This document shows positions 1-64,000 of a DNA stretch of 64,000 nt, in pieces. The notes beneath the pieces are model-generated. The model was not told where the DNA came from. It made no database searches and saw only the letters and a program-made list of their open reading frames with translations. The stretch's first letter is position 1, and each line of letters starts with the position of its first letter. The stretch covers positions 2,650 through 66,649 of IMG/VR virus record IMGVR_UViG_3300036791_000400. One strand, given 5' to 3'. Source of the DNA: a virus. The translations under genes and the position numbers were made by a program.

Positions 1-1
1 G

Positions 2-322
2 ACCCAGCTGAAGGTCTACGGGTTCCAGATACCGCAGGACATGGTAGGCGGTGACGAGATCAACGTCGTCGGTTCGTTCGCCGACGGCTCGATCGTGTTC
101 CCGTTCGGCGAGGCGGTGGACCCGAAGAACCCGAACAAGGTCACCATCTTCGACACCAGCTGGACCAACACCGGCTTCGTGGACTGTGCGGGGCCGCCGT
201 GCACGATGAACCCACCCCCGCCACCCCCGCCGCCGCCACCCCCAGTGCCGGAGCCGGGGTCCCTAGCGCTCCTGGGAGCCGGTCTGGGCTTCCTGGGGTT
301 CCTGAGGCTGCGGCGGCGCTAA
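2..322 (+). CDS. PEP-CTERM sorting-domain protein, 5'-truncated by window edge
   Basis: Frame open from base 2; poly-Pro linker then VPEPGSLALLGAGLGFLGFLRLRRR (VPEP + TM helix + basic tail). Confidence 0.88.
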   Translation, partial: TQLKVYGFQIPQDMVGGDEINVVGSFADGSIVFPFGEAVDPKNPNKVTIFDTSWTNTGFVDCAGPPCTMNPPPPPPPPPPPVPEPGSLALLGAGLGFLGFLRLRRR

Positions 323-375
323 GACCGCTGTAGCGCCTTCCTGGGCCGATTGAGAGGCCGGTCTGGGAGACGAGG

Positions 376-408
376 CAGGGCGCCAGTGCCAGACTGGCGC
401 CCTGTTTC
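376..408 (+). terminator. Stem-loop, probable terminator
   Basis: CAGGGCGCCAGT-gccag-ACTGGCGCCCTG followed by TTTC; short U tract. Confidence 0.55.
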
Positions 409-414
409 ACTCAC

Positions 415-485
415 ACTACCTCGCGCCTGACGACGCTCGACCAACTACGGTAGTAAGTCTGGCGACCGCCGCAGGCGGCGCCGAA
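415..485. repeat. Modular hairpin/palindrome repeat element, copy 1
   Basis: 415-440 matches 1120-1145 at 23/26; 466-485 is the exact reverse complement of 55529-55548; contains ACTACGGTAGT at 444-454. Confidence 0.85.
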
Positions 486-487
486 GG

Positions 488-829
488 GTGAGAGGTGAGG
501 AACCCATGTCCGAGAACGTCTCAAAACTGGTCCCGCGTATCCCCCGGGTGACCCAGGCCCAGCTCGACGCGGCGGGCGCCAACACGATCGCCGAGCTGGC
601 GCTGCACCGCGCGCTCTACCAGGTCGAGGGCGGGCACCAGTCCGAGTTCAGGTCCATCGACCGGTTCCCGGTGCTCGTCGTGGCGTGGAACCGCTGCACC
701 GAGATCGAGCGCGCCCGGTTCGTCAGGCTGCTGGGTGACACGATCGAGGAATATCTGATCGAACGTAGCGAACAGGCCCGGCGCATCGCCAAGGGCGTCA
801 GCGTCCGGCGTACCCGGCCCACGTGCTAG
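488..829 (+). CDS. Hypothetical protein (likely start ATG 506)
   Basis: ORF with GAGGTGAGG SD before MSENV; overlaps next gene. Confidence 0.7.
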   Translation: MRGEEPMSENVSKLVPRIPRVTQAQLDAAGANTIAELALHRALYQVEGGHQSEFRSIDRFPVLVVAWNRCTEIERARFVRLLGDTIEEYLIERSEQARRIAKGVSVRRTRPTC

Positions 830-1020
830 ACTGGCTGTTCAGCTGGCAGCACCGGCTCCGGCGCAGGATCGACCTGGATATCCTGTGGCCGGAGTGCAAA
901 GCCAACGCCCCGGATATCACGCTCGCCAAGGTGGCGTTCGCCATGCACGCGTTTCATGACCGGGCGTGGCTGGTGCTCGGCGAGGATGAGATCAGGCGCC
1001 AGATCGACGAGCTTAAATGA
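823..1020 (+). CDS. Hypothetical protein
   Basis: 65-aa ORF overlapping both neighbours. Confidence 0.65.
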   Translation: MLDWLFSWQHRLRRRIDLDILWPECKANAPDITLAKVAFAMHAFHDRAWLVLGEDEIRRQIDELK

Positions 1021-1112
1021 GCACGTTCTGGTTCTGGGCCGGCCTCGCCGCCATGCTGTGGATCGTCAGCGCGATCGTACTGATCGTGCTGGTCCTGAAA
1101 TCAGATAGCTAG
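1017..1112 (+). CDS. 31-aa membrane peptide
   Basis: ATGA overlap; MSTFWFWAGLAAMLWIVSAIVLIVLVLKSDS read by hand. Confidence 0.5.
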   Translation: MSTFWFWAGLAAMLWIVSAIVLIVLVLKSDS

Positions 1113-1119
1113 GACCCAT

Positions 1120-1185
1120 ACTGCCTCGCGCCTGTCGGCGCTCGATCCTTTGATGGGTTCGAGCCGCGTGATGCGGCGAGGTAGT
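1120..1185. repeat. Four-way-junction (cloverleaf) element between convergent genes
   Basis: Stems 1120-1128/1177-1185, 1129-1140, 1141-1163, 1164-1176; halves repeated at 415-440 and 55995-56017. Confidence 0.75.
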
Positions 1186-2586
1186 TTAAGTCCAGGCGGC
1201 GCTCGTGAATTTCTTCACCACGGGCTTGGGCCGCATGCGGGCCAGCACCCGTGAGGTCACGTCAGCGTTCACCGCCAGCGCCATATACTGCCCCGCGTCG
1301 GCCACGTCCGACCAGGGGTGTAATTTCTCGGGCTTATCCTCCAGCTGGCCGTCGCGCTTCTTGCGGTAGCGGTACTGGCTCGCCAACGCTCGCACCAAAG
1401 TAGGACATCCTTGTCGCGAGATTTGGATGGCGGGTTCGCCGCCCGGAAACGCTGACAGCAGCTTCTCGAACGCGAGCAGCCTGGGCGGGATATCGTTGGT
1501 CACCGCCGGGTACGCGGCGAACCCGGCACTCTTGAGTACGTCGAACGCGTTCTCCTCGGCGAGCTGGGATTTATAGGCGCCCGCCGGGTCGCCGACCACG
1601 AACGAGCGCTTGCCCAGATAGGGCTCGACGAACAGCCGGGGCTTGAGCTGCTCGTTCACGAACTGACGCAAACCCATGTCCTCGGAAGTGACCTCCTCGA
1701 ACACCAGCAGGCGCCCCAGGAAGTCCACCTGACCGATGAGCGCGCAGGGCGTGCGGCCGAAATCCATGCCGATCATGACTGGTCTATGCGGGTTGATCAC
1801 CGTGACCATGTCGCGCACATGCACATCAGGGCGGAACGAAGACCTGAATACCGCCTGGCCCGCGTTCGAGGTTCCCCACTCAGACCTGATCTGGGTGGCG
1901 ATCCGGTCCTCGGACGCGCCCGACATCGCGTTTTCGTAGTAGTTCGCGGGCAGGTTTTCCAGGTTTTCGGCGTAGGGTGAGAGCCCGCTGGGTTGCTGGA
2001 AGATTTCCCAGCCGGGCACCGGGTTCAGTATAAAATGCTCGTAGTAGGGGCTGTCCGTGGTGCCCGGGTTGCTGTCCGCGATCAGCCCGTGCCAGGTGGG
2101 TCCGCCGTTGATCTTGGATGGGTACCGCCCGATGCGCTCCATCAGGCCGGAGACCACCTCGTATTCGATCTCGCGCAGCTCGTTTAACCAAGCTCCCGTC
2201 AACTGCATAGACAGCAATCTTCGTATGTCTTCTCTGGTCTCTAAGGGTATCATGATCCAGTCCGAGTTAATTGTAGTATTATCCTCCAGGGGCGCCCTGA
2301 CCTGGATCGTGGCATCGGTCACGAAATAGCGCACCATGGGATTGAGGTACTGCTGCACGTCCGGCAATACCGTGGTGCGCAGCTGTGCCAGCGTGTTGCG
2401 TACCAGAGCAAACCGGGTATTACGCACACCATTGCTGTCAGGACGCTGCTGGCGGGCGCGGCGCAGGAGTTCCATGATCATGCCCATGGACTTGCCCGAG
2501 CCCACCGGACCGGTAATAAACCTGAACCGCGCGTCCGAGAGCATGAAGCGTTCCACCGTGGGCGGTGGCTGATAAATCAAGCTCAT
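1186..2586 (-). CDS. terL: Terminase large subunit
   Basis: Walker A GPVGSGKS, Walker B-like AWLNE, SNP motif, RNase H-like GMDFG and C-terminal SDVADA. Confidence 0.93.
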   Translation of the reverse strand: MSLIYQPPPTVERFMLSDARFRFITGPVGSGKSMGMIMELLRRARQQRPDSNGVRNTRFALVRNTLAQLRTTVLPDVQQYLNPMVRYFVTDATIQVRAPLEDNTTINSDWIMIPLETREDIRRLLSMQLTGAWLNELREIEYEVVSGLMERIGRYPSKINGGPTWHGLIADSNPGTTDSPYYEHFILNPVPGWEIFQQPSGLSPYAENLENLPANYYENAMSGASEDRIATQIRSEWGTSNAGQAVFRSSFRPDVHVRDMVTVINPHRPVMIGMDFGRTPCALIGQVDFLGRLLVFEEVTSEDMGLRQFVNEQLKPRLFVEPYLGKRSFVVGDPAGAYKSQLAEENAFDVLKSAGFAAYPAVTNDIPPRLLAFEKLLSAFPGGEPAIQISRQGCPTLVRALASQYRYRKKRDGQLEDKPEKLHPWSDVADAGQYMALAVNADVTSRVLARMRPKPVVKKFTSAAWT

Positions 2587-2891
2587 CAGGCGCGGTCGTT
2601 CGGTGGATCAAAGATCGCACCGCCGGGTGCCTGATCCCAGCTGGCGAACACCTTGTAGCTGAGCAAACCCACCGCAGCACATAACTTGGCCGCCTCCGAG
2701 GTGCCAATCTCCCAGCCGGTGTTGGTGAACCCGCCACCGTCCACGTAGGCATAGGCGAAGCCCACGACTTCGCCGCGTTCTGCACGCCCCAGTAACACCC
2801 GCAGTTCGGTTACCACGTTCTCGATGGGTGCGCCGTTGAGATCAGCCACGCGACCTAACGCATATACATTATTTTCCCGTTCCTCCTTCAT
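2586..2891 (-). CDS. Hypothetical protein
   Basis: 101-aa ORF coupled to both terminase genes. Confidence 0.7.
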   Translation of the reverse strand: MKEERENNVYALGRVADLNGAPIENVVTELRVLLGRAERGEVVGFAYAYVDGGGFTNTGWEIGTSEAAKLCAAVGLLSYKVFASWDQAPGGAIFDPPNDRA

Positions 2892-3472
2892 TGCTCCTCC
2901 CCTTCAATGGTTGGCACGGTGGAGAAGTTCTCCACTGTGCCGGTGGATGCAAAAACGATCTGGACTGAGAACTTGTTGGCGGCTCCACCCATGGGTACAC
3001 CATCGCGACCTACCGCTGGCAAGCCGTCCACGCCCGCGATGCGCGCATGGTGCTTGAGCGCTTCCAGTTGCTGCGGTTTGGCGCCCTCGTCCAGCATGAT
3101 ACGCGCGGTGACCGGGATCGCGTTCTCCAGCGCGTGCCCCGCCAGTGTACGCAACCGCACCTGGAGGTTCTCGTTGGACTGAAAATTCGCCCGGAGTTCT
3201 TTGATCCGCCGGCGTATCTCCGGATGGGTCTTGAGGAAGTCCGTCATTACCCAGCCGTTCTCGAACCCGTAGCGGGTCGCGATGGTTTCATAGTCGTGTA
3301 TGTTCTGTGCCACGTCGACCATGAAGTTCCACAGTGCCAGCGAGGTAAGCTCGGGCACCTGTGCGAACACGGGTGTGGCGTCTACCAGGGCGTTGATCAC
3401 TTCCTCAGTCTCGGGCTCTTCGAAGCCCTCGTCACTCGTGGTGAGATCGCTCTGGGCCATGGTATGCGCCAT
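2888..3472 (-). CDS. Probable terminase small subunit
   Basis: Position upstream of terL, helical 194-aa protein ending in a beta-strand-like FSVQIVF. Confidence 0.55.
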   Translation of the reverse strand: MAHTMAQSDLTTSDEGFEEPETEEVINALVDATPVFAQVPELTSLALWNFMVDVAQNIHDYETIATRYGFENGWVMTDFLKTHPEIRRRIKELRANFQSNENLQVRLRTLAGHALENAIPVTARIMLDEGAKPQQLEALKHHARIAGVDGLPAVGRDGVPMGGAANKFSVQIVFASTGTVENFSTVPTIEGEEQ

Positions 3473-3476
3473 AAGG

Positions 3477-3522
3477 TTGCGTGTTCAGGGGGTTATACGC
3501 TAGATGTGTTCCCTACGGTAGT
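3477..3522 (+). promoter_or_regulatory. Candidate late promoter with palindromic site
   Basis: TTGCGT (3477) and TAGATG (3501) in the divergent junction, followed by CCTACGGTAGT at 3512-3522. Confidence 0.35.
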
Positions 3523-5766
3523 GAACCACAGGGGGGCAACCGGCCGTTGCCACTGGCGCAAGCAGGACTATCGGTCTCCACCCCACCCGCACAATCACGT
3601 GCCTCGGGGGGCTTCCTGCGCGTGGTGTCGCCGGCCCAGCTGGACGATCAGGACCGGGCCAATCTGGCCCGCCGTTCGGCGGCCGCCCGGCCCGAACCCG
3701 AGCAGGAAGATATCGGCGCGTTCATCCGCCAGCAGTGGTACATCTTCAGGAACCACCGCAACCTGGGCAACAACCCGCTGAACCAGCGCCTGCTGCGTTC
3801 GCAGCGCATGTTCGATGGCAAATACGACCCGGAGAAACTCGCCCAGATCAACGCGTTCGGCGGCTCCGAGGTATACTCGCGCCTGGTCGCGATCAAGTGC
3901 CGGGGTGCTACCAGCCTGATGCGCGACGTGTACCTCGGCCCGGACCGGCCGTGGGACATCGAGCCTCAGCCGGACCCGCCCATTCCACCCGAAATCCAGG
4001 CGAACATCGTCACACTCGTGTCCACCGAGATGCAGACCATGCAGGCCGCCGGCCAGCCGGTCACCTCGGATCAGGCACACATGCGCTACATCAGCCTGCT
4101 GCACGGAGCGCAGCAGGCGGCCAGACGCAATGCCATGATGCAGGCCGAGGCGGCGGCTGACAAGATCGATGACATCCTCCAGGCGGGTTTGTTCTACGAC
4201 GCGCTGGGGGAGTTCCTGCTCGATCTGCCGCTGTTCCCCTACGCGGTGCTCAAGGGGCCGGTGGTGCGCATGGTGCCCAAGCTGAGCTGGGTGCAGGGCA
4301 AGCCCAGCCTGCTCAACAAGCCGCAGATGTTCTGGGAGCGGGTGAACCCGTTCCAGATTTACTGGTCACCCGGTGCGTCGCGCATCGAGGACGCGGATGT
4401 CATCGAGCGCAAGCGCTACACGCGTTCCGATCTCAACGACCTGATCGGGTTACCCGGTTATGACGAACAGGCGGTGCGCAATGCGCTGGAGGATTACGGC
4501 CGGGGCCTGCGCGAGTGGCTGGACGCGCCCGATCCCGAGCAGGCGATCAACGAGGGTCGCGAGGACCCGTCGCTCAACCGCTCCCAGTACATCGAAGGGA
4601 TCGAGTATCACGGGCGCCTCCAGGGGAGTTTATTGCTCGACCAGGGCGTCAATAAGAAACTTGTTCCCGATCCGGACCGGGATTACCAGGTGCAGTCCTG
4701 GGTGGTGGGGCGCTGGACCCTGAAGACCCAGATCAACCCGAGCCCGCGCCAGCGCCACCCATACTTCCTCACTTCGTTCGAAAAAATACCTGGGACTGTG
4801 GCAGGGCATGCCCTGCCCGATTTGTTAGAGGACATCCAGGAAGTTGCAAATGCAACTTTGCGCAGCATGGTGAACAACTTATCGATCAGCTCGGGACCTC
4901 AGGTAGTTGTCAACGACGAGATGGTCTCGTCGACCGAGAACGGCGATGAATTATACCCGTGGAAACGTTGGCACGTGCAGGGCGATCCCTTAGGTAATCA
5001 ACGCGAGCCGATCACGTTCTTCCAGCCCCAGAGCAACGCGCAGGAATTACTCCAGGTCTATCAGGCCATGAACGTCATGGCAGATGAGATCAGTGCTATT
5101 CCCAGGTATTTGACGGGCGAAAGTTTGTCTGGCGGCGCGGGACGCACCGCATCGGGCCTGAGCATGCTGATGTCCAACGCCTCGAAGGTGCTCCAGACCG
5201 TGGCCGCGAACGTGGACGGCGACGTGCTGGACCCGTTACTTAGTCATCTTTACGAAATGATCATGCTGACCGACACCTCGGGGATACTTACCGGCGAGGA
5301 ACAGGTCACCGTCAAGGGCTCCTCGGTGGCGATCCAGAAAGAGAACGCCCGCACCAAGCAATTACAGTTCCTTCAGATCACCGCCAACCCGATCGACGCA
5401 CCCATTATCGGCGAGATGGGTCGCGCCCGGGTATTACGCGCCGTGGCGCAGGGCCTGGACCTGCCCGACGACGTGGTGCCCGACGATCAGACGCTGCAAT
5501 CTCAAATCCAGGCACAGAAAGAAGCCCAGCAGGCATCGCAGGCGGTACTCGCCCACGCCCAGGCCCACGGCGCGGCACCCGGACATCCCGGTTCCGGCCC
5601 GCCCGGGCAGTCACCCGGCGGTGGGGCCAAGCCGCCGGGTGGCGCCGGTTCACCACCCGGCCCGCAGGCGCAGGGCAGTCCGGGACCTTCGCCCGGTGCC
5701 GGCGGTGTCGCCTCCAACACACCACCCGTGAACAACTTCCAGCAGGGGATATCAACCAATGGCTAG
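3481..5766 (+). CDS. Portal protein (true start probably near TTG 3547)
   Basis: Size and position before scaffold/capsid; podovirus portal-like motifs (DIQEVANA..R..VNN..ISSGPQ; RTASGLSMLM); Gly/Pro tail. Confidence 0.88.
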   Translation: MFRGLYARCVPYGSEPQGGNRPLPLAQAGLSVSTPPAQSRASGGFLRVVSPAQLDDQDRANLARRSAAARPEPEQEDIGAFIRQQWYIFRNHRNLGNNPLNQRLLRSQRMFDGKYDPEKLAQINAFGGSEVYSRLVAIKCRGATSLMRDVYLGPDRPWDIEPQPDPPIPPEIQANIVTLVSTEMQTMQAAGQPVTSDQAHMRYISLLHGAQQAARRNAMMQAEAAADKIDDILQAGLFYDALGEFLLDLPLFPYAVLKGPVVRMVPKLSWVQGKPSLLNKPQMFWERVNPFQIYWSPGASRIEDADVIERKRYTRSDLNDLIGLPGYDEQAVRNALEDYGRGLREWLDAPDPEQAINEGREDPSLNRSQYIEGIEYHGRLQGSLLLDQGVNKKLVPDPDRDYQVQSWVVGRWTLKTQINPSPRQRHPYFLTSFEKIPGTVAGHALPDLLEDIQEVANATLRSMVNNLSISSGPQVVVNDEMVSSTENGDELYPWKRWHVQGDPLGNQREPITFFQPQSNAQELLQVYQAMNVMADEISAIPRYLTGESLSGGAGRTASGLSMLMSNASKVLQTVAANVDGDVLDPLLSHLYEMIMLTDTSGILTGEEQVTVKGSSVAIQKENARTKQLQFLQITANPIDAPIIGEMGRARVLRAVAQGLDLPDDVVPDDQTLQSQIQAQKEAQQASQAVLAHAQAHGAAPGHPGSGPPGQSPGGGAKPPGGAGSPPGPQAQGSPGPSPGAGGVASNTPPVNNFQQGISTNG

Positions 5767-5986
5767 CGACGATCAGGACTACGGCAAGAAGGGCGACACC
5801 AAGCACATGGGCACCGAGAAGCTGGAGATGATCTCGGCCGGCGGCTCGGGGTCCAGCGGCGGCACCGGCCCCACCGGTTCCAAGCGCGACTATCCCAAGG
5901 GCAAAGGGGTCAAGCACGACACTGACTGGAACCCGCAGAAGATGCCGGCGAGCACCTACGGCATCAACGGCGTGAAGTGTGATTAG
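5759..5986 (+). CDS. Small Gly/Lys-rich protein
   Basis: Overlaps portal stop, AGGGG SD. Confidence 0.7.
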   Translation: MASDDQDYGKKGDTKHMGTEKLEMISAGGSGSSGGTGPTGSKRDYPKGKGVKHDTDWNPQKMPASTYGINGVKCD

Positions 5987-6009
5987 TTCACTACCGTAGG
6001 GAATATTCC

Positions 6010-6405
6010 ATGGCGATCACACCGATGCCCGGCGTGGGCGGCACTCTGTTCGGCGCCGGTGGCGGCATGCCAGCGCCGCAGGCGCCGGGCGGCGTGGCGG
6101 GTCCCGCCGGCGGCAAGAACCACACCATCCAGAACCTGGAGAGCCCGCACTCGGGGCTGCGTTCGACCATCACCAAGGGCGACCCGATGAGCCGGCTGAT
6201 GGGCCAGTACGGCAAGGGTCACAGCCTGATGGGCGGTGGCGGCGCGATGGGTGGCCCGTCCAGGGCGCCGTCCGGGCTGGGCCAGCTGCGCGGCGGCGGG
6301 GGCGTGATGAAGCGCAATATCCGCCAGGGTGGTCTGGGGCCGGGCAAGATGTCCACGCCCGGGGGCTCTGGCGATTACTCGATGACTTCGTCGGACCTCT
6401 CATGA
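6010..6405 (+). CDS. Gly/Met-rich low-complexity protein
   Basis: ORF in operon, ATGA overlap with next gene. Confidence 0.7.
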   Translation: MAITPMPGVGGTLFGAGGGMPAPQAPGGVAGPAGGKNHTIQNLESPHSGLRSTITKGDPMSRLMGQYGKGHSLMGGGGAMGGPSRAPSGLGQLRGGGGVMKRNIRQGGLGPGKMSTPGGSGDYSMTSSDLS

Positions 6406-6686
6406 GCGTCAACATCGGCACCGCAGGCGTCGAGGCGGCGCAGGAGCTGCGCGGCAACCGCGACTTCGAGCGGCTGCTGGAGGCGCTGGAGGTCGTGGTG
6501 GAGAAGTTCCATCTGTCCGCGATCGACAGTCCGCCGGAGTTCCGGGTCGATCAGACCGCGTATGCGCGCGGCATGATCGATCTGTGGCAGGCGCTGCGTG
6601 CCGCGCATGACGGCACCAAGCCTAACCTGGTGAAGCCGTCGGTGCGCAAGGCCACCGCTGCGGGCGAGGCGCGCGTCAATGGCTGA
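6402..6686 (+). CDS. Conserved-type small head-module protein
   Basis: 94-aa helical ORF directly before the scaffold gene. Confidence 0.75.
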   Translation: MSVNIGTAGVEAAQELRGNRDFERLLEALEVVVEKFHLSAIDSPPEFRVDQTAYARGMIDLWQALRAAHDGTKPNLVKPSVRKATAAGEARVNG

Positions 6687-7725
6687 CGATCAGTCCAACG
6701 TCGCGTTCGCGCCGCACATCCCCGAGGCGGTGCGCCGGGCCGCCGCCGAGGCTGACCGGCTGGCCCGCGAGGCCAACATTGCCAACGTCGACGCTGGCGG
6801 CCCTGAGGAGGGCGCACAGCCGGGGGATAACTCTGGGGGTGGTGAACCACCTGCCGAGCCGCAGACCCCGGTACCGCCGCTCCAGGAGCCGATCCAGCTG
6901 CCGGTTGAGCCGCCGGCGCCGCCGGTGGACGAGTGGCAGCAGCGCTACGCCACGCTCCAGGGCAAGTACAACACCGAGGTGCCCGAACTGCGGGGCCAGA
7001 TCGCGTCGCTGCGTGACCTGATCGCCACCATGCAGCAGGCCCCCAAACGCGAGCCCGAGCCGACGGTCCGGCCACCGCCGAACCATGAGACGATCCCGCC
7101 GGAGGATGTCGAAGCCTACGGCCAGGACCTGATCACCGCCGCCCAGCGCTGGGCCGAGGCGCGGGTGCGCCCCATGCTCAACGACATCGAGCGCCGCCTG
7201 GTGTCGGTCGAGGGTGGCACCCAGCGGATCGAGACCCGCAGCGCGACGCAGAACGTCGAGACCGCACTGGACCGTTCCATCGAGGGCTGGCGCGAGATCA
7301 ACGTCGATCCGAATTTCATCGGCTGGCTCGGCCAGCCGGACCCGTTCAGTGGCATCTCCCGCAAGGAGCTGATCACTAACGCCCACGTGTCGGGCGATGC
7401 CGCCCGCACGATTGCTTTCTTCCGAGCGTACATCAACGAGCACACCACGGTGAGCCAGCCTCAGCCGGGGATACAGCCACCCCAGACGCCAACCATACCA
7501 GGTGGCGCGGAGCGGCTACCCCTCGCGGACCTGGCGGTACCAGGGCGCGGCCAGACCGCCCCCCTGACACCGGGCGCTCCCGAGCGACGCATCTGGACGA
7601 CGGCGCAGATCGCAGCGTTCTACCGCGAAAAGCAGCGTGGTCTCTGGATCAACCGGGAAGCGGAAGCCGACCGGATCGAACGGGACATTGTCGCTGCCGG
7701 AACGGAGGGACGCGTTCGTCAATGA
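6679..7725 (+). CDS. Capsid scaffolding protein
   Basis: Acidic/Pro-rich N-terminus, coiled coil WQQRYATLQGKYN, ends EGRVRQ; directly before capsid gene. Confidence 0.8.
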   Translation: MADDQSNVAFAPHIPEAVRRAAAEADRLAREANIANVDAGGPEEGAQPGDNSGGGEPPAEPQTPVPPLQEPIQLPVEPPAPPVDEWQQRYATLQGKYNTEVPELRGQIASLRDLIATMQQAPKREPEPTVRPPPNHETIPPEDVEAYGQDLITAAQRWAEARVRPMLNDIERRLVSVEGGTQRIETRSATQNVETALDRSIEGWREINVDPNFIGWLGQPDPFSGISRKELITNAHVSGDAARTIAFFRAYINEHTTVSQPQPGIQPPQTPTIPGGAERLPLADLAVPGRGQTAPLTPGAPERRIWTTAQIAAFYREKQRGLWINREAEADRIERDIVAAGTEGRVRQ

Positions 7726-7747
7726 CGCATCCTAACGGAGCAATGAC

Positions 7748-8686
7748 ATGGCTATCACTCCCGGTACACCATGGGCCGGATCAACCCCGGCCCCGCCGTA
7801 TTCCGGCACGTTCATCCCTCAAATCTGGTCCGGAAAGCTGATCGAGAAGTTCTACGCCGCGACGGTCCTCTCGGCGATCGCCAACACCGACTACCAGGGC
7901 GAGATCAAGAACCAGGGCGACACGGTCATCATCCGGACCAAGCCGACCATCACGATCCATGACTACACCACCGACCAGGACCTGCTGATCGAGCGCCCGT
8001 CCAGCAACGTGGTGGACTTCCCGATCAGCTTCGCTAAGTACTTCAACGAAGCCCTCGACGACGTGATGGAGCTGCAAGCCGACATCAACATGCTCAGCAT
8101 GTGGGCTGACGATGCCGCCGAGCAGATGAAGATCACGATCGATACCAGTTGCCTCAGCCTGATCGACCCTGGCGTCGTGGCCGTCAATAAGGGGAACACC
8201 GCCGGGAAAATCTCCGGCAACATCGTGCTCGGCGCTACCGGCTCACCGGTGGCGCTCACGCCGCTGAACATCCTCGACAGCATCGTTGATCTGGGTACCG
8301 TGCTCGACGAGCAGAACATCCCGGAGACCGGACGCTGGCTGGTGATCCCACCGTGGGTGGCGGCGCGGATCAAGAAGTCCGATCTGCGCAACGCGTCCAT
8401 CTCGGGTGATGGCGTGTCGCTGATGCGCAACGGGCGGCTCGGTATGATCGACCGGTTCACGATGTATTCGTCGAACCTGCTGCCGACCGCGACCGAGGGG
8501 TCCTCGACCGCGTTCCGCATCTTCGCGGGGCACCCGCACGGGGCCACCTTCGCCAGCCAGATCACCAAGATGGAGACCATGCGCTCGGAGCGTTCGTTCA
8601 GCACCTTGCTGCGCGGGCTCCAGGTGTATGGTTTCATGATCCTGGACGGCATCGCGATCACCGAACTCTATGCGATTGCCGGCTAG
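7748..8686 (+). CDS. Major capsid protein (HK97 fold)
   Basis: FIPQIWSGKL, DYQGEIKNQGDTVII, PETGRWLV, RGLQVYG motifs; followed by a terminator. Confidence 0.92.
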   Translation: MAITPGTPWAGSTPAPPYSGTFIPQIWSGKLIEKFYAATVLSAIANTDYQGEIKNQGDTVIIRTKPTITIHDYTTDQDLLIERPSSNVVDFPISFAKYFNEALDDVMELQADINMLSMWADDAAEQMKITIDTSCLSLIDPGVVAVNKGNTAGKISGNIVLGATGSPVALTPLNILDSIVDLGTVLDEQNIPETGRWLVIPPWVAARIKKSDLRNASISGDGVSLMRNGRLGMIDRFTMYSSNLLPTATEGSSTAFRIFAGHPHGATFASQITKMETMRSERSFSTLLRGLQVYGFMILDGIAITELYAIAG

Positions 8687-8706
8687 TTCACTACCGTAGT
8701 GAAGCG

Positions 8707-8730
8707 CGCCGGTAACGCCCGGCGTGTTTT
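8707..8730 (+). terminator. Rho-independent terminator after capsid gene
   Basis: CGCCGG-taacgc-CCGGCG then TGTTTT; preceded by 17-bp palindrome TTCACTACCGTAGTGAA (8687-8703). Confidence 0.6.
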
Positions 8731-8742
8731 CAGGAGGACACC

Positions 8743-8901
8743 ATGGCCCGCAAGTTCGAGGGCTCCCCCAAGGACCTCCGTCAGGACGCCAAGGGTGCCA
8801 GGAAGCTTGGCATCTCGGCCAAAGCATACGAACGTACCGCGCGCGACAAGGCCGAGGACCGCGCCGGGCAGAAAATCATGCAACGAAAGGGTAAGCGCTG
8901 A
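8743..8901 (+). CDS. 52-aa basic protein
   Basis: AGGAGG SD; MARKFEGSPKDLRQDAKGARKLG...KGKR read by hand; TGATG overlap. Confidence 0.7.
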   Translation: MARKFEGSPKDLRQDAKGARKLGISAKAYERTARDKAEDRAGQKIMQRKGKR

Positions 8902-9107
8902 TGGCCAGACCACCGCCTGCGTTCATGAGTGGCGCGAAGAAGAAAGCCGCTGCGCCGCCACGCCGACCTGCTGCGCCACCACCCGGCCCACCCGGTCCAG
9001 CAGCGGCACCTCCGGGTCCGCCTGGGCCGGGTGGCGGGGGTTTGCCCACCGGCGGTATGGGTGGCTTCCGCAAGGGCGGCAAGGTGGGGGGTAAGAAGCG
9101 CAAGTGA
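8901..9107 (+). CDS. Small Pro/Gly/Lys-rich protein
   Basis: Coupled ORF; ends GFRKGGKVGGKKRK. Confidence 0.65.
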   Translation: MARPPPAFMSGAKKKAAAPPRRPAAPPPGPPGPAAAPPGPPGPGGGGLPTGGMGGFRKGGKVGGKKRK

Positions 9108-9529
9108 AGAAGCCCGCGCGCCGGATCAAACGCTACGACGCGGGCGGCCCGGTGTATGGCACCGGCAGCGAGCAGGACCCCGGGCCGGTCAAGCCCGGCG
9201 GCGGGGGCGGTTCGGTGATGGATCGCACCATGAGCGCGGTGAAAACGGGCATGATGGCGAGCAAGCTGGCCAGCCAGTACGGCGGTGGCCTGGGCGGTTC
9301 CAGCTCGTCGGGGTCACAGTCACCCACCGAGGGCACCGATCTGGGGGGTTTGTACAAAAAGGGTGGCAAAATCACCCGTGTGGCCGGCAAGCCAATCGGT
9401 AAAGAGGACGGCCTGATCGCCGCCCAGAAGGGCGAGTATGTGATCAGGAAATCCGCTGCGAAGAAGCTGGGCACCGGTGTGCTGAACACCATCAACCGGG
9501 GCAAGCTCCCGAAGGCCAAGGGCCGGTGA
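9104..9529 (+). CDS. Basic Gly-rich protein
   Basis: Coupled ORF; YKKGG and GEYVIRKSAAKKLG..VL..IN motifs. Confidence 0.7.
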   Translation: MKKPARRIKRYDAGGPVYGTGSEQDPGPVKPGGGGGSVMDRTMSAVKTGMMASKLASQYGGGLGGSSSSGSQSPTEGTDLGGLYKKGGKITRVAGKPIGKEDGLIAAQKGEYVIRKSAAKKLGTGVLNTINRGKLPKAKGR

Positions 9530-9530
9530 C

Positions 9531-9896
9531 ATGCCTACCTTCGGTGACCTGATTGGCGAGGCGCGCACCGTGTTGCAGGACAAGCAGCCCACGTCCGACA
9601 ACCAGCTGCGCTACTCGGACGATGAGCTGTTCGAGGGGATCAACCGGTTCATGGTCGAGGTGCGCACCAAGCGCCCGGACATCTTCCTGCCGTTAGGGCT
9701 GCGCGTGCCGGTGCCCAGCTACACCGCCGGGAACAACATGACCACGGCGTTCCCGCTGGATATGAGCGTCTATACCGCGTTTGTCTACTATCTGGTCGGC
9801 ATATCGGAACTCCGCGAGGACACGTTCAGCGACGACAGCCGCGCGGTGGCGATGCTGAATAAGGCGGTGACCCAGCTGTTGTCGGTGCAAAGTTAA
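9531..9896 (+). CDS. Probable head-tail adaptor
   Basis: AR..LQD...RYSDDEL...N.......KRPD pattern typical of podovirus adaptors. Confidence 0.6.
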   Translation: MPTFGDLIGEARTVLQDKQPTSDNQLRYSDDELFEGINRFMVEVRTKRPDIFLPLGLRVPVPSYTAGNNMTTAFPLDMSVYTAFVYYLVGISELREDTFSDDSRAVAMLNKAVTQLLSVQS

Positions 9897-9911
9897 TCAG
9901 GGGATGCCAGC

Positions 9912-12284
9912 ATGAGCGCGCAGCTATCAATCAAGCGTCCCACGCCGATGCTGCGCAGCAGCCAGCAATCCGTCGAGGTGGGCACCGAGCCCAACTGGCC
10001 GCCCGGTTATGTGCCCTCGGCGACCGAGTGGAACGCCTGGTGGGCGCTCAAACTTGACGCCAGCAATCCCGACATCCAGGGCGGTCCCTTTGTATCGCTG
10101 AACGGTGGCACCATGACGGGTGCCCTGATACTGGCGTCCGACCCGTCACAGCCTACGGGCGCGGCGACCAAACAATACGTGGACAGCAAGATCGCCGGCG
10201 GGGCGCCGGTGCTGAGCGTCGCCGGGCGCACCGGCAACGTGGTGCTGAACCACGTGGATATCGCTGACTGGGTGACGGCTACCAACGCTTTCATCAGCAC
10301 CCTGCCGCTGGCGTCCACTACCGTAGTGGGTGGTGTGAAAGTCGACGGCACCACGATCCACATCGACGGGACCGGGGTGATATCGTCGAGCGGGACTTCT
10401 GGCGTATCCAGTTTCAACACCCGTACCGGTCCGGTGGTGCTGACCTCGGGTGATGTCACCACGGCGCTGACCTTCACACCCTATAACGCGACCAACCCGA
10501 CCGGGTTCCAGACCGCCGCCCAGGTCACCACGGCGATCGCCGGCACTGCGTCCAATACGCTGCCGATCGTGGCTGGAACTGCGACTGCTGGCACCCTGGG
10601 GACGTTCGCACGTGGTGATCATGCTCACCCGGTGGACACTTCGCGCTACGCGGCCAGCAATCCGTCAGGGTTCCAGACCGCCGCGCAGGTCACTGCGACA
10701 CTCAACAGCACCTCGGTATTACTGAGTTCGGTCGGAAACGCCAACGGCGTCGCGGGCCTGGACGCGACCGGGCATGTTCCTGCGGCCCAGCTGCCGCCGA
10801 GCGGGACCCTGCCGGTTGCTTCGACCACTGTGCTGGGTGGCGTGAAGATCGACGGCACCACGGTGACGATCAATGGCTCGGGAGTGATCTCGGCGACCGG
10901 CGCCGGCGGCGGGTCTGGCTACCTTCCGCTGGGTGGCGGCGCGCTGACCGGTGCGCTGTCGATCACCAACACGGTGACGCCGCAGCTGAGCCTGATCGGG
11001 TCCGGCGCCGGTGCGGTGCTGAACCTGGCAGGCCCGGCCGGCAACCTGCGTGCCGAGCAGTATTATACCGGCACCGTCGCGACGGCCAATCTGCGCTGGA
11101 CGATCGGCGCCGATACCGGCGCCGAGAGCGGTTCCAACAACGGCTCGTCGTTCATACTCGCTGCGTACACCGACGGCGGCGCCCCACTCGCCACGGTGCT
11201 GAGTGCCAACCGCAACGCCCTTGCCGTCACGATGGGTTGGCAGCTGATCCTGCCGGGCAACCCGACTTCGGCACTCGGTGCGGCGCCTCGGCAATACGTG
11301 GTGCCGCTGGCCGGTGGCACGATGACCGGGATACTCACGCTGAGCGGCAACCCGGTGGGTAATCTGGACGCCGCCACCAAACAGTACGTGGACGGTAAGA
11401 CCTATCCCTATGTGGCGCTGGCGGGTAGCACCATGACTGGTGCGCTCGTCCTTAATGCTGATCCCGCCGTGGCCTTAGGGGCAGCGACCAAGCAATACGT
11501 TGACAACGCGATCAGCGGTGCCGGCACGGGGGTGTTCCTGTTGCTGAGCGGCGGCACGCTGACCGGCGCGCTCACTCTCAACGCTGACCCGACGCTCGCG
11601 CTGCACGCGGCGACCAAGCGCTATGTGGATAACAAGACCTATCCGTATCTCCTGCTCATCGGCGGCACGCTGACCGGGGACTTAGTACTGTTTCGTGATC
11701 CTTCGCTGGCACTTGGTGCGGCCACCAAGCAGTACGTGGACGCCAAGGTAGGCAGCATCAACGCGGTGCTGATCACCGGCAGCACGATGACCGGTGCGCT
11801 GACGCTCGCGAGCGATCCGGGAGCACCCTTGCAGGCAACGACCAAGCAATACACCGACCGGCTGCGGGTGGGCACCCCGACCAATGACAACGCCGCAGCT
11901 GGCATGATCGGTGAGTTCCTGAGCGCCTCGTTTACCGCGATAACGCTTACCACCGCCACAGTCACGAACATCGGCACGCTGACGCTGACCGCCGGTGACT
12001 GGGATGTCGAAGGCAACGTCCAGTTCATCATTACCGGGAACGGCACCGGCGGGCTGAACAGCTGGGTGTCGCAGACTTCGACGACGCTGCCGGCTACACC
12101 GGCCGGTTTCGCATCGATGGTGATTGATGGGACCCGAGGCAGCATAACCGGCTCGGCGATGCCGACCGGCGCGCTGCGGGTGTCATTGGCGGCGTCGGCG
12201 ATAATTTATCTGGAAACGCAAGCGTACTTCAACGCTGGCACGGTCAGTGCCGGAGGCTACCTACGGGCGCGACGCGCGCGGTAA
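9912..12284 (+). CDS. Tail fibre protein 1
   Basis: About seven G(G/S)T(M/L)TG.L.L..DP...L.AATKQYVD repeats; Thr/Gly-rich. Confidence 0.85.
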   Translation: MSAQLSIKRPTPMLRSSQQSVEVGTEPNWPPGYVPSATEWNAWWALKLDASNPDIQGGPFVSLNGGTMTGALILASDPSQPTGAATKQYVDSKIAGGAPVLSVAGRTGNVVLNHVDIADWVTATNAFISTLPLASTTVVGGVKVDGTTIHIDGTGVISSSGTSGVSSFNTRTGPVVLTSGDVTTALTFTPYNATNPTGFQTAAQVTTAIAGTASNTLPIVAGTATAGTLGTFARGDHAHPVDTSRYAASNPSGFQTAAQVTATLNSTSVLLSSVGNANGVAGLDATGHVPAAQLPPSGTLPVASTTVLGGVKIDGTTVTINGSGVISATGAGGGSGYLPLGGGALTGALSITNTVTPQLSLIGSGAGAVLNLAGPAGNLRAEQYYTGTVATANLRWTIGADTGAESGSNNGSSFILAAYTDGGAPLATVLSANRNALAVTMGWQLILPGNPTSALGAAPRQYVVPLAGGTMTGILTLSGNPVGNLDAATKQYVDGKTYPYVALAGSTMTGALVLNADPAVALGAATKQYVDNAISGAGTGVFLLLSGGTLTGALTLNADPTLALHAATKRYVDNKTYPYLLLIGGTLTGDLVLFRDPSLALGAATKQYVDAKVGSINAVLITGSTMTGALTLASDPGAPLQATTKQYTDRLRVGTPTNDNAAAGMIGEFLSASFTAITLTTATVTNIGTLTLTAGDWDVEGNVQFIITGNGTGGLNSWVSQTSTTLPATPAGFASMVIDGTRGSITGSAMPTGALRVSLAASAIIYLETQAYFNAGTVSAGGYLRARRAR

Positions 12285-12298
12285 CAGAGGAGATTACT

Positions 12299-12532
12299 AT
12301 GCACAACCCGACCGACATGCTGAGCATCAACCTGCAAGCGCAGGAATGGAACGTGGTGCTGGCGGCGCTGATGGAGGCGCCGTATCGGATATCCAACCCG
12401 CTGATTGAGAAGATCACCGGCCAGGCACGCGAACTGGCGAGTGAAGCATCTACTACCGTAGTGACGCCGCCGTCACGGTCCAACGGTAGCGGGCGGCTGC
12501 ACGAGATCATCGACGAGCTGCCTCGCCGATGA
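12299..12532 (+). CDS. Small protein, possible fibre assembly factor
   Basis: GAGGAG SD; follows fibre gene. Confidence 0.65.
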   Translation: MHNPTDMLSINLQAQEWNVVLAALMEAPYRISNPLIEKITGQARELASEASTTVVTPPSRSNGSGRLHEIIDELPRR

Positions 12533-13194
12533 GCTACAGCTCCGCAATCGGCACGTTCTCGATCGGTAACAGCCCGATCGAGGGCGTGCCCTTGGCACCG
12601 TCGGCTCTTGGAGCCGCCGCACTGGAGCGGCTGTACGACCAGGTGCAGACCACATTGCCATCGATCACGCTGCCGATCATCGACATGATGTTGTGGAACG
12701 CGGTCGAGGAGTTCTGCATCCGGGGTTTGTATCTGCGGGCGAACGTCTACTGGCAGATGGCGCAGGGCGTGAACTCAGTGGACTTCAACCCGTTCAGCGC
12801 CACCATGGTGGTGGTCTGGGTGATTGATTTCTCCGGGCTGAACCAGTGGGAGATTAACCCGCCGGCACAGGTGGTTGACCTGCTGCAACCGAATACCGGG
12901 CGCAACGGGTCGGCGGTCCTGGTGCTCAAGCCGGTATCGCTGGAGGTGGTCAAGGAGGGCTTCACCCCGGAGCTGTTCACCACCTGGTACGAGACCATGG
13001 TGGACGGCACGCTGTTCCGGCTCTACGGCATCCCGGCCCGGCCGTGGTCCAGCCCGCAGCTGGCGCAGTATCACGGCACGCGCTACCGCCAGGGCATCAT
13101 GCGCGCCCGCGACATCGCCGAGCGCCTGCATTCGCAGCAGCAGTCACCCCGGCGGACGTATCCCTATTACGCACGCGGAAGGCGCAAGAATTAA
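12529..13194 (+). CDS. Probable tail adaptor / tubular protein A
   Basis: L.NA..EFC and G.L.RL...P..PWS.P.LA..H motifs. Confidence 0.65.
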   Translation: MSYSSAIGTFSIGNSPIEGVPLAPSALGAAALERLYDQVQTTLPSITLPIIDMMLWNAVEEFCIRGLYLRANVYWQMAQGVNSVDFNPFSATMVVVWVIDFSGLNQWEINPPAQVVDLLQPNTGRNGSAVLVLKPVSLEVVKEGFTPELFTTWYETMVDGTLFRLYGIPARPWSSPQLAQYHGTRYRQGIMRARDIAERLHSQQQSPRRTYPYYARGRRKN

Positions 13195-15375
13195 ATGCTG
13201 GTCGATCGCATCTCCAAGGAGACTACCGACCGCTCCCGCGTGATCGTGGACATGACGTGGTGGCTGGACCAGGGCGAGGTGATCACCGACATCGTGTCCA
13301 GCAAGATCGTGCTGGGCACCACCGGGTGGTCAGAGGCGCCCTATGGTCCGCCGGGATCGCCGCTTCCGTTTGATCCGACGCCGCTGGAGTTCGCGTTCAC
13401 CGGGGTGCTGGTCGGCGGCACCAGCTTCGAGACCTTCGTCGACTACGGCACGCCGGGAAATGTATATACCTGCCAGTTCGTGCTGGATGGCACGTCCGAG
13501 CGTCGCGTCACACTCGAAGTCGGTGTGCAGATAGCGGGCCAGCCACCGGCCGCGCCACCCTATATCCCGATCTCGTCGCAGCCCCCGGGTGCATTGCCCA
13601 TCACGGGCGGCACGCTGACCGGGCCGTTGTATCTGTACCAGGACCCGCTGTTCGCCACCGAGGCGGCGACCAAGCACTACGTGGACGCAGGGGATGCCGC
13701 AGCGACCGCTGTGGCGAACGCGGCGGTGAAGCGCGCCGGCGACACTATGAGCGGGCTGTTGCTCCTGAGCGGCGATCCGGTGGCGCCCCTGGGTGCTGCG
13801 ACCAAAGCATACGTGGATAGTAACCTGACGCTGGCGGTGGCGAACAAATTCTTGCCTCTGACCGGTGGGACGCTATCGGGTAACCTGGTCGTCGCATCGA
13901 CCACGATCGCGTTCGGTAATCCTCCCGGACCCCAGCTATACGCCGATGGGGTCGGCGCTGCGCTGGTGTTCTCGGCTGATCATTTCGAGTGGTATTTCAA
14001 CCGGGGCAGTCTGCGGCTGAGCTATTTCAACAACGCCAGTACCGAGTTGGTGGGGATTGATCACGCGGGCAGTATGGTGGTCGCAGGGCAGCTGAACGCC
14101 GCGCAGGGCGTCGCATACAGCAGCCTGAACAATTATATCTGGCGCTCGTTCGCCGATGCGTCGGGCAATTTGGTCACCGAGTATACCGGCAATGGCTGGT
14201 ATGATGTGTGGGAAGCTTCGGACGGTAAGCGCATCTGGCACGGTCCTCCGAACGCCAATCTGATGACGCTGGACGGCGCCGGCAACTTAATTGCAAATGC
14301 AACTATCACGTCGCAGAACGGTCGGATCATCGCGGAGCGCTCAGACGGCAACGCACCGACGATCACCTCGTGGGATACGCAACACAACGTCGCGGCCGGG
14401 ATGTTTGTGAACTCCGCTGGGGGCCTGTGCTTCGGTCCGATGGACGGTAGCGGCAACCCTGGGGCTGCCAGTGCCCTGTTTGCCGTGATGGACACTGACG
14501 GACACATGTTGGTGCCCGGGGGGGTTTCGTTCACGTCCAACGGCAGCTACGAGTTCACTGCCTACGACGATAGTTCGAACAATCATATCATCCAGTACCG
14601 GGGCGGCGGCTGGTTTGACCGCTGGCGCAGCGCTGACGGCACGCGTGAGTGGTCGACCAACAACGGCGTCATGATGACGCTGGACGGCAATGGTTCGCTG
14701 GTCGTGCAGGGCATCGTCGTCAATAATCAGCTTAGTGCGACCAATCTGGTCGCCAGCGCCACGGTGACCGGTGCTACGGTGCACTCGACGGGCGATGTGG
14801 TTGCCGATGGCGCGGTGCATTCCGCCGGGCCGGTGTCAGCCGGGAACGATCCTAATTTCGCGCTGTTCATGGATGGCGGCGGCAATCGCTATGTGCAGTT
14901 TCAGGGCAACTATTTTTTCCAGTTCAACACCTCGAACGGCCAGCTGGTCTGGAACAACGGTGGTAGTTTCGGGTTTCAGTACACCGCCAGCAACGATACG
15001 TTCGAAGTTCATGGCACCTACGCCCTCAAGCCGGGCGGCGGTCCCTGGGCGGCCAGCTCGGACGCACGCATCAAGACGGTGCACGGGGATTACCCGGTGG
15101 GGCTGGCCGAGCTGCTGCGTCTGAACCCGTGCTACTACACCTACAATGCAGATGCGCCGGGCAAAACATATGTCGGTCTGGTAGCGCAGGAGGTTGAGGC
15201 GGTGCTGCCTGATCTAGTGACGCAGGTGCCAGGACAGGTCGGCCATACGATGGTGAACGACCTGCGCATACTTGATACCGGGCCGTTGTTGTTCGCGGTG
15301 CTCAACGCGCTCAAGGAACTCGACGACCGGTTACGAACACTGGAAACCAACACCACAGGAGATCAACATGGCTAA
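13195..15375 (+). CDS. Tail fibre protein 2 with C-terminal peptidase S74-like chaperone
   Basis: AATK.YVD repeats; SDARIK...L.RLNP..Y.Y...GLVAQEVEAVLP and terminal coiled coil. Confidence 0.85.
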   Translation: MLVDRISKETTDRSRVIVDMTWWLDQGEVITDIVSSKIVLGTTGWSEAPYGPPGSPLPFDPTPLEFAFTGVLVGGTSFETFVDYGTPGNVYTCQFVLDGTSERRVTLEVGVQIAGQPPAAPPYIPISSQPPGALPITGGTLTGPLYLYQDPLFATEAATKHYVDAGDAAATAVANAAVKRAGDTMSGLLLLSGDPVAPLGAATKAYVDSNLTLAVANKFLPLTGGTLSGNLVVASTTIAFGNPPGPQLYADGVGAALVFSADHFEWYFNRGSLRLSYFNNASTELVGIDHAGSMVVAGQLNAAQGVAYSSLNNYIWRSFADASGNLVTEYTGNGWYDVWEASDGKRIWHGPPNANLMTLDGAGNLIANATITSQNGRIIAERSDGNAPTITSWDTQHNVAAGMFVNSAGGLCFGPMDGSGNPGAASALFAVMDTDGHMLVPGGVSFTSNGSYEFTAYDDSSNNHIIQYRGGGWFDRWRSADGTREWSTNNGVMMTLDGNGSLVVQGIVVNNQLSATNLVASATVTGATVHSTGDVVADGAVHSAGPVSAGNDPNFALFMDGGGNRYVQFQGNYFFQFNTSNGQLVWNNGGSFGFQYTASNDTFEVHGTYALKPGGGPWAASSDARIKTVHGDYPVGLAELLRLNPCYYTYNADAPGKTYVGLVAQEVEAVLPDLVTQVPGQVGHTMVNDLRILDTGPLLFAVLNALKELDDRLRTLETNTTGDQHG

Positions 15376-15583
15376 GCCGAAATCCGGACCGAAGGACGTT
15401 GACGAAGCTTCGCGGGGTAGCTCGCCGTCGCGCAACGTACCCGGTGGCCCCGGGCATTCATTTGCGCAGATGCCGATCCCGGGACCCAGCTCGCCGGGCC
15501 AGCCGACCAGTATGAAGAAAGCGCTGGCCAAGAAGCGCGTGCCGGGTGGCGACGTGACCGGCAACCCCGGTCTGGTGCGCTGA
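15368..15583 (+). CDS. Small basic Pro/Gly-rich protein
   Basis: AGGAG SD before MAKPKSGPKD. Confidence 0.65.
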   Translation: MAKPKSGPKDVDEASRGSSPSRNVPGGPGHSFAQMPIPGPSSPGQPTSMKKALAKKRVPGGDVTGNPGLVR

Positions 15584-15608
15584 TCCTTTCACTACAGGAG
15601 TAACCCTG

Positions 15609-15983
15609 ATGCCGTCTTATCTGTATGGTAACGGATCGTTCTTTCCGAACGGTTATCCGATCGTCCGGGCACCGACCACCGGCCAGACGATCTCACTGCC
15701 CAAGGGCACTGAGGATGTCTACCTCAACCCGGCCGGCACGCTGGCGACGCTGACGATCAATCTGCCGCCGCGCCCGCTGCCGGGTGTGACCATCTCGATC
15801 GCGTCGTCGCAGACCATCACCACACTGACTGTGCATAATGCAACGGGCGGTGTGGTGGCCGGCGCGCCGACCACGCTGGCGCCCAACACCAACATCTATT
15901 TTGTGTGGATCAACAACGCCTGGGTGACCATGGCCAACATCCAGTCAGCTCCGGTGGCAGCGGCGGCCACAGCACACGGCTGA
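15609..15983 (+). CDS. Small beta-rich virion protein
   Basis: AGGAG SD; PAGTLATLTINLP motif. Confidence 0.7.
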   Translation: MPSYLYGNGSFFPNGYPIVRAPTTGQTISLPKGTEDVYLNPAGTLATLTINLPPRPLPGVTISIASSQTITTLTVHNATGGVVAGAPTTLAPNTNIYFVWINNAWVTMANIQSAPVAAAATAHG

Positions 15984-15987
15984 GGGG

Positions 15988-16221
15988 GTGAGCATGAGCC
16001 TGCATCCATCCACCTTCGAATACCTCAAGCCGACCGACACGCAGATGGACCTGATGGGCCGGGTGCGCATGCTGTTCGCGCAGTTCGTGACTAATCTGGA
16101 TCACGAGCTGCCGGAGGGTCCGGACAAGACCTACGTCATGCGCCAGCTGCGTGACTGCGCGATGTGGGCCAACGTGAGCATCACGCGCACCGCCGACGGC
16201 ACGCCCAGACGAGGGGAGTAA
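15988..16221 (+). CDS. Acb2/Tad1-like helical hairpin protein, candidate anti-defence nucleotide sponge
   Basis: FEYLKPTDTQMDLMGRVR...P.GPDK......L....MWAN.SI.R pattern. Confidence 0.6.
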   Translation: MSMSLHPSTFEYLKPTDTQMDLMGRVRMLFAQFVTNLDHELPEGPDKTYVMRQLRDCAMWANVSITRTADGTPRRGE

Positions 16222-16226
16222 GTGCG

Positions 16227-16397
16227 ATGTCACCGCTCGCGCTCATCCTGATCATCGTGCTGCTCGTCGTGGTGCTAGGCGGCGGGTACGGCTACCGCAC
16301 CTATGGCGCGGTGTATCCCTATTACGGACCCGGGATGGGGATCATCGGCGTCGTACTCGTGGTGCTGATCGTGCTTCTGCTGATGGGGCGGTTGTGA
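16227..16397 (+). CDS. Small two-TM membrane protein (DUF3309-like)
   Basis: GAGGGGAG SD; hydrophobic-GGGYGY-hydrophobic-LLMGRL. Confidence 0.7.
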   Translation: MSPLALILIIVLLVVVLGGGYGYRTYGAVYPYYGPGMGIIGVVLVVLIVLLLMGRL

Positions 16398-16573
16398 TGC
16401 CGGCGGTTGGCACCCCCGATCAGAAGAAGAAACAAATCTTCGACGAGTTCAAGGCGGGCACGCTGCACTCGGGCCGTGGCGGCAAGACCAAACCGGCGCC
16501 TCTGGTGAAGAACAAACGTCAGGCGATTGCGATCGCGCTGAACACGGCGCGTGGAAGCAAGAGGAAATCATGA
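16397..16573 (+). CDS. 58-aa basic protein (DUF6496-like)
   Basis: Read by hand: EFKAGTLHSG...VKNKRQAIAIAL; overlaps both neighbours. Confidence 0.7.
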   Translation: MPAVGTPDQKKKQIFDEFKAGTLHSGRGGKTKPAPLVKNKRQAIAIALNTARGSKRKS

Positions 16574-16806
16574 TCAGCTCACCTTGGTTCACTACGGTAG
16601 GGATTGCTATGGTGCTGGGCACCGCCCTCGGTGTGTGGCTGGCGATGGGGTTCGCGCTGGGCCAGGTGCCCCGCACCCCGCCCAAGACCGTAGTGGGTTA
16701 CTACGTGGTGGCGGTGTGCGGCACGCTGCCGGCGCCCGCCTATGTGGCCGGCAGCTACGCGGCACCCACGATCGACGTGACCGGCAAGCTGTGTGTGAAC
16801 CAGTAA
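16570..16806 (+). CDS. Small membrane-anchored protein
   Basis: N-terminal TM segment, two Cys; ATGA overlap. Confidence 0.6.
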   Translation: MISSPWFTTVGIAMVLGTALGVWLAMGFALGQVPRTPPKTVVGYYVVAVCGTLPAPAYVAGSYAAPTIDVTGKLCVNQ

Positions 16807-16809
16807 CCG

Positions 16810-17235
16810 ATGGCTGACGCGCGGAAAATCTTCATCCCGGCGGTGCTGGCTCCGACCGAGCCGAGCACGCGGTTCCGCGTGCAGCAGCCGGGCAGTCCGT
16901 TCGTCTACCAGACCTCGATGGAGACGTTCGCCGAGACCCTGCCACCGCCTGGCATTCCCGACGCACCGATCGACAAGGAAACCTATGGCCGCCAGGGGGG
17001 TAAGTGGAACGAGGTGCTGCCGGTTGACGGCGGCACGCTCACCGGGCCGCTGATACTGGACGGCGATCCGGTCGCCCCGCTGGAGGCCGCGACCAAGGAA
17101 TACGTGGACAATCATAGCGGTTCCGGTGGCATTCCCGAAGCACCCATGGATCATCTGAGCTACGGCCGGATGGATGCGGACTGGACGCGCGTGCTGGCGA
17201 TCAACGGTGATTTGCTGGACGGGGGGAATTTTTAG
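16810..17235 (+). CDS. Short fibre/adaptor with two foldon-like motifs
   Basis: IPDAPIDKETYGRQGGKW and IPEAPMDHLSYGRMDADW flank one AATKEYVD repeat; ends DGGNF. Confidence 0.75.
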   Translation: MADARKIFIPAVLAPTEPSTRFRVQQPGSPFVYQTSMETFAETLPPPGIPDAPIDKETYGRQGGKWNEVLPVDGGTLTGPLILDGDPVAPLEAATKEYVDNHSGSGGIPEAPMDHLSYGRMDADWTRVLAINGDLLDGGNF

Positions 17236-19137
17236 ATGGCTGATGTCCTTCGGATCAAGCGCCGGCTGAGCGGTGCTCCCGGCGCACCGGCATCGCTGGC
17301 CAACGCCGAGCTTGCCTACAACGAAGTCGACCACACGCTCTATTACGGCGAAGGCACCGGTGGTTCGGGCGGCTCTGCGACCGTAGTCGTACCCATTGGC
17401 GGCAACGGCGTGTCGTCCAGCGCCCTGCCGGCGATGAACGGTGCGGCGGCGGCAGGCACCGCGACCGCATGGTCACGCGGTGATCACGTTCACCCGTCCG
17501 ATACCTCGCGCGCACCGCTCGCGTCACCGGCGTTCACCGGCACACCCACGGCGCCGACCGCTTCCCCGGGCACGGTCAGCACCACGCAGATCGCCACCAC
17601 TGCGTTCGTCCAGTCGGCGGTCGCTGCGGTCTCGGCCGGTGTCACCAATATCACCGCCGGCACCGGCCTGACCGGCGGCGGCTCCGGTGCGGTCACCCTG
17701 AGTGTGCTGACTTCGGGCATCACCAACGCGCTGTTGGCGAACATGCCGTTGCAGACCATCAAGGGCAACAACACCGGCCTGGCCGGTGCCCCGGTGGACA
17801 TGACGGTGGCGCAGACCATGACGCTGCTGGGTGCAGCGCCGCTGGCCAACCCGACGTTCACCGGCACGGTGACCATACCGGCGGGCGCGGTGATCTCGGG
17901 CTACGCGCCGCTGGCCTCGCCCACGTTCACTGGCACACCCACACTGCCCACCGGCACGATCGGCGTCACCCAGACCTTCGGCACCAACACCACTGCGCTG
18001 GCCACCACAGCCTTCGTACAGGCCGCGCTGCCGATCGCCTCTGTGTCGGTGCCTCTCATGGACGGCACCGGTGCTGCGGGCTCTGCCACGGCCTGGGCGC
18101 GGGGTGATCACGTCCACCCGACCGACACGTCGCGCTACGCCGCGACCAACCCGAGCGGTTATCAGACCGCCGCGCAGGTAACCACGTCGCTTGGCCCCTA
18201 TGCGCTGCTGGCCAGTCCGGTGTTCACCGGCACCCCGCAGGCGCCGACCGCCGCCAACGGCACCAACACCACGCAGCTCGCCACCACCGCCTATGTGCTG
18301 GCGACCCGGCTGGATCAGCTCACCCCGCCGGCCAGCGCGGTGAACCTCAACAACGTCCGCATCCAGAACCTGGCCGACCCGGTGAACCCGCAGGACGCGT
18401 CCACCAAGAACTACGTGGACAATGTGGTTCAGGGTCTCGATGTCACCCTGCCGGTCAAGGTCGGCACCACCACCAACATCACGCTCTCCGGGCTCGCGAC
18501 GATCGACGGCGTGTCCGTGATAGCGGGTGACCGCGTGCTGGTGATGAACCAGACCACGGCTGCCAATAACGGCATCTACGTGGTGGCGGCCGGTGCCTGG
18601 ACCCGTTCGACCGATGCCGACACCTGGAACGAACTGGTCTCGTCATATTGCTTCGTCGAGATGGGCACGGCGAACGCTGATAACGGGTACGTCTGCACGG
18701 TCGATCCGGGCGGCACCCTGGGCACCACGCCGGTCACCTGGGTGCAATTCTCTGGCGCGGGTCAGATCACCGCCGGCAGCGGTCTGTCCAAGTCCGGCAA
18801 TACGCTGTCGGTGGTCGGCACCGCCAACCGGATCGCGGTCGGCGCTGCGGTTGACATCGCCGCCACCTATGTCGGACAGACCTCGCTTACTACGGTAGGG
18901 ACGATCGCGACCGGCACCTGGAACGGCACACCGGTCACGGTGGCGTTCGGCGGGTCCGGTGCGGCGACGCTTACCGGTTATCTCAAGGGTACCGGCACTA
19001 CACCGTTCACCGCCAGCGCCACGATCCCCAACGCCGATATTGCCGGGCTTGGCTCGATGGCGTTGCAGGCTGCCACCGCCGTGGCGATCACCGGAGGGAC
19101 CATCGACAACGTAGTTTTCGATATGGGAACATTTTAG
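17236..19137 (+). CDS. Tail fibre protein 3
   Basis: N-terminal LRIKRR...P..L.NAE.A.NE.D.TLYYG (Mtd_N-like); APLASP.FTGTP.APT repeats; GDRVLV.NQT....NGIYV domain. Confidence 0.85.
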   Translation: MADVLRIKRRLSGAPGAPASLANAELAYNEVDHTLYYGEGTGGSGGSATVVVPIGGNGVSSSALPAMNGAAAAGTATAWSRGDHVHPSDTSRAPLASPAFTGTPTAPTASPGTVSTTQIATTAFVQSAVAAVSAGVTNITAGTGLTGGGSGAVTLSVLTSGITNALLANMPLQTIKGNNTGLAGAPVDMTVAQTMTLLGAAPLANPTFTGTVTIPAGAVISGYAPLASPTFTGTPTLPTGTIGVTQTFGTNTTALATTAFVQAALPIASVSVPLMDGTGAAGSATAWARGDHVHPTDTSRYAATNPSGYQTAAQVTTSLGPYALLASPVFTGTPQAPTAANGTNTTQLATTAYVLATRLDQLTPPASAVNLNNVRIQNLADPVNPQDASTKNYVDNVVQGLDVTLPVKVGTTTNITLSGLATIDGVSVIAGDRVLVMNQTTAANNGIYVVAAGAWTRSTDADTWNELVSSYCFVEMGTANADNGYVCTVDPGGTLGTTPVTWVQFSGAGQITAGSGLSKSGNTLSVVGTANRIAVGAAVDIAATYVGQTSLTTVGTIATGTWNGTPVTVAFGGSGAATLTGYLKGTGTTPFTASATIPNADIAGLGSMALQAATAVAITGGTIDNVVFDMGTF

Positions 19138-19138
19138 A

Positions 19139-19708
19139 ATGTTCTTGGAGAACGTAACACCCTATGGTAGGGGTTGGTGTATGCCATACACTGATCCTGT
19201 GCTTCGTGCTGAAGCGGCTAAGGTCGCGCAGCGCCGTTACCGTGAACGACACAACCGTGAACCAGTTTTCTTGTTCAAGGCGCATCAAGCGAACGCTCGC
19301 TCTCGCGGCATCCCGTTCCTACTGACCTTCGAGGAATGGTGGGGCCTCTGGCAAGCCAGTGGTAAGTGGGACCAACGCGGCAACACAAGCCAGCAATACT
19401 GCATGGCGCGTCGTGGCGATGTCGGTGGATATGAGATCGACAACGTCGAGATCGTTACCAACTTCAAAAACCGTGGTGACCGTATCCGGAACAAACCAAT
19501 CGTAGGTGAACGCAACGGAGCCTATGGCAAGAACTATTGGGCGTCGTCCAGTGCAAAGGAACGTAAGCTGCGAAAGGCAGCGATCAGCGCGAAGCTGAAA
19601 GGTAAACCGAAGGGCAAACAGATGAGCGAACGGCTGTCGAAGACTGCGACTGGGCGCAAGAAACTAGTTCTGCCTTCTGGTAAATGGACGTGGGTCTACC
19701 CTGAATGA
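19139..19708 (+). CDS. HNH-like homing endonuclease
   Basis: RGIPFLLTFEEWW...MARRGDVGGYEIDNV; basic NUMOD3-like tail; lower GC. Confidence 0.75.
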   Translation: MFLENVTPYGRGWCMPYTDPVLRAEAAKVAQRRYRERHNREPVFLFKAHQANARSRGIPFLLTFEEWWGLWQASGKWDQRGNTSQQYCMARRGDVGGYEIDNVEIVTNFKNRGDRIRNKPIVGERNGAYGKNYWASSSAKERKLRKAAISAKLKGKPKGKQMSERLSKTATGRKKLVLPSGKWTWVYPE

Positions 19709-22700
19709 CCGACACACTCCGCATCAAGCGCCGCACCAGCGGTGCTGTTGGTCCACCGTCCGCGCTCGGCAATGCCGAGATTGCGTTCAACGAGATGGAC
19801 AACACGCTCTACTACGGCAAGGGCGGCACGCCGGCTGCGGCGTCATCGATCATTCCGATTGCCGGCACGGGTGCGTATCTGCCCTTGACTGGGGGCGCAC
19901 TAAGCGGCGGGCTTGGGTTTGGCAGCACTAACGCTGCATCAACGAGTGATCTGACCCGGCACATCGCCCTGTGGGCGGCGACGGTAGGTTTCAACGTCAC
20001 CGCTAACCGCCTCAATATCATCACGGCATCCGTCACCAGCACGGTGTTCGTCAACAACGCCAACGATATTCTGACGCTGTCGCCCGCTGCGTTGTTCACC
20101 CTGGGTGGTCCGACACAGAACCGATTGATCATCACACCGCCCGCTGCCTCCACCACCAACGTGGCGATTGCCACCTCTGGCACGGCAGGGATCACGGTCC
20201 AGACCTCGCTGACGATGCCGGTCAATCAGCCGATCCAGCTCGTCAATGCGTCGTCCCAGCTAATGGCCACCGGGAACGACGGCGTATCGATGACCACGAC
20301 CAACACGATCCTGTCATCGTTCAACGGCCTCGGCTTTGCCAGCGGGATCAACTCCGCTGGCGTGGCGGTTCCGCTCGGGTTGAATGCAATTTGGATGGGG
20401 CTGCGTGGCGGTAGCATATTCGGCCTGGGCAACGTCAATTTTTCCGGTGTTGCTAATAATGTCGTCAGCTCATTAGGTAACCTCTCGTTTCGCCGGTCGG
20501 GCACCGACCAGCAGATTTACCTCGACGTAAATACCAATGTGCCGTCGCTCACGTCGAGCACGCCGGCAGCCGGCGGCACCGGTGTCGCTGTCAACGATCA
20601 CTACTACGACGCCTACAACAACCTGTACGTGGTCACGGCGGTTGATGGAACCACTGCCGCGACCACGATCTCCATGCTTTCAGCCGCCGCGCGCACGGGT
20701 GTGCCACCAGCCAATCCGATCGCGCTGACCGCATCGCCCTCTTACACAGGCACCGGGATCACGGTGAACCTGACCTGGACCCCGCCGGCGCGATTGCTGA
20801 TCCAGAACAACGTCGCAGCCGGCACGCTGGCACTCGGTGCCCCTGGCGGCATCTCGATGCTCAACCCGGTCACGCTGGCCGCTGATCCAACGACCGCGCT
20901 CGGAGCCGCCACCAAGCAATACGCCGACAAAATGCTGCCATTGACGGGCGGCGCACTGAGCGGTGGGCTCAGCTTCGGCAGCACGGCGATAGGCACGACT
21001 ACCGACCTGTCACGACACATCGCGCTATACGGCACCACCTACGGGTTCAACGTCAGCTCCAGTCGGCTCAATTATGTCGGTCCAACCAACGCCACTCACC
21101 GCTTTGTAATCAACGCAGTCGACGTTGGCTGGTTCAGCAACACCGGGCTCACGATGGGCGCCGGCACCGCGATCACCTTGGTTGCCGACCCCACCACCGC
21201 ACTCCAGGCCGCGACCAAGCAATATGTGGATAACATGGTGCCGGTGACGATCAGCGACACCGCGCCATCGGCGGGTGTGCTCGCGGGCGATCTCTGGTGG
21301 GACAGCGTCGGAACACAATTGTATATAAGGTTCAACGATGGCACCTCGACCCAATGGGTTGCCTCTACCAATGCACCGTCGAGCGGTACCACGTTCGCGG
21401 TTGCGTCGATTGCCGCGCTGCGGGCACTGACCGCCACATCCCTGCTATATCCCTCGGTGGTGACGGTCGAGGGCTATACCGGCATCAACACCAGGGGTGG
21501 CGGAAACTTCGTTTATGTGTCGAGCGATACCACGACGGCGGACGATGGCGGCACGGTGATCGTCGATGCCGCCAGCCGGCGATGGTGGCGGCAGAACTGG
21601 AACAGCGATGCCACCAATGTATGCTGGTTCGGTGCGGTCGGCGACAACACCGCCGACGACACAACCGCGTTCAACAACGCGTTGGCCTTCATTGCGACCC
21701 TGGGCGGGGGCAAGTTGTATATCCCAGGCGGAACTTACAAGACCACCGGCACACTCAATTATTCCGCTGGCTTCCTGACAATCATGGGCGATGGCAAGCA
21801 GAGCGTCATCGCGATGACCAGCCTGACCCTGGATACGCTCGTGTTCACCGGTTCAGATATTACGCTGACCGACTTCAGGATTACCCATCCCTATAACACC
21901 GTCACCGCCGGTGTGGTGCTCAAGTTCCTGAATGCCAACAACGCCAAACTCACCCGTCTCTGGGTCGATGGTGGCTATCACTGCGTGCAGTTCCTGGGAA
22001 GCACCACGACGACTACCTACCGGGCGACAATCCATGATTGCAATTTTGTTAACATCATCTGTAACGGTGTTTTTTACGACCAATATTTCGGCGGCGTCGG
22101 CACCATTAGCAATCTTGAACTACTAGCCGCGCCCGGTCAGACATCGAGCGGGCCGCGTGCTGGTAATGGGATTATCGTTTATGCTGGCGACACCTTCACA
22201 TGGACCAATATAAATGCTGCCGGTTTTTATATGGGGATCAATATCGTCTCCAAACCGGGCGGCATCGAGTATGCGGCCAATTTCCTTTGCACCAATGTCC
22301 TGGGCGACAGCAACGGCTACTCCGGTCTGGGTCACGGTTGGACGATGGACGGAACCGCTACCGCCAACAGCATCAAATCTGGTACTCCCGGTGTCACGCG
22401 TGTGTTCCTGTCGAGTTGCTGGTCCGGCGGAATGGACGCGAACGGTTTCAACCTCGTCAATGTCACTCACGTTTCGCTGAATGGCTGCGTCGCAATTGCC
22501 AGCGGGTTGAATGGCGTCAACATCCAAAGTCCGTGCGCCGACATCACGCTCACCGGGTGCCATATCTATTGGAGTTCGCGACTGACACCGAACACCTGGG
22601 GCGGTGTTCTGGTCACGAATGCGACTGACTTCAGCATCGTTGGCTGCTCCATCAAACCGACCGGATACTGGCTGGGGGGAAATCCGATAGACGGGTCGCA

Positions 22701-22860
22701 GAACACGCAAAAATGGGCCGTTGAGATTTCTGGTGGGACCCCGAACTGCGACCGCTACATCATCACGAATAACGACGTTTCCGGCAATCTCGGCGCGACC
22801 GCGATCGTTGATGGCGGCCTCGGGGTTGCGAAGCTGATCAACAACAACATGGGCGGATGA
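19705..22860 (+). CDS. Tail spike with pectate-lyase-like beta-helix (candidate depolymerase)
   Basis: Same Mtd_N-like start as 17236; FGAVGDNTADDTTAFNNAL...GGGKLYIPGGTY followed by Asn/Gly beta-helix repeats. Confidence 0.85.
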   Translation: MTDTLRIKRRTSGAVGPPSALGNAEIAFNEMDNTLYYGKGGTPAAASSIIPIAGTGAYLPLTGGALSGGLGFGSTNAASTSDLTRHIALWAATVGFNVTANRLNIITASVTSTVFVNNANDILTLSPAALFTLGGPTQNRLIITPPAASTTNVAIATSGTAGITVQTSLTMPVNQPIQLVNASSQLMATGNDGVSMTTTNTILSSFNGLGFASGINSAGVAVPLGLNAIWMGLRGGSIFGLGNVNFSGVANNVVSSLGNLSFRRSGTDQQIYLDVNTNVPSLTSSTPAAGGTGVAVNDHYYDAYNNLYVVTAVDGTTAATTISMLSAAARTGVPPANPIALTASPSYTGTGITVNLTWTPPARLLIQNNVAAGTLALGAPGGISMLNPVTLAADPTTALGAATKQYADKMLPLTGGALSGGLSFGSTAIGTTTDLSRHIALYGTTYGFNVSSSRLNYVGPTNATHRFVINAVDVGWFSNTGLTMGAGTAITLVADPTTALQAATKQYVDNMVPVTISDTAPSAGVLAGDLWWDSVGTQLYIRFNDGTSTQWVASTNAPSSGTTFAVASIAALRALTATSLLYPSVVTVEGYTGINTRGGGNFVYVSSDTTTADDGGTVIVDAASRRWWRQNWNSDATNVCWFGAVGDNTADDTTAFNNALAFIATLGGGKLYIPGGTYKTTGTLNYSAGFLTIMGDGKQSVIAMTSLTLDTLVFTGSDITLTDFRITHPYNTVTAGVVLKFLNANNAKLTRLWVDGGYHCVQFLGSTTTTTYRATIHDCNFVNIICNGVFYDQYFGGVGTISNLELLAAPGQTSSGPRAGNGIIVYAGDTFTWTNINAAGFYMGINIVSKPGGIEYAANFLCTNVLGDSNGYSGLGHGWTMDGTATANSIKSGTPGVTRVFLSSCWSGGMDANGFNLVNVTHVSLNGCVAIASGLNGVNIQSPCADITLTGCHIYWSSRLTPNTWGGVLVTNATDFSIVGCSIKPTGYWLGGNPIDGSQNTQKWAVEISGGTPNCDRYIITNNDVSGNLGATAIVDGGLGVAKLINNNMGG

Positions 22861-23117
22861 TGAGCGACTATACAGACCCGGCAACACTGCCGGTCATTCC
22901 CGTCCCTGACAGTGTAACGCCGGGCTGTCCGTTCATCCCGGCGGGAGAGACGGAGTGCGGCGCAAAGATGCGCGAGCGGACCGAGCAGGACAATATCGTC
23001 ATCCATATCTTCTCCTGCCATATCTGCGGTTATCAATGGGAGTCCAGGCAAGACCTGCTGCGGGCACGGTGGAGGACTAACGAGAAGGGCGAACTGATCG
23101 GGCGGTCCGATGTATAA
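22857..23117 (+). CDS. Small Cys-containing protein
   Basis: CP..., ECG and CHICG motifs; overlaps both neighbours. Confidence 0.6.
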   Translation: MMSDYTDPATLPVIPVPDSVTPGCPFIPAGETECGAKMRERTEQDNIVIHIFSCHICGYQWESRQDLLRARWRTNEKGELIGRSDV

Positions 23118-24576
23118 TTTCCCCGACGCGCCGACCACCAACCAGCAAGTCAACAATGGTGGCGCGAGCTACTATTACGATGGCGTTAAATGGGTGTCCG
23201 GCATGGCACCCGTCAACACCATCACTTCCTTCAATGGCAGGGTCGGCGCAGTTACCCTGACCCCGGCCGATCTCACCGGCGCGTCTGGTTTTCTCGCCAC
23301 CGGCGGCACCATCAGTGGCACCACTACGATCACCGGCAATCTTACGGTTAGCACCTCCTTCACTCTGTCCGCCGCGCAGATCACCGGTCCGCAGTTCCAA
23401 ACCGGCAACGTCACAGGTGCGGCGAATTACCTTCTGATTACCGGCGGGACCAGCACCAACCCCGCTACCCTCGCGGCGGCAGGATCAGCGGCCAACCTCA
23501 GTCTTCCGTTGACCCCGAAGGGCACCGGCAACGTCCAGGTGACCGCGAACCCGCTGCTATTGGCGGCGGACCCCACGGCGTTGCTTCATGCCGCGACTAA
23601 AAATTACGTAGACTCGCGACCAATCGCTGTCGCGACCGTGCCGACCTACATCCAGAACGGTATGTTCTCCGTTGCCCAACGCGGCCAGGGACCGTGGACC
23701 ACGAGCGTCACCACCATCGACCGCTGGCGCCTCAACGTCGTCACCGACACCGTGAGCGTGACCCAGTTCGCGCTGGCCGATGCCGACCGCACCGCAATCG
23801 GTGACGAGACCGCGCGCTACGGGTTCCAGAACGTGTTTACCGGCAACGCCGCAGCGGGCGCGTTTAACGAAGTGATGCAGCAGGTCGAGTTTGTGAACCG
23901 GCTCTCTGGCAAGACCGTCACGATTAGCTTCTGGGCCAGGAGAACCGCAGGCACAGCCGCCGCTGTTGGTGTCAATGCGAGCCAGAATTTCGGCACTGGC
24001 GGCTCGCCGTCGGCCACCGTCAATGTGCTGACGACCGGTATCAACATCCCGATCACCGCTTCCTGGGCGCGCTACTCGGCGACCATCGCGTTGCCTACCA
24101 TCTCCGGCAAAGTCCTCGGTACCAATCTTAACGACCATACCCAGATCAGGATCGGCTTTTCCTCCGGTGCCACCTTCAATGCCTTCTTCGGCAACATTGG
24201 CGTGCAGAGCGGTACTGTGCAAATATGGGGCGTGCAAGTGCAGGACGGCGGCGCCGCCGGGCCGTTCTGGAAGGCCGACCCCTCGATAGATTTGCTGCAA
24301 TGCCAACGTTACTACCAGACCGGCGTGGCCGGCTTGCTGGGGTATTTTGCTACTACGTCAGGCTACGCGATGGGCGCCTATTTTTCGCTTCCCGTGCCGA
24401 TGCGAACCACGCCAATTTATGTCTTTTTCCAGAATGCAGGATCGTCTGGCGGCAATGGTTCCATACTGTCATCGACGCCGTCGCCTCAGGCGGTTTTTCA
24501 GTTCCTTGTGGCAGCCACTGCGGTCGGCACCGGCAACGTGTATGGCACTTTCACCGCAACAGCGGACAACTTCTAA
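23110..24576 (+). CDS. Tail fibre protein with carbohydrate-binding-like domain
   Basis: NFPDAPT..Q start, NG.F.VAQRG, GKTVTISFWAR, L..CQRYYQ motifs. Confidence 0.82.
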   Translation: MYNFPDAPTTNQQVNNGGASYYYDGVKWVSGMAPVNTITSFNGRVGAVTLTPADLTGASGFLATGGTISGTTTITGNLTVSTSFTLSAAQITGPQFQTGNVTGAANYLLITGGTSTNPATLAAAGSAANLSLPLTPKGTGNVQVTANPLLLAADPTALLHAATKNYVDSRPIAVATVPTYIQNGMFSVAQRGQGPWTTSVTTIDRWRLNVVTDTVSVTQFALADADRTAIGDETARYGFQNVFTGNAAAGAFNEVMQQVEFVNRLSGKTVTISFWARRTAGTAAAVGVNASQNFGTGGSPSATVNVLTTGINIPITASWARYSATIALPTISGKVLGTNLNDHTQIRIGFSSGATFNAFFGNIGVQSGTVQIWGVQVQDGGAAGPFWKADPSIDLLQCQRYYQTGVAGLLGYFATTSGYAMGAYFSLPVPMRTTPIYVFFQNAGSSGGNGSILSSTPSPQAVFQFLVAATAVGTGNVYGTFTATADNF

Positions 24577-24586
24577 GGGTACTTAA

Positions 24587-26362
24587 ATGGCTGGCTGGGT
24601 CACCAAGGATTTCGGCGGCGAGATACCACGGCAGAACTCGCGCCTGCTGCCGCCCCAGATGGCTGAGGAGGCAGTCAACGTGGACCTCGGCTCGGGCATG
24701 CTGACCGGGTTGCCGCAGCCGCAGTTCGTGGTCGACCTGACCTCGGTGGCGAGCTACCCGGATGTGCGCAAGGCGTACCGGATACCGGGACCGACCCCGG
24801 ACCAGCCCGACGTGTGGGCGCCCCTGCCCAGCGAATTCTCCTCGGTGTGCCGTTCGCCGTTGGCCAACGACACCATGCACCGGTTCTACTGGACCAACCC
24901 GCCGGGGTCTCCGTTGGCGGGGGCGTGGTGGAGCACCTATGAGTGGATCGCCGCCGGCAATACGCCGCCGCCCTACAATATCGGCTTCATCGCGCCCGAC
25001 CCGCGCATCGAACTCTGGGTGACCACCAGCGGGGGCACCACCGACGGATCGCTGCCGTATGTGGCGCGCTCGTATTGTTTCACTTATATCGACATTTATG
25101 GTTCGGAGAGTTCACCCACGCTGCCGTCGGCGGTGATCGACGGACCACCGGACGCGACCTGGACCCTGAACGGTCTGCAAACCACGCCGCCCGGATCACC
25201 CTCCGGCAAGAACTATCCCGCGATCGCCTCGATGCGGATATATCGTACTATTACCGGGGCGAGCACCGGCGCACAGTTCTACATGATCCAGGATATCCCG
25301 TTCGGATCGAGCACGTTCGTGGACACGATACCTGATACCACGATCGTCAACAATAATTTATTACAGAGCGCCAGCTGGGCGTCCCCGCCGGACGGGCTCG
25401 ACGGTCTCGTATCCATGACCGGCGGGATGCTGATCGGGTTCACCGCCAACACGGTGCATTTCTGTGAACCGGACCGGCCGCACGCATGGCCCGCCGGCTA
25501 CGACCAGAGCCTGATGTATCCCATCGTGGGGTTCGCGATCTGGCAACAGGCGCTGATTGTATTAACCAAGGGCTTCCCGTCCTCGGGCACCGGCAACTCG
25601 CCGTCGCAGTTCACCTTCGCGCAGATACAAGTACCTGAGCCGTGCATCTCGCGCGGCTCGATCATCACCGATCTGTTCGGGGTGTATTACGCATCCCAGA
25701 ACGGCCTGGTGATGTTGAATTATTTCGGCATGCAGAACCAGACGCTTTCCAACATGACCAAGAACATCTGGCTGACCGAGTATCAGGCCGAGCACATCAT
25801 CGCGTGTCGGCACCGTGCCCAGTATCTGGCGATCAACGGCACCGGGATGGGGTTCCTGATCGACTACACCGAGCAGCGCATGGGGATCATGCACGTCTCT
25901 CCGATGGTCGATACAGTGTCGGTGTGGAACGATATCTACACCGGCAACGCCTACATGATCGCCAACAACGTGGTGTATCTGTGGGACAGTCCCGACACCC
26001 CGCCGCTGAACTATCGCTGGCGCTCCAAGCAGTTCTATCTGCCGGCACCCGTATCATTGGGCGCGTGCCAGATATCGCTGGAGCCCAGTGTATCCTTTCC
26101 GGCGCCACCACCGTCGGCCCCGCCGCCGGAACATGGTGATCCCTCGGTCGAGCTGCCGCCCGGGGTGAACGCACTGTTCCGGCTGTTCGTGGGACCCGAT
26201 GGCGAAAATCTGATCCTCACCCAGTACCTGACCCAGCCCCGGTGTATCTTCCGGCTGCCGTCGGGCCGCAAGGCGTTCAACTGGCAGTTCGAGATCGTCG
26301 CCAACTGTGCGGTGCACTCGGTCGAGCTGGCCTCCACCATGCGCGAACTGAAGGGCATCTGA
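24587..26362 (+). CDS. Tail nozzle / tubular protein B
   Basis: FGGEIPR start, F.EP..PHAWP..Y, PC.SRGSI, YAS..GLV, WRSK.F motifs. Confidence 0.78.
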   Translation: MAGWVTKDFGGEIPRQNSRLLPPQMAEEAVNVDLGSGMLTGLPQPQFVVDLTSVASYPDVRKAYRIPGPTPDQPDVWAPLPSEFSSVCRSPLANDTMHRFYWTNPPGSPLAGAWWSTYEWIAAGNTPPPYNIGFIAPDPRIELWVTTSGGTTDGSLPYVARSYCFTYIDIYGSESSPTLPSAVIDGPPDATWTLNGLQTTPPGSPSGKNYPAIASMRIYRTITGASTGAQFYMIQDIPFGSSTFVDTIPDTTIVNNNLLQSASWASPPDGLDGLVSMTGGMLIGFTANTVHFCEPDRPHAWPAGYDQSLMYPIVGFAIWQQALIVLTKGFPSSGTGNSPSQFTFAQIQVPEPCISRGSIITDLFGVYYASQNGLVMLNYFGMQNQTLSNMTKNIWLTEYQAEHIIACRHRAQYLAINGTGMGFLIDYTEQRMGIMHVSPMVDTVSVWNDIYTGNAYMIANNVVYLWDSPDTPPLNYRWRSKQFYLPAPVSLGACQISLEPSVSFPAPPPSAPPPEHGDPSVELPPGVNALFRLFVGPDGENLILTQYLTQPRCIFRLPSGRKAFNWQFEIVANCAVHSVELASTMRELKGI

Positions 26363-26363
26363 C

Positions 26364-26582
26364 ATGCCGCAAACCACGTTCAGCAATCCCAACGTGCCGC
26401 ACATCCAGCGGCCACTGGCTGAGCTGGGCTCGCTGGCCACGGTGACCGAGAGCCTGCGTCAGGGCGTCGAAAGCCTGGGTGGCCACCGTGGCGGACCCCT
26501 GGACCGCGCGGTGACGTTGCAGGACCTGGTGATACTCGGGCTGACCACCGAGGCACAGATCATGGCCGTGCTGAAGAACTGA
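26364..26582 (+). CDS. Small tail-associated protein
   Basis: LR..VE.L.G.RG..LDRAVT..DL..LGL pattern after nozzle gene. Confidence 0.7.
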   Translation: MPQTTFSNPNVPHIQRPLAELGSLATVTESLRQGVESLGGHRGGPLDRAVTLQDLVILGLTTEAQIMAVLKN

Positions 26583-27043
26583 TGGCCGCCACCATTCACA
26601 TCAACGAGGAGCGCGACGGCGATTGGGTGATGACCCGCGTCGGCGGCGTGTTCAACGACAAGACCGACCACGTGATCGCGCTGCATCGCGACGGCCGCAC
26701 CTGTGGCGGCGTGGTGTTCACCGGCTATCTGGGCGCGTCCATCATGCTCCACATGGCGGGCAACGAGACCAACTGGGCGACACCCGATTTTCTCTGGATG
26801 GTGTTCGACTACGGGTTCAACCAGCTGGGCTGTCGCAAGCTGGTGGGCCTGGTGCCGGCGACCAACCACAGGGCACTCTCGGTGGATATCAGGCTGGGGT
26901 TCACCATCGAAGCCAGGCTCGCTGACATGATGACGGACGGGTCTGACCTGCTGATCCTCAGCATGACCAAGTCAGCGTGCAAGTGGCTGCGCTATGCCCC
27001 GCGTCACTACCGTAGTAATCTTGCGAACCTGGAGGTCAGATAA
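26582..27043 (+). CDS. GNAT-family acetyltransferase-like protein
   Basis: FDY.FNQLGC.KL.GLV...N.RAL....RLGF..E motif. Confidence 0.85.
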   Translation: MAATIHINEERDGDWVMTRVGGVFNDKTDHVIALHRDGRTCGGVVFTGYLGASIMLHMAGNETNWATPDFLWMVFDYGFNQLGCRKLVGLVPATNHRALSVDIRLGFTIEARLADMMTDGSDLLILSMTKSACKWLRYAPRHYRSNLANLEVR

Positions 27044-27464
27044 AATGGGCATGGTAGGCTTTAAGCGCATCAGACCGCTTCTTGCGGGTCTCCGCGCTCT
27101 GTGGCCGACTGTGCTGCTCCGCATTGTTGGTCGCCGCCCGGCAAATGCGCACGTTGCCGACGGCGTATGGCCCGGTGTCGCCAAACCTGGCCATGACGTA
27201 CTGGTTAGGGTTGCTGCCGCGCTGTGTCCATTTCCGGCTTCGTTGCCAAAGTCCCCACCACTCGTCGAACGTCAGCAAAAAATCGATACTCCGACGACGA
27301 GCGCGGTCTTGGTGGCGCATGTAAGCATTGCGCTCTGGGTTTTGCGCACGCCATTTCTGTACCGCTTTGTTGGTATGCTTTTGCCGCTCGCCGGGGTGGG
27401 CGTCATACCAAGCCTGTTTGCTCTCAGGGTGCGCCGCACGCCATTTTTCCCATCCACTGGCCAT
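27036..27464 (-). CDS. HNH-like homing endonuclease, antisense to the late operon
   Basis: Paralogue of 19139-19708: FLLTFDEWWGLWQ, QY.MAR.GD.GPY.VGNV; NUMOD3-like QSAETRKKRS; ORF open to 27500. Confidence 0.75.
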   Translation of the reverse strand: MASGWEKWRAAHPESKQAWYDAHPGERQKHTNKAVQKWRAQNPERNAYMRHQDRARRRSIDFLLTFDEWWGLWQRSRKWTQRGSNPNQYVMARFGDTGPYAVGNVRICRAATNNAEQHSRPQSAETRKKRSDALKAYHAHFI

Positions 27465-27486
27465 ACTCAACTTATAGGAGGATAGA

Positions 27487-28314
27487 TTGGGGGGTGGCAA
27501 GGGCGGGGCACCCGCAGCACCTAACTATGCACCGATCGCCGCATCTGACATGCAGGCGGCGCAGCTGGACGCGCAGACCTCGAAGGACCAGCTCGACTGG
27601 GCGAAGCAGCAATACGCCGACCAGGCGCCCTATACCAAGGCGTTCATGCAGTCGGCCGCCGATGCGCAGGACGCAGAGACCCAGTCGGCCAAAGAGGCGC
27701 AGGATTACTACAAGAGCACCTACCAGCCGATCGAGACCCAGTTCGCTCAGCAGGCGCAGGGCTGGAACACCCCGGCGCGTGCCGCCTCGGAAGCAGGCCG
27801 GGCCGAGGCGGATGTGGCGTCTTCGTTCGACCAGCAGCGCACCGCCGCATTGTCGTCACTGGAGGGCTACGGCATCGACCCGAGCCAGACCCGCTACGGC
27901 GCGCTTGATCTGGGTACCAGGATATCCCAGGCCGCCGCCACGGCATCGGCGGGCACTCAGTCAAGGCTCAATACCGAGGCCACCGGGCTCGCCCTGGAGG
28001 GCGAGGCGATCAACACCGGCCGGGGCTACCCCAGTCAGGTGGCGCAGTCGTACTCGACCGCCACCGGCTCTGGTTCGCAGGGCGTCACGGCGGGGCTGAA
28101 CACCAGTTCAACCTATGGCAACATGATGGGCTCGCCGACCCAGTGGTCTGGGTTGGCGAACCAGTCGCTGGCCGGTGCCGCCAACACCATGAACATGGGC
28201 TTCAACAACCAGATGGCCGGATTTAATGCCAACGCCGGGATCGCGGCGAACCAGTCCTCGGGCATCGGCGGGTTGGTCGGTGCCGGCATCGTAGCCGGGG
28301 GCATCGCGATATGA
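27487..28314 (+). CDS. Internal virion (ejection) protein
   Basis: MGGGKGGAPAAPNY start (TTG with AGGAGG SD), Ala/Gln/Gly-rich, hydrophobic C-terminus. Confidence 0.75.
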   Translation: MGGGKGGAPAAPNYAPIAASDMQAAQLDAQTSKDQLDWAKQQYADQAPYTKAFMQSAADAQDAETQSAKEAQDYYKSTYQPIETQFAQQAQGWNTPARAASEAGRAEADVASSFDQQRTAALSSLEGYGIDPSQTRYGALDLGTRISQAAATASAGTQSRLNTEATGLALEGEAINTGRGYPSQVAQSYSTATGSGSQGVTAGLNTSSTYGNMMGSPTQWSGLANQSLAGAANTMNMGFNNQMAGFNANAGIAANQSSGIGGLVGAGIVAGGIAI

Positions 28315-28976
28315 TCGATCAGACCCTGCTGACCCAGGTATCGCAGGTGGCGCTGGAGCGCGGCGTGCGGCTGTTGCAGGGCTATCGGCTGGCCGATACT
28401 GACTACGATCACATGATGGTCCTGCTGGGCATGCTGGGGCCGCAGCTGGGCGCACGCATCCTGGACGTGGGTTCCGGGTTCGGCGAAGCGGCGCACCTGC
28501 TGCGGGTCATGCGGCCCGATCTGAAATTCATGCTGCTCAACAACAATCGGTTCCAGCTCGCCCACACACCCGAGGACCTGTCCAGCTGGTACGGGGATAT
28601 GCACGACGTGCCGTTCAGCAACGGCAGCTTCGACGTGGCGATGTTCCTGTACTCGCTGTGTCATGCCGACGATCTGGGCCAGGTGCTGCGCGAGGCGGCG
28701 CGGGTGACGCGCCCCGGCGGCATGCTGTTCGTGTATGACTATGTGCGCGACGCCGGCGATGATCTCCTGGCTGAACGGATGCTGTGTTCGCACTTCTTTA
28801 CCGCGTCGGTGCTACGCATCGCGCTTGACGACGCGGGCTGGAACGCGCCGGTGTTCTATCGGTTGACCACCGGCAACGACGCGGTGTTCCGTCGCATGGT
28901 CGGCGACGATGTGGAGAACTACCAACGCATTATGCGCGACCTCACTCCGGTAGTGATCAAGGCGTGGCGGGAATGA
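28311..28976 (+). CDS. Class I SAM-dependent methyltransferase
   Basis: ILDVGSGFG, GDMHDVPFSNGSFD, EAARVTRPGG. Confidence 0.9.
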   Translation: MIDQTLLTQVSQVALERGVRLLQGYRLADTDYDHMMVLLGMLGPQLGARILDVGSGFGEAAHLLRVMRPDLKFMLLNNNRFQLAHTPEDLSSWYGDMHDVPFSNGSFDVAMFLYSLCHADDLGQVLREAARVTRPGGMLFVYDYVRDAGDDLLAERMLCSHFFTASVLRIALDDAGWNAPVFYRLTTGNDAVFRRMVGDDVENYQRIMRDLTPVVIKAWRE

Positions 28977-29707
28977 GTTTGTTCGAACCCCTGGAGCGTC
29001 ATGACAAGATCGCGTTGAGCTTCAGCGGGGGTAAGGACAGCCTTGCCTGCGTGCATCTGTTCCGCGACCACCTCGATCGGATTACGATCTACCACAACGA
29101 CACGGGTGACCTGCTCCCCGAGATGATGGAGAGCGTCGCGAGGGTAGAAGCCTTTGCGCCGCACTTTGTGCGCATCAACTCCAACGTCTCCGAGTTCATC
29201 GCCAAATGGGGCTTGCCCACTGACCTATTACCCTACAGCGCGCATCCGATCGGACGCGCGATGGGTGAGGGCAAGAACCCTCTGGTGTCGCGCTACGATT
29301 GCTGCTGGTCGAATTTGATGTTCCCGCTCTATGCCCGGGTGCTTGACGACAAGAACACCCTGCTCATACGGGGCACCAAGTCAGCCGACATGAACGTGCT
29401 GCCGATCACCTCAGGCGAGGTCACCGACGGGATCGAGATTTACTATCCGATCCAGAGCTGGACCAACGACGACGTGATGATCTACCTGCGGCGCAACCAG
29501 ATACCCATTCCCCGGCTCTACAAATACATGACCAACTCGCCCGAGTGCGCACGCTGCTCGGCGTGGTGGGGCGAGGGTCGCGCCGCCTATCTCAGGCAGT
29601 TTCACCCGGACATCTGGGCCGACTACGACAAGCGCTTGCAGGTGGTGATCGACGAGGTGGCGCTGCCGTTGGCCAATCTCCGTCGTGAGGCAGGAGTGAC
29701 CGAATAA
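28973..29707 (+). CDS. PAPS/APS-reductase-family PP-loop protein with Fe-S motif
   Basis: SFSGGKDS, DTG..LPE, CC pair, PI.SW...DV..YL, ECARC. Confidence 0.85.
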   Translation: MSLFEPLERHDKIALSFSGGKDSLACVHLFRDHLDRITIYHNDTGDLLPEMMESVARVEAFAPHFVRINSNVSEFIAKWGLPTDLLPYSAHPIGRAMGEGKNPLVSRYDCCWSNLMFPLYARVLDDKNTLLIRGTKSADMNVLPITSGEVTDGIEIYYPIQSWTNDDVMIYLRRNQIPIPRLYKYMTNSPECARCSAWWGEGRAAYLRQFHPDIWADYDKRLQVVIDEVALPLANLRREAGVTE

Positions 29708-32700
29708 TGTTCCTCTTGGGGTCGTTTACTTCGGGTCTGTTCAACGGCGCCTCGCAGGCTGCGTCGCTCTACAACATGTACCAGGGCATCGCGGCCGGTG
29801 CGGCGACCGAGGACGCGATGAAGCAGGACCAGCCGACGCCCAAGGTGACCAGCGAACCCGATGCAACCACACCTGATACGGGCGCGGACACACCTGGTGG
29901 CGGCGGTGCAGGCGGCGCGGGTGGTGGCGGGGGCACGGGTGCCGACGAGCGGTTCAATCCGGAACCGAGCAAGCGCACCGTGGTCAAACCGACCACAGGC
30001 GAAGACACCAGACGCAGCCCGGCGGACCCGAACTACAAACCGACCACCGAGGTAACGCCCCCGGGAGCATTACCCAGACCGGCGACCACCGATCCGTATC
30101 GCGTGCCGGCGGCGACCGGCGTGCCGGAGACAACACCCCCTCCAACCACACCGCCAACCTCGGGCGTGCCAAGTGCGGAGGACCAGTCGGCCCAGACCGG
30201 GCTGCCGCTCCCCAGCTCGCCGGCACCCAGGGTCGGCGCGCTGCCGCTCTCCGGCGCGCCATTCAACGCGGCAGGTGTGTCAGGGCCTCCGGGCACGCCC
30301 TCCGGTCCGGCGCCCAACCCGCAGGCTGGCAGGAACTCGTTCACCGACGGGCTTGGTCAGCTCTGGCAGAAAGTCACCGGCCCGAGTGCCGGGTTCACCC
30401 AGCCGCCGGCCGCGCCCTACACCCCGCCGCCGCCCTCGAATACCGTACAACCGGGCGGCTATTTCGGTGGTGGCGCCGGCGATGTGGGAGGCGGGGTTCG
30501 ACGCCCCGTGGTAATACCGCCGCCCCAGCCACCAGCATCGGTTGGCGCACCGCCTGGTGGTGCGCCTGGTGTCGGTGGCGGCGTACCGGTGGCTCAGGAC
30601 CAGCAGCCGGGCTGGGCGGGCCGCGCACTGGTTGCGCAGGCACAGGGTGCCGCGCCGTCCGCACCGGCGGGACCGACCGGACAGTTCGCCGGACCGGGCG
30701 CACCCCCGGCTCAGGACACGGGCACCAGCGCGGGCGATGTCATCCGGGGCGCGCTGGGGATTGGCTCGGCCCAGGCCAAAGAGCCGGGGATTACTACGGG
30801 AGAGACGGCACCAGCCACGGGTGTGTCGGACCGTACCGCGATCCCCACGTCCTATCCCACCGCAGGCGTGCAACCAGCCAAGCCCTCACCGACCGCGCCG
30901 CCCACCCAGGCGCCGGCACCGGTCGCCACCGAGGCCAAGGTCGCACCGGGCCAGACCACACCCTCGAAATCATCCGAGCCGGTCACCCCGGCGTATGCGC
31001 CGCACGTGGACCCGAGCGCGCTGGAGCATTTCAAGCAGACCAACCCGCAACTGGCGCAGTGGATGGTCGACAGCGCGGCGAAGTCAGGCGGCACGGTTAC
31101 CGCCGAACAGCTGGCTCAGACCAAACTGCGCGAGAGCGGCGATAAGATGGGCTATCCGATCGGCGATGGTGGTGCCTCCAAGGGCATCATGCAGATGGGC
31201 GATACCGAGGCGCGCACGGTCGACCCGCAGGGCAGGCTCGACCGGCATGATCCCAGGCAGGCGATCGAATTATCCGCGCAGTATTATCGCTGGCTGGCCG
31301 AGGGTGATCGCACCCGTGGTGGGTTCGGCTCCAACAGCGTACTGACCAACTACGCGTATATGCGCGGTGTCGGCGCGGCGAACGACGTGATGGCGGCCGA
31401 GCGGATGCACCCCGGCAGCGGCATGGACTGGATCAAGCGGGCCAACCCGCAGGCCGCCGGGTTCCTCGACAAGATGTATGGCGGTGATGGTTCGGGCAAC
31501 AACAAGGTGGGATTGCACTTCCCACCGACCGGTCAGGGCAACGGCCAGTACTCCATGTCCGCGATGGTGACCGCAGCACACACCGGCGGTCCCGATGCGT
31601 TGATGAAATACATCTTCACTTCGGGGCCGGTGACGGGCACCACCGACAAGTGGCGTTCCGCGCAGGCGCAGGTCATCTCACACATGATCTCGACCGGGAA
31701 CTATGCCTCGATCGGCGCGGTGACCGACTGGTTCAGCCAGCAGGCGCACCAGGGCGCGCTGTCACACATGGCGGCGGGCTATGAGGCGCTGCAATCGGGC
31801 GACATGCAGACCGCGTCGCAGCAGCTGGCGATGGCGCACGCATTCTTCCCCGACGGCACGTTCGCCAAGTTCGGCGTCTCGGGCGACGGCAAAACTCTGA
31901 TGGGCCAGCAGTTCGACGAGGGCACCATGCAGCCGATCGGGCAGCCGATGCGGATCACCCCCGATACGCTGGCGGCGCACATGATGCACCTGAATCACCC
32001 CGGCAACTTCATTGACGCGTTGCAGAAATTCCAGCTGACCAACTCTGAGCTGTCACTGAACAAGGCCAAGGAGACCTATTTCAGCGGGCGCAACGAGACT
32101 TCGTTGGAGAAGACCCAGTTAAGTCTCGCAGACAGGCAGCGTCATGACGACGCAGTCGAGGCTGGGAAAGACGCTGATCGCAGGTCGCGCGAAGGGATCG
32201 CGGCGCAACGTCAGGAAGGCGCAGCGGACCGTACGGCACGTTCACATGACATCAAGGACAACGAGGCGGACAAATACTACAGCGACCCGGACAACAAGCC
32301 GGCCAACCCCGACGGCTCGAAGATGAGCGACGACCGGTTCGCCACGCAGGGCCAGATCGAACACGAGCTGCGCCGCCAGCCACAGGCATCGGGCGAGCTG
32401 ATGTCTACACCCCTGGCGCGCAACGCGGCGCAGGCGATCGTGCAGGGCCGCCTGTCGCCCAAGCAGCAGCTCGACCAGAACAACAAGCCCACGGGTTACA
32501 CCGACTGGGTTGACAAGGACGGCGCCGCACGTGCCACCACCGACGACAAGACCGCTAACTACTTCATGCATCTGGCGGGCGCCAACCCGAAACGCGCGCC
32601 GGGCCAGCAGGGCGCGCTGAATATCACCAGCCCGGTCGGTGCCGGCGGCGGATCGCCAACTGCGGCGATGCAGGGCATGGGCATGAACATGACCGGGCAG

Positions 32701-32733
32701 CCGTCGCAGGCGCTGCAAACCGCAACGGCCTGA
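29707..32733 (+). CDS. Ejection protein with lytic-transglycosylase-like domain
   Basis: RESG...GASKGIMQ...P.QAI...A.Y...YAYMRG lysozyme-fold motifs after a long Pro/Gly/Thr region. Confidence 0.72.
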   Translation: MFLLGSFTSGLFNGASQAASLYNMYQGIAAGAATEDAMKQDQPTPKVTSEPDATTPDTGADTPGGGGAGGAGGGGGTGADERFNPEPSKRTVVKPTTGEDTRRSPADPNYKPTTEVTPPGALPRPATTDPYRVPAATGVPETTPPPTTPPTSGVPSAEDQSAQTGLPLPSSPAPRVGALPLSGAPFNAAGVSGPPGTPSGPAPNPQAGRNSFTDGLGQLWQKVTGPSAGFTQPPAAPYTPPPPSNTVQPGGYFGGGAGDVGGGVRRPVVIPPPQPPASVGAPPGGAPGVGGGVPVAQDQQPGWAGRALVAQAQGAAPSAPAGPTGQFAGPGAPPAQDTGTSAGDVIRGALGIGSAQAKEPGITTGETAPATGVSDRTAIPTSYPTAGVQPAKPSPTAPPTQAPAPVATEAKVAPGQTTPSKSSEPVTPAYAPHVDPSALEHFKQTNPQLAQWMVDSAAKSGGTVTAEQLAQTKLRESGDKMGYPIGDGGASKGIMQMGDTEARTVDPQGRLDRHDPRQAIELSAQYYRWLAEGDRTRGGFGSNSVLTNYAYMRGVGAANDVMAAERMHPGSGMDWIKRANPQAAGFLDKMYGGDGSGNNKVGLHFPPTGQGNGQYSMSAMVTAAHTGGPDALMKYIFTSGPVTGTTDKWRSAQAQVISHMISTGNYASIGAVTDWFSQQAHQGALSHMAAGYEALQSGDMQTASQQLAMAHAFFPDGTFAKFGVSGDGKTLMGQQFDEGTMQPIGQPMRITPDTLAAHMMHLNHPGNFIDALQKFQLTNSELSLNKAKETYFSGRNETSLEKTQLSLADRQRHDDAVEAGKDADRRSREGIAAQRQEGAADRTARSHDIKDNEADKYYSDPDNKPANPDGSKMSDDRFATQGQIEHELRRQPQASGELMSTPLARNAAQAIVQGRLSPKQQLDQNNKPTGYTDWVDKDGAARATTDDKTANYFMHLAGANPKRAPGQQGALNITSPVGAGGGSPTAAMQGMGMNMTGQPSQALQTATA

Positions 32734-32736
32734 GCG

Positions 32737-35700
32737 ATGCCGCTCGACATCAACGCCGACCCGAACGATCCCGATGTACTGACCAAGCAGCTCGACGACC
32801 AGCGTTCACAGGCGCTGCGCCCGTCGAGCCTGCCGTATGCCCAGACCGACACGCCCTCCCCGCCGACCGGTCAGCCGACCGACGAGGTGCCGCCCACACC
32901 AACAGCAGCACCACCGGCTCAGGGCATTACGACCACCACGCCGGCAGCGCCGACAAGGCACGGGCGTCCGGCGCCACCAGCGCCGGGTAGTTATCATTAC
33001 GCCGACGACGCACAAGGTGCGGGCACCGGCGGGACCACAGCCGGCTGGACTTTCCCGCCGGATATTCCCGACGCGCCGCCACCGTCCAAGTCCGGCCTGG
33101 GCCGCGACATGGTGCGTTCGTTCTGGCAAGGCGCGGTCGCGATGGGCGACGGTGCGGTGCAGGCCGCGCACGCAGTGACCAACCTGATCACGACCAACCC
33201 CGACGTGAACAAGGCGTTCCAGTCCGCGCATCAGTACATGACCAGCTCGATCGAGAGCAGCGTCGATGCGATGTCGCCGGCCGACAGGCAGGCGATGCGG
33301 GCCAAGTTCACCGCACTCTGGTCAGGTGAGAAGGACCCCGAAGGCAACCTGATCCCGAGCCCGTTCGAGGTCGGGTTCGGCCGCTACGTGGCGCTCAACG
33401 CGGCGAACATGCTGCCGTCCTGGGGGCCGATGCTGATCCCCGGCGGGGTGCTCGCCAAGGTGGCGATCTCGGGCATCACGATGGGCGCGCCGAGCGCGGG
33501 CGAGATGTACACCCGGCTCTACGACGGCGTGATGAAGGCGCCGCAGTCAGAGATGGAGCAGTCGCCGGCGTACACGGCGGCGATCAAGGCGGGCCAGTCC
33601 GACGAACAGGCGCGGCTGGAGGTGCTGCGCGGCGCGGCGATCCTCTCGGTCGGCACCGCCGGTGCGCTCGGTACTGCGGCCGGTGCCGGGGTAGGCGGCA
33701 TCCTGGCCAGGGGTGCGCTGGGTGGTGGGGAGCGGATAGCATCCCGGATGGGCATCGGTGCTGCCGAGGCCGGTGCCACGATGGGGGTACAGGGCGCCGG
33801 CACCGAACTGGCGGGCCAGTACGGCGAGAAACGGGCGGGCATCCGGCAGAACTACGATATCGGTCAGGTCATCGCCGAGGGCGTGTCGCAGGGTTTGACC
33901 GGCGCGGCACTCGGTGCCGTCGGCGGGGTGTTCCACAGGCCCACAGCAGCCGAGGTCAGAGAGGAAGAACGCCCGCCAGCGCCAGGAGTATCATCGGATA
34001 CGTCGGCGGCGCTCACCGAGGCGCTGACACCCAGCACACCTGAACCGGGTGGTCCCACCACGACGGCTGATATGTCGGGCATCCCGGGTTATTCTCCCTC
34101 GGGCGTCGAGACCATCCCACGTCGGCCCATGCCAGCCCCACCAGCACCGCCGGTGGCGGCGGGCGAGCCCACGGGTATCCCAGGGTGGTCGCCAGAGGGA
34201 CCGGCGCCTACAGGCTCCACAGCCGCTCCAGCCAGTGCGCCGCCCACGGCACCAGAAACCACCCCAGGAGTACCCCCCACACCATCAGCAGCGCCGCGAC
34301 CAACGCCCCAAGCAGCACCCCAAGCAGCACCGGAAGTACGACCCTCCGCAGGAATGAAGGCCGGCGAGCTGCGCGACGCGCTGACCCAGATGACGGGTCG
34401 GGCGCCGCCGGTGAAGACCAGCGTGGGCGATCTTCGCACGGCCTACGACCGCGAGGTGGCGCGTCAGGCATCATCCACGGTAGCATCGGACGTGACCGGC
34501 AGGCAGGTCGGGTCACAAGCACCCGGCGGTGACGGAGGTCCGGAACCCGAGGCCGTCGCCGGGAAGGCAGCCCCTTCGTCGGAGGTCGATCAACCGGTAG
34601 GCTCACTCCCGGTAGTGACGCCTTCGACGGAGGCGGCGAGGGTCGAGGCTGAGACCCAGGCCGAACCCGGCCCAGATATCACCGTTGCGCCCACCGAGGC
34701 AGTTTCCTCCCAGGTGGCGCAGGGGGAGACCGCGCCCGCAGGTCGGGAGGCAGCGCCCACTCCCAAGGGCGAAGCTGCTGAGGACGCGGTCGAACCCGCC
34801 AAGCCTAAGATTACACCCACCAAGGGCGACACCATCGCCGGCTACAACGTCGACCACGACAAGGTAACCGGGCAGGTCCACGCGGTTGCCAAAGACGGGG
34901 TCATCGCGGTTCGTGACAGCAACGGCGAACTGCACGCGGTCACGCCTGAAAATGTCCTGGAGCACACGCCCAAGCCCCTCACCAAGGGCGAACAACTGCG
35001 GGCCGAGCGCGTCGCCAAGCGCGCCGCTGAGAAAGCCAAGCTCACAGGTGAGAAGATCGAACCCGCTACCGCCCACGTCGCCGGCGAGGAGCAGGAGGTC
35101 GAGACCAAGGCTCCCGAGCGCGAGCCGCGCAGCCTGCCCGAGGCGCGTCAGGACGTGCGTGACGCCCTGGAAATGGCGCAGCGGGACATCCAGCCGGTCA
35201 AGGGAGTGAAGGCATCCCAGGTAGCGCAGAAGGCGGCGCAGGAGCTGGGCGAGCGGTTCGCCAAGGCGAAGACCGAGGGCGACCTGCACGACGCGATCGC
35301 GCACTGGGGGTCGGATAACCCAAACCCATTACCCCTGAGTACCACGCGCCGCTCGGCGCTGGCCGACCGCATGCTCAAGCTGCTCACCGGCAAGGGTCTC
35401 GACGAATACCGTACCGGCGAGACCCCCGAGGCACGGGCTGCGCGGGTCGCGGCCGAGGCACGCGAGGAGATCGCGCGCCAGCCCAAGGCGGTCGAGGACG
35501 AGCGCACGCAGCGCAAGACGGCACTTGAGGAAGCGCACGCGCGTGACGCCGATGTCGAGCGCGAGGTCGCGCATGAGGTCGGCGAAGCAGCGGCACCTGA
35601 AGCAGAGGCTGAAGTCACTCCGGTAGTAAAAGAGCCAGAGGCGGCGACTAAGGCCAAGACCACCAGCAAGGCACGCGAGGCCGAGCGGCTACTGAAGGAT

Positions 35701-38700
35701 GTGCTGGACGGTAAGAAGACCCCGGTGCAGGCCAGCGAGGAATACGGCCTGCCGAAGAAGGGCGCCAAGCCACGCGGCGAGGGGCTGCGCACGTTCCTGG
35801 AATATCTGGTCAACGAGGCCAAGCGCGCCGAGAGCGAGGGTGAGCGCGAGCGCATCATCGCGAAGTCCGAGGCGCAGAACAAAGCCTCCGAGCGAGCGGG
35901 CGGCGAGCATCCCAACAAGAAGAAGGCGCGCACCGAGACCCTGCAACGGGAACTACAGCGTGTCGGTCCCGAGTACGCCGAGAAGATACGCGGCTATGCG
36001 CGCGAGATCGCTGATCCGATCCGGAAGGCCGCTGATGAAGCGGCGGCAGTCAAGCAGGCAGCGGCCGAGAAGATCGCGGCGAAGCTGGGTAAGGGTCCGC
36101 AGGAAATGGCGGCGCCTGAGCGGGCGACACCGGATGGTATCGGTCCCAGCGCGTCACGCTTTGTACAAATGGCGCGCGATCCGCGCATCGGTGCCAATCT
36201 GGTGCGGCATCTGAAAGCTGCGGCGGCGGTCGGCCGGACACTCAGTCTCCATGATGTGCTGCGGTTCGTGCGGGATGATCCGTTGGTGCGTGCCGAAGCC
36301 AGACCGCTGCACGCACTGGCGATGAGACTGCTGAGCAGTCGACTATTGCCTGATGTGCCAGTGCTGACCCCGGAGCAAGGGCGGGCGCGCGGCCTGGTTG
36401 ATGACCAGCGCATGGCGCGTTTCCGATCCGGTAATCTATACGGATATTCGGCGATGGAACACTCCACGCCGCACATCGTACTCAACCCAGATACGTCGTT
36501 TGGCCATATCGAGACGGCGTTGCATGAGGCCATGCACGCGGTGACTTCGCGTTACATCGAACATCTGCGCGAGACCGCTCCCAACCACCCGGATTTACAG
36601 GTGCTGCGCGCGATCAAGCGTGAGCTGAATGATCAGAAAGACCTCGCTTATATGACCGGGCGGATCAGCGGGGACCAGCTCGACAGGATTAACTACGCGT
36701 TGAAGGATGAGCACGAGCTGCATACCGCGCTGATGACCAGCCCCGAGGTGCAAGCCTTCGCCGCTGGTGGGCAAGCTTCTGACGGATTACGGGCTGAGCT
36801 GTCCAGGCTGGGCTTCCCACCGCGTGAACAGGGTCGGTCTGTGTGGCGCTACTTCACCGACTGGGTACGACGCGCGCTGGGAATGGACAAGCCAGCGACG
36901 GTTAGCGAGTACACGCTGCTCGACCATTTGCTGCGACCGATGCAGGAGATCACCGAACGCGGCGGTGAATACGGTCGCTCGATGGATGAACTCAGACAAT
37001 TCCAGCGCGAGTTCGAGCACGACGCACCAAGAGACCCCGAGCTGCGTGCCCAGGCCGAGCCCCTGTATCGCACCGCGACCTCCAGCATGGGCGATCGCGT
37101 GCGCGACACCGCCGATCGTGCCCTCGAACACCTCCCCGACGCGCACACCATGGGCGACAAGGGGCAACAGTTCCTGTTGAACGGCGCCACCACCGACGGG
37201 ATCGTGTCGCGCTATAAGCCTTTAATACCGTCGTTGGAAACCTGGCGGAACGCCCGCGAGGCGATCGCCCGGGTGGGCAAGGTGTTCTCAGATAAGTTCG
37301 CCGACGCCACCTACAAGCTCACCAACGGCTACGCTCAGATCAAAGACCGCAACGCGCTGGGCCAGCTGATGAACGACGCGACGATCGCCGAGGCCAAGTT
37401 GGGCTCGGGGGTGGCAGCCGACGCCAACGCGCACCTGACCACGCCGGCGCAGAAGGCAGCCCTCGCAGACCTACAGGCCCGCTACAACGGACTGTCCGAC
37501 AAGGCCAAGGCGTTCTACGACAACGCGCGCGACATGTACCAGCAATGGCACACCACCAAGCGCGATGCCGAGAAGCGGTCACTGCTCAATACCTGGTGGC
37601 CGGACGCTAGCGACATCGACCGGAAGGCGTTTCTCAAAGCTGCTACGTCGAAGACCGCGATGGAGAAGTATATCGGGTCCGAAATCTCGCCCAAGTTGGG
37701 TCGCGCGATCGGTAAAATTTACAGCCAGGGCTTCGTTCGGGGAGACTATTTCCCGCTGCGCCGGCACGGCGATTATGTGGTGCGCTACGGCGACCGCGAC
37801 GATCCCACCAAGTATGGCGTGGAGATGTTCGAGAAGCGCCGCGATGCCGAGGCGCGGCGCAAGGAGTTGCTGGCGCGCGGTGACGTAGACGACGTGTACC
37901 AGGTCTCCCAGCGTTCCCGCAGCTCGATCCGCGACATCGCACCCGACCATCCGGCGGTGGCTGAACTGACCGACGCCATGATCGCACGCGGCACGCCCAC
38001 TGCCGAGGCGCACGCGGTGCGTGACCAGCTCCAGAGCATACTCCTGGATCACGCGACGCGCTCCGAGGTTGCGCGCGCCAACATGCGGCGCAAGGGCGTG
38101 AAGGGTGCATCGATCGATCAGGGACGGGTACTGGCCGATGAGTTCCTCAACATGCAGGGCTCGCTCGGGCACCTCGAACACGGTGCTGCGGTGGCTCAGG
38201 CACGCAGTGCGATGCGCCGCGAGGTCGAGGACCTCGAAGGGCCGCGTGCGGTGCAGTCGGGCATGGCGGTCACCGGTCGCCAGGTACTGCGCGAAGCCGA
38301 GAAACGCGACGCCACGATCGCCGATCCGAACAGCCTGATGGCATCGCTGGCCCGCAAGGCCAACGTGTTCTCGTTCGCTCACGCCCTGATGTCGCCCTCG
38401 CACATGATCACGGCGAGCATGGAAGCGCACACAAACTCCATGGCGATCCTGGGGGCGCGGCATAACTGGGGCCGCGCGGGGCTGGCGCTCACCACCGCCA
38501 TGAGACAAGCGGGTCCGACGATGTTCACTACCGGAGTGAGGAAGACCCTCGCAGCGGTCAGAGGCGAGCTGAAGGCGACCGACTGGAACATGTCGGACCT
38601 CCTGCGTGACCGGTTCATCAAGGCGGGTGCCAATCGTGCGGGCATGAACATGTTGTTCAAGCGTCTGGAAGACGCCGGCCTGATCGACCACACCATGCTC

Positions 38701-39951
38701 AAGGACATGCACGATCAGGCGCTGGCCACCGGCGGCACGCGCACGGGCAAGACCTGGAACTACTTCATGAACCTGTCGCAGGTATCTGCGCACTCGGTCG
38801 ATGCGATGAACAAGGGGGTGATCGCCAAAGCCGCGTTCGATCTGGAGTTCCGCAAGACCGGAGATATCAACAAGGCGGTCGACTACGCGGTCGAGACTGC
38901 GCGCACCGCGATGCCCAACTATAATCTGGCGAACAAGCCGCGCATCGCCACCGCTAACGGGTTCCTCGGTCAGCTTGGTTCGCCGCTGATGCAGTTCAAA
39001 ATGTACGGCATGCACATGTACACCATCATGTCGAACATGGCGAAGGTGGGCATGGGGTCCGGCGAGAAGGCAAGGGAAGCGCGCTACGCGTTCGCCGGGC
39101 TCTTGGCTACGCACGCCATGAGTGCCGGCGTGCTAACCCTGATCGCCGACCCGCTGCGCTATATCGGCGGCGCGTATGACGCGCTGACCGGCGCGACCAA
39201 GCCACACGATCGCGAGGCGGATGTCCGGGGCTGGCTGTCCGACGTGATGGGACCCACCGCCGGCGAAGCGTTCGCGCGCGGCCTGCCCCACCTGCTCGGG
39301 TTCGATGTGCATTCGCGCGTCGGGCTGGGCAACCTGCTGGAAGTTCCCGAGCTGCCGTCGTTCGACAGCTCGGGCGTCGGCAAGCTGATGCTCGGGCTGA
39401 CCACCGGGGCCACCGGCGAGGGCATCCAGAAGCTGGTCGACGGGTTCCACAAAGCGATGGCCGGCGACGTGATCGGCGGGGTGCAGGACGCGATCCCACG
39501 ACCGATCCGCGATGCGATGAAGGCGGGCGATCTGGCCAGCAAGGGCGTGCAGACCCAGCAGGGACGCACGATCTTACCGGCGTCCAGGATATCGGGATGG
39601 GACGTGGCACTCCAGGCGGCAGGCTTCCAGCCGTCACGGGTAACCGAGGCGCGCGAGGGCAGCTACGCCGTGCAGCAGGCACGCGACGAGGCCAAGGCGC
39701 AGCATGACCAGCTGGTCAAAGCATGGGTCAGCGCCGACCCGGCGGACCGGCCCGCGATCATGTCGCAGATACGCGACTACACCAGCGACCCGCTGCACAA
39801 GGGTTTCCCGATCAACCATGACACCCTGCTCAAGGCGCTCCAGGCCAGGACCAAGGCCGGCAGGATACCGCCCGAGGCGTTCGGGCTCACGCTGCCCAAG
39901 CGAGGCGCCGCTGCACTCGAACAGGCGGGAAGGTTCGCGAACTACCAATGA
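32737..39951 (+). CDS. Giant internal virion protein (2404 aa) with HExxH and PLxRFG-like regions
   Basis: LHEAMHA motif, YFPLRRHGDY motif, last gene of ejection cluster. Confidence 0.82.
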   Translation: MPLDINADPNDPDVLTKQLDDQRSQALRPSSLPYAQTDTPSPPTGQPTDEVPPTPTAAPPAQGITTTTPAAPTRHGRPAPPAPGSYHYADDAQGAGTGGTTAGWTFPPDIPDAPPPSKSGLGRDMVRSFWQGAVAMGDGAVQAAHAVTNLITTNPDVNKAFQSAHQYMTSSIESSVDAMSPADRQAMRAKFTALWSGEKDPEGNLIPSPFEVGFGRYVALNAANMLPSWGPMLIPGGVLAKVAISGITMGAPSAGEMYTRLYDGVMKAPQSEMEQSPAYTAAIKAGQSDEQARLEVLRGAAILSVGTAGALGTAAGAGVGGILARGALGGGERIASRMGIGAAEAGATMGVQGAGTELAGQYGEKRAGIRQNYDIGQVIAEGVSQGLTGAALGAVGGVFHRPTAAEVREEERPPAPGVSSDTSAALTEALTPSTPEPGGPTTTADMSGIPGYSPSGVETIPRRPMPAPPAPPVAAGEPTGIPGWSPEGPAPTGSTAAPASAPPTAPETTPGVPPTPSAAPRPTPQAAPQAAPEVRPSAGMKAGELRDALTQMTGRAPPVKTSVGDLRTAYDREVARQASSTVASDVTGRQVGSQAPGGDGGPEPEAVAGKAAPSSEVDQPVGSLPVVTPSTEAARVEAETQAEPGPDITVAPTEAVSSQVAQGETAPAGREAAPTPKGEAAEDAVEPAKPKITPTKGDTIAGYNVDHDKVTGQVHAVAKDGVIAVRDSNGELHAVTPENVLEHTPKPLTKGEQLRAERVAKRAAEKAKLTGEKIEPATAHVAGEEQEVETKAPEREPRSLPEARQDVRDALEMAQRDIQPVKGVKASQVAQKAAQELGERFAKAKTEGDLHDAIAHWGSDNPNPLPLSTTRRSALADRMLKLLTGKGLDEYRTGETPEARAARVAAEAREEIARQPKAVEDERTQRKTALEEAHARDADVEREVAHEVGEAAAPEAEAEVTPVVKEPEAATKAKTTSKAREAERLLKDVLDGKKTPVQASEEYGLPKKGAKPRGEGLRTFLEYLVNEAKRAESEGERERIIAKSEAQNKASERAGGEHPNKKKARTETLQRELQRVGPEYAEKIRGYAREIADPIRKAADEAAAVKQAAAEKIAAKLGKGPQEMAAPERATPDGIGPSASRFVQMARDPRIGANLVRHLKAAAAVGRTLSLHDVLRFVRDDPLVRAEARPLHALAMRLLSSRLLPDVPVLTPEQGRARGLVDDQRMARFRSGNLYGYSAMEHSTPHIVLNPDTSFGHIETALHEAMHAVTSRYIEHLRETAPNHPDLQVLRAIKRELNDQKDLAYMTGRISGDQLDRINYALKDEHELHTALMTSPEVQAFAAGGQASDGLRAELSRLGFPPREQGRSVWRYFTDWVRRALGMDKPATVSEYTLLDHLLRPMQEITERGGEYGRSMDELRQFQREFEHDAPRDPELRAQAEPLYRTATSSMGDRVRDTADRALEHLPDAHTMGDKGQQFLLNGATTDGIVSRYKPLIPSLETWRNAREAIARVGKVFSDKFADATYKLTNGYAQIKDRNALGQLMNDATIAEAKLGSGVAADANAHLTTPAQKAALADLQARYNGLSDKAKAFYDNARDMYQQWHTTKRDAEKRSLLNTWWPDASDIDRKAFLKAATSKTAMEKYIGSEISPKLGRAIGKIYSQGFVRGDYFPLRRHGDYVVRYGDRDDPTKYGVEMFEKRRDAEARRKELLARGDVDDVYQVSQRSRSSIRDIAPDHPAVAELTDAMIARGTPTAEAHAVRDQLQSILLDHATRSEVARANMRRKGVKGASIDQGRVLADEFLNMQGSLGHLEHGAAVAQARSAMRREVEDLEGPRAVQSGMAVTGRQVLREAEKRDATIADPNSLMASLARKANVFSFAHALMSPSHMITASMEAHTNSMAILGARHNWGRAGLALTTAMRQAGPTMFTTGVRKTLAAVRGELKATDWNMSDLLRDRFIKAGANRAGMNMLFKRLEDAGLIDHTMLKDMHDQALATGGTRTGKTWNYFMNLSQVSAHSVDAMNKGVIAKAAFDLEFRKTGDINKAVDYAVETARTAMPNYNLANKPRIATANGFLGQLGSPLMQFKMYGMHMYTIMSNMAKVGMGSGEKAREARYAFAGLLATHAMSAGVLTLIADPLRYIGGAYDALTGATKPHDREADVRGWLSDVMGPTAGEAFARGLPHLLGFDVHSRVGLGNLLEVPELPSFDSSGVGKLMLGLTTGATGEGIQKLVDGFHKAMAGDVIGGVQDAIPRPIRDAMKAGDLASKGVQTQQGRTILPASRISGWDVALQAAGFQPSRVTEAREGSYAVQQARDEAKAQHDQLVKAWVSADPADRPAIMSQIRDYTSDPLHKGFPINHDTLLKALQARTKAGRIPPEAFGLTLPKRGAAALEQAGRFANYQ

Positions 39952-40205
39952 GCAAAGCATCGGACCCCGAGTACTGGCGCAACCGCGACTGGTATATCCG
40001 GCGGGAAACCTCGGAAGCAGGCAAGAAGAAGCGGGTCATACGCGACCAGGCGCGCACCGCCGAGATCAAGGCGGGCAAGCTCTCACCCGGTTCAAAGCTC
40101 ACGGTGGATCATATCAAGCCGCTGTCCAAAGGGGGCACCGACGCGGCGAAGAACCTGCGGGTGATCAGTGGTAAAGCAAATCGATCCAAATTTAACAAGA
40201 CCTAG
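39948..40205 (+). CDS. Small HNH endonuclease
   Basis: VDHIKPLSKGG...NLRVIS...NRSK. Confidence 0.85.
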   Translation: MSKASDPEYWRNRDWYIRRETSEAGKKKRVIRDQARTAEIKAGKLSPGSKLTVDHIKPLSKGGTDAAKNLRVISGKANRSKFNKT

Positions 40206-40279
40206 CGCGGCTTCCAAATTAGCCAGAGCAGCACCGCCAACAGCGCCAGCAGCGGGTACCAGCTAGGGATGCTCGGCAT
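40202..40279 (-). CDS. 25-aa hydrophobic peptide
   Basis: MPSIPSWYPLLALLAVLLWLIWKPR read by hand; fills the gap at the end of the leftward arm. Confidence 0.35.
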   Translation of the reverse strand: MPSIPSWYPLLALLAVLLWLIWKPR

Positions 40280-40282
40280 CGT

Positions 40283-40591
40283 TCATGCCCTTCCCGCCGC
40301 CCGCCCGTATTTCAGGGTGAGCACCTTGCGGATTGGCTCTAGCTCGGTGTGCAGCGCGTCCATCCGTGATATGTCGGCTTCGGTTTCCTCGATGCCGGGA
40401 TCGAGCATGTTAATTATGCTGGCGAACACGTGCTCGGCGCCCACGAGGTATGCCTCCTTCAGATCGTCGCGCGGCTCATGGGGTGGCAGCTTCAGGAACA
40501 GCAACCGATAGGTCTGCCACCCCGCCTCGATCAGCAGCCCCTCGTCGGCCAAACGCCTGACCAGCCGCTCGGCGACTTCGCGTGTGTCCAT
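40283..40591 (-). CDS. Hypothetical protein
   Basis: GGAGAGG SD; 102 aa. Confidence 0.75.
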   Translation of the reverse strand: MDTREVAERLVRRLADEGLLIEAGWQTYRLLFLKLPPHEPRDDLKEAYLVGAEHVFASIINMLDPGIEETEADISRMDALHTELEPIRKVLTLKYGRAAGRA

Positions 40592-40621
40592 CGGCCTCTC
40601 CTACATTCGAACGTTTGCGCA

Positions 40622-40801
40622 TCATTCGTGAGTTTGTAAAAGCGGCACGCCCAGCCGCTCCCTCGCCGCGTCCTGGTGGCGCTTCGGCACACATCGCTTG
40701 ATCCAGTCACAGGATGCGCACAGTGCAAGCTCTGGCGGCTCGTCGAAGATGAAGGAGAAGATGTGATGGCCGCAGTCGAGACAGGTGTATGCGATCGGCA
40801 T
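40622..40801 (-). CDS. Small zinc-finger-like protein
   Basis: CLDC and CASC; AAGGAG SD before MPIAY. Confidence 0.65.
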   Translation of the reverse strand: MPIAYTCLDCGHHIFSFIFDEPPELALCASCDWIKRCVPKRHQDAARERLGVPLLQTHE

Positions 40802-40812
40802 CGGCCACTCCT

Positions 40813-41034
40813 TCAAACGGTCTCGACTTGCTCCTGATCGGCGCCCAGCAACCGCATGATCGCCCGGCGCTGCTCGTGGGTCTCGCATGCCAGGTAGAGC
40901 CCTGGCGCCGTATCCCGGTCTGGCTGGAAGGACCACGCCGGCAACTGCGCCGCGAAAACCTCCGCTTCCAACACGCGCAGTCGCTCGATTTCGATCCGTT
41001 GATTTTCCAGCCTCTCGTGTATGTCGTCAGGCAT
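40813..41034 (-). CDS. Hypothetical protein
   Basis: GGGAG SD; 73 aa. Confidence 0.65.
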   Translation of the reverse strand: MPDDIHERLENQRIEIERLRVLEAEVFAAQLPAWSFQPDRDTAPGLYLACETHEQRRAIMRLLGADQEQVETV

Positions 41035-41050
41035 CGGCCACTCCCTATGC

Positions 41051-41209
41051 TCACTCTCCCTTGGGTGGCAGGGTGCTGTTGTCGATCCGGCCCCAGCCCT
41101 CGGTGTACTCCCAGCGGCGCTTCTGGTACTCGACCTGCAAGCGTGCCGCGCGTTCCTGGAACGTCTCGATCTCTACCGTAGTAAGCCCCGGCTCGGGCGG
41201 GGCGCTCAT
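41051..41209 (-). CDS. Hypothetical protein
   Basis: MSAPPEPG start overlapping the primase stop. Confidence 0.55.
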   Translation of the reverse strand: MSAPPEPGLTTVEIETFQERAARLQVEYQKRRWEYTEGWGRIDNSTLPPKGE

Positions 41210-44184
41210 AGTTTCACCTGATTGCCTGGTGTGGGCACCGCCGGGCCAGCTGCTCGTGGCGGCGTGGGCACCAGCTGCAAGTTCTGCAACCCCTGCGACA
41301 GCGCACCCACCAGGGGGATGTGCAGCTGGGTGCTTTTCATCAACTGTTTGTAGTTGGTTCCCGCGCCCAGATAGCCCCGTGTCTCGACGGCGCCCCAGTT
41401 CATCTTGAGCTGGGCGACGATCGCGGAATTGGCGTGGTTGTGGTCCTGACACCATAGCCTGAAACTCTCGGTGGTGAACCGCAACATAGGTGGCTGCTCG
41501 GAAATATGCACCCTGACCTCCTGTCCGCGTGGTTCCACCGTGGTGGGAACCTGCTTAGCGGAATGGCTGGCCGCACCCACGGTGTGCAGCTGGTAGTCGG
41601 ACTGCGCTGCCAGGTACTGGCCCATCACCCGTTCGAGATCATACTCGCCGGTGGCCTCGACCATAACCTGGAGACCGCGCGCCACCCGCATGCGGGCGAA
41701 GCAGTCCTTGAGGTAGCCGAACACACCCGCGAGATCGAAGTCGAACAGCCTCAGTTTGCGCGCATATTTGGCGCCCAGGATGGCGCACACCATGCCGGTG
41801 AGGAAGAACCGTTCATCGTCCTGGGTGCCCAGCTCGCGGCGTAATAACTCCCGCGCCTTCTGAAGATCATCGCGCACCCGGTCGAGGTTGGCCGCCAGCC
41901 ACTGCGCATAGACCGCGCCGGCGTGGCCGTAGTTCTTCTCGGTGGCCTTCAGTTTGAGCCCCACCCCCGGCATGTCGGGCCGGTCCTGCTTGAGCACCGG
42001 GCACTCGAACAGCCGGAGTATGGCCGCGTCGGTGCCCATGTTGATGTCGGTCAGGTAGTCCCAGTAGGAACGGTTCGACGACATCACCAGCATGGTTTCC
42101 CATGAACCCGCTTCGCGTAACTTGATATCGGAGGTGAGCCGGGTCTTCTCGCGACCCACCGGGAGCGAGAAAATCAGATCATAAAACTGCTGCTTCTCGT
42201 CCTTGGCGACCTGCATCTCGTCCCAGTAGCGGGTGAGTATCTTGGGCATGGTCAGCGCGTGCATGACCGAGTTGGGACTGTCCTTCATCGACTGGATCAT
42301 GGTGAAGTCGGCCCAGACCGCCTGACCCACCTTGATCGCGCTGGTTTTGCCGGTGCCGCTGCTGCCATGAAAATTCCAGCTCATCCCACGCACGTCACCG
42401 AGCAGCGCCACCAAAGGCGCTGCGAAGCTAAGGGCTATGATCAGCTGGAGTGCCGGGTGCTCACCTTCAAACAGCGCCGCAGCGGTGCGCCAGTTATCCA
42501 TCGTGCCCTTGGCGGTGTACAGGTGGTTCATGATCGGATCGCCGCCAGCCACCAGCTGCATGGTGCCGTCACGACGGTAGTAATTTCCGGCGATCGCCAG
42601 CCCGGTCAGCTCGCCTTGCAGATTATAGTGCCACCCGTAGGGCTGCACGACATCGACGGTGACCGCGTGCTGCGCCCGCAGCTTGTTGATCCATGCCAAG
42701 ATGAAGTCCCCCACTGGACCACAGGAGTGACGGTCAGTCGGCAGGTTCTGCTTGCGCAACAGGTTATGCTGCCCTGGTCCGCCTCCAAGGTCGAAGTCGT
42801 TGAGCACTGATAATTTGGCGACGCCGGCCATCTCATAGAGGAACACGATGCGCCGCCCGCCGCCGTCCAGCACGTGCAGCTCGGGTGACTTCACGTCACC
42901 CAGCATCAGCAGCTTCCACTGGCCGGTCTTGTTGTCGCCCTCGAAGTGCTCGATGCGCTGCGGGGTGTCCATACGACGGTAGTTGGGCGGCAGCTCGTCG
43001 GGATCGCTCGCGACCCCCAGGGTCAGCGGTGATTTGATCTGTCCCCAGAACGGACACTGGTCGCAGATGCCCTTGCGGTAGGTGTCGTACGAGGCGCACA
43101 GCGGCGCACCCAGATGCGGCTTGGCCGCCAGCTCGGCTTTGATCGCTGCCTTGTGGTTGTCGACGTTCTGCGGATCGTAGCGCGGATCGCCATCCGAGAT
43201 TGGGTGTACATAATCATCGCCGTCGACGCAGAAATCGAACAGCGTGAGGTGGCCACGGTACCAGAGCGGATACTGATCGCCGTTGCCGTGGTTGGCGAGC
43301 GAGCTGGCGACCTGCGCGCACCGTGTGGCGATCACCGAGACATTATATTCGCGCTTGGTTATGCCTACGCTGGCGTTAGCCCCCACGTTGACTGAAGCGC
43401 CCGCATGCGCGGGCTTGGGGCCTAAGTTTATCGGATGCACCGTCGCGCCACCGGGGGTTCCCGAACGAGGTGCCGACACTCCTATGAATGGTTGGAGGGC
43501 CTGGGTGATCAGCGATACTGCGTAGTCGGGCGCGGTGAACCGGGGCAATACCTCGACAGCCACGCCCACCGCGCCCTTCTGGTTCCAGGTCTCAGGCGGT
43601 CGAAGTATTCTTGCACTGTCCACCGTCGGCGACACATCGCCGACCCAGGCATGCACCTGCATCGCAGCACGCAGCGCGTCAGCCAGAGGCTGCCACTGAT
43701 CGCGTGTCAGCGCGGTATCGAGCACCCAGTAGAAGTGTAACCCATAGCCGCTGCTCACACACAGATTGGGACGTGGCAGGTTTATTGTCTGGCAGAAAGT
43801 GAGGCACCACGCGAGCGCGTCGTGCTTGGTAGCGAACACCATGTTCGCAGCTTTGCCATCGCCCACGCGAGATACATCCGCGTCGATCACCAGGGTCTGG
43901 ATCAGGTGGACGTTCGCCTGTTCGCGACGCACGTCCATCCACTGCTGACCCTGTGCGTTGGTGCGCAGCGTGCCCGCCTTGAAGGCAGCGAGCGCGTGAT
44001 ACATCTCGAAGCCCTTCGCCGCGCCCCAACGAATGAACCCGGCGGCGTCGTTCAGCCTGGCTAGCGGGAACGACCGGTACGACCACGTCTTTTTGTTCCT
44101 GGTATGCGGCTCCTTGTTGTAGGTGACGTTGAGATAATTCCCCGCTGCCGGAACGACCCTGCGAAGGAAGTCTTCTATTTGCAT
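41206..44184 (-). CDS. Primase / DUF927 helicase fusion
   Basis: AEP-like IDAD, SSGYGLHFYW, RILRPP; Cys cluster C..CP; P-loop GSSGTGKT. Confidence 0.88.
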   Translation of the reverse strand: MQIEDFLRRVVPAAGNYLNVTYNKEPHTRNKKTWSYRSFPLARLNDAAGFIRWGAAKGFEMYHALAAFKAGTLRTNAQGQQWMDVRREQANVHLIQTLVIDADVSRVGDGKAANMVFATKHDALAWCLTFCQTINLPRPNLCVSSGYGLHFYWVLDTALTRDQWQPLADALRAAMQVHAWVGDVSPTVDSARILRPPETWNQKGAVGVAVEVLPRFTAPDYAVSLITQALQPFIGVSAPRSGTPGGATVHPINLGPKPAHAGASVNVGANASVGITKREYNVSVIATRCAQVASSLANHGNGDQYPLWYRGHLTLFDFCVDGDDYVHPISDGDPRYDPQNVDNHKAAIKAELAAKPHLGAPLCASYDTYRKGICDQCPFWGQIKSPLTLGVASDPDELPPNYRRMDTPQRIEHFEGDNKTGQWKLLMLGDVKSPELHVLDGGGRRIVFLYEMAGVAKLSVLNDFDLGGGPGQHNLLRKQNLPTDRHSCGPVGDFILAWINKLRAQHAVTVDVVQPYGWHYNLQGELTGLAIAGNYYRRDGTMQLVAGGDPIMNHLYTAKGTMDNWRTAAALFEGEHPALQLIIALSFAAPLVALLGDVRGMSWNFHGSSGTGKTSAIKVGQAVWADFTMIQSMKDSPNSVMHALTMPKILTRYWDEMQVAKDEKQQFYDLIFSLPVGREKTRLTSDIKLREAGSWETMLVMSSNRSYWDYLTDINMGTDAAILRLFECPVLKQDRPDMPGVGLKLKATEKNYGHAGAVYAQWLAANLDRVRDDLQKARELLRRELGTQDDERFFLTGMVCAILGAKYARKLRLFDFDLAGVFGYLKDCFARMRVARGLQVMVEATGEYDLERVMGQYLAAQSDYQLHTVGAASHSAKQVPTTVEPRGQEVRVHISEQPPMLRFTTESFRLWCQDHNHANSAIVAQLKMNWGAVETRGYLGAGTNYKQLMKSTQLHIPLVGALSQGLQNLQLVPTPPRAAGPAVPTPGNQVKL

Positions 44185-44204
44185 TGGACGCTACCTCTGC
44201 CAGA

Positions 44205-44239
44205 ACAAAAATGGGGCGAGGAATTATCCCCGCCCCTCT
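44205..44239 (-). terminator. Rho-independent terminator (leftward)
   Basis: Minus strand GGGGCGGGGA-taat-TCCTCGCCCC-ATTTTTG. Confidence 0.65.
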
Positions 44240-44253
44240 GAGGTAACTAAGGC

Positions 44254-45378
44254 TCAACAGTCCGACTGTAACAGGTTGTCGATGGTGTCTTCCAGGTCAG
44301 CCGGTGCGGCCTGCACGACGACTGTTGCACCCGCCGCTGGGGCCGCAACGGGGGCTGCCGCTGGGGCCTTCACTACGGGAGTGGTGGATGCTGCCACCGC
44401 CCTGGGCTTGGCCGGCGCGGGCGCGCCCCGGGCCGCCGCCATGAACGGCGACTTCCTGGCGGTCGCCACCACGGGTACCGACACCGGCTCCGCGACCGGC
44501 TCAGCCTCAGCCTCGACCTGGGCCGGTGGCTGGGCAGCGGGCGGCGGCGTGCGCACATGGGCCGGGCGCTGCTCCAGCGGGTGTGCTTCCGTGGCGGCGA
44601 TCGCGTCCATGTCGGTGGTCACCTCGACCGCTTCCTCCTGGAGCATGCCCGTCACGTCGTCGGAACGCGCCAGCTCCAGCGCCAGCTCATAGTCCGCCGG
44701 GTCCGGTATCCAGCCGCCGACGGTGAATACCAGCTCGTGGGCGACCTGCGGGTTCTTGCTCAGCACCGTGATCACCTGCGACAAATCCGCCCCGTGCGAG
44801 CGTACCATCCGGGCGTAGCGTTCCAGCGCCAGCATCGCGGTCGGCGGCAGGTCCAGCAGCATGGGTCCGCCGAACTCCTCGTTGGCGATGTCGGCGGCGG
44901 GCACCACCGCGATCTTGCGACGGTCCTGGCACGCCTTGATCTTGGTCCCCGCGTCGGTGACCTTCGACCCCCACTTGTTGTTGGGGCAGGTCACGCAGAC
45001 CGGTGACTGCGGCACGCGTGCCCCGGCATCCGGCGCGGTGCCCTGGGTGCTGAAACAATCCGGCGCCTCGCCCTCACGCTTGGGGTCCCAGCCGGACAGG
45101 TAGAAGCGCTTCGAGATGTGCGGGGAAATCCCCACGATCACCACCTCGACCTGCGCCATTGGCACCGGTGCCAGCGGCTTGCCCGTGCGTGCGTCCAGAC
45201 CAGGCGACGCGAGCAAGGGCGTGGTCTCGCCGCGCCAGCGGATCGAGAACGCGGGATGGAAGTTCATGCGCGGGAAGCTGGCACGCACGCCAGCCATCGC
45301 GTTGGCATTGAGGTCGACGCCCTGCGTCGCGCTGATGTGCGCCGGGACGGCCCCTACCAGTGGTGCGAGTTGGTTCAT
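44254..45378 (-). CDS. Probable ssDNA-binding/recombination protein
   Basis: PDCFS..G..P, C..CP.N.WGS, KAC...R motif; flexible tail with acidic end; replication cluster. Confidence 0.6.
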   Translation of the reverse strand: MNQLAPLVGAVPAHISATQGVDLNANAMAGVRASFPRMNFHPAFSIRWRGETTPLLASPGLDARTGKPLAPVPMAQVEVVIVGISPHISKRFYLSGWDPKREGEAPDCFSTQGTAPDAGARVPQSPVCVTCPNNKWGSKVTDAGTKIKACQDRRKIAVVPAADIANEEFGGPMLLDLPPTAMLALERYARMVRSHGADLSQVITVLSKNPQVAHELVFTVGGWIPDPADYELALELARSDDVTGMLQEEAVEVTTDMDAIAATEAHPLEQRPAHVRTPPPAAQPPAQVEAEAEPVAEPVSVPVVATARKSPFMAAARGAPAPAKPRAVAASTTPVVKAPAAAPVAAPAAGATVVVQAAPADLEDTIDNLLQSDC

Positions 45379-45409
45379 AGTTCACCTATATGTTGACGAC
45401 AGTAGTGGA

Positions 45410-45850
45410 TCACTCGATGCCAGGCGCAGCGCGTCTGACATTAACGACGATCTCCGTGGTCACGTCCACCCCGGGGATCGGTAGTTTCGTATCCTCTATT
45501 ATTGCAACAGCGCCCGTCTTGGACACGCGGGCCTCCAGCAACTCCCACGCCTCGTTGTGCCGGATGAACTCCAGGGTCTGCGACCAGTCAGTCACGCGAC
45601 ACGAGGTGCGGTTATACTTGTAGGCAGTCCCATGGGCAGTCCTCATGCTCTCGGTCTTGTTGGCGTTGAGATGGTCGAGCAGCCAGTTCTCCAGCGTGGT
45701 CATGGCCTCAGTGTACTTCGCCAGTTCTCCTTCCATCTTTTTCTTGAGTTCGGACTTCCTGTCACGCAGCTGGACATACTTGTCGATCATCGCGTCGGGC
45801 GTCATTGCCGGACGGGTCCTGGTTTCAGACATTGACTGCTCCTTTGGCAT
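45410..45850 (-). CDS. Conserved-type phage replication-cluster protein
   Basis: Coiled coil then RT.HGTAY...DW...F...LE.RVSK....PG. Confidence 0.75.
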   Translation of the reverse strand: MPKEQSMSETRTRPAMTPDAMIDKYVQLRDRKSELKKKMEGELAKYTEAMTTLENWLLDHLNANKTESMRTAHGTAYKYNRTSCRVTDWSQTLEFIRHNEAWELLEARVSKTGAVAIIEDTKLPIPGVDVTTEIVVNVRRAAPGIE

Positions 45851-46058
45851 CCCTGGCGGTGACCTCGATGGTGTGGGTGATGTACATCACACCGTTCTTG
45901 AGAAACTGCGTGGGCGCCAGACGTTGGGTCACATGATGCTTGGCCGAGGCAGCGACCGCGCCGGGATCATGCACCACGAGGGAATTATGCTTGAGGCGCA
46001 CCCGCAGGTACACCGTCAGTTCGTATTCGTCTTCAGAACTGTTATTCGCCATGCTCAC
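45825..46058 (-). CDS. Hypothetical protein
   Basis: GGGAGTGAGC SD inside palindrome variant. Confidence 0.6.
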   Translation of the reverse strand: MSMANNSSEDEYELTVYLRVRLKHNSLVVHDPGAVAASAKHHVTQRLAPTQFLKNGVMYITHTIEVTARDAKGAVNV

Positions 46059-46232
46059 TCCCGTAGTATCTACATGGGCGCGACCATCCTTACCCTCTTA
46101 TAATTACGCTCGACCAGGTTTACCCACGCCTGCCGGTCATGTCATGAGTGTTGGGGTACCGGAAGGTTAGAGAGGATGGTCATGTAGCGTTGCGCGCCCG
46201 TCAACGGTAAAGTGTCGAGCAACCCCTAGCTC

Positions 46233-47792
46233 TCAGTATTTCACCTCCTGCTGGGCGAACAGGCCCAGCAAACAACCCTGCATGCGTGCCTTCGCGCGAA
46301 GGCGTGCATAGGTGGCACTCTCCACCGACGTGCCCGTCAGGTGCACGATCAGTGTCTTATGCGTCTGCCCTGGTCGTACGATCCGTGCGTTCGCCTGCTC
46401 GTAGATATCGAGCGAGGTCGTCGGCGAATACCATACGATGGTGTTGGCTCGCGTCAAGGTGAGACCATGCGCCAAAGTCTGCGGATGTGCAACTATAATC
46501 CGAGGCGAAGTTGTAGTTTGGAACTGGTTGAAAATCTTATCGCGCTGGCCCCTGGATGTGCCCCCATGCACCACGGATACATCATGATGCCTGGCCCTGA
46601 GATGGGTGGCTACGCCCGTCAGCGCGTGAAGAAAGGGCACCATGACCAGGACCTTGCGATCGGTCTCCGCGAGGGCTTCCTCTAAAGCTCTCAACCTTCC
46701 TGTGCTGGGGAGTGCGTAGACCGTCTTACTGTCGGTGTAAATAAATCCGGCTGCGACCTGGAGCAGTTTGCTCTGCAAGATACCTTCGTTCACAGCAGTG
46801 ATAGGTTCGCCCTTGGTCGAGAGCATGCGCGCCTTATTGTACAGTAGTTTGTAGGCTTTGGCGGCGTCGGCATCAAGCATCACTCCTCTGTCTACGTATG
46901 TCGTGTCAGGGAGTTCCATCACATCGTCCAGTGTGTAGCGCACGCTCGGGGACATGGCGGCGCGCACGTGCTCGTTGGCGTCCAGCCGGGGTATCCAGCG
47001 GAACTGGGACACCTTGCGCATCGTGATGTCCTGGAAGTGCATGAAGGTACGCGTCGTGCGCTCGGGGGTGAGCAGGCGCACCTGCGCCCAGGCGTCGGTG
47101 GGTGCGTTGGGGGTGGGGGACCCAGTGAGGCCCCAGGCGTACTCGACCGAGGGCGCGGAGATCACGCGCTGCGCCGCCTTCCACAGCTCGGTGCCCCGAT
47201 TGCGGAACACCGCCAGCTCGTCGAGCACCACGATGTCGAACGCCTTGTCGATGAGGGCCTGACCCAGCACGTTCAACCCGTGGTGGTTGATGATGTAGAT
47301 GTCCGCGTCTTCCGCGAGCAGGCTCAGGCGCTTATCCCGACTACCGTAGAGAACCTTGGTCTTCCGGCGCATCATGAGATTGAACAACTCACGTTCCCAC
47401 ACAGGAGTGAGGGTACTCAACGTGGCGGCAATCAGAACCCGCTTGAGCCCCTGGGTCTTCATCAGCCAGTCCGCAGCGTATAACACGCTCCGGGTTTTGC
47501 CAGTGCCCATCGAGCTGAGTACGTAGCAGCGGGGGCTCTCGGTCAGGAGTGCCGCAGTAGTGCGCTGGATATCCCAGGGCTTGGAACCTAACCAATCATA
47601 CCGTGTCAGAATGGGCGTGGGGATCGCGATCCCCACGTTGCGCGCGACGCGCGCCTCGGCGGCGCCGTTGGGGATCAAGAGCATGCTCGCGCCCTGGTGG
47701 TCGAACTTGCGGGCATGCGGGATCAGCTGCGCGAGATCATGGCGCCAGGGGACTACTACGTGGAGGGCATCTCGGGTCACAAAGGCGTTCAT
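46233..47792 (-). CDS. SNF2-like SF2 helicase
   Basis: SMGTGKT, LDEL, LTGSP.PN, HGLTL..A, EQANARI.RPGQ. Confidence 0.92.
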   Translation of the reverse strand: MNAFVTRDALHVVVPWRHDLAQLIPHARKFDHQGASMLLIPNGAAEARVARNVGIAIPTPILTRYDWLGSKPWDIQRTTAALLTESPRCYVLSSMGTGKTRSVLYAADWLMKTQGLKRVLIAATLSTLTPVWERELFNLMMRRKTKVLYGSRDKRLSLLAEDADIYIINHHGLNVLGQALIDKAFDIVVLDELAVFRNRGTELWKAAQRVISAPSVEYAWGLTGSPTPNAPTDAWAQVRLLTPERTTRTFMHFQDITMRKVSQFRWIPRLDANEHVRAAMSPSVRYTLDDVMELPDTTYVDRGVMLDADAAKAYKLLYNKARMLSTKGEPITAVNEGILQSKLLQVAAGFIYTDSKTVYALPSTGRLRALEEALAETDRKVLVMVPFLHALTGVATHLRARHHDVSVVHGGTSRGQRDKIFNQFQTTTSPRIIVAHPQTLAHGLTLTRANTIVWYSPTTSLDIYEQANARIVRPGQTHKTLIVHLTGTSVESATYARLRAKARMQGCLLGLFAQQEVKY

Positions 47793-48118
47793 GCGCGTTT
47801 CCTGATCGTGATTTTCACTTCGTCCAAGACAATCGCGTCCAGCCATGACTTGAGGTCAGCCAATGTATCATCATCATAGACCACAAAGGGAGCGCCGCCG
47901 GCGTTGAGGATGTCCACGATGGTTCCTGATTGCAGTGGGGTGGGCTTGGCACCTGGACGCTTGGCTTCGATGGCGAAGAACTCACCGTGTGCGCACCCTA
48001 GATAGTCGAGCGTGCGCTTGCCGTAGCCGATGGGCACCGGCATGTAGTAGTAAAGTTTACTACCGTAGCTGTCAAGCAATGTTTTGATCTTGTTCTTAAT
48101 TTTTCCTTCGGGGGTCAT
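47789..48118 (-). CDS. VRR-NUC domain nuclease
   Basis: MTPEGKIK, DYLGC..G.FFAIEAK.PG.KPT.LQ. Confidence 0.88.
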   Translation of the reverse strand: MTPEGKIKNKIKTLLDSYGSKLYYYMPVPIGYGKRTLDYLGCAHGEFFAIEAKRPGAKPTPLQSGTIVDILNAGGAPFVVYDDDTLADLKSWLDAIVLDEVKITIRKRA

Positions 48119-48119
48119 G

Positions 48120-48440
48120 TCACACCATCAGGTTGAGATAAGCTATAAGCGTCGGATCAACCACGCCGCGCTCGATGATCCGGCTCCAGTAGCGATAGGG
48201 TTTATCTACCATCTCGCTGGTGCACAGCAACTGCGCCGGCCCGAGTTCAACCAGACGGTACACGCGCACCTCGTCGCGATCGAACAGCATGAAGCCCACC
48301 TTGCGATGCAGGCTCTTGGGTATCTGACGCAGGCACATGAGGTTGAAGTCGGTCTGGTTCAGCTCGCTCACGTCGAGCCGGGTACCCGGCTTGACCACCT
48401 CGCGATACGCAAGCAGGCGTTCATACTGGCGTCGCTTCAT
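48120..48440 (-). CDS. Hypothetical protein
   Basis: ORF in tight operon. Confidence 0.65.
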   Translation of the reverse strand: MKRRQYERLLAYREVVKPGTRLDVSELNQTDFNLMCLRQIPKSLHRKVGFMLFDRDEVRVYRLVELGPAQLLCTSEMVDKPYRYWSRIIERGVVDPTLIAYLNLMV

Positions 48441-48724
48441 AGCGTCACGTTGAGCAGTGCGATGAACTCCGGCGGCAGCGTAAGGCCATCATGCAGGTCG
48501 GTCTCGAAGATGCGGTCCTTGGTATCGATCATGACGATCCTGGGCGCCAACATGACCGCGTCACTGCGTACCCAGATGTTGAGGATGAGCTTCCGAAGTG
48601 CTGGCGGCAACTGAATGCGCACGTGCGCGACCAGCTCGCGATAGTCGTTCACGCGACTCTCTGCCATGTCGGCCAGGTTCATATGATAGGCGGGCGCCGA
48701 TGGGAGCAGACCGGTCGCCCCCAT
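48437..48724 (-). CDS. Hypothetical protein (start uncertain)
   Basis: 3' part of the 48437-48886 ORF; GTGA-type overlap with next gene. Confidence 0.55.
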   Translation of the reverse strand: MGATGLLPSAPAYHMNLADMAESRVNDYRELVAHVRIQLPPALRKLILNIWVRSDAVMLAPRIVMIDTKDRIFETDLHDGLTLPPEFIALLNVTL

Positions 48725-48731
48725 CACCCGG

Positions 48732-49421
48732 TTACTTCCCGTGGTACGGACATGACACGACGGCGCAGTAGCGTTTGCAGAGCCCGGATGGCCTGGGCGG
48801 GTATTCCTGCGACTGGCGGGCATCGACCACCTTCCTGACACGGGGCAGCAGCTCGCCCCAGATTTCGGTGACATCACCGCGCACATACTCGGCCGGCTCG
48901 GTGTGGTTGTGGTTGATGAACAGCAGCGCCGCCTTGACCCGTACCAGCTTGGGGTCCTGAGCGAACATCACGGCCGACATGAGTTGGAGCTGGGTGGGAT
49001 CGGGCGAGGGCTTGCCCGTTTTCCAGTCCAGCACCACGGCCACGCGCCCCTGGGTCTCGTCGCGCACCTTGCATGCATCTATGACCGTGCGACACCACAC
49101 GCCCTTGCCGAAGAACGCCACCGGCTTGAAGTCAGAGGTGATCGCCAGCTTCTGCTCGGAATAGGTGCGCCCAGGTGCTGCCACGAACTTGGCGAGCATG
49201 TTCTCATACTGGCCCATTCCCAACGGTAGTGAAGTGCCCTTGGAGATGCGATGATCGAACGCGGTGTGAAGTGCGTAACCCCCGCGCAGGGCTTCGGTCT
49301 CCGGTTCGGTCACGTCCTTGGCGACGTTGTAGTGGTAGTAGCGCTTGGGACAGGTCTCGAAATTCTTGAGCTGCGAGTATGACCACGCGAAGCCCGGCTG
49401 GGTGGCGACGGTGAAGCTCAT
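48732..49421 (-). CDS. PD-(D/E)XK (Cas4/RecB-like) exonuclease
   Basis: WSYS.L..FETCP, ID....DWKTGK, QL, C.RYC....C. Confidence 0.9.
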   Translation of the reverse strand: MSFTVATQPGFAWSYSQLKNFETCPKRYYHYNVAKDVTEPETEALRGGYALHTAFDHRISKGTSLPLGMGQYENMLAKFVAAPGRTYSEQKLAITSDFKPVAFFGKGVWCRTVIDACKVRDETQGRVAVVLDWKTGKPSPDPTQLQLMSAVMFAQDPKLVRVKAALLFINHNHTEPAEYVRGDVTEIWGELLPRVRKVVDARQSQEYPPRPSGLCKRYCAVVSCPYHGK

Positions 49422-49777
49422 GGTGTGTTACCTTGTCCGTAGATCAAGCTTTCCCACACCGATCTGGGCGACGCGTGCAGCGTGGCGCGTTGAGAGTTCA
49501 CCGGTGGCAGACTGGCTTTACGGCACACACCTGCTTTGGCAAGCCGCATCATCACCGGCCCGAACGCACGTTGATCGTGGGTATTCGCTGTCAGACCGAC
49601 TGCGTAGGCTCGGCGATACACGTCGTCAGAGGTGAAGTAACGCATGGCACGCGCGGTAGCCACGGCATGCGCCTCCATCTGCACCGACCAGCTCGTACTG
49701 GCCGCACCGGCGACCTGCGCCATCCCTGCGGCCTTCGCCGCGTTCGCAGCGGCGCGACTGAACATGGTACCGCTCAT
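49418..49777 (-). CDS. Hypothetical protein, possibly winged-helix DNA binding
   Basis: FTSDDV...RAFG.VM..LAKAG...W.S. Confidence 0.7.
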   Translation of the reverse strand: MSGTMFSRAAANAAKAAGMAQVAGAASTSWSVQMEAHAVATARAMRYFTSDDVYRRAYAVGLTANTHDQRAFGPVMMRLAKAGVCRKASLPPVNSQRATLHASPRSVWESLIYGQGNTP

Positions 49778-50313
49778 GCAGCTTTCCCTCGTTTTGCCCC
49801 GACAACATGCAGTTTGTGACCCGCAATACCGGCATTGCGTGCCGCGATCCGACGGATACGGGTGCTGGTAGTTTCCTTCTTCTTGTAGGTGGGGTCGGCC
49901 GCCTGGAGAGCAGCAACCTCAGCACGCCGGTTGGCCACTCTGGCCGCGACCTTGGCCTTCTGCGCGTCTGTCTTCTGGTTATACGCAGGTTCGTTGTCGA
50001 TAAGTTTGAGCCGAAGGCGATGTGATTTTCCCTCCGGTAGTGTCAGCGTGCCGTCGTCATTCAACTCCTGGAGCGTGAGCGCAGTACGAGGTATCGCGTA
50101 GTGATGCACCCGGCCCTTCCAGGTGATGGTCACGACGTTGACATTGACCTTGAGCCAGGTCGGATCAGGGTCCTTGATGGTGCGGCGGATGCAGTTCGCA
50201 ATCACGCATCTGGTAGGCGAGCCGCAGACCGCATCCAGCGTGTCAACGCGGATCAGCAGCAAATCAAGTATCGCCGGCAGTGTGTTCAGTCTGACCTTAT
50301 GCTGTTTTGCCAT
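49774..50313 (-). CDS. Hypothetical protein
   Basis: GGAGTAGTGAGC SD before MAKQHK; C...P.RC.IA. Confidence 0.65.
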   Translation of the reverse strand: MAKQHKVRLNTLPAILDLLLIRVDTLDAVCGSPTRCVIANCIRRTIKDPDPTWLKVNVNVVTITWKGRVHHYAIPRTALTLQELNDDGTLTLPEGKSHRLRLKLIDNEPAYNQKTDAQKAKVAARVANRRAEVAALQAADPTYKKKETTSTRIRRIAARNAGIAGHKLHVVGAKRGKAA

Positions 50314-50324
50314 GCTCACTACTC

Positions 50325-52250
50325 CTACTGGTTCAGTCCCTGTTCGGCCTCCAAGAGTGTGTTCCCCCAACCTCCCTCGCTGGCCAAGGGCAGGCCCGTG
50401 GCCCAGTCGGACGGGGTCGCGAACTCGCGCGTGAGCATCTGATCGAAGCTCTCGGCCTCGGCCTCAGGCACACAATACTCGTGGCTATCATAAGTCGACA
50501 TGAACGGATGGTATTTCGTGCGCTTGTGCACGCGCAACATGATATCGGTGACCACGATGCGCGCCAGTGCCTGGCACATGTTCTCGATCACCTTGCACCC
50601 GTAGATTTTCTTCAGCCCGTAGGGACCCTCATAGTATACGTCGTTGCCCAGACCGAGCCGGCGGCCGATGCCGGGATACTGGAGCGCCATCCCGTTGGGC
50701 AGCCACAGGGCTTCGTCGCCCTCGCGCACCACCGGCAACCTGGGCGGCAGCGGCTTTTTCCGCTCACCCAGCGGCTTCCTGGGCTCGTGGTCCGGTTCGC
50801 CGGCGGCGCGCAGGATCATTCGTTCGATCGCCGCGTCGGCGCGGCGCCACAGCCTGGACACCTCGGGATATTCACTCCGGTAGAGATCGACCAGCGTCTT
50901 CGAGCGCGTCTCGTCCAGCGTGACCGATACCCCGCCCTGGCCGATGAACAGCACGGTCTGGAACTTGGCGGCACCACAGCCGTAGCCCAGGCCCAGCACG
51001 CTGGTCTTGCCCACGAACCGCTCCAGGGCATTCGCCTTGGAGACAGGGTAGCCATAAAATTGCGTGGCGAACTCGGAGTACACGTCGCGGCCCTGCTCGA
51101 ACGCCTCCAGCAGCTTGGTACATCCAGCCAGCCACGCCAGCATCCGGCACTCGATCTGCGAGCTGTCCCGGTGCACCAGGCGGTACCCAGGCGGTGCGGT
51201 GATCGCATCCCGGATGGGCGCGCCGCGCCGCAGGTTCGCGAAGTTGAACCCGCCGTCACCGGAAAATCTTCCGGTGTGTGCGCCGTAGTAGCGGTAGGGC
51301 ACGGGCATCCAGCCGGTGGCCTGGGCCGATCCCCATTCCCGGAGTGACAGGCTCAGGAGCGTCTCGGTCCGGCTCTCGTCGATGGTGGACTTGACCCCCT
51401 TGCGGCATGCCAGGAGCGCCTGGACCTCTTGTGTCTGGGTATCATCCTCGCATAGCTCTTTGAAATCGCGGTCGTTGCGTGCCAGCGCCGGGATCGTCTC
51501 ACCCGTTGTGGGTGATACTTTGGTGGGAACTTCCACACCATGTTGTTCCAGTAAGGCTGCGAATTTCTGATTGGAACTGAACACGCTTTTGTCCAAATGT
51601 GCGAACTGCGCCAGCGCCTGCGCTTTGAGCGCGCGCACATGGTGTAATTGTTCTGCCAGCTTGTTCGCGTCCAGCCTGACCTGCGGCGCGATGAACATAC
51701 GCAGCGCCAGGTCGATCACCCTTAGCTCGGATCGCGGGAAACCCGCGATCATAAGTCGGTCAAAGATGTCCCGGCATAGGTCGGTATCATGAGCACAGTA
51801 GTCGCTGTAGATAGCCAGTTCGTCGAGGGTGAAGTGTTCGAGGCGCTTGCCCTTGGCGTGTATCACGGCGTCGCCCTTGGGACGCAGTTCGAAGAACTGC
51901 GCGACCGCCTTGAGTGCGGACGAACCCACCACAGCATGCGTGGTAGCTCTGGCCATTGAGACTGTATCGAGATACAGCTTGGGCGTGTGACCATAGCGCC
52001 ACGCCAGGATCGCGCCGTCAAACCTGGTATTGTGCGACAGTAGTGCCACGTTATCCCAGGGCACGCGCGCCAGGGCGTCACGCACACACGCCTCGCCCAC
52101 GGACACCTGCGTGGGCTCATTATCGCGCTTGATGCTCACCATGATGGTCTGAAACAAGGGCGAGAGAATGTACTCGACCTCGGACATTTTCGTCAGCGAG
52201 TAGTTCTGATCGTAGTACGTTTCAAAGTCCAGCGTGACTATCATGCTCAC
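50325..52250 (-). CDS. polA: DNA polymerase, family A, with 3'-5' exonuclease
   Basis: LDFETY exo I, HN..FD, HTGRFSG, motif A DSSQIECR, motif B GKTSVLGLGYG. Confidence 0.93.
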   Translation of the reverse strand: MSMIVTLDFETYYDQNYSLTKMSEVEYILSPLFQTIMVSIKRDNEPTQVSVGEACVRDALARVPWDNVALLSHNTRFDGAILAWRYGHTPKLYLDTVSMARATTHAVVGSSALKAVAQFFELRPKGDAVIHAKGKRLEHFTLDELAIYSDYCAHDTDLCRDIFDRLMIAGFPRSELRVIDLALRMFIAPQVRLDANKLAEQLHHVRALKAQALAQFAHLDKSVFSSNQKFAALLEQHGVEVPTKVSPTTGETIPALARNDRDFKELCEDDTQTQEVQALLACRKGVKSTIDESRTETLLSLSLREWGSAQATGWMPVPYRYYGAHTGRFSGDGGFNFANLRRGAPIRDAITAPPGYRLVHRDSSQIECRMLAWLAGCTKLLEAFEQGRDVYSEFATQFYGYPVSKANALERFVGKTSVLGLGYGCGAAKFQTVLFIGQGGVSVTLDETRSKTLVDLYRSEYPEVSRLWRRADAAIERMILRAAGEPDHEPRKPLGERKKPLPPRLPVVREGDEALWLPNGMALQYPGIGRRLGLGNDVYYEGPYGLKKIYGCKVIENMCQALARIVVTDIMLRVHKRTKYHPFMSTYDSHEYCVPEAEAESFDQMLTREFATPSDWATGLPLASEGGWGNTLLEAEQGLNQ

Positions 52251-52283
52251 CTCATGGCTCCGAGTGTAGGGAATGCTCGCGCG

Positions 52284-53096
52284 TCAGTCCAGGTTTAAGT
52301 CGCCCTGGAGATGCTCCCAGGCATCACACGTCGCGCGGATTTCACGCTCGGGATGCTTGTATTCGTCCAGTACCGTACCCGCCGTGAGCACGATGTCGGC
52401 GACCTTGATTAACTTACCCCAGCGTTCGATGGTCTCTGGTGTGGGTTGATAGGCTTTGAGGGACCGTGTGGGATTGCGAAACCGGTCGCGCCACATGGTG
52501 TCGTTCGCCCACGTGCCTCTCTTGTGGTCGTATCTCTGCCCCATGCTTTCGGTCAGCGTGGTAAGCATGGGCCACAGCGCCAACAGGTGCGAGCTGGTCT
52601 TCACCAACTTCTCGCTGTTCATGATCTTCGCCGAAGCATGAACCGTGATCTCGACCATGCGCTTCTGCTGGATCACGCGAGTAATCCACTGGATCAAATC
52701 CCGGCGTTCCGCGTCGCTCAGTCCACTCAGATCGGGCACCAGATAGTGATCCTCGTTGGGATCGAAGTTCGTGGTGCGCATGCCGTACTGGGTGGCACGA
52801 TCCACGAATATCTGCTCCGGCAGCACCAGGCTGATTACCACACCCCTGCGCAGACCCGGAACCTTTTCACGCAGGAACGCCAGCCGCACCTGGCTATGTC
52901 TGGCGATTGTTCTGATACCCTTGGCGGACAGATCGCGCATCGTTGCCAGTTGGTCCGCCGGCAGCACCGCGTTCTGGATTTGCTCGACGGTCATCGGGAA
53001 GTCGGCCAGCGCGTAGCTCAGCGTGCGCATAGCCAGTTGGTTGGCGCGGCCACGCAGGTGATCGCGGATCGAACCAGACAGATGGTAATTTGGCAC
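52284..53096 (-). CDS. Hypothetical protein
   Basis: 270-aa ORF; GGAGTGAGC SD, GTG start. Confidence 0.8.
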   Translation of the reverse strand: MPNYHLSGSIRDHLRGRANQLAMRTLSYALADFPMTVEQIQNAVLPADQLATMRDLSAKGIRTIARHSQVRLAFLREKVPGLRRGVVISLVLPEQIFVDRATQYGMRTTNFDPNEDHYLVPDLSGLSDAERRDLIQWITRVIQQKRMVEITVHASAKIMNSEKLVKTSSHLLALWPMLTTLTESMGQRYDHKRGTWANDTMWRDRFRNPTRSLKAYQPTPETIERWGKLIKVADIVLTAGTVLDEYKHPEREIRATCDAWEHLQGDLNLD

Positions 53097-53120
53097 GGTT
53101 TGCTCACTCCGGTAGTTGGG

Positions 53121-53282
53121 TTATTCCAATTCGTCGAGTGCTTCTAGGACTTTCACGTAGGCGTCCCTGACGCCCCTTCGATACGCCAGGTTTTCCGCTG
53201 TCCCGCCACGTTCCGGCAGCGTTGGCGAGTGCAACGCGTCGATCGCTGCTTGCAGCTCCTCGATAAGCTCCTGCCTGGTCAT
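53121..53282 (-). CDS. 53-aa hypothetical protein
   Basis: MTRQELIEELQAAIDAL... read by hand; fills the gap. Confidence 0.55.
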   Translation of the reverse strand: MTRQELIEELQAAIDALHSPTLPERGGTAENLAYRRGVRDAYVKVLEALDELE

Positions 53283-53283
53283 C

Positions 53284-53559
53284 TCAGGGCGCCTGGAGGC
53301 AGAGCCAGGCGATCGCGTGTTCAGTCAGCCACCACTCCTCGGGCACGCGCACGCGTTTCGGCGAGCCGCGATCATTCGTTATGAACGCGACCTCGATGTC
53401 CTTCCAGTATGCACGCTTGTAGGCCCACGCTACCTTGGATCGCAGTCCTTCGGGCAACGCGTGTATCAGCTCGTCTTCGAGCGCGCAGTTGCGATCCAGG
53501 TCGTGGTTGTATGCCTGGGCGTTGATGTGATCCACCACGTCCTCCAGTTCGTGTCCCAT
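53284..53559 (-). CDS. Hypothetical protein
   Basis: MGHELEDV start coupled to the VWA gene stop. Confidence 0.6.
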   Translation of the reverse strand: MGHELEDVVDHINAQAYNHDLDRNCALEDELIHALPEGLRSKVAWAYKRAYWKDIEVAFITNDRGSPKRVRVPEEWWLTEHAIAWLCLQAP

Positions 53560-54938
53560 CACTCCACCTTGATGCGAACGACCTCGCCCCACGGTGCGTC
53601 CACGTCCGTGGTCGCGGCCCAGATCACCGGATACGCGGGCGCAGCGTCGGGGAAGCTGCCGTACATGTCGGTCAGATAGACCAGGCACTCGGGTTTGAGA
53701 TTATGTTCATCCACGTGGTCAAACACCGGCCGGAAGTCGGTACCGCCGCCGCCCATCACGCCCTTGGCACGCAGACCCTCGAACTCGTCCAGCGAGGCCA
53801 CCTCATCCACCTGGGTCACCCGCATGTCGCAACCGATCACGGTGATCTGCCTGGGCTTGCAGTCGTTCAGTATCCCGCCCACTTCGGCCAGGAACGTATC
53901 CAGCTCCCTTGCTCCGATCGACCCTGACGTGTCGATGCCAACGACGACCAATTCGCAGCCATAGCCCCGCCGGCCAGGCGCGATGACAAGGGGGTTCAGC
54001 GCGAGCCGGCGCCGGTTGGGCCGGGTCCAGGTCTCGCCACGCGAGCCGATCTTGCCGGTCATCAGGAGCCGGATGTGATCGCGCCAGTCGACCTGCGGGT
54101 CGAGAATGCTCTCGGCCAGCCGCTGGACCGAGCCGGGACAGTTGCCCATGGCCTTGGCGGCACCCAGCGCGCGCGCCACGGCTTCCTTGAACTCGTTGGC
54201 GTCGGGCAGGTCCACGGCGCCCGTGGCAGGGTCGACCGGGGGAGGCAGTATCTCGTCGAACGTGCCCCCTTTGCCGCGCGCCGTGGGATCACCCCTGGCG
54301 CCCCTGGGCGCCTTGCCCGTTGATCCGGCTGTCGGTAACCCTTGCGGCGGCGCCCCTTGCTGCGGCCCCTGCGGGGCACCCTGGGCGGGTTGGTTACTAC
54401 CGGAGGGAGGTTGACCCCCCTGGCCACCAGAGCTGCCCTGGCCCTGCCCCTGGCCCTGGCCGGGGGGTGGCTTCTGATACAGCCGCTCATAGATATCCTC
54501 CCAGAGTTCCGTGCCCTTGATCCGGGGATCAAACAGCCAGTCCGGGTTGATCGCGCCGACGCCGGTCTCGACCAGATCGGCGTTGATCACGAAGTCCTCG
54601 CAGACGTTGGCGAACATGGACGAGTAGGGCAGGCCACGGATATCCCCCTCGCGGGTGTAGTAGGCGCCGCGCTGGCAGTGCCCGTTCACGATGTGGGACA
54701 TCTCGTGGGCGAACACGAACACCTGCTCCTGGGTCTTCAGCGAACAGAAATACTCGGGGTTAATAAATATGTGCCGCCCATCGGTTGCGGCCGAGGGCAC
54801 GTCCCTTGTGGGCACCTCCTTGGCGATCGAGTAGAACAGGTGGGAGTAGAAGGGTGTGGCGATCATGAACGCGACGCGCGCGGTCTGGACCTGACGCTCT
54901 TGTTCGGGTGATAGCTTGGCGCGGGTAAACATGCTCAC
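53559..54938 (-). CDS. DUF2201-type metallopeptidase plus VWA domain protein
   Basis: AATDG...NPEYF, HEMSH, D..IN; MIDAS DTSGS, GGGGTDF, YLTD. Confidence 0.9.
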   Translation of the reverse strand: MSMFTRAKLSPEQERQVQTARVAFMIATPFYSHLFYSIAKEVPTRDVPSAATDGRHIFINPEYFCSLKTQEQVFVFAHEMSHIVNGHCQRGAYYTREGDIRGLPYSSMFANVCEDFVINADLVETGVGAINPDWLFDPRIKGTELWEDIYERLYQKPPPGQGQGQGQGSSGGQGGQPPSGSNQPAQGAPQGPQQGAPPQGLPTAGSTGKAPRGARGDPTARGKGGTFDEILPPPVDPATGAVDLPDANEFKEAVARALGAAKAMGNCPGSVQRLAESILDPQVDWRDHIRLLMTGKIGSRGETWTRPNRRRLALNPLVIAPGRRGYGCELVVVGIDTSGSIGARELDTFLAEVGGILNDCKPRQITVIGCDMRVTQVDEVASLDEFEGLRAKGVMGGGGTDFRPVFDHVDEHNLKPECLVYLTDMYGSFPDAAPAYPVIWAATTDVDAPWGEVVRIKVE

Positions 54939-54958
54939 TCCGGTAGTTGGGTCAGGAT

Positions 54959-55510
54959 TTATCTCAGTCGGCTGGCGATCTTGGTCGCGATGTGTCTCCG
55001 ATCGCGGCGATTGAGCTTGGGTAACTCTTCCTTCTCCGCTTTGACCGGCTCAGCTTTCACGCTGAGTGAATTATAGCGCAGCCAGTCGGGGCACTGGATC
55101 AGGATGGTTTTGTCGTTAGCGTCGTAGGTGAACTCGACATCCCCGAGTGGGGCGGGCACTTCGTTGATCGCGTAGTGCTTGAAGCGAACGAACGCGATGT
55201 TCATCGCAAATGTCAGCGCGCCCGCTTTGCTGACGGCGAGTACGTAGCCGCGCTGATCCCCTTCGGTGAGCATCAGGAAGCCGGCGTCCTCGCCGGTGCC
55301 CTCGTGGATGTCCACGTGCAGGCTCTTGCGACCGTTGGGATCGGTGTGCAATTTCCAGCCCAGCGCGTCGATCAGCACCTGGTTGATGTAGAACGCCACG
55401 CTGCGCGGATGCTTGTCGTCCTGTAGGTAACACGACATGCGCACGTTGGGCTGGTCGGTGACGGTGCGCCAGCCGCCGGAGGCTGCCTTGTCGACTTTGG
55501 TAAAGGTCAT
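54959..55510 (-). CDS. Hypothetical protein
   Basis: 183-aa ORF; GAGAGTGAGC SD; NRRDRR tail. Confidence 0.78.
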   Translation of the reverse strand: MTFTKVDKAASGGWRTVTDQPNVRMSCYLQDDKHPRSVAFYINQVLIDALGWKLHTDPNGRKSLHVDIHEGTGEDAGFLMLTEGDQRGYVLAVSKAGALTFAMNIAFVRFKHYAINEVPAPLGDVEFTYDANDKTILIQCPDWLRYNSLSVKAEPVKAEKEELPKLNRRDRRHIATKIASRLR

Positions 55511-55528
55511 CTGCTCACTCTCTCATAT

Positions 55529-55576
55529 TTCGGCGCCGCCTGCGGCGGACGCGATTGACTACGGTAGTCAGTCAAG
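55529..55576 (-). repeat. Modular repeat element copy 2 (left inverted repeat)
   Basis: Inverted match to 56013-56060 and to 436-485. Confidence 0.8.
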
Positions 55577-55798
55577 GTGAAGGTTGCGCCGGGTCTCGTA
55601 CACCTTGCCCCATGAACGCTCGTGCCAGTTGAGCGCCTCGACAATCAAACGCACATCGTCGAGGTTATGGATGCTCGCCATCACACGCGGCGTGGCGCCT
55701 TCCTCGCGTTCGACGATGTGGTAGAGCGTGCGGAACGACGCAGGCTCGGTGGCGCCGACCTCGTAGCTATAGCGTGAAGTGTTGGTTTGCGCGATCAT
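55568..55798 (-). CDS. Hypothetical protein
   Basis: GGAGG SD; coupled ORF. Confidence 0.65.
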   Translation of the reverse strand: MIAQTNTSRYSYEVGATEPASFRTLYHIVEREEGATPRVMASIHNLDDVRLIVEALNWHERSWGKVYETRRNLHLD

Positions 55799-55983
55799 TC
55801 GTTGTTACCCTCCTGTATAACTTCGACACACACCTCCTGAAGCTCAGGCGTGCCGGCGATGTGCTCGTTCTCGCGGATGATGCTCTCGGCCACGATGCGT
55901 GCGTGGTCCTCGTCGCGCGCAGCGATCTCCAGGTGAAAGCCGCCGGCCCAGTAGACCGTGCCCTCGATCACATAGGTCTTCAT
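55795..55983 (-). CDS. Small acidic protein
   Basis: GGAGG SD; resembles 58452-58655 in the pattern EI.A.....A. Confidence 0.65.
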   Translation of the reverse strand: MKTYVIEGTVYWAGGFHLEIAARDEDHARIVAESIIRENEHIAGTPELQEVCVEVIQEGNNE

Positions 55984-55994
55984 TGCTCATGCCT

Positions 55995-56060
55995 CCTCGC
56001 CGCATCGCGCGGCTCGACTGACTACGGTAGTATGGTGGCGTCCGGCTGCGCCGGCGCCGA
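55995..56060 (+). repeat. Modular repeat element copy 3 (right inverted repeat)
   Basis: 55995-56017 matches the reverse complement of 1159-1181 at 22/23; same architecture as 419-484. Confidence 0.82.
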
Positions 56061-56071
56061 TGTATGGGTCT

Positions 56072-56299
56072 TCACTCGGTATGCTCCTTTGGGTTGGGTA
56101 AGCGTAGCGGTGGTGGTACGCCCAGCTCGTGCAGCCGCGACGTGGCCACGCTCAGTCGGGCGCAGTGGGGTACCAGGTCCCAGTTGCACTCGATCGCCAG
56201 TATGAGTGACCTCGCCGCGTTGATAGCTTCAGCGCGCAGCGTGCGTTCATGCAGTCTGCGCGCTGCCGCGCGCTGGTCTTCGTCCATCACAATCCCCAC
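56072..56299 (-). CDS. Hypothetical protein
   Basis: ORF coupled to upstream gene. Confidence 0.55.
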   Translation of the reverse strand: MGIVMDEDQRAAARRLHERTLRAEAINAARSLILAIECNWDLVPHCARLSVATSRLHELGVPPPLRLPNPKEHTE

Positions 56300-57204
56300 T
56301 GGTTCAGCTTGTCGGTGATCGTGCGTGCCTGGGACACAACATCGGCACGGACGCGAGCGTCCGTGCGAAGGTCCTTCGCATCCACGCCGTCCAGCATGGC
56401 TTTGATGTCGGTTACTACGGTAGCGATCCGTGGGTCGCCAGCGCAGTTGAACCCGGGCAAGAGCCCGATCAGATCGCGCACCCCCTCAATCGTGCCCGCT
56501 TTGAAGCGGGCATCAGGGTCAGACAGCCGCTGGATCATGGGCTCGATGGCATGGCGCACGCGTTCCCACATCTCAGCCTGCGCGATCTGCGCGGCGGCCT
56601 CCTGCTTCTTCAGGAGCCCGGCCGACAACTTCTCGATGAACGCCTCGGGCAGGTTGGCAAAGGCGCTGGCGGCGGGGATCGGCGCGAAGTCGAAGCTTAG
56701 CCTGAAGGCGCGCCTGACTTCATCGGGTGTCGGGTAATCATCCGCGTTGGCGAGGCCCGCGAGATTGGCCTGGGCCTGGATCATCAGGTCCGGGTAATCA
56801 TGCACGAACTTGTCGCGCTCGGTGAGCGCGAGTGCGCGAAGTTTCCCCATCTCCTTCATGTAGCGCTCGAACAACATCGTGGGCAGGAGCCTGGGTCCGG
56901 TCTGGCGTTCGGCGTGGGGGTTGCTCACCCACGGTAGTGTGAGAGAGTAATGCGCCGCACGTGCTGCGGTGTAGGCAGCACGCGTGGCCTTGAGCTGTGT
57001 GTCACACCCAGACAGCAGGTTCTTGATCGCGCGGCCCACGTTACCCACAGCATTGTGCTGCGCTTTGGCTTCGTCCATGATCTTCCGATCCGTCCTCTCT
57101 GCGCCCCACATGCTGATCGAGAGATCAGCCAGTAGTGCGGTGCTACGCACAGCGTCGGCCAGGTCGGTCTGTGTCACGTTCATATCCATAGTCGTGTCCC
57201 TCAT
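56287..57204 (-). CDS. Helical phage protein accompanying the AAA+ gene (DUF3150-like)
   Basis: LSIS.W...R.D, TLPW....GPRLLP, DYP...EV...F motifs. Confidence 0.7.
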   Translation of the reverse strand: MRDTTMDMNVTQTDLADAVRSTALLADLSISMWGAERTDRKIMDEAKAQHNAVGNVGRAIKNLLSGCDTQLKATRAAYTAARAAHYSLTLPWVSNPHAERQTGPRLLPTMLFERYMKEMGKLRALALTERDKFVHDYPDLMIQAQANLAGLANADDYPTPDEVRRAFRLSFDFAPIPAASAFANLPEAFIEKLSAGLLKKQEAAAQIAQAEMWERVRHAIEPMIQRLSDPDARFKAGTIEGVRDLIGLLPGFNCAGDPRIATVVTDIKAMLDGVDAKDLRTDARVRADVVSQARTITDKLNQWGL

Positions 57205-57278
57205 TGTTCTCTACGGTAGTGGAGGATAGCATAGGCTATCCCACACTGTCACGCTTGATACCACGTCTGATCGCGCGG

Positions 57279-58445
57279 CTAGCCGCGCGATGCCTTCAGG
57301 ATTTCCTGGTTCTTGAGCAACCAGTCCACGAACTGCTTGCTGTTCGCGACCGCCTTGGCCTTCTCCTGCTGGTTGGTGATCGTGCGCACCGCGAGCACCT
57401 GCATCTCGACGTTCATTCTGGTGATGTATTTAAGTACGTTGTCTGCGTTCTTGCCAGTGACATTGTGCGCCAGCATGAAGGCACATACCATCTGTGCATC
57501 ACGCTGTTCAGGCAGCTTGGCGGTGGTGGGATTGCGCTCGATATCCGCCATATCAGGAAGCTGGTCTGCATAGCGCAGATGCACGAAGTACTGTGCGCTC
57601 TCACCACCACCGATCCACCCGGCGCATACCTCACGTGCCACTTGGTCAGTGGGCAGACGGCCGGCGAGCACGTCATCATTCGTTCTGAGCGCCTGTAGGT
57701 CGCGGTCCATCATGACCAGCGTCCTGGGCGTGCAAAAGGGATCATCGCCCGGTGGCACGGTGTCACGGAACACCAGATCGGGCTGGCGGTTGGCGAAGCT
57801 GATGGTGAGATGGTGCGGCCGATCGCCCTCCGGTAGTAAGTTCACCCAGTGGTTCCACGCTGGCAGCGACGGGTCCACGCGCAGGAGCATGCGCCGGTTG
57901 GTGATGAACGTGAGCGAGCGTAATACACCGGCGCGATCACTCATGCGGTTGGACGCGGCGATCACGCGCCATCCATCTGGAAGTCTGTCGTCTCCTACTT
58001 CACCATGAAGCAGCAGCTCCGCTGCGGCTTTCTTGGTGTCGTCCTCGGCCTGGCCGAACTCATCCAAAAAACAAACCCCTACCTTCGGTATGGGTTGATC
58101 CCATTCTCCTTTGCGCTTCACACTACCGTCGGGAAGAAAGACGGTGGTGTTTAAGATCACCGGGTACCAGGGAGGTGTACTAAACACCGTGCCCGGCTTC
58201 GGTATGGCTTTGGTGGGTAACATAAATCCACGCACGTCGACGGACTGGAGCGTGGCGAGCATGTGCACGCCCAACCCCACGGGCGCGCTTATTTCGCGCG
58301 CAAGCGCGGCGCAGTATTCTTGAACGACAGAGGATTTGCCCACCCCTGGCGGGCTCTCCAGGGCGATCGCGTTGGCGCGGTTTGGTTTACCCAGGCTCGC
58401 GACGTGCGTCCTGAGCATAACCTGCATTGCGGCTTGTAGGTCCAT
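57279..58445 (-). CDS. MoxR-like AAA+ ATPase
   Basis: SPPGVGKS, DVRG, FLDEF, AASNR..DRAG, NR, TPR. Confidence 0.9.
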   Translation of the reverse strand: MDLQAAMQVMLRTHVASLGKPNRANAIALESPPGVGKSSVVQEYCAALAREISAPVGLGVHMLATLQSVDVRGFMLPTKAIPKPGTVFSTPPWYPVILNTTVFLPDGSVKRKGEWDQPIPKVGVCFLDEFGQAEDDTKKAAAELLLHGEVGDDRLPDGWRVIAASNRMSDRAGVLRSLTFITNRRMLLRVDPSLPAWNHWVNLLPEGDRPHHLTISFANRQPDLVFRDTVPPGDDPFCTPRTLVMMDRDLQALRTNDDVLAGRLPTDQVAREVCAGWIGGGESAQYFVHLRYADQLPDMADIERNPTTAKLPEQRDAQMVCAFMLAHNVTGKNADNVLKYITRMNVEMQVLAVRTITNQQEKAKAVANSKQFVDWLLKNQEILKASRG

Positions 58446-58451
58446 GTAAGC

Positions 58452-58655
58452 TCACTCCTGCTCAGTTATGTCCTTATACTCGGCGTCGCCGTGCCGGTCC
58501 CACCAGCCCAGGCCCACGTCAGGCTCGAACTCCAGGTCATAGTCCTCCTGCTCCAGCTTCTCGATCGCGGCCTCGTACGTGTCAGCCTCGATCTCGGTCG
58601 TCGCGATGATGTCGATGGTGGCGCGGTCGCGCACTTCGATGATGAACTTAGGCAT
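58452..58655 (-). CDS. Small acidic protein
   Basis: GGAGTGAG SD inside palindrome variant. Confidence 0.7.
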   Translation of the reverse strand: MPKFIIEVRDRATIDIIATTEIEADTYEAAIEKLEQEDYDLEFEPDVGLGWWDRHGDAEYKDITEQE

Positions 58656-58685
58656 GTGATCTCACTCCGGTAGTTGGTTTGGTAA

Positions 58686-58970
58686 CTATCTGTCGTAGGC
58701 GTGACACGACGCAGGCTGATCGGCGGGTCGTTGGTCGCATGGATGGTCCGGGTCGTAGTGCTGCGCCCCTGTGGCGCCGTAAGAAGGCGCGTTGGTTCGC
58801 GGGTCCGGCAAGTACGGCTCGGCCATGCGAAGCCGGTATTGGTACAGTTCAAGCTGATCGTGCAAGCGATCCATCTCGACGAAGAACATATCCTCATCGA
58901 GGGGCGCAGCACGTGTGCTCACTGCCATCGCCGCACCAAGCGCGGCGCATAACGTGATACGCGCGATCAT
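58686..58970 (-). CDS. Possible secreted small protein (start uncertain)
   Basis: MIARITLCAALGAAMAVSTRAAP resembles a signal peptide. Confidence 0.5.
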   Translation of the reverse strand: MIARITLCAALGAAMAVSTRAAPLDEDMFFVEMDRLHDQLELYQYRLRMAEPYLPDPRTNAPSYGATGAQHYDPDHPCDQRPADQPASCHAYDR

Positions 58971-58980
58971 TCGTTTTTGT

Positions 58981-59184
58981 TTATACATCGTCGCGCACCC
59001 TGGGCTTAGGCTGGCACGCACATGCTGCGTGCCAGCGCGCCGCGTCAAAGCGTGTGTTATCCTGTTTGAACAGTTCACCCAGGTCACACACGATGGCGGC
59101 CATCGCGCTGTCGTTGGACTGGCGACGCCAGCGGGAGATGATCGCGGCGATCCTGGTATAATCTTTGCGGCTCATGTTGCTCAC
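58981..59184 (-). CDS. Hypothetical protein
   Basis: MSRKDY..IA..I...DN.RFD..R...AC pattern; AGGAG SD. Confidence 0.7.
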   Translation of the reverse strand: MSNMSRKDYTRIAAIISRWRRQSNDSAMAAIVCDLGELFKQDNTRFDAARWHAACACQPKPRVRDDV

Positions 59185-59207
59185 TCCTCTTGGTTTAGGC
59201 TGGCAGC

Positions 59208-60089
59208 TTACGCTGCCAGCAACTCGCTCACTTCATTCTCCTCGTCGTCGCTGTCGTTAAGCACGTCGTTAAGAAAGTCGCACGCGCCCTCGGCAGGTTC
59301 ACTTACTACGGGCGTGATGTGGGTCGCTGTCACGGTCACAGGTATCGGCGCTTGCGCCGGCTCGCTACGCGCGAGCATCTCGTTACGCGAAGCTTTGAGA
59401 ACTTCGGCCGTCGCGTCGGCGATGAAGTCAACCATTGTCTTGAAGTCATCGTATGCGAAGTCGTCATACATCGCCTGAAGCTGATCACGCATGGCCTTCA
59501 GACGACGCTCGATCCTCTCAGCATCATGATCTGGATCGTTAGCGATCGCGTAAGCGATCAGACCAGATGGGCTGATGTCGGTGAACTTGTCCGCGCGCAC
59601 ATCGCGTGCGATCTGCGAGATCAGGTGATACTTGCGCGTGCGCCACTTGCGCACCGGCATCGGAACGTTCTTCTTGTCCTCCTTCTCCGCGTTATCATAG
59701 TCATCCTGTTCCGCCTGCCACACGTCGTTGCAGACCCTGAGTATGTCCGCGAACTTGTCGCGAACTTTCGGGCTGGCGACGTTGCGCATCTCGCTGATGA
59801 ACGTGGCCACGGTCTTTGCCGACCGATCCTCTGGCGCGGCGTTGGACATCTTGGCTGCGTGCTGACACGCTTTCTCGACCTCGCCACTTGTCCATGATCC
59901 CGCGCTGGACATACCAGCGACCTGCGACATGATATCTATGCGCGATACCTGTAGGTCAGCCGCAATACGATTTGCTTCGTCGCGGTGCTCGTTGGCCATG
60001 TCCACGTCGGGCGCGATGACCACGCACGCACCACGGATTTGCGCCGCGATGCTCGCGATGCGATCAGTAATCTGCTCACTCTTAGCCAT
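59208..60089 (-). CDS. Hypothetical early protein
   Basis: 293-aa ORF; GGAGTGAGC SD; acidic tail. Confidence 0.8.
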   Translation of the reverse strand: MAKSEQITDRIASIAAQIRGACVVIAPDVDMANEHRDEANRIAADLQVSRIDIMSQVAGMSSAGSWTSGEVEKACQHAAKMSNAAPEDRSAKTVATFISEMRNVASPKVRDKFADILRVCNDVWQAEQDDYDNAEKEDKKNVPMPVRKWRTRKYHLISQIARDVRADKFTDISPSGLIAYAIANDPDHDAERIERRLKAMRDQLQAMYDDFAYDDFKTMVDFIADATAEVLKASRNEMLARSEPAQAPIPVTVTATHITPVVSEPAEGACDFLNDVLNDSDDEENEVSELLAA

Positions 60090-60143
60090 TGCTCACTCCA
60101 ATATGTTCGCTCGCGCCTGATGGCGCGAGATAGGCTTTGGTAC

Positions 60144-60320
60144 TCAGGCGCGACGGTTGAACATGAAGGCTTCGAACGTGTCCAGGATCACGTCAGGATC
60201 ATCGTCGAAGCCGGGCACGAACGGGTCGAAGCTGTCGTCCAGGTCTGAACAAGACTGGAACTCATCGTCCATATCGAGCCCAGGCAACACGCGAGACACG
60301 AGATAGCACACATCAGACAT
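60144..60320 (-). CDS. Very acidic small protein
   Basis: MSDVCYL start after GGAG SD; Asp/Phe-rich. Confidence 0.55.
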   Translation of the reverse strand: MSDVCYLVSRVLPGLDMDDEFQSCSDLDDSFDPFVPGFDDDPDVILDTFEAFMFNRRA

Positions 60321-60355
60321 AGTGTTGTTTACTCCGGTAGTAGTGGTGGGTGGTT

Positions 60356-60628
60356 TCAGATAAAGTGCAACAGCGTGGCAACGGAGATTGCGACCGCGCC
60401 CAGCAGGATCACGGCACACCAGGCATCGCGGCCCACGCGCCAGACTGGCGCATGTAGTGGCGTGATTGTGGGTGTAATGCGCGCTTTCTGCCACGCCGCG
60501 TACTTGGCTTCCTGCTGGCGACGCCAGGCCGCGTCATATGGATCACTGTATGCCACGATAGGCTTTTCCTTTCTACGGTAGTGGTAGGCTAACACAAATC
60601 CACTAACAATCACAGTGGACACACTCAT
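60356..60628 (-). CDS. Small protein with C-terminal TM segment (start probably GTG 60556)
   Basis: AAAGGA SD; hydrophobic C-terminus. Confidence 0.5.
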   Translation of the reverse strand: MSVSTVIVSGFVLAYHYRRKEKPIVAYSDPYDAAWRRQQEAKYAAWQKARITPTITPLHAPVWRVGRDAWCAVILLGAVAISVATLLHFI

Positions 60629-60637
60629 GGAAAACAG

Positions 60638-60663
60638 AAAAACGGTATCAAGTTACCGTTTTT
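60638..60663. promoter_or_regulatory. Perfect hairpin with A/T flanks
   Basis: AAAAACGGTA-tcaagt-TACCGTTTTT. Confidence 0.55.
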
Positions 60664-60688
60664 GGCAGCGAGGGACAGGTTTGGGCCT

Positions 60689-61017
60689 GTCCTAGTGTAG
60701 ATACATGTCCTAGTAAGTGTCCTAGTCCGCGTCCTAGTCAAGCTGTTGTAATCGTTGGACAAACTTACTCGGATACCACATGGACTTGTAGAATGTTCGG
60801 AACATGAGGGAGACGCTCTAGGACGTTAGTTGACACAATGTGCCGTTTTTCACTAACGGCGAGAGAGCCTCGCGGAAGAGACCTCAATCTCCAATTCTAC
60901 AAGTCCAAGTGAAAGTTTAGTTAAGTAAAGTAAGTAAGATCAATAGGTTGACTAGGACGCGCACTAGGACATCCACTAGGACACCACTGGGACAGGGGCG
61001 GTCGCTCGCGTCCTAGT
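60689..61017. repeat. Mirror-symmetric GTCCTAGT iteron-like array, candidate replication origin
   Basis: GTCCTAGT at 60689, 60707, 60719, 60731, 61010; ACTAGGAC at 60951, 60963, 60975; inner IR 60781-60794/60894-60907. Confidence 0.8.
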
Positions 61018-61050
61018 GTGGCGCGCCTCTCACGCACAGTATTGGTAGGT

Positions 61051-61323
61051 TTAGAACGAGCGAAAGGCGTTGGAGACTGTGGGACACGACGTGATCGCGC
61101 CCGATAGTCCGCCCTTGTTCTTGCGTCGGGCGCTGCGCGCCCACGCCGCAGGTACGTGCGTGATCCTGATGTGCTCAGGATACACGGTAGGTTCGTTCTC
61201 GCTCATGGGTGCGCGATAGAACGCGCTCATAGAGCGTGTTTGCGTGGGTGGTTCTACTCGGTCAATCTTCATGAACCTCGGCGCCATGCTCGGGCGCGTT
61301 GGTTTGCTCACTCGGCGTGCCAT
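61051..61323 (-). CDS. Small basic protein
   Basis: GGAG SD within palindrome ACTCCCGGAGT. Confidence 0.55.
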   Translation of the reverse strand: MARRVSKPTRPSMAPRFMKIDRVEPPTQTRSMSAFYRAPMSENEPTVYPEHIRITHVPAAWARSARRKNKGGLSGAITSCPTVSNAFRSF

Positions 61324-61388
61324 TATAGTTACTCCGGGAGTATCTACGATTGAGGTTACAGACGATTGTAGATACTGCCGGAGAAACT

Positions 61389-61430
61389 ATAACCCGCGCG
61401 ATGCAACGTGCACCGCGCGGGTTATGTTTT
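61389..61430. terminator. Long hairpin, terminator-like
   Basis: ATAACCCGCGCG...CGCGCGGGTTAT followed by GTTTT. Confidence 0.5.
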
Positions 61431-62015
61431 ATGGGTTATGGGTTGCTGCGCTCTTTTACTCATCATCACGATCAACATGCGGTGGCGCAGGCTGTATAAC
61501 GCGCTAAGCGTTATCGCATCCCGCCGGTACCGTGCTTCGGCGCGTGGATTATCTCATATCTCTTTCGTGCCTATCGTGCGACTGCCGATTTTCTGTCTAT
61601 TCCGCTATCGACTGCGGGACTGCCTAGGTGCGTGATTGTAAGTCACGCGATACGTGCTAGGGCCTTTATGACACGGTAGGCCATCGGCTAACTTACTCCC
61701 TAAGGCACCTGTAGGCGCACGCGCTAGGCGCACCGTCCGTCTTGGCCGTCGGTTTCAGCTTCGCGAGCGGGAAGCCATCCGATTTGTAGGCGGTAGCGAC
61801 ATCCCTGACATACCAGGGGGCTTTCCCACATGGTTGGCGGCGGAGATTGCCACGACGGTAGTGAGGGCATGGGGGGTGGGGGCGGACCTGGACAGGACCC
61901 GGGGGGCCGGCGCCCGGTGCTAGGTCTTACCCCCACAAGACTATCTGATTTTTAGCCTTCATAGTTTCCTATACTATTATGGTGGATTTTATATCCTTCA
62001 TGGTTTGGGCACTAC

Positions 62016-62048
62016 TGTGAAAAATTATATCACCCCAAATTATCCACA
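62016..62048. promoter_or_regulatory. Two DnaA-box matches in an AT-rich tract
   Basis: TTATCCACA at 62040-62048; TGTGAAAAA (reverse TTTTTCACA) at 62016-62024. Confidence 0.4.
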
Positions 62049-62091
62049 CACTATCTCCCAATACTGTGTGTGAATTATCCGTGATCCCAGG

Positions 62092-62125
62092 TTGACAACC
62101 CTCGTAGTTCTGCCCATTTATATTC
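62092..62125 (+). promoter_or_regulatory. Candidate sigma70 promoter
   Basis: TTGACA at 62092-62097 followed by AT-rich CATTTATATT. Confidence 0.4.
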
Positions 62126-62154
62126 ACATCAGTAACTGTTCCGGAGTGAATACT

Positions 62155-62607
62155 ATGGCTCGCAATGTTCTCGCCTCGCCCCACGCGCGGCAGCGCGTGG
62201 GAAATATGGGCATGGGTCGCGACCCCGAGACCTGGCCGCCGGTGCCCGAGCCACCCGCGTATGTGGTTGTGGCCATCGAGGAATGGTTGCGCGCGAAGCG
62301 TAATTCCCGCCGGCCCTTGACCGTGGCCGCACCCTTGCTGGCCATCTTTTGCATGCTCCACGAGCGCAAGCATCCTGTGCCCACACGGGCGCGGCTCGCG
62401 AGTGCCTTGGGCACGAGCGAGGATACCGTGGACGCAGCTCGTTCGACAGCTTTGGGTGCCGGGGAGATAAAGGAAATCCAGGAAACTTATGCGGGTCAGG
62501 TTGCGCGTCGGTTTTCGATCCGCCGGCGGCGCTTTGTCATACCCAGTCGTGAGCTGTTCGATCTCTACCGTAGTGAGGTTCAGCTACGCCGAGCGAAGCG
62601 AGCGTAG
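62155..62607 (+). CDS. Putative winged helix-turn-helix DNA-binding protein
   Basis: PTRARLASALGTSEDTVDAARSTALGAGEI fits an HTH; GGAG SD before ATG 62155. Confidence 0.6.
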   Translation: MARNVLASPHARQRVGNMGMGRDPETWPPVPEPPAYVVVAIEEWLRAKRNSRRPLTVAAPLLAIFCMLHERKHPVPTRARLASALGTSEDTVDAARSTALGAGEIKEIQETYAGQVARRFSIRRRRFVIPSRELFDLYRSEVQLRRAKRA

Positions 62608-62800
62608 CTGAAGTGGGCACCAGACGCCGGCGCGCCGTCAGGCGCGCAACCCGATGAAGTTTTCAAGTCTTCAATGGGTTTCGAGCGCCGTGAGGCGCAA
62701 GGAAGTGTGGGTGGGAGTTGTGGGTTTGTGGATACGAGAGTAGTGTGTATCCGCTAGCAGCCGTGCCTGATATCCCTCTGTGCACAAAGGACAATCCCAT

Positions 62801-63415
62801 ATGGCGCAAACGTACCTGGTCATGGTTGAACCGATCAACATGGGCCAGCCACCGCCCGGCGTGGTGACCCCACCCATTTTCTACCCCCCGTCGGTCTGGC
62901 CCGGGCCGGGCGTGCCTACGCCGCCGATCTACTACCCACCCAGTGTGTGGCCAGGACCGGGTGCACCGACGCACCCGATCAGCCCCGGTGGACCACCTCC
63001 GGGTGTCGGTGGCGGACCCGTGTACCCGCCGGGCGTGTGGCCGGGACCTGGATATCCCGCGCACCCGATCGCGCCGGGCGGGCCGCCGCCTCAAGTTTGG
63101 CCAGGGCCTGGGTATCCCGACAATTCGTTGCCTGTGCCGCCTCAGGTCTGGCCGGGGCCAGGATATCCGGCGCATCCGATCGCGCCTGGGGGCGGTCCCA
63201 GCCAGGGTCCCGGGTTCCCCACCCCGCCGATCTACCTGCCCGACGGCGGCCACGTGATGCCGCCGATCGCCAATGTCGGCGAGCCGACCCATCCGATCGT
63301 AATCCCGCCGGGGTCGTGGGTGATCCTGGAGCCGTCGCACCCGATGGACCCGGGTGGCCACCCGGACCAGAGCCCGCCGATGCACCAGCCTGACCCACCT
63401 CCCGCCGTGCCCTGA
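62801..63415 (+). CDS. Proline-rich repeat protein
   Basis: AAAGGA SD; repeated PP.VWPGPG and P.HPI.PGG units. Confidence 0.8.
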   Translation: MAQTYLVMVEPINMGQPPPGVVTPPIFYPPSVWPGPGVPTPPIYYPPSVWPGPGAPTHPISPGGPPPGVGGGPVYPPGVWPGPGYPAHPIAPGGPPPQVWPGPGYPDNSLPVPPQVWPGPGYPAHPIAPGGGPSQGPGFPTPPIYLPDGGHVMPPIANVGEPTHPIVIPPGSWVILEPSHPMDPGGHPDQSPPMHQPDPPPAVP

Positions 63416-63438
63416 TTTCCTAAAACCACCCAAACTTC

Positions 63439-63464
63439 CCCCGCCCCTCACGGGGCGGGGATTT
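63439..63464 (+). terminator. GC hairpin after the Pro-rich gene
   Basis: CCCCGCCCC-tcac-GGGGCGGGG-ATTT. Confidence 0.55.
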
Positions 63465-63475
63465 AGGAGGACACC

Positions 63476-63817
63476 ATGAGCCATACTCAGACCCCCCATG
63501 CTCCTCCGCCGGCTGCGCCGGCGGCAAACCCGGGTGTTGCGCCGGCGCCGCAGCCAGGGGTGCCACCGCAGCCCAGCCGGTTCGCGACCCCGCGCACCCC
63601 GCCAGGCGCGCCCTCGCCCGCTCAGCGCCGCTTTGAGGGCTCGGTGGATGCAGTGGCGGCACTCGCCGACCAGCTCGACGCGCTGCGGGTCCGCATCGCG
63701 CCGATGCTCGAAGCCGACGACCTCGCTGCGCTGAGCGGCGCGGTGACGGAACTCAAGGCGATGGTGCCCGCGCCCAGTGGTCTCACTCCCCCGCCGGACG
63801 CACCCCCACCTGCCTAA
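63476..63817 (+). CDS. Pro/Ala-rich protein with coiled coil
   Basis: AGGAGG SD. Confidence 0.72.
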   Translation: MSHTQTPHAPPPAAPAANPGVAPAPQPGVPPQPSRFATPRTPPGAPSPAQRRFEGSVDAVAALADQLDALRVRIAPMLEADDLAALSGAVTELKAMVPAPSGLTPPPDAPPPA

Positions 63818-63962
63818 GTTTTTCGGTTTTCTGTTACTGTTGACTACCCTTGTTGGCTGCCAGGATCGCTATCTGCGATCCTGCGCAGCCAACATTCTCA
63901 CGTTCGGCCCGGTGGAATACTATTTCATTTGCCCACCTAAAAACGCTACGTTGCCTGAATAG
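63777..63962 (+). CDS. Possible small lipoprotein
   Basis: Hydrophobic stretch then LVGC lipobox; start codon unclear. Confidence 0.35.
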   Translation: MVSLPRRTHPHLPKFFGFLLLLTTLVGCQDRYLRSCAANILTFGPVEYYFICPPKNATLPE

Positions 63963-63972
63963 GGGGACTCGC

Positions 63973-64000
63973 CATGGTGGAGTTCGTTGCGAACGAACTC
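63973..64000 (+). CDS. Start of a gene truncated by the window edge
   Basis: AGGGGG SD then ATG GTG GAG TTC. Confidence 0.5.

Follow-up and report, generated by a model that had tools for sequence, protein, structure and literature searches.

The window analyzed here (64,000 nucleotides of a complete 66,649-bp viral genome) comes from what is apparently a lytic soil podophage, and it carries a short dyad repeat both within its genes and between them. The 9-bp core, CTACSGTAG, occurs 18 times against 0.23 expected, with a maximum of 2 in 100 dinucleotide shuffles, and the complete genome still has 18 copies, none of them beyond those in the window. A sequence-only reading of this DNA had listed 18 core positions and put the chance expectation below one copy; every position is an exact match, and the shuffles agree with the estimate. 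Its description of an 11-bp ACTACSGTAGT at all sites was too strict, however, as the full 11-mer is present at only 7 of the 18, and the others share only the 9-bp core. The 13 variants with CTCC or GGAG arms were all located correctly, but 12 of them are altered in one arm only, reading CTCC-S-GTAG or CTAC-S-GGAG, and the list had omitted two more of this one-arm kind, at 50875 and 54397. Core and variants together make up 33 CTMCSGKAG sites, a group that ranks first in enrichment among the 9- to 11-mers of the 66.6-kb genome. The double-arm form, CTCCSGGAG, is present in a single copy at 61332, and because this is chance level, the membership of that site is doubtful.

Coding sequence (CDS) holds 11 of the 18 core sites and 19 of all 33, where the earlier estimate was about half; these are counts from our own heuristic gene calls and, for that reason, are soft close to gene starts. 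The peptides said to be forced by the motif (T-T-V-V and T-P-V-V) are indeed encoded there, as is Y-R/G-S. The excess persists under the codon-preserving null that had been proposed: called CDS contains 11 core copies, whereas 200 synonymous shuffles average 0.51 with a maximum of 3 and codon-order shuffles average 0.20; the loose form has 20 copies in CDS versus 2.3.

In the left part of the genome, the first perfect core (CTACGGTAG, 445..453) is intergenic, with a start at 506, 52 nt downstream, and is followed by a GC hairpin and a Shine-Dalgarno (SD) sequence (cassette I5). The second (3513..3521) lies in the divergent region between a TerS-like gene on the minus strand and the portal gene on the plus strand. 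A third (5991..5999) occupies a 23-nt junction consisting of a TAG stop, 4 nt, the site, and 10 nt before the ATG at 6010. The core at 8691..8699 is embedded in a 17-bp palindrome, TTCACTACCGTAGTGAA, whose symmetric extension from 8687 had been noted previously; the capsid-gene stop lies on one side of it and a terminator-like hairpin on the other. Further perfect cores are found within the tail fiber CDS 9912-12284 (10318..10326, encoding TTVV), within the small CDS 12299-12532, 79 nt before its end (12453..12461), 22 nt past the called start of 16570-16806, with an ATG 8 nt after the site (16592..16600), within CDS 17236-19137 (18890..18898), and 36 nt before the end of CDS 26582-27043 (27007..27015). 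One-arm variants follow at 28945..28953 (CTCCGGTAG, 31 nt before the end of CDS 28311-28976), at 30794..30802 (CTACGGGAG, within CDS 29707-32733), and, within the 2404-aa gene, at 35618..35626 and 38528..38536 (CTACCGGAG).

The sites are densest in the early/replication arm. Three further perfect cores sit near called starts on the minus strand: 28 nt past that of 41051-41209 (41173..41181), 50 nt past that of 47789-48118 (48060..48068), and at that of 60356-60595 (60573..60581). Two more lie within the helicase CDS (47341..47349, encoding LYGS) and the 300-aa CDS (56415..56423, encoding TVV). One-arm variants are located within the minus-strand CDSs 44254-45378 (44373..44381) and 49774-50313 (50032..50040) and within the DNA polymerase (50875..50883), DUF2201/VWA (54397..54405), and AAA ATPase (57828..57836) CDSs. 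The intergenic core at 55559..55567, part of TGACTACGGTAGTCA (the second symmetric extension noted earlier, from 55556), precedes, on the sense strand, a copy of the hairpin and SD cassette found at 445, and the intergenic core at 56022..56030 precedes a sense-strand GC hairpin and SD (I20). The core at 57211..57219 lies upstream of the 300-aa gene, 3 nt past a sigma-70-like promoter match (GTGACA-18-TATCCT). The double-arm variant (CTCCGGGAG, 61332..61340) is in a long noncoding stretch, with TATAAT after it on the minus strand, and the last perfect core (62565..62573) precedes the end of the winged-helix gene 62155-62607 by 42 nt and has a hairpin after it.

The repeat is a property of the phage family and occurs in lineage-specific versions. 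Related uncultured podophages have identical arms with a center and flanks of their own, and a sister clade that includes Rhizobium phage RHph_TM3_14A has TTACC-N6-GGTAA in place of this dyad. Half-site spacing differs between the two dyad types (N1 versus N6), which is unusual for one homologous dimer family and counts against the dimer reading given below. Lineage-specific dyads recur at conserved places, namely, after the capsid gene (the 8691 position also bears a dyad in G001, in G002 in degenerate form, and in RHph_TM3_14A in the other dyad type), upstream of the 300-aa gene (likewise in its G002 and G008 orthologues), and within the 2404-aa, helicase, and polymerase genes. Codons aligned with the 35618 and 50875 sites read CTACAGTAG and CTACCGTAG, respectively, in G002, and those aligned with 54397 read CTCCGGTAG in G003. 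The helicase site has a same-codon dyad in G001 but not in G002 or G003, the 56415 site has a degenerate aligned copy in G001, and the 27007 site has aligned dyads in G001 (with a variant left arm, AATAC) and G003 and an insertion-shifted one, with its own center base, in G002. In the bacterial assemblies and bins searched, both dyad types are almost confined to phage contigs. ACTACNGTAGT has 0 copies in two Bradyrhizobium assemblies (8.7 and 7.9 Mb; 16.6 Mb together), which contain 27 and 17 copies of a reversed control pattern, so the concern that the motif might be equally common in unrelated genomes is not borne out there. The phage contig holds 5 of 5 copies of ACTACNGTAGT in the G008 bin and, for TTACC-N6-GGTAA, 36 of 36 in G009 and 5 of 6 in G006.

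Placement favors gene junctions in a genome whose intergenic space is almost nil. A called start lies 5 to 60 nt downstream of 13 of the 33 sites, versus 6.7% of genome positions, and the same-strand junctions that contain a site (12 of 71) have a median gap of 56 nt, versus 0 nt for those without. Where a junction is tight, one arm is changed to GGAG and supplies the SD of the next gene, as seen at 46058..46066 (sense strand CTACGGGAGTGAGCATG; gene 45825-46052), at 53107..53115 (a 24-nt junction of family D18; CTACCGGAGTGAGC; 270-aa gene 52284-53096), at 54938..54946 (26-nt junction; CTACCGGAGTGAGCATG; gene 53559-54932), at 58665..58673 (30-nt junction; gene 58452-58655), and at 60332..60340 (35-nt junction; gene 60144-60320). 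In each of the 5 intergenic one-arm variants, it is the sense strand that reads GGAG, with the called start 5 to 11 nt downstream, and the right arm is one base different from GGAGTGA, the preferred ribosome-binding sequence of the phage (10 of 80 genes). The sequence-only reading had included neither this junction link and SD use nor the family-wide occurrence with lineage-specific versions.

Given these ties to gene starts, one might regard the element as a translation signal acting on the mRNA, similar to the start-associated sequences (SAS) of Cluster K, either as an extended ribosome-binding region or as the site of an RNA-binding regulator, with its palindromy being secondary. A run of small early genes in G001 (ca. 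54.6 to 62.6 kb) has sense-strand TTTAATACGGGAGTGAA a few nucleotides before the ATG, many RHph_TM3_14A dyads end 1 to 8 nt before an ATG, and of the two halves in this phage, the sense-strand 3′ half is the more conserved (30 of 33 sites have A at +7, and 18 of 33 have T at −7). We nevertheless think it unlikely. Most sites (18 of 33) have GTAG, which is not an SD, in both arms; 14 of 33 lie deep inside genes, on either strand, and still exceed the codon shuffles; and GGAG is antisense in 4 of the 14 one-arm variants.

The anatomy of the element also argues against a signal in RNA. In full, the element is a 15-bp dyad, TYACTMC-S-GKAGTRA, in whose symmetrized matrix information spans −7 to +7; the left arm, the mirror of the right, would have no role on an mRNA, yet it is equally invariant. 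The center base shows no sense-strand preference, with 12 C to 6 G in this phage (P = 0.24), 8 A to 9 T in G002, and 6 C to 7 G in G008, indicating that the site is read regardless of the direction of transcription. The class of the center does differ by genome (18 S and 0 W in this phage, versus 17 W and 4 S in G002), and an unoriented center combined with a distinction between S and W is what a two-fold symmetric binder of duplex DNA predicts. There is no sign of selection for pairing. Compensatory covariation was sought at ±2, 5, 6, and 7 and is absent, the half-sites deviating independently; at ±2, the right arm is complementary in just 1 of the 11 sites whose left arm varies, and sense-strand mismatches in the RHph_TM3_14A dyad are G-U in 24 cases and A-C in 25. 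In G009, the arms keep a fixed N6 spacing in 36 sites, versus N5 in 5, and the spacer sequences vary. Folded as RNA, the start-associated GGAG variants give no structure (0 and −0.7 kcal/mol); of the four perfect-core sites that were folded, three reach −4.7 to −6.7 kcal/mol, and the fourth, 5991, reaches −2.2 kcal/mol. Independent half-site degeneration, the lack of a center preference, and the nonfolding GGAG variants together make an RNA hairpin less likely than a phage-encoded dimer bound to double-stranded DNA.

The explanation that we consider most likely, at roughly even confidence, is that a dimer of a putative phage-encoded protein recognizes the 15-bp dyad in double-stranded DNA. Its absence from the bacterial genomes checked and its altered versions in related phages make the docking site of a phage regulator its most likely identity. 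That a protein binds, that the phage encodes it, and that its binding affects transcription are all three points that we infer. A sequence-specific dimeric binder had also been proposed by the sequence-only reading and is still the best reading, given the symmetry, the independent halves, and the phage restriction; its further claim that such a protein coats the whole genome goes beyond these observations, and no binder was found. Pfam and PHROGs comparisons revealed no HTH, RHH, ParB, repressor, or integrase protein among the proteins tested. The failure to assign a DNA-binding protein in that set counts against a DNA operator, as does a tie to translation starts that is closer than a pure DNA operator needs. 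Two clade-specific core proteins of 300 and 270 aa were modeled and have confident folds with no PDB match. The 62155-62607 product, suggested earlier as an HTH protein, does have a winged-helix appearance (ESM features, 0.96), but among four dyad-carrying complete relatives it is detectable in G002 and G008 and missing from G001 and G003, making it a weak candidate for the binder. A parS- or matS-like system, another early suggestion, finds no support in a ParB or MatP protein, and site spacing across the genome is not significantly regular.

A phage-specific transcription signal, whether a promoter to which a phage factor redirects the host RNA polymerase or a mark of transcript ends for processing or termination, strikes us as improbable. 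It would fit the GC hairpin, SD, and start that follow 445, 55559, and 56022, the conserved place of the 8691 site between the capsid-gene stop and a terminator-like hairpin, the location of the 3513 site upstream of the portal gene, and an element that is A+T-richer than the genome. However, a palindrome would fire both ways within one-directional operons, sites 5 to 10 nt before an ATG leave no room for an SD-containing transcript, and sites deep in CDSs are conserved between genomes. There is no RNA polymerase or sigma factor among the proteins tested, nor is there a consistent −35/−10 partner; a sigma-70-like scan gave 3 matches, one of them beside a site, versus 3.9 in shuffles.

We give less credence still to a junction or cassette sequence retained for promoting recombination and gene shuffling between related phages, or a tiny mobile palindrome, in either case with no trans-acting regulator. 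Some sites do lie in longer common cassettes, shared by 445 and 55559, by 1159 and 55995, and in family D18, site-bearing junctions are expanded, and 9 of the 17 genes with a dyad near their start have no orthologue in four relatives, although by a rough estimate this association is not significant. Against such an origin stand sites at aligned codons of conserved genes with genome-specific center bases, a ca. 20-fold enrichment in CDS over codon shuffles, and the S-versus-W specificity between genomes, which implies a reader. Neither a transposase nor a RAYT-like gene was found, and the Cluster O repeats, in what PMC4351075 reports of them, are seldom at indel borders. Sites at which virion DNA is nicked in a programmed way or its bases are modified, as in T5 or phiKMV-like phages, were the third option of the sequence-only reading and are very improbable: all that speaks for them is that a specific, phage-restricted motif exists, whereas cutting or modification at a palindrome would affect both strands, this phage yielded no nickase or methyltransferase, and modification-enzyme targets are not normally ca. 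90-fold enriched or placed at gene junctions.

Palindromic operators in many copies have precedents. The phiC31 repressor binds conserved inverted repeats (CIR), and KorB, a ParB-family protein, binds the operators TTTAGCSGCTAAA of plasmid RK2; both are palindromic operators, present in a dozen or more copies per replicon and served by one global regulator, and the KorB site resembles the phage dyad in its odd length and central S. Unlike the present case, the binders are known and the replicon is a temperate phage or a plasmid; no homologue was detected here.

The closest analogue is the dyad repeat of Cluster O mycobacteriophages, TGTTCGG-N3-CCGAACA (17 bp), which PMC4351075 describes as present in >30 copies per genome (ca. 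40% between genes, about one-third near 5′ ends, and about one-third inside ORFs), denser in the nonstructural arm, and unoriented to transcription, in a phage that is not obviously temperate. Its function is left unexplained in that account, whose authors predict a dimeric DNA binder. The two repeats share a copy number above 30, dyad symmetry, lack of orientation, similar placement, and greater density in the nonstructural arm. They differ in sequence and host phylum (Rhizobium-phage-related podophages here, siphoviral mycobacteriophages there) and in spacer length (1 bp versus 3); moreover, the arms vary here, the one-arm GGAG version doubles as an SD, and the repeat is family-wide with at least two specificity types.

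The stoperators of Cluster A, as far as PMC9283540 and PMC4351075 describe them, are asymmetric, oriented to transcription, and bound by the monomeric immunity repressor of a temperate phage, and the bound protein affects transcription beyond initiation. Like the present sites, they are many genome-wide copies of one short site, mostly in short intergenic gaps. Of the three options in the sequence-only reading, this was the nearest, but the dyad is not a stoperator in the strict sense: the site is palindromic, its perfect copies show no orientation to transcription, and neither an integrase nor an immunity repressor turned up among the proteins tested. The Cluster K SAS/ESAS, in the description given by PMC3203893, is a conserved 13-bp element with an SD core a few nucleotides before the starts of nonstructural genes, often with the upstream stop codon within it and with a subcluster-specific consensus, its function likewise unexplained there. 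The SD core near starts, the stop within the element, and the lineage-specific consensus are common to both, but SAS is asymmetric, in one orientation, and found only at gene starts, whereas here only the one-arm subset is SAS-like and the majority form lacks an SD and also lies within genes.

The site appears to be shaped for a genome with near-nil intergenic space. The arms contain TAG and TGA, so that an upstream gene can end within the site, and at tight junctions a change of one base, from GTAG to GGAG, would let it double as the SD of the next gene. The putative dimer would bind ca. 33 sites spread over the genome, favoring gene junctions, and as an operator or roadblock it could shut off or time transcription units, in a way comparable to stoperators or the Cluster O dyad repeats. 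The site would thereby act as a genome-wide regulator of phage gene expression.

The repeat is real and strongly non-random. All 18 copies of the perfect core CTACSGTAG that the sequence-only reading had picked out are present at exactly the positions it gave, where dinucleotide shuffles of the window expect 0.23 (at most 2 in 100 shuffles), and the whole 66,649-bp contig, of which the window is bases 2650 to 66649, holds the same 18. Allowing one mismatch in the core yields 43 matches against 7.1 expected, and an unbiased k-mer scan ranks the CTACSGTAG family top at k = 9, 10, and 11; the full 11-mer ACTACSGTAGT is found at only 7 of the 18 core sites. Under the codon-preserving null which that reading had proposed, the 11 cores inside called coding sequences compare with a mean of 0.51 (maximum, 3) in 200 synonymous shuffles, and the 20 copies of the loose form CTMCSGKAG compare with 2.3; codon-order shuffles gave a core mean of 0.20 against the same 11. 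Thirteen variants with CTCC/GGAG arms had also been reported. All are present, but in 12 of them only one arm is altered, and the double-arm form CTCCSGGAG occurs a single time, which is chance level. Two further one-arm variants (50875 and 54397) had been overlooked and bring the CTMCSGKAG total to 33.

When these 33 sites are symmetrized, information extends from −7 to +7 and reads T-Y-A-C-T-M-C-S-G-K-A-G-T-R-A, an odd palindrome of 15 bp whose 3′ half is somewhat better conserved in the sense orientation (30 of the 33 have A at +7, and 18 have T at −7). Because the arms of this dyad contain TAG and TGA, one reading frame is closed on each strand; sites within genes encode T-T-V-V, T-P-V-V, or Y-R/G-S, the first two in agreement with the peptides first read from the sequence.

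The phage that carries the dyad (G000) comes from soil metagenomes and is present in two soil-metagenome DNA runs and in no listed RNA run. Searches with PHROGs and Pfam revealed a podovirus-like structural arm (large terminase, portal, capsid, several tail fibers, and internal virion protein) that also encodes a 2404-aa protein with an LPD39 domain. The leftward replication arm encodes a DUF927 primase-helicase, a SNF2-type helicase, an exonuclease, a PolA-type polymerase, a DUF2201/VWA protein, and an AAA ATPase. Searches of G000 turned up no integrase, repressor, RNA polymerase, methylase, or tRNA; the proteins searched with Pfam and PHROGs include every called ORF of at least 180 aa, and divergent small proteins could escape such a search. 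The nearest cultured relative is the Rhizobium phage RHph_TM3_14A, whose capsid protein is 59.5% identical and whose replication genes are in the same order. At the DNA level the phage collection returned only a 98-bp match to Nocardia phage NTR1, and nothing in distant mode; there are many relatives in IMG/VR and in genome collections. Two phage proteins (L048:1446-2117 and L048:2114-2971, in genome coordinates of this record, the second reaching window positions 1 to 322) end in PEP-CTERM sorting motifs (Pfam E = 5e-7 and 1e-5, respectively), which suggests a Gram-negative host with an exosortase system. The tail-fiber genes (10087-21256) contain many 38- to 81-nt repeats with GCGACCAAGCAATACGTGGAC, in families of 8 to 12 copies, suggesting that four or five of the fiber genes exchange repeated domains. 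Tandem proline/glycine-rich repeats some 90 to 110 nt apart (62933-63192) occupy ORF 62801-63415, which has no family match, a low coding score, and uncertain coding status.

The repeat is carried on phage contigs and not elsewhere in the bacterial genomes checked, and altered versions of it occur across the phage family. The outcome that the sequence-only reading had regarded as fatal to its case, an equal frequency in host and unrelated genomes, did not appear in the assemblies checked: ACTACNGTAGT is absent from two Bradyrhizobium assemblies (8.7 and 7.9 Mb), both of which contain a related phage-size contig, whereas the reversed control pattern occurs in them 27 and 17 times, respectively. 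Elsewhere, the phage contig holds 5 of 5 copies of ACTACNGTAGT in the G008 bin and 5 of 8 in G010. The form TTACC-N6-GGTAA is likewise on the phage contig in 36 of 36 cases in G009 and in 5 of 6 in G006, and all 9 copies in G007 are on two contigs, the phage contig and C166. This near confinement, seen in assemblies of relatives rather than in the host of G000, makes a host regulon motif less likely and favors a reader protein carried by the phage.

Both arms and centers vary among the relatives. G002 has the same arms around an A/T center at 17 of 21 perfect-arm sites; G008 has 18 CTAC-N-GTAG sites, 13 with a C/G (S) center and 5 with an A/T (W) center; and G001 and G003 carry TTTAMTMC-S-GKAKTAAA, with A/T-rich flanks (in G001, 47 sites with three mismatches or fewer against 0 to 1 in shuffles). 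Five copies each are found on the fragments L005 and L038. RHph_TM3_14A, G009, and G006 form a sister clade that lacks the ACTAC dyad; the first has 65 sites of GTTACCT-N3/4-AGGTAAC against 7 to 12 in shuffles, and the others have 36 and 5 copies of TTACC-N6-GGTAA, respectively. Other 20-kb fragments hold further candidate dyads. A dyad follows the capsid gene in G000, G001, G002 (where it is degenerate), and RHph_TM3_14A, another lies upstream of the gene for a 300-aa protein in G000, G002, and G008, and each genome has its own version at aligned codons of the 2404-aa, helicase, polymerase, and 153-aa genes. Such conservation is very incomplete: for start-associated sites, 21 gene-by-relative comparisons gave 5 in which the relative had a dyad too. 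In G001, TTTAATACGGGAGTGAA stands a few nucleotides ahead of ATG in a run of small early genes. In RHph_TM3_14A (MN988472.1; L026 and L027), many of the approximately 65 dyads end 1 to 8 nt before an ATG, and the product annotated there as a “putative integrase” (42239-45322) aligns with the window's DUF927 primase-helicase. Family contigs of phage-genome size occur in Bradyrhizobium isolate assemblies (L030, or G006:C42, at 60.6 kb, and L036, or G007:C111, at 61.0 kb), and a Pseudolabrys bin has, on one 465-kb contig, two copies of the capsid gene separated by 62 kb. These findings could mean a carrier state, a plasmid-like prophage, or, in some members, integration.

Genes were called with our own caller, and their boundaries are therefore approximate. 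With these calls, a start lies 5 to 60 nt downstream of 13 of the 33 sites, a 6-fold enrichment over the 6.7% of genome positions that satisfy the same criterion. Nineteen sites are near some gene boundary and 14 are deep in genes; 14 are not wholly within called coding sequence, the noncoding share of the genome being 6%. A site is present at 12 of 71 same-strand junctions, with a median gap of 56 nt versus 0 nt at site-free junctions. Orphans make up 9 of the 17 dyad-preceded genes (a count only), and a scan for sigma-70-like promoters associated with the sites stayed at shuffle level. At five tight junctions (46058, 53107, 54938, 58665, and 60332), the sense strand has CTAC-S-GGAG and then TGAG or TAAA; from the core to the called start is 5 nt at 46058 and 54938 and 9 to 11 nt at the other three, so that the altered GGAG arm is the Shine-Dalgarno (SD) sequence. 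GGAGTGA, the preferred ribosome-binding sequence of the phage, precedes 10 of the 80 called genes, in 4 cases with the dyad left arm and in 6 without it, and is one base away from the dyad right arm, GTAGTGA. At 445, 55559, and 56022, the dyad is followed by a GC hairpin and then by an SD sequence and a start, and site 8691 has the capsid-gene stop on one side and a terminator-like hairpin on the other. Cassettes of dyad, GC hairpin, and SD sequence are shared between 445-505 and 55511-55567 and between 1159-1181 and 55995-56017 (88% and 96% complementary arms); both pairs are in the sense orientation, before unrelated genes on opposite genome arms.

The remaining orientation signal, namely, the one-arm variants at gene starts and the better-conserved 3′ half, keeps a translational role of the dyad in play as the main rival to a protein-binding site. 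That signal can also be explained by the tight junctions, where 23 to 35 nt must accommodate an SD sequence as well as a stop codon. The one-arm subset resembles the start-associated sequences (SAS) of Cluster K mycobacteriophages in that five intergenic variants precede a called start by 5 to 11 nt; but SAS, in the extracts of PMC3203893, are asymmetric, contain an SD sequence, and lie 3 to 7 nt before start codons in one orientation and nowhere else, whereas 18 of our 33 sites lack an SD sequence and 14 are deep in genes. In G000, neither the center base (12 C to 6 G on the sense strand; P = 0.24) nor the orientation of one-arm variants (10 to 4; P = 0.18) is significantly skewed, and the center has no sense-strand preference in G000, G002, or G008, genomes which differ in S versus W.

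Several observations count against selection for a hairpin, whether in mRNA or in single-stranded DNA. No covariation is seen between mirrored positions: of the 11 sites with a variant left arm at ±2, a single one has the complement in its right arm, and pairing at ±5, ±6, and ±7 is at permutation level. Of four perfect-core sites folded as RNA, three reached only −4.7 to −6.7 kcal/mol and the fourth (5991) −2.2, while start-associated GGAG variants did not fold (0 to −0.7 kcal/mol). Sense-strand mismatches in RHph_TM3_14A are as often G-U (24) as A-C (25), and Rfam at gathering thresholds gave 0 matches in the window. An RNA hairpin that sequesters the ribosome-binding site was rejected, there being neither compensatory changes nor a stable fold at gene starts. 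Taken together, the lack of covariation, weak folds, equal mismatches, and unoriented center fit two half-sites on duplex DNA contacted by a symmetric dimer. The repeat is most likely an operator-like site for a predicted dimeric phage protein, a function that we infer, and it accommodates stop codons and ribosome-binding sites.

Among described features, the nearest is the repeat of Cluster O mycobacteriophages, a 17-bp dyad (TGTTCGG-N3-CCGAACA) with 34 sites, of which 14 are intergenic, 10 are near 5′ ends, and 10 are in ORFs; the extracts of PMC4351075 describe it as unoriented and of unknown function, its authors predicting a dimeric binder. The likeness is one of functional class rather than homology (a dyad in more than 30 copies, both intergenic and intragenic, unoriented), since arms and spacer differ and the phage is related to RHph_TM3_14A and not to mycobacteriophages. 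The sequence-only reading had considered stoperator-like repression, and the Cluster A system does share tens of sites genome-wide, mainly in short intergenic gaps (33 sites here). Membership fails, because stoperators, as described in the extracts of PMC9283540, are asymmetric, oriented, and bound by a monomeric immunity repressor; our site is a 15-bp dyad rather than an asymmetric 13- to 14-bp sequence, it is not oriented with transcription, and an immunity repressor and integrase were not found among the proteins tested. The alternative of parS/matS-like genome organization fares worse: no ParB- or MatP-family match was obtained with Pfam or PHROGs among the proteins tested, placement is tied to gene structure through the enrichment upstream of starts, and spacing is not significantly regular (coefficient of variation, 0.80 versus 0.96 for random placement; P = 0.14). 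T5/phiKMV-type nicking or modification sites, the third option raised, would have to show in virion DNA as strand interruptions or altered bases, and the record of this DNA consists of assembled contigs from soil-metagenome runs. Further systems for comparison are the phiC31 CIRs, KorB operators, and tetO. A virion RNA polymerase using N4-like hairpin promoters is unsupported by the 2404-aa and 1008-aa proteins, and the idea that the left flank resembles type I-F CRISPR repeats, or CsrA or anti-SD sequences, was dropped, as the dyad centers do not coincide. We found no description of the G000 motif or of the RHph_TM dyad in the main texts of the literature searched, where the motif strings returned only primers.

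As for the binding protein, Pfam and PHROGs identified no DNA-binding family among some 60 proteins of G000, and PDB sequence searches with six proteins gave nothing meaningful. The helix-turn-helix protein first put forward (62155-62607; 150 aa) does resemble winged-helix proteins (HTH_36/MarR-like; language-model features, 0.96), but among type 1 relatives, those with ACTAC-N1-GTAGT arms, it was detected only in G002 and G008. Upstream of its gene (62092-62157), a strong sigma-70-like promoter is visible by eye (TTGACA, 17 nt, TATATT), and its ribosome-binding site is a lone right half-site of the dyad (CCGGAGTGA). Beside the gene, and separate from the dyad, is a cluster of GTCCTAGT iterons, which may be the real target of the winged-helix protein. 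Among 8-mer families, GTCCTAGT ranks second in enrichment (8 copies, both strands); four direct copies face at least three inverted ones (ACTAGGAC) across 60699-60740 and 60951-61020, with another direct copy near 61011, and an A+T-rich stretch of about 190 bp (given as 60890-60945) separates the iteron arms. The surrounding 1.5 kb or so, between the early genes and the winged-helix gene, has few or no confident genes, and the cluster has the appearance of a replication origin or of a group of operators for the winged-helix protein.

Proteins present in all four complete type 1 relatives and absent from the type 2 clade (TTACC-N6-GGTAA) include early proteins of 270, 293, and 300 aa and a 194-aa protein at the TerS position. 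Confident AlphaFold models of the 300-aa and 270-aa proteins (pLDDT, 90 and 87, respectively) have no fold match in the PDB; ESM features of the 293-aa protein (0.85) were uninformative. The 300-aa gene (56287-57189, minus strand) has 101 metagenomic relatives (102 matches including itself) and no Pfam domain. Its model resembles uncharacterized or DUF3150-labeled viral proteins (TM, 0.78 to 0.86), and the Pfam DUF3150 model matched nothing in the five genomes or records searched. A weak match of the model to a protein of Cluster O phage Dylan (TM, 0.33) is only a lead. Dylan's cluster likewise has dyad repeats that are, to our knowledge, still unexplained.

One bolder possibility, which we hold tentatively and think rather unlikely, is that this widespread soil podophage family has a new kind of global regulator, a phage-encoded dimer with a triple-coded operator and two coevolved specificities that punctuates expression. 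The dimer might be a clade-specific protein of new fold (the 270-, 293-, or 300-aa protein). A single 15-bp palindrome would then provide the protein site and, through the TAG and TGA in both arms, stop codons for the gene upstream; a one-base change would turn an arm into the SD sequence of the next gene. Coevolution of site and reader protein would have produced two or more specificities (ACTAC-N1-GTAGT and TTACC-N6-GGTAA) at genomic positions that stayed the same, and the system would punctuate and time the expression of almost all transcription or translation units in lytic phages without a classical repressor.

A feature like that of Cluster O is now seen in an unrelated, apparently abundant phage lineage of Gram-negative soil bacteria, with relatives on contigs of approximately 60 kb in assemblies of Bradyrhizobium isolates and in numerous metagenome bins. 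Natural “specificity swaps” occur in this lineage (S versus W centers and two arm types at the same genomic positions), and these, together with the cultured member RHph_TM3_14A, make the role of the repeats testable. Should the regulator be found, it would give a new operator/regulator pair from lytic phages and a case of compact overlapping codes, in which operator, stop codons, and ribosome-binding site share one sequence.

Follow-up and report, generated by a model that had tools for sequence, protein, structure and literature searches.

Two separate enzyme modules appear to be expressed late from the ejection-protein operon of this Bcep22-like podophage. The second would act on a substrate loaded into the virion, for which an ejection protein or peptide is the likeliest candidate; we give this reading a probability of about 0.38. 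The first module is the core pair of a GNAT-type N-acyltransferase and the ejection/virion protein A encoded at 27487–28314 (vs275), and the second combines a class I SAM methyltransferase (MT) with a PP-loop protein resembling PAPS reductases (PAPS-like). The MT and the PAPS-like enzyme form a functional pair, found adjacent or fused either way round in relatives. The preliminary description had joined all three enzymes into one pathway, an idea that our results do not support: the GNAT–vs275 pair is common without the PAPS-like gene (73 vs 43 cultured phage records), and coupling could be demonstrated only for the MT with the PAPS-like enzyme.

Gene order of the late operon

The window, the whole stretch of 64,000 nt that we analyzed, covers most of the 66.6-kb phage genome. 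Its late operon starts with a 591-aa internal virion protein (24587–26362, plus strand; phrog_511 "internal virion protein", 4.1e-98), which anchors the module upstream and also lies upstream of GNAT in relatives. A conserved 72-aa ORF follows (26364–26582, plus strand), with homologues at the equivalent place in the viral loci L003, L009, L010, L012 and L018, and then, all on the plus strand, the genes for GNAT (26582–27043, 153 aa), vs275, MT (28311–28976, 221 aa), the PAPS-like protein (28973–29707, 244 aa, from an ATG, with a GTG at 28964), a 1008-aa protein (29707–32733) and a 2404-aa giant protein (32737–39951). Read directly from the sequence, starts and stops overlap as TGATG at 26580–26584, where the 72-aa ORF ends and GNAT begins, as ATGA at 28311–28314 and 28973–28976, and as TAATG at 29705–29709; the ORF positions and the last three couplings agree with those first reported. 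No promoter-like sites were found in 24–33 kb (0 vs 2.0 expected) and no terminator-like sites were seen between 26.1 and 31.5 kb, and the plus-strand genes therefore look like a single transcription unit.

The enzymes had been placed between two internal virion genes. This is well founded on the vs275 side, where the protein matches phrog_8003 (7.7e-58), annotated as "virion structural protein", and Bcep22 gp70 (2e-23), and where its JC1 homologue gp64 was detected in virions by mass spectrometry (PMC9144972). On the other side, the 1008-aa protein is an analogue of the second ejection/virion protein by position only: Pfam and PHROG give no match, Bcep22 gp74 is matched only marginally (E 0.003), and in L003, L009, L012 and L018 its homologues come after the PAPS-like gene. 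The giant protein, with LPD39 as its only Pfam match (4.9e-8), occupies the position of Bcep22 gp75 and the RPZH6 DarB-like proteins.

The closest known systems are the Bcep22-like phages (Lessievirus, Gervaisevirus), in which Bcep22 gp69–gp75, JC1 gp63–gp69 and RPZH6 ORF77–72 share the window's order of internal virion protein, small ORF, acyl-CoA N-acyltransferase, virion protein, PAPS-reductase-like protein, virion protein and giant protein (in Bcep22 and RPZH6, the last is DarB-like). The PAPS-like proteins are 41–44% identical between the window and these phages. Unlike them, the window has an MT, found in none of the 43 cultured phage records with a PAPS-like gene, and an added HNH-like ORF, and its 2404-aa giant protein contrasts with the 4515-aa DarB-like protein of JC1, for which LT-like, methylase and helicase regions are described (PMC9144972).

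The PAPS-like gene is accessory. Of 87 distinct viral PAPS-like genes, 57 have a GNAT upstream that phmmer detects and five more have one that an HMM detects, and in locus L008 the MT/PAPS-like pair follows a phrog_4287 "DNA ejection protein", with flanking proteins from other PHROGs. The cassette thus stays between ejection-protein genes even in deeply diverged phages, and the gene neighborhoods of relatives show that its placement in the ejection operon is conserved and not accidental. Some close homologues are in other or unrecognized contexts (L004, after a GcrA-like ORF; L157–L159). The slot also takes unrelated insertions, such as the HNH-like ORF of the window and an extra ORF between MT and PAPS-like gene in L003, so that the constant location may stem from a permissive site inherited by common descent and not from function. 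In the virion mass spectrometry described for JC1, the GNAT (gp63) and PAPS-like (gp65) proteins were not detected (PMC9144972), which fits enzymes working in the cell and names no target. The arrangement resembles the Dar system of phage P1, where the genes for enzymes and giant proteins lie among head and ejection genes and their products act for the incoming genome. This analogy is drawn in the JC1 paper, which reports no homologues of the P1 accessory proteins in Lessieviruses (PMC9144972), and the absence of GNAT and PAPS-like proteins from the JC1 virion data differs from the packaged P1 proteins.

The PAPS-like enzyme and its methyltransferase partner

The PAPS-like protein is predicted to be an ATP pyrophosphatase with an APS-reductase-type 4Fe-4S site. 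It matches PAPS_reduct (PF01507, 1.2e-14; 55.2 bits against a cut-off of 22.5), and the SGGKDS and CC...CxxC motifs noted at the outset are indeed present: across 96 sequences, comprising the window protein and 95 viral-contig homologues, SGG(K/R)DS and the four cysteines are invariant, K/R being the sole varying PP-loop position. Its AF2 model (pLDDT 95.3) is most similar to APS reductases (P. aeruginosa 2goy, M. tuberculosis 7lhr) and CysH (6vpu, 1sur), with VIA Z of 15.7–16.1 and rmsd of 2.6–3.1 over 174–186 residues, and in the alignment with 7lhr its Fe-S cysteines fall on the CC and CxxC; CysD (14.4), FAD synthase and GMP synthase (13.2 each) are also close. Identity to the reductases is 15–20%, however, and several features set the protein apart. 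The C-terminal cysteine of the ECGLH-type tail is catalytic, yet no cysteine follows CxxC in the window protein or in 92 of the 96 sequences, and the PAPS-like protein therefore lacks this residue. The CC is followed by N-L in place of the R-K of the M. tuberculosis APS reductase, and the true PP-loop SGGKDS aligns with SSSFGIQA of Vibrio CysH. All curated CysH, APS-reductase, CysD and DndC cut-offs are missed, NCBIfam scores being 15–45 bits against cut-offs of 154–1086 (TIGR00434, 17.1 vs 165.1; TIGR02055, 20.4 vs 235.3; NF002537, 33 vs 154). By these sequence features, the protein is not a CysH reductase and would be unable to act as a CysH-type sulfonucleotide reductase.

The MT matches Methyltransf_11 (1.9e-14; 54.5 bits against a cut-off of 21.2) and is modeled with pLDDT 96.1. 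Its top structural neighbors are SDMT, SpnF, phosphoethanolamine N-MT, prenyl-PP C-MTs and RebM (VIA Z 23.5–21.9), there are no DNA methyltransferases among the top 50, and both the [DNS]PP[YFWH] motif and the PC dipeptide are absent from the sequence, in agreement with its initial assignment to a small-molecule or protein type. Among MT-seeded viral loci, a PAPS-like gene lies at most 800 nt downstream in 9 of 10 (MT E<=1e-40) and 27 of 40 (E<=1e-15), and 11 distinct viral contigs encode both in one ORF, with the order reversed in L089 and L163. All five of the longer MT relatives are fusions, four carrying PF01507 and one named PAPS reductase by its source. The best 150 representatives of the PAPS-like family include 25 MT fusions (22 MT–PAPS and 3 PAPS–MT), and on a quick tree the label "separate MT" changes at least six times on well-supported branches.

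Other fusion partners among these 150 include CxxCxxCC in three of three tested and, in one, a Cys/Met PLP-enzyme domain; the latter fusion comes from one protein only, of 335 aa, whose PAPS domain is partial, and it could be an artifact. No recognized nucleic-acid domain occurs among the nameable partners. A fused Cys/His domain has C39-like spacing (hhalign E 0.0074 vs 0.15–0.49 for controls, with Prob only 5%), but it has no Pfam, PDB or family match and a peptidase reading was not established; in 79 of 80 loci, the domain is a stand-alone phage ORF unrelated to the cassette. One more partner is an HExxH domain, recognized by motif only and without family match.

Candidate substrates

We propose that the PP-loop enzyme would activate its substrate with ATP by adenylation, perhaps with sulfur taking the place of oxygen at the Fe-S site, and that the MT, where present, would methylate the product. 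The substrate would be something loaded into the virion, and we judge an ejection protein or peptide likelier than DNA or a metabolite: a virion protein is our tentative choice, DNA seems rather unlikely and a small molecule unlikely. A protein rather than a DNA target is weakly favored by the acidic pI of both enzymes (5.7 for PAPS-like, 5.2 for MT), their lack of extra domains, the absence of nucleic-acid fusion partners and the precedent of Cap9. This QueC-like enzyme of type IV CBASS is the best PDB sequence match of the PAPS-like protein (9nto_B, E 0.0037; 5.5e-7 with profile A5; VIA Z 9.5), although it belongs to another Pfam family (QueC PF06508 vs PAPS_reduct) and the matches extend over no more than the PP-loop and the CxxC segment at the C terminus. 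We saw neither TGT-like nor 7-deazaguanine genes. Lasso peptide biosynthesis pairs a protease with a PP-loop enzyme, and the likeness to its B/C enzymes and to Cap9 lies in PP-loop, ATP-dependent modification of a protein or peptide N terminus. Cap9 is described as modifying a protein N terminus (10.1101/2025.04.06.647259). We count against this explanation that the structural neighbors of MT and GNAT are small-molecule enzymes.

Counter-restriction by DNA modification is a rather unlikely alternative. The PAPS-like protein would be a minimal DndC/SspD-type ATP pyrophosphatase that, helped by sulfur-relay and DNA-handling partners of the host, adds sulfur to progeny DNA ahead of packaging, either as phosphorothioate or in some other form; the MT would add a second mark or cap the product, and the ejected genome would be protected alongside the giant DarB-position protein. 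DndC, SspD and BrxP share the PAPS_reduct superfamily and SGGKDS with the PAPS-like protein, cysteine-ligated Fe-S chemistry is expected in both, and PADLOC returned weak matches that reflect this shared superfamily and PP-loop (SspD 1.5e-6, BrxP 1e-5, DndC 5e-3). The CC dyad beside CxxC recalls the cysteine dyad described as characteristic of DndC in a BREX paper (PMC12839542), the gene neighbors DarB-like antirestriction genes in Bcep22 and RPZH6, and its accessory distribution is typical of anti-defense genes. A vibriophage PAPS reductase promotes Dnd evasion, according to Piel et al. 2022 as cited (PMC13551039, PMC10945359), which also points to DNA. No homologue of the PAPS-like protein from a Vibrio phage came up, however, even at E<=1 (0 of 48 records), and this precedent therefore belongs to another subfamily. 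The DndC model scores 15.9 bits against a cut-off of 290.4; the 244-aa acidic protein, about half the length of its counterparts by profile lengths (DndC 447–481, SspD 277 positions), has no DNA-binding domain; searches of the complete 66.6-kb genome recovered no DndA/cysteine desulfurase, no DndD and no Dnd or Ssp partners, DndE excepted, as the control of its search matched no genome. Nor is the MT of DNA type, and the fusion partners of the best 150 representatives also speak against DNA.

We consider it unlikely that the pair synthesizes or breaks down a metabolite, for example a cofactor, an immune signal of the host, a derivative of a polyamine, or a compound that is nucleotide-activated or thiolated and methylated. 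GNAT would then be a SpeG-like polyamine acetyltransferase, and the operon position would give late timing only. The best structural neighbors of the MT are all small-molecule enzymes, the GNAT profile is nearest to spermidine/diamine N-acetyltransferases, the PAPS-like fold is near CysD, FAD synthase and GMP synthase, and one fusion joins half of a PLP enzyme. Fold neighbors do not determine substrate, however, the PLP fusion is the doubtful one noted above, and the slot between ejection genes is left unexplained across phages in which the neighboring proteins are so diverged that they fall into other PHROGs.

An ordinary auxiliary metabolic gene, a CysH PAPS reductase boosting host sulfate assimilation with GNAT and MT as unrelated morons, would match the GenBank product names ("cysH: phosphoadenosine phosphosulfate reductase"), the JC1 paper's view that gp63 and gp65 are morons serving nutrient acquisition (PMC9144972) and the nearest folds, but is highly improbable given the missing C-terminal cysteine, the replaced R-K, the intact ATP-type PP-loop that CysH lacks, the scores below the three curated cut-offs and the repeated fusion to MT. 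The early doubt about plain sulfate assimilation was thus justified, and the gene is routinely mislabeled as a sulfate-assimilation gene.

The acyltransferase, vs275 and an insertion between their genes

The GNAT protein matches phrog_4470, annotated as "acyl-CoA N-acyltransferase" (9.9e-37). It has no Pfam match of its own, the Pfam GNAT models matching 4, 3 and 1 of 20 homologues and not the window protein; a profile of the 20 homologues matches SpeG/diamine N-acetyltransferases (1.7e-6). The GNAT and vs275 genes are adjacent or overlapping in relatives. In the window, vs275 starts at a TTG preceded by AGGAGG, and its L003 homologue has an ATG at the matching position. In the protein, an N-terminal Gly-Lys motif precedes APxxPxY, cysteine is absent and the C-terminal tail is glycine-rich and hydrophobic; the MGGGKGG N terminus is not universal, as relatives have short leaders or extensions of ~55 aa before the Gly-Lys motif. 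We found no vs275 features that track the presence of the PAPS-like gene. They do differ with GNAT: [GAS]K[GSPKR] occurs in 22 of 24 GNAT-positive loci and a PxPD-type motif in 23 of 24, while among the five GNAT-less loci, which form one clade, the former is missing in four and the latter in all five.

A complex prediction of GNAT with residues 1–70 of vs275 scored 0.37 (best control 0.00; partner pLDDT >=44; runs agreeing in >=40% of contacts) and received the mark "weak support". Among 80 solved complexes, 58 reach this mark, as do 2 among 110 mismatches; at scores <=0.60, it is reached by only 7 of the 80 and by both mismatches. GNAT, normally translationally coupled to vs275, may acylate an amine of this protein, and the likeliest site would be the conserved Lys of the Gly-Lys/PxPD motif; another candidate target is a polyamine-like amine.

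The location of GNAT just upstream was correctly described, but the account made no mention of a minus-strand ORF resembling HNH endonucleases that separates GNAT from vs275 (27036–27500, or 27036–27464 from a probable ATG at 27464; 142–154 aa, 142 from the ATG). It matches phrog_16521 (2.6e-17) and the HNH endonuclease phrog_3118 (7e-6), and its GC3 is 0.66 against 0.81–0.85 in neighboring genes. The gap that it occupies measures 443 nt in the window, compared with –8 to 108 nt among 12 relatives, and the ORF is a window-specific insertion.

Gene order and the conserved slot

The virus record (66,649 bp, 100% complete according to CheckV, with the window spanning its bases 2650–66649) carries terminase and portal genes at its left end, a plus-strand virion operon extending to ~40 kb, and a minus-strand replication block of primase/helicase, helicase, exonuclease, family A polymerase, ATPase and a large HNH endonuclease. 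Within the virion operon, an internal virion protein gene (24587–26362; phrog_511, 4.1e-98) is followed, all on the plus strand, by a 72-aa ORF (26364–26582), the N-acyltransferase GNAT (26582–27043), the ejection/virion protein A gene vs275 (27487–28314; phrog_8003 "virion structural protein", 7.7e-58), a SAM methyltransferase (MT; 28311–28976; Methyltransf_11, 1.9e-14), the PAPS-reductase-like gene (PAPS-like; 28973–29707; PAPS_reduct, 1.2e-14), a 1008-aa protein without family matches (29707–32733) and a 2404-aa giant (32737–39951). The ORFs, motifs and overlaps reported in the preliminary description were all present, and the cassette lies in the ejection-protein operon: start and stop codons overlap as ATGA at 28311 and 28973 and as TAATG at 29705–9, and we found a further overlap, TGATG, at 26580. 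No promoter-like or terminator-like sites were found within the cassette.

The region had no blastn match among cultured phages, and a tblastn search with PAPS-like recovered 43 cultured phage records at 41–44% identity or lower (31 from Ralstonia, 10 from Burkholderia, 1 from Aeromonas and 1 unnamed). In Bcep22 and Ralstonia phage RPZH6, the order is that of the window: virion protein, small ORF, acyl-CoA N-acyltransferase, virion protein, PAPS-reductase-like protein, virion protein and DarB-like giant. With vs275 homologous to Bcep22 gp70 (2e-23) and the gene order around GNAT, the virion protein and PAPS-like conserved, the region belongs to a Bcep22-like ejection/virion module. Among IMG/VR contigs we found 95 distinct PAPS-like genes, 87 of them preceded by 2.5 kb of sequence or more; in 57 of these 87, phmmer located a same-strand GNAT no farther than 3.5 kb upstream (median spacing 1315 nt), and a profile HMM added 5. 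The gene order in relatives and these upstream counts uphold the view of the cassette as a conserved late feature.

The original interpretation held only in part, as a single three-enzyme pathway was not supported. GNAT is commoner than PAPS-like (73 vs. 43 cultured phage records) and, since it occurs with a vs275-type protein in phages devoid of PAPS-like (Pseudomonas phage Skulduggery and Rhizobium phage RHph_TM27A are examples), we consider GNAT and vs275 a core pair and PAPS-like an accessory in a fixed slot. The coupling of MT to PAPS-like stood, giving two modules instead of one. At one viral locus (L008), the flanking proteins are assigned to different PHROGs (phrog_3287; phrog_4287, "DNA ejection protein"; a 742-aa endolysin-like protein), and the MT and PAPS-like pair still lies between ejection proteins. 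Close homologues of PAPS-like also occur in other or unrecognised contexts (L004, L157–L159). At L004 (21–1586), a PAPS-like gene 60% identical to that of the window follows a 273-aa ORF with a Pfam match to GcrA (8.7e-10), which may reflect low-complexity sequence; neither GNAT nor vs275 was recognisable there. Prophage-like copies were found in Alphaproteobacteria (47–53% identity) and Burkholderiales. Among cellular proteins, those nearest are ~640 aa long, have multiple domains and come from methanogens (22–28% identity), and we rejected these archaeal homologues as a guide to function as too distant.

The slot has also received insertions. In the window, the gap between GNAT and vs275 is 443 nt and filled by an HNH-like ORF (27036–27500, minus strand; phrog_16521, 2.6e-17; phrog_3118, 7e-6) that was absent from the preliminary description, whereas in 12 relatives it ranges from –8 to 108 nt. 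The ORF thus separates, on the opposite strand, a gene pair overlapping or nearly abutting in relatives; its GC3 is 0.66 against 0.81–0.85 in the neighbours, and it looks like a free-standing homing-endonuclease-type insertion. The large HNH endonuclease gene (53559–54938, minus strand; phrog_1314, 8.4e-87) is a second one, located in the replication module and adjoining the DNA polymerase gene. In the closest complete relative (L003, 5276–5974), an extra ORF of ~200 aa without family matches separates MT from PAPS-like, indicating that the slot accepts insertions there, too.

A PP-loop protein and its methyltransferase partner

The 55.2-bit match of PAPS-like to PF01507 (gathering cut-off 22.5) places it in the PAPS_reduct/adenine-nucleotide alpha-hydrolase fold. 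Its AF2 model (pLDDT 95.3) was structurally nearest to CysH/APS reductases (VIA Z 15.7–16.1; 6vpu 16.1, 2goy 15.8) and CysD (14.4), followed by GMP synthase and FAD synthase (13.2), NcsA (12.5), TilS (12.1), LarE (11.8) and Cap9 (9.5); Foldseek matched the model to 2goy with an E-value of 1.8e-8. The PP-loop SGGxDS is invariant at S, G, G, D and S in 96/96 family sequences, and its fourth position is occupied by K (91 sequences) or R (5 sequences). All four cysteines of CC...CxxC are likewise present in 96/96 and align with the Fe-S cysteines of the Mycobacterium tuberculosis APS reductase (7lhr), so this feature of the APS-reductase subclass is a predicted Fe-S ligand set.

Sulfonucleotide reductases require a C-terminal catalytic cysteine, defined by an ECGLH-type tail. 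We sought this cysteine in the window protein and did not find it: the only cysteines are at 26, 110, 111, 192 and 195, and across the family 92 of 96 sequences have none downstream of CxxC (4 have one). Moreover, 7lhr has R-K after CC where the window protein has N114-L115 (N in 79/96), and Vibrio CysH has SSSFGIQA in place of SFSGGKDS. The protein widely missed all curated family cut-offs, including TIGR00434 (17.1 vs. 165.1), TIGR02055 (20.4 vs. 235.3) and NF002537 (33 vs. 154), with NCBIfam and PADLOC matches being sub-threshold only. Because a reductase needs the C-terminal cysteine and PAPS-like is without it, we exclude CysH function and, from the sequence, read the protein as a predicted ATP pyrophosphatase with an Fe-S site. 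The lack of this cysteine, the replaced R-K and the missed CysH and APS-reductase cut-offs support the original contention that the gene does not serve sulfate assimilation.

For MT, a Methyltransf_11 score of 54.5 bits (cut-off 21.2) and the motif I ILDVGSGFG identify a class I SAM methyltransferase. The best structural neighbours of its AF2 model (pLDDT 96.1), with VIA Z from 23.5 (2o57) to 21.9, were sarcosine/dimethylglycine N-methyltransferase, SpnF, phosphoethanolamine N-methyltransferases, GPP/FPP C-methyltransferases and RebM, while protein N-terminal methyltransferases reached 18.4–18.8. There were no DNA methyltransferases among the top 50 neighbours. The [DNS]PP[YFW] motif IV and the PC dipeptide are both absent from the window protein, and among 44 homologues [DNS]PP[YFWH] occurs in 1 and PC in 3. 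The earlier characterisation of MT as a small-molecule or protein type without DPPY-type or PC DNA-methyltransferase motifs is therefore supported.

PAPS-like has its partner in the methyltransferase METHYLTRANSFERASE. Cultured phages yielded no copy of MT besides 1 weak match, a fused query was covered to at least 80% in 0/43 records, and a set of 5.8 billion proteins contained 45 close relatives (43–57% identity), followed by a cliff. Among viral loci seeded with MT, a PAPS-like gene lay within 800 nt downstream in 9/10 at E ≤ 1e-40, 27/40 at E ≤ 1e-15 and 27/51 at E ≤ 1e-4; conversely, MT was present in 9/80 loci seeded with PAPS-like. A single ORF holds both on 11 distinct contigs, two loci (L089 and L163) have the reversed order, and the longer MT relatives are all fusions (5/5). 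The PAPS-like family comprises 277 clusters at 50% identity (E ≤ 1e-30) and, in a word-based search, 452 at 90% identity; the best 150 of the 277 representatives include 109 stand-alone proteins, 22 MT-PAPS fusions and 3 PAPS-MT fusions. The fused architecture is already contained in phrog_424 "PAPS reductase", where MT matches positions 5–93 and PAPS-like 156–366 of 460. In a tree of 105 rows, built by a quick IQ-TREE run, MT association is scattered, with at least six changes in the state "separate MT" on well-supported branches and two fused clades with an SH-aLRT of 100 each; L003 was wrongly labelled "none" on this tree, owing to the extra ORF between its two genes. Fusion in both orders and recurrent adjacency strongly suggest that MT and PAPS-like act on one substrate or pathway.

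Candidate substrates of the pair

Other domains fused to PAPS-like provide leads to a protein or peptide substrate. Fourteen of the best 150 representatives have another N-terminal domain, and no recognised nucleic-acid domain was seen among the identifiable partners. Four of the 14 have a CxxCxxCC look, and all 3 tested pass the PF03692 cut-off. In five fusions ("group A"; P0195, P0197, P0201, P0211 and P0316), as well as at L265 (4953–5417), the partner is a domain of ~125–160 aa with an invariant Cys...His...His-(Asp/Asn)-Pro pattern (Cys21, His102, His113, D/N114), with a spacing similar to that of C39 double-glycine peptidases. It has no Pfam match and no sequence match in the PDB, and hhalign against 21 C39 domains gave a probability of 5.2% and an E-value of 0.0074, compared with 0.15–0.49 for controls. 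In 79/80 viral loci, the domain forms an ORF by itself with no cassette genes nearby, and it is annotated as "hypothetical protein" in 6/6 cultured records, among them Pseudomonas phage Noxifer and Mycobacterium phage Jolie2; we treat the peptidase reading as no more than a lead. Two further fusions ("group C") share only an HExxH motif and have no PDB match, and one partner, half of a Cys/Met PLP enzyme, may be an artefact.

We favour a virion or ejection protein, or a peptide, as the substrate of MT and PAPS-like, with a probability of about 0.35–0.4. PAPS-like itself is a PP-loop protein with a predicted Fe-S site; it has its own methyltransferase partner and is kept in the operon for injected proteins. 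A preprint on Cap9 gives a precedent for such chemistry, with a PP-loop enzyme able to modify the N-terminus of a protein (10.1101/2025.04.06.647259). A bolder version, which we regard as doubtful, is that an injected protein is matured by chemistry encoded within the ejection operon itself, with GNAT, the PP-loop/4Fe-4S enzyme and MT forming a RiPP-like pathway. GNAT would acylate the Gly-Lys motif of vs275, the PP-loop/4Fe-4S enzyme would adenylate, and perhaps thiolate, an ejection protein or peptide at a carboxyl or carbonyl group, and MT would cap the product; in other phages, a CxxCxxCC or protease-like domain would be fused in place of MT. Such a post-translational pathway for virion proteins would be widespread among podophages, where it would have gone under the annotation cysH until now.

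A DNA-directed role in counter-restriction is a less probable contender, ranked second. The combination of ATP pyrophosphatase and Fe-S chemistry is common to DndC/SspD, TtuA/NcsA and LarE-type sulfur insertases. Two papers credit Piel et al. 2022 with a vibriophage PAPS reductase that is reported to counter Dnd (PMC13551039, PMC10945359). The window family had no Vibrio phage homologues at E ≤ 1. PAPS-like shares the PP-loop SGGxDS with the DndC/SspD enzymes. It scored 15.9 against the DndC model TIGR03183 (cut-off 290.4), and its PADLOC match to SspD was sub-threshold, at 26.2 bits over residues 18–78 only. The 66,649-bp record gave no match to cysteine desulfurase/DndA (PF00266) or DndD (TIGR03185), partners that the host could supply; the DndE model (PF08870) matched neither this genome nor any control genome and is thus uninformative. 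Searches on PAPS reductases with polyvalent proteins or phage anti-defense returned nothing on this cassette, and no passage on phage PAPS-like proteins was found in Rakesh et al. 2024.

A small-molecule substrate appears somewhat less probable again; it would agree with the nearest folds of MT. Finally, a CysH-type auxiliary metabolic gene is highly improbable for this family, which fails on the defining residues. The JC1 paper lists GNAT and PAPS reductase as moron genes for nutrient acquisition (PMC9144972), and in work on a Burkholderia prophage another PAPS reductase is regarded as a moron for sulfate assimilation (PMC2920897). Hundreds of phage genes are labelled "PAPS reductase/cysH" and counted as sulfur auxiliary metabolic genes. 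Our literature searches found no description of the MT/PAPS-like pairing or of its place in the ejection operon.

Knowledge of the substrate would reveal a virion-protein modification or a DNA-protection chemistry that is new, or else account for part of the host range of phages of Burkholderia and Ralstonia that are considered for therapy and biocontrol. As the culturable Bcep22 and JC1 carry GNAT and the PAPS-like gene, they offer a clean and cheap experimental system. In the reported mass spectrometry of CsCl-purified JC1 virions, gp64 (the vs275 homologue), gp67, gp68 and gp69 were detected, and gp63 (GNAT) and gp65 (PAPS-like) were not (PMC9144972); for Bcep22, statements on virion mass spectrometry are based on GenBank product names and the same paper.

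GNAT and the virion protein vs275

The match to phrog_4470 (9.9e-37) assigns GNAT to its superfamily. Pfam has no hit for the window protein, and among 20 homologues Acetyltransf_4, _3 and _8 match 4, 3 and 1, respectively. A profile of these 20 searched against the PDB was nearest to spermidine/diamine N-acetyltransferases (SpeG, 1.7e-6), then to aminoglycoside and PseH enzymes, with protein N-alpha-acetyltransferases near E 0.02–0.09. Its neighbour vs275 is acidic (pI 4.45), contains no cysteine and has a hydrophobic, glycine-rich tail at its C-terminus; the protein atlas leads, P22 gp7 and T7 gp14, are weak (0.90). The Gly-Lys motif near the N-terminus of vs275 and the PxPD(Y/P) after it are conserved, yet the Gly-Lys motif does not always form the very end: in some relatives GGK is preceded by a short leader (e.g. 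MTLE), and Bcep22 gp70 is annotated with ~55 extra residues. An MGGGKGG-type N-terminus, suggested as a target of modification, is thus not universal.

We compared the motif with the presence of GNAT in the 29 loci where the sequence preceding vs275 covers 1.5 kb or more. When GNAT was present, [GAS]K[GSPKR] was found in 22/24 and the PxPD-type motif in 23/24; when it was missing, the motifs were missing in 4/5 and 5/5, respectively. The five GNAT-less loci form one clade on the tree and hence represent about one evolutionary event. Complex prediction for GNAT and residues 1–70 of vs275 gave "weak support" with a score of 0.37 (best control 0.00), a partner pLDDT of at least 44 and runs agreeing in at least 40% of the contacts. 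This mark was reached by 58/80 solved complexes and 2/110 mismatches, and at scores of 0.60 or below by 7/80 solved complexes and both mismatches. We regard an action of GNAT on vs275 as reasonable but unproven.

The start of vs275 differs among sources. The protein atlas version begins at residue 22, read as M (window 27487–27552), meaning that the source gene call missed the TTG start; the longer form with the Gly-Lys motif is supported by AGGAGG 7 nt upstream of TTG and by the ATG-started homologue in L003. Apparent N-terminal extensions in GNAT-less loci were discarded, as they look like non-coding read-through. At L019, L056, L099 and L100, an in-frame stretch reading EFDFLPE.AF is conserved directly before the start predicted for the vs275 homologue; it may belong to a longer N-terminus or a leader, or have a regulatory role at the sequence level. 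Farther downstream, the window giant at the DarB position has LPD39 as its only Pfam match in 2404 aa, whereas the JC1 and Bcep22 giants are 4500–4600 aa and contain lytic-transglycosylase, methylase and helicase regions; these activities may have been lost from the window phage or relocated in it.
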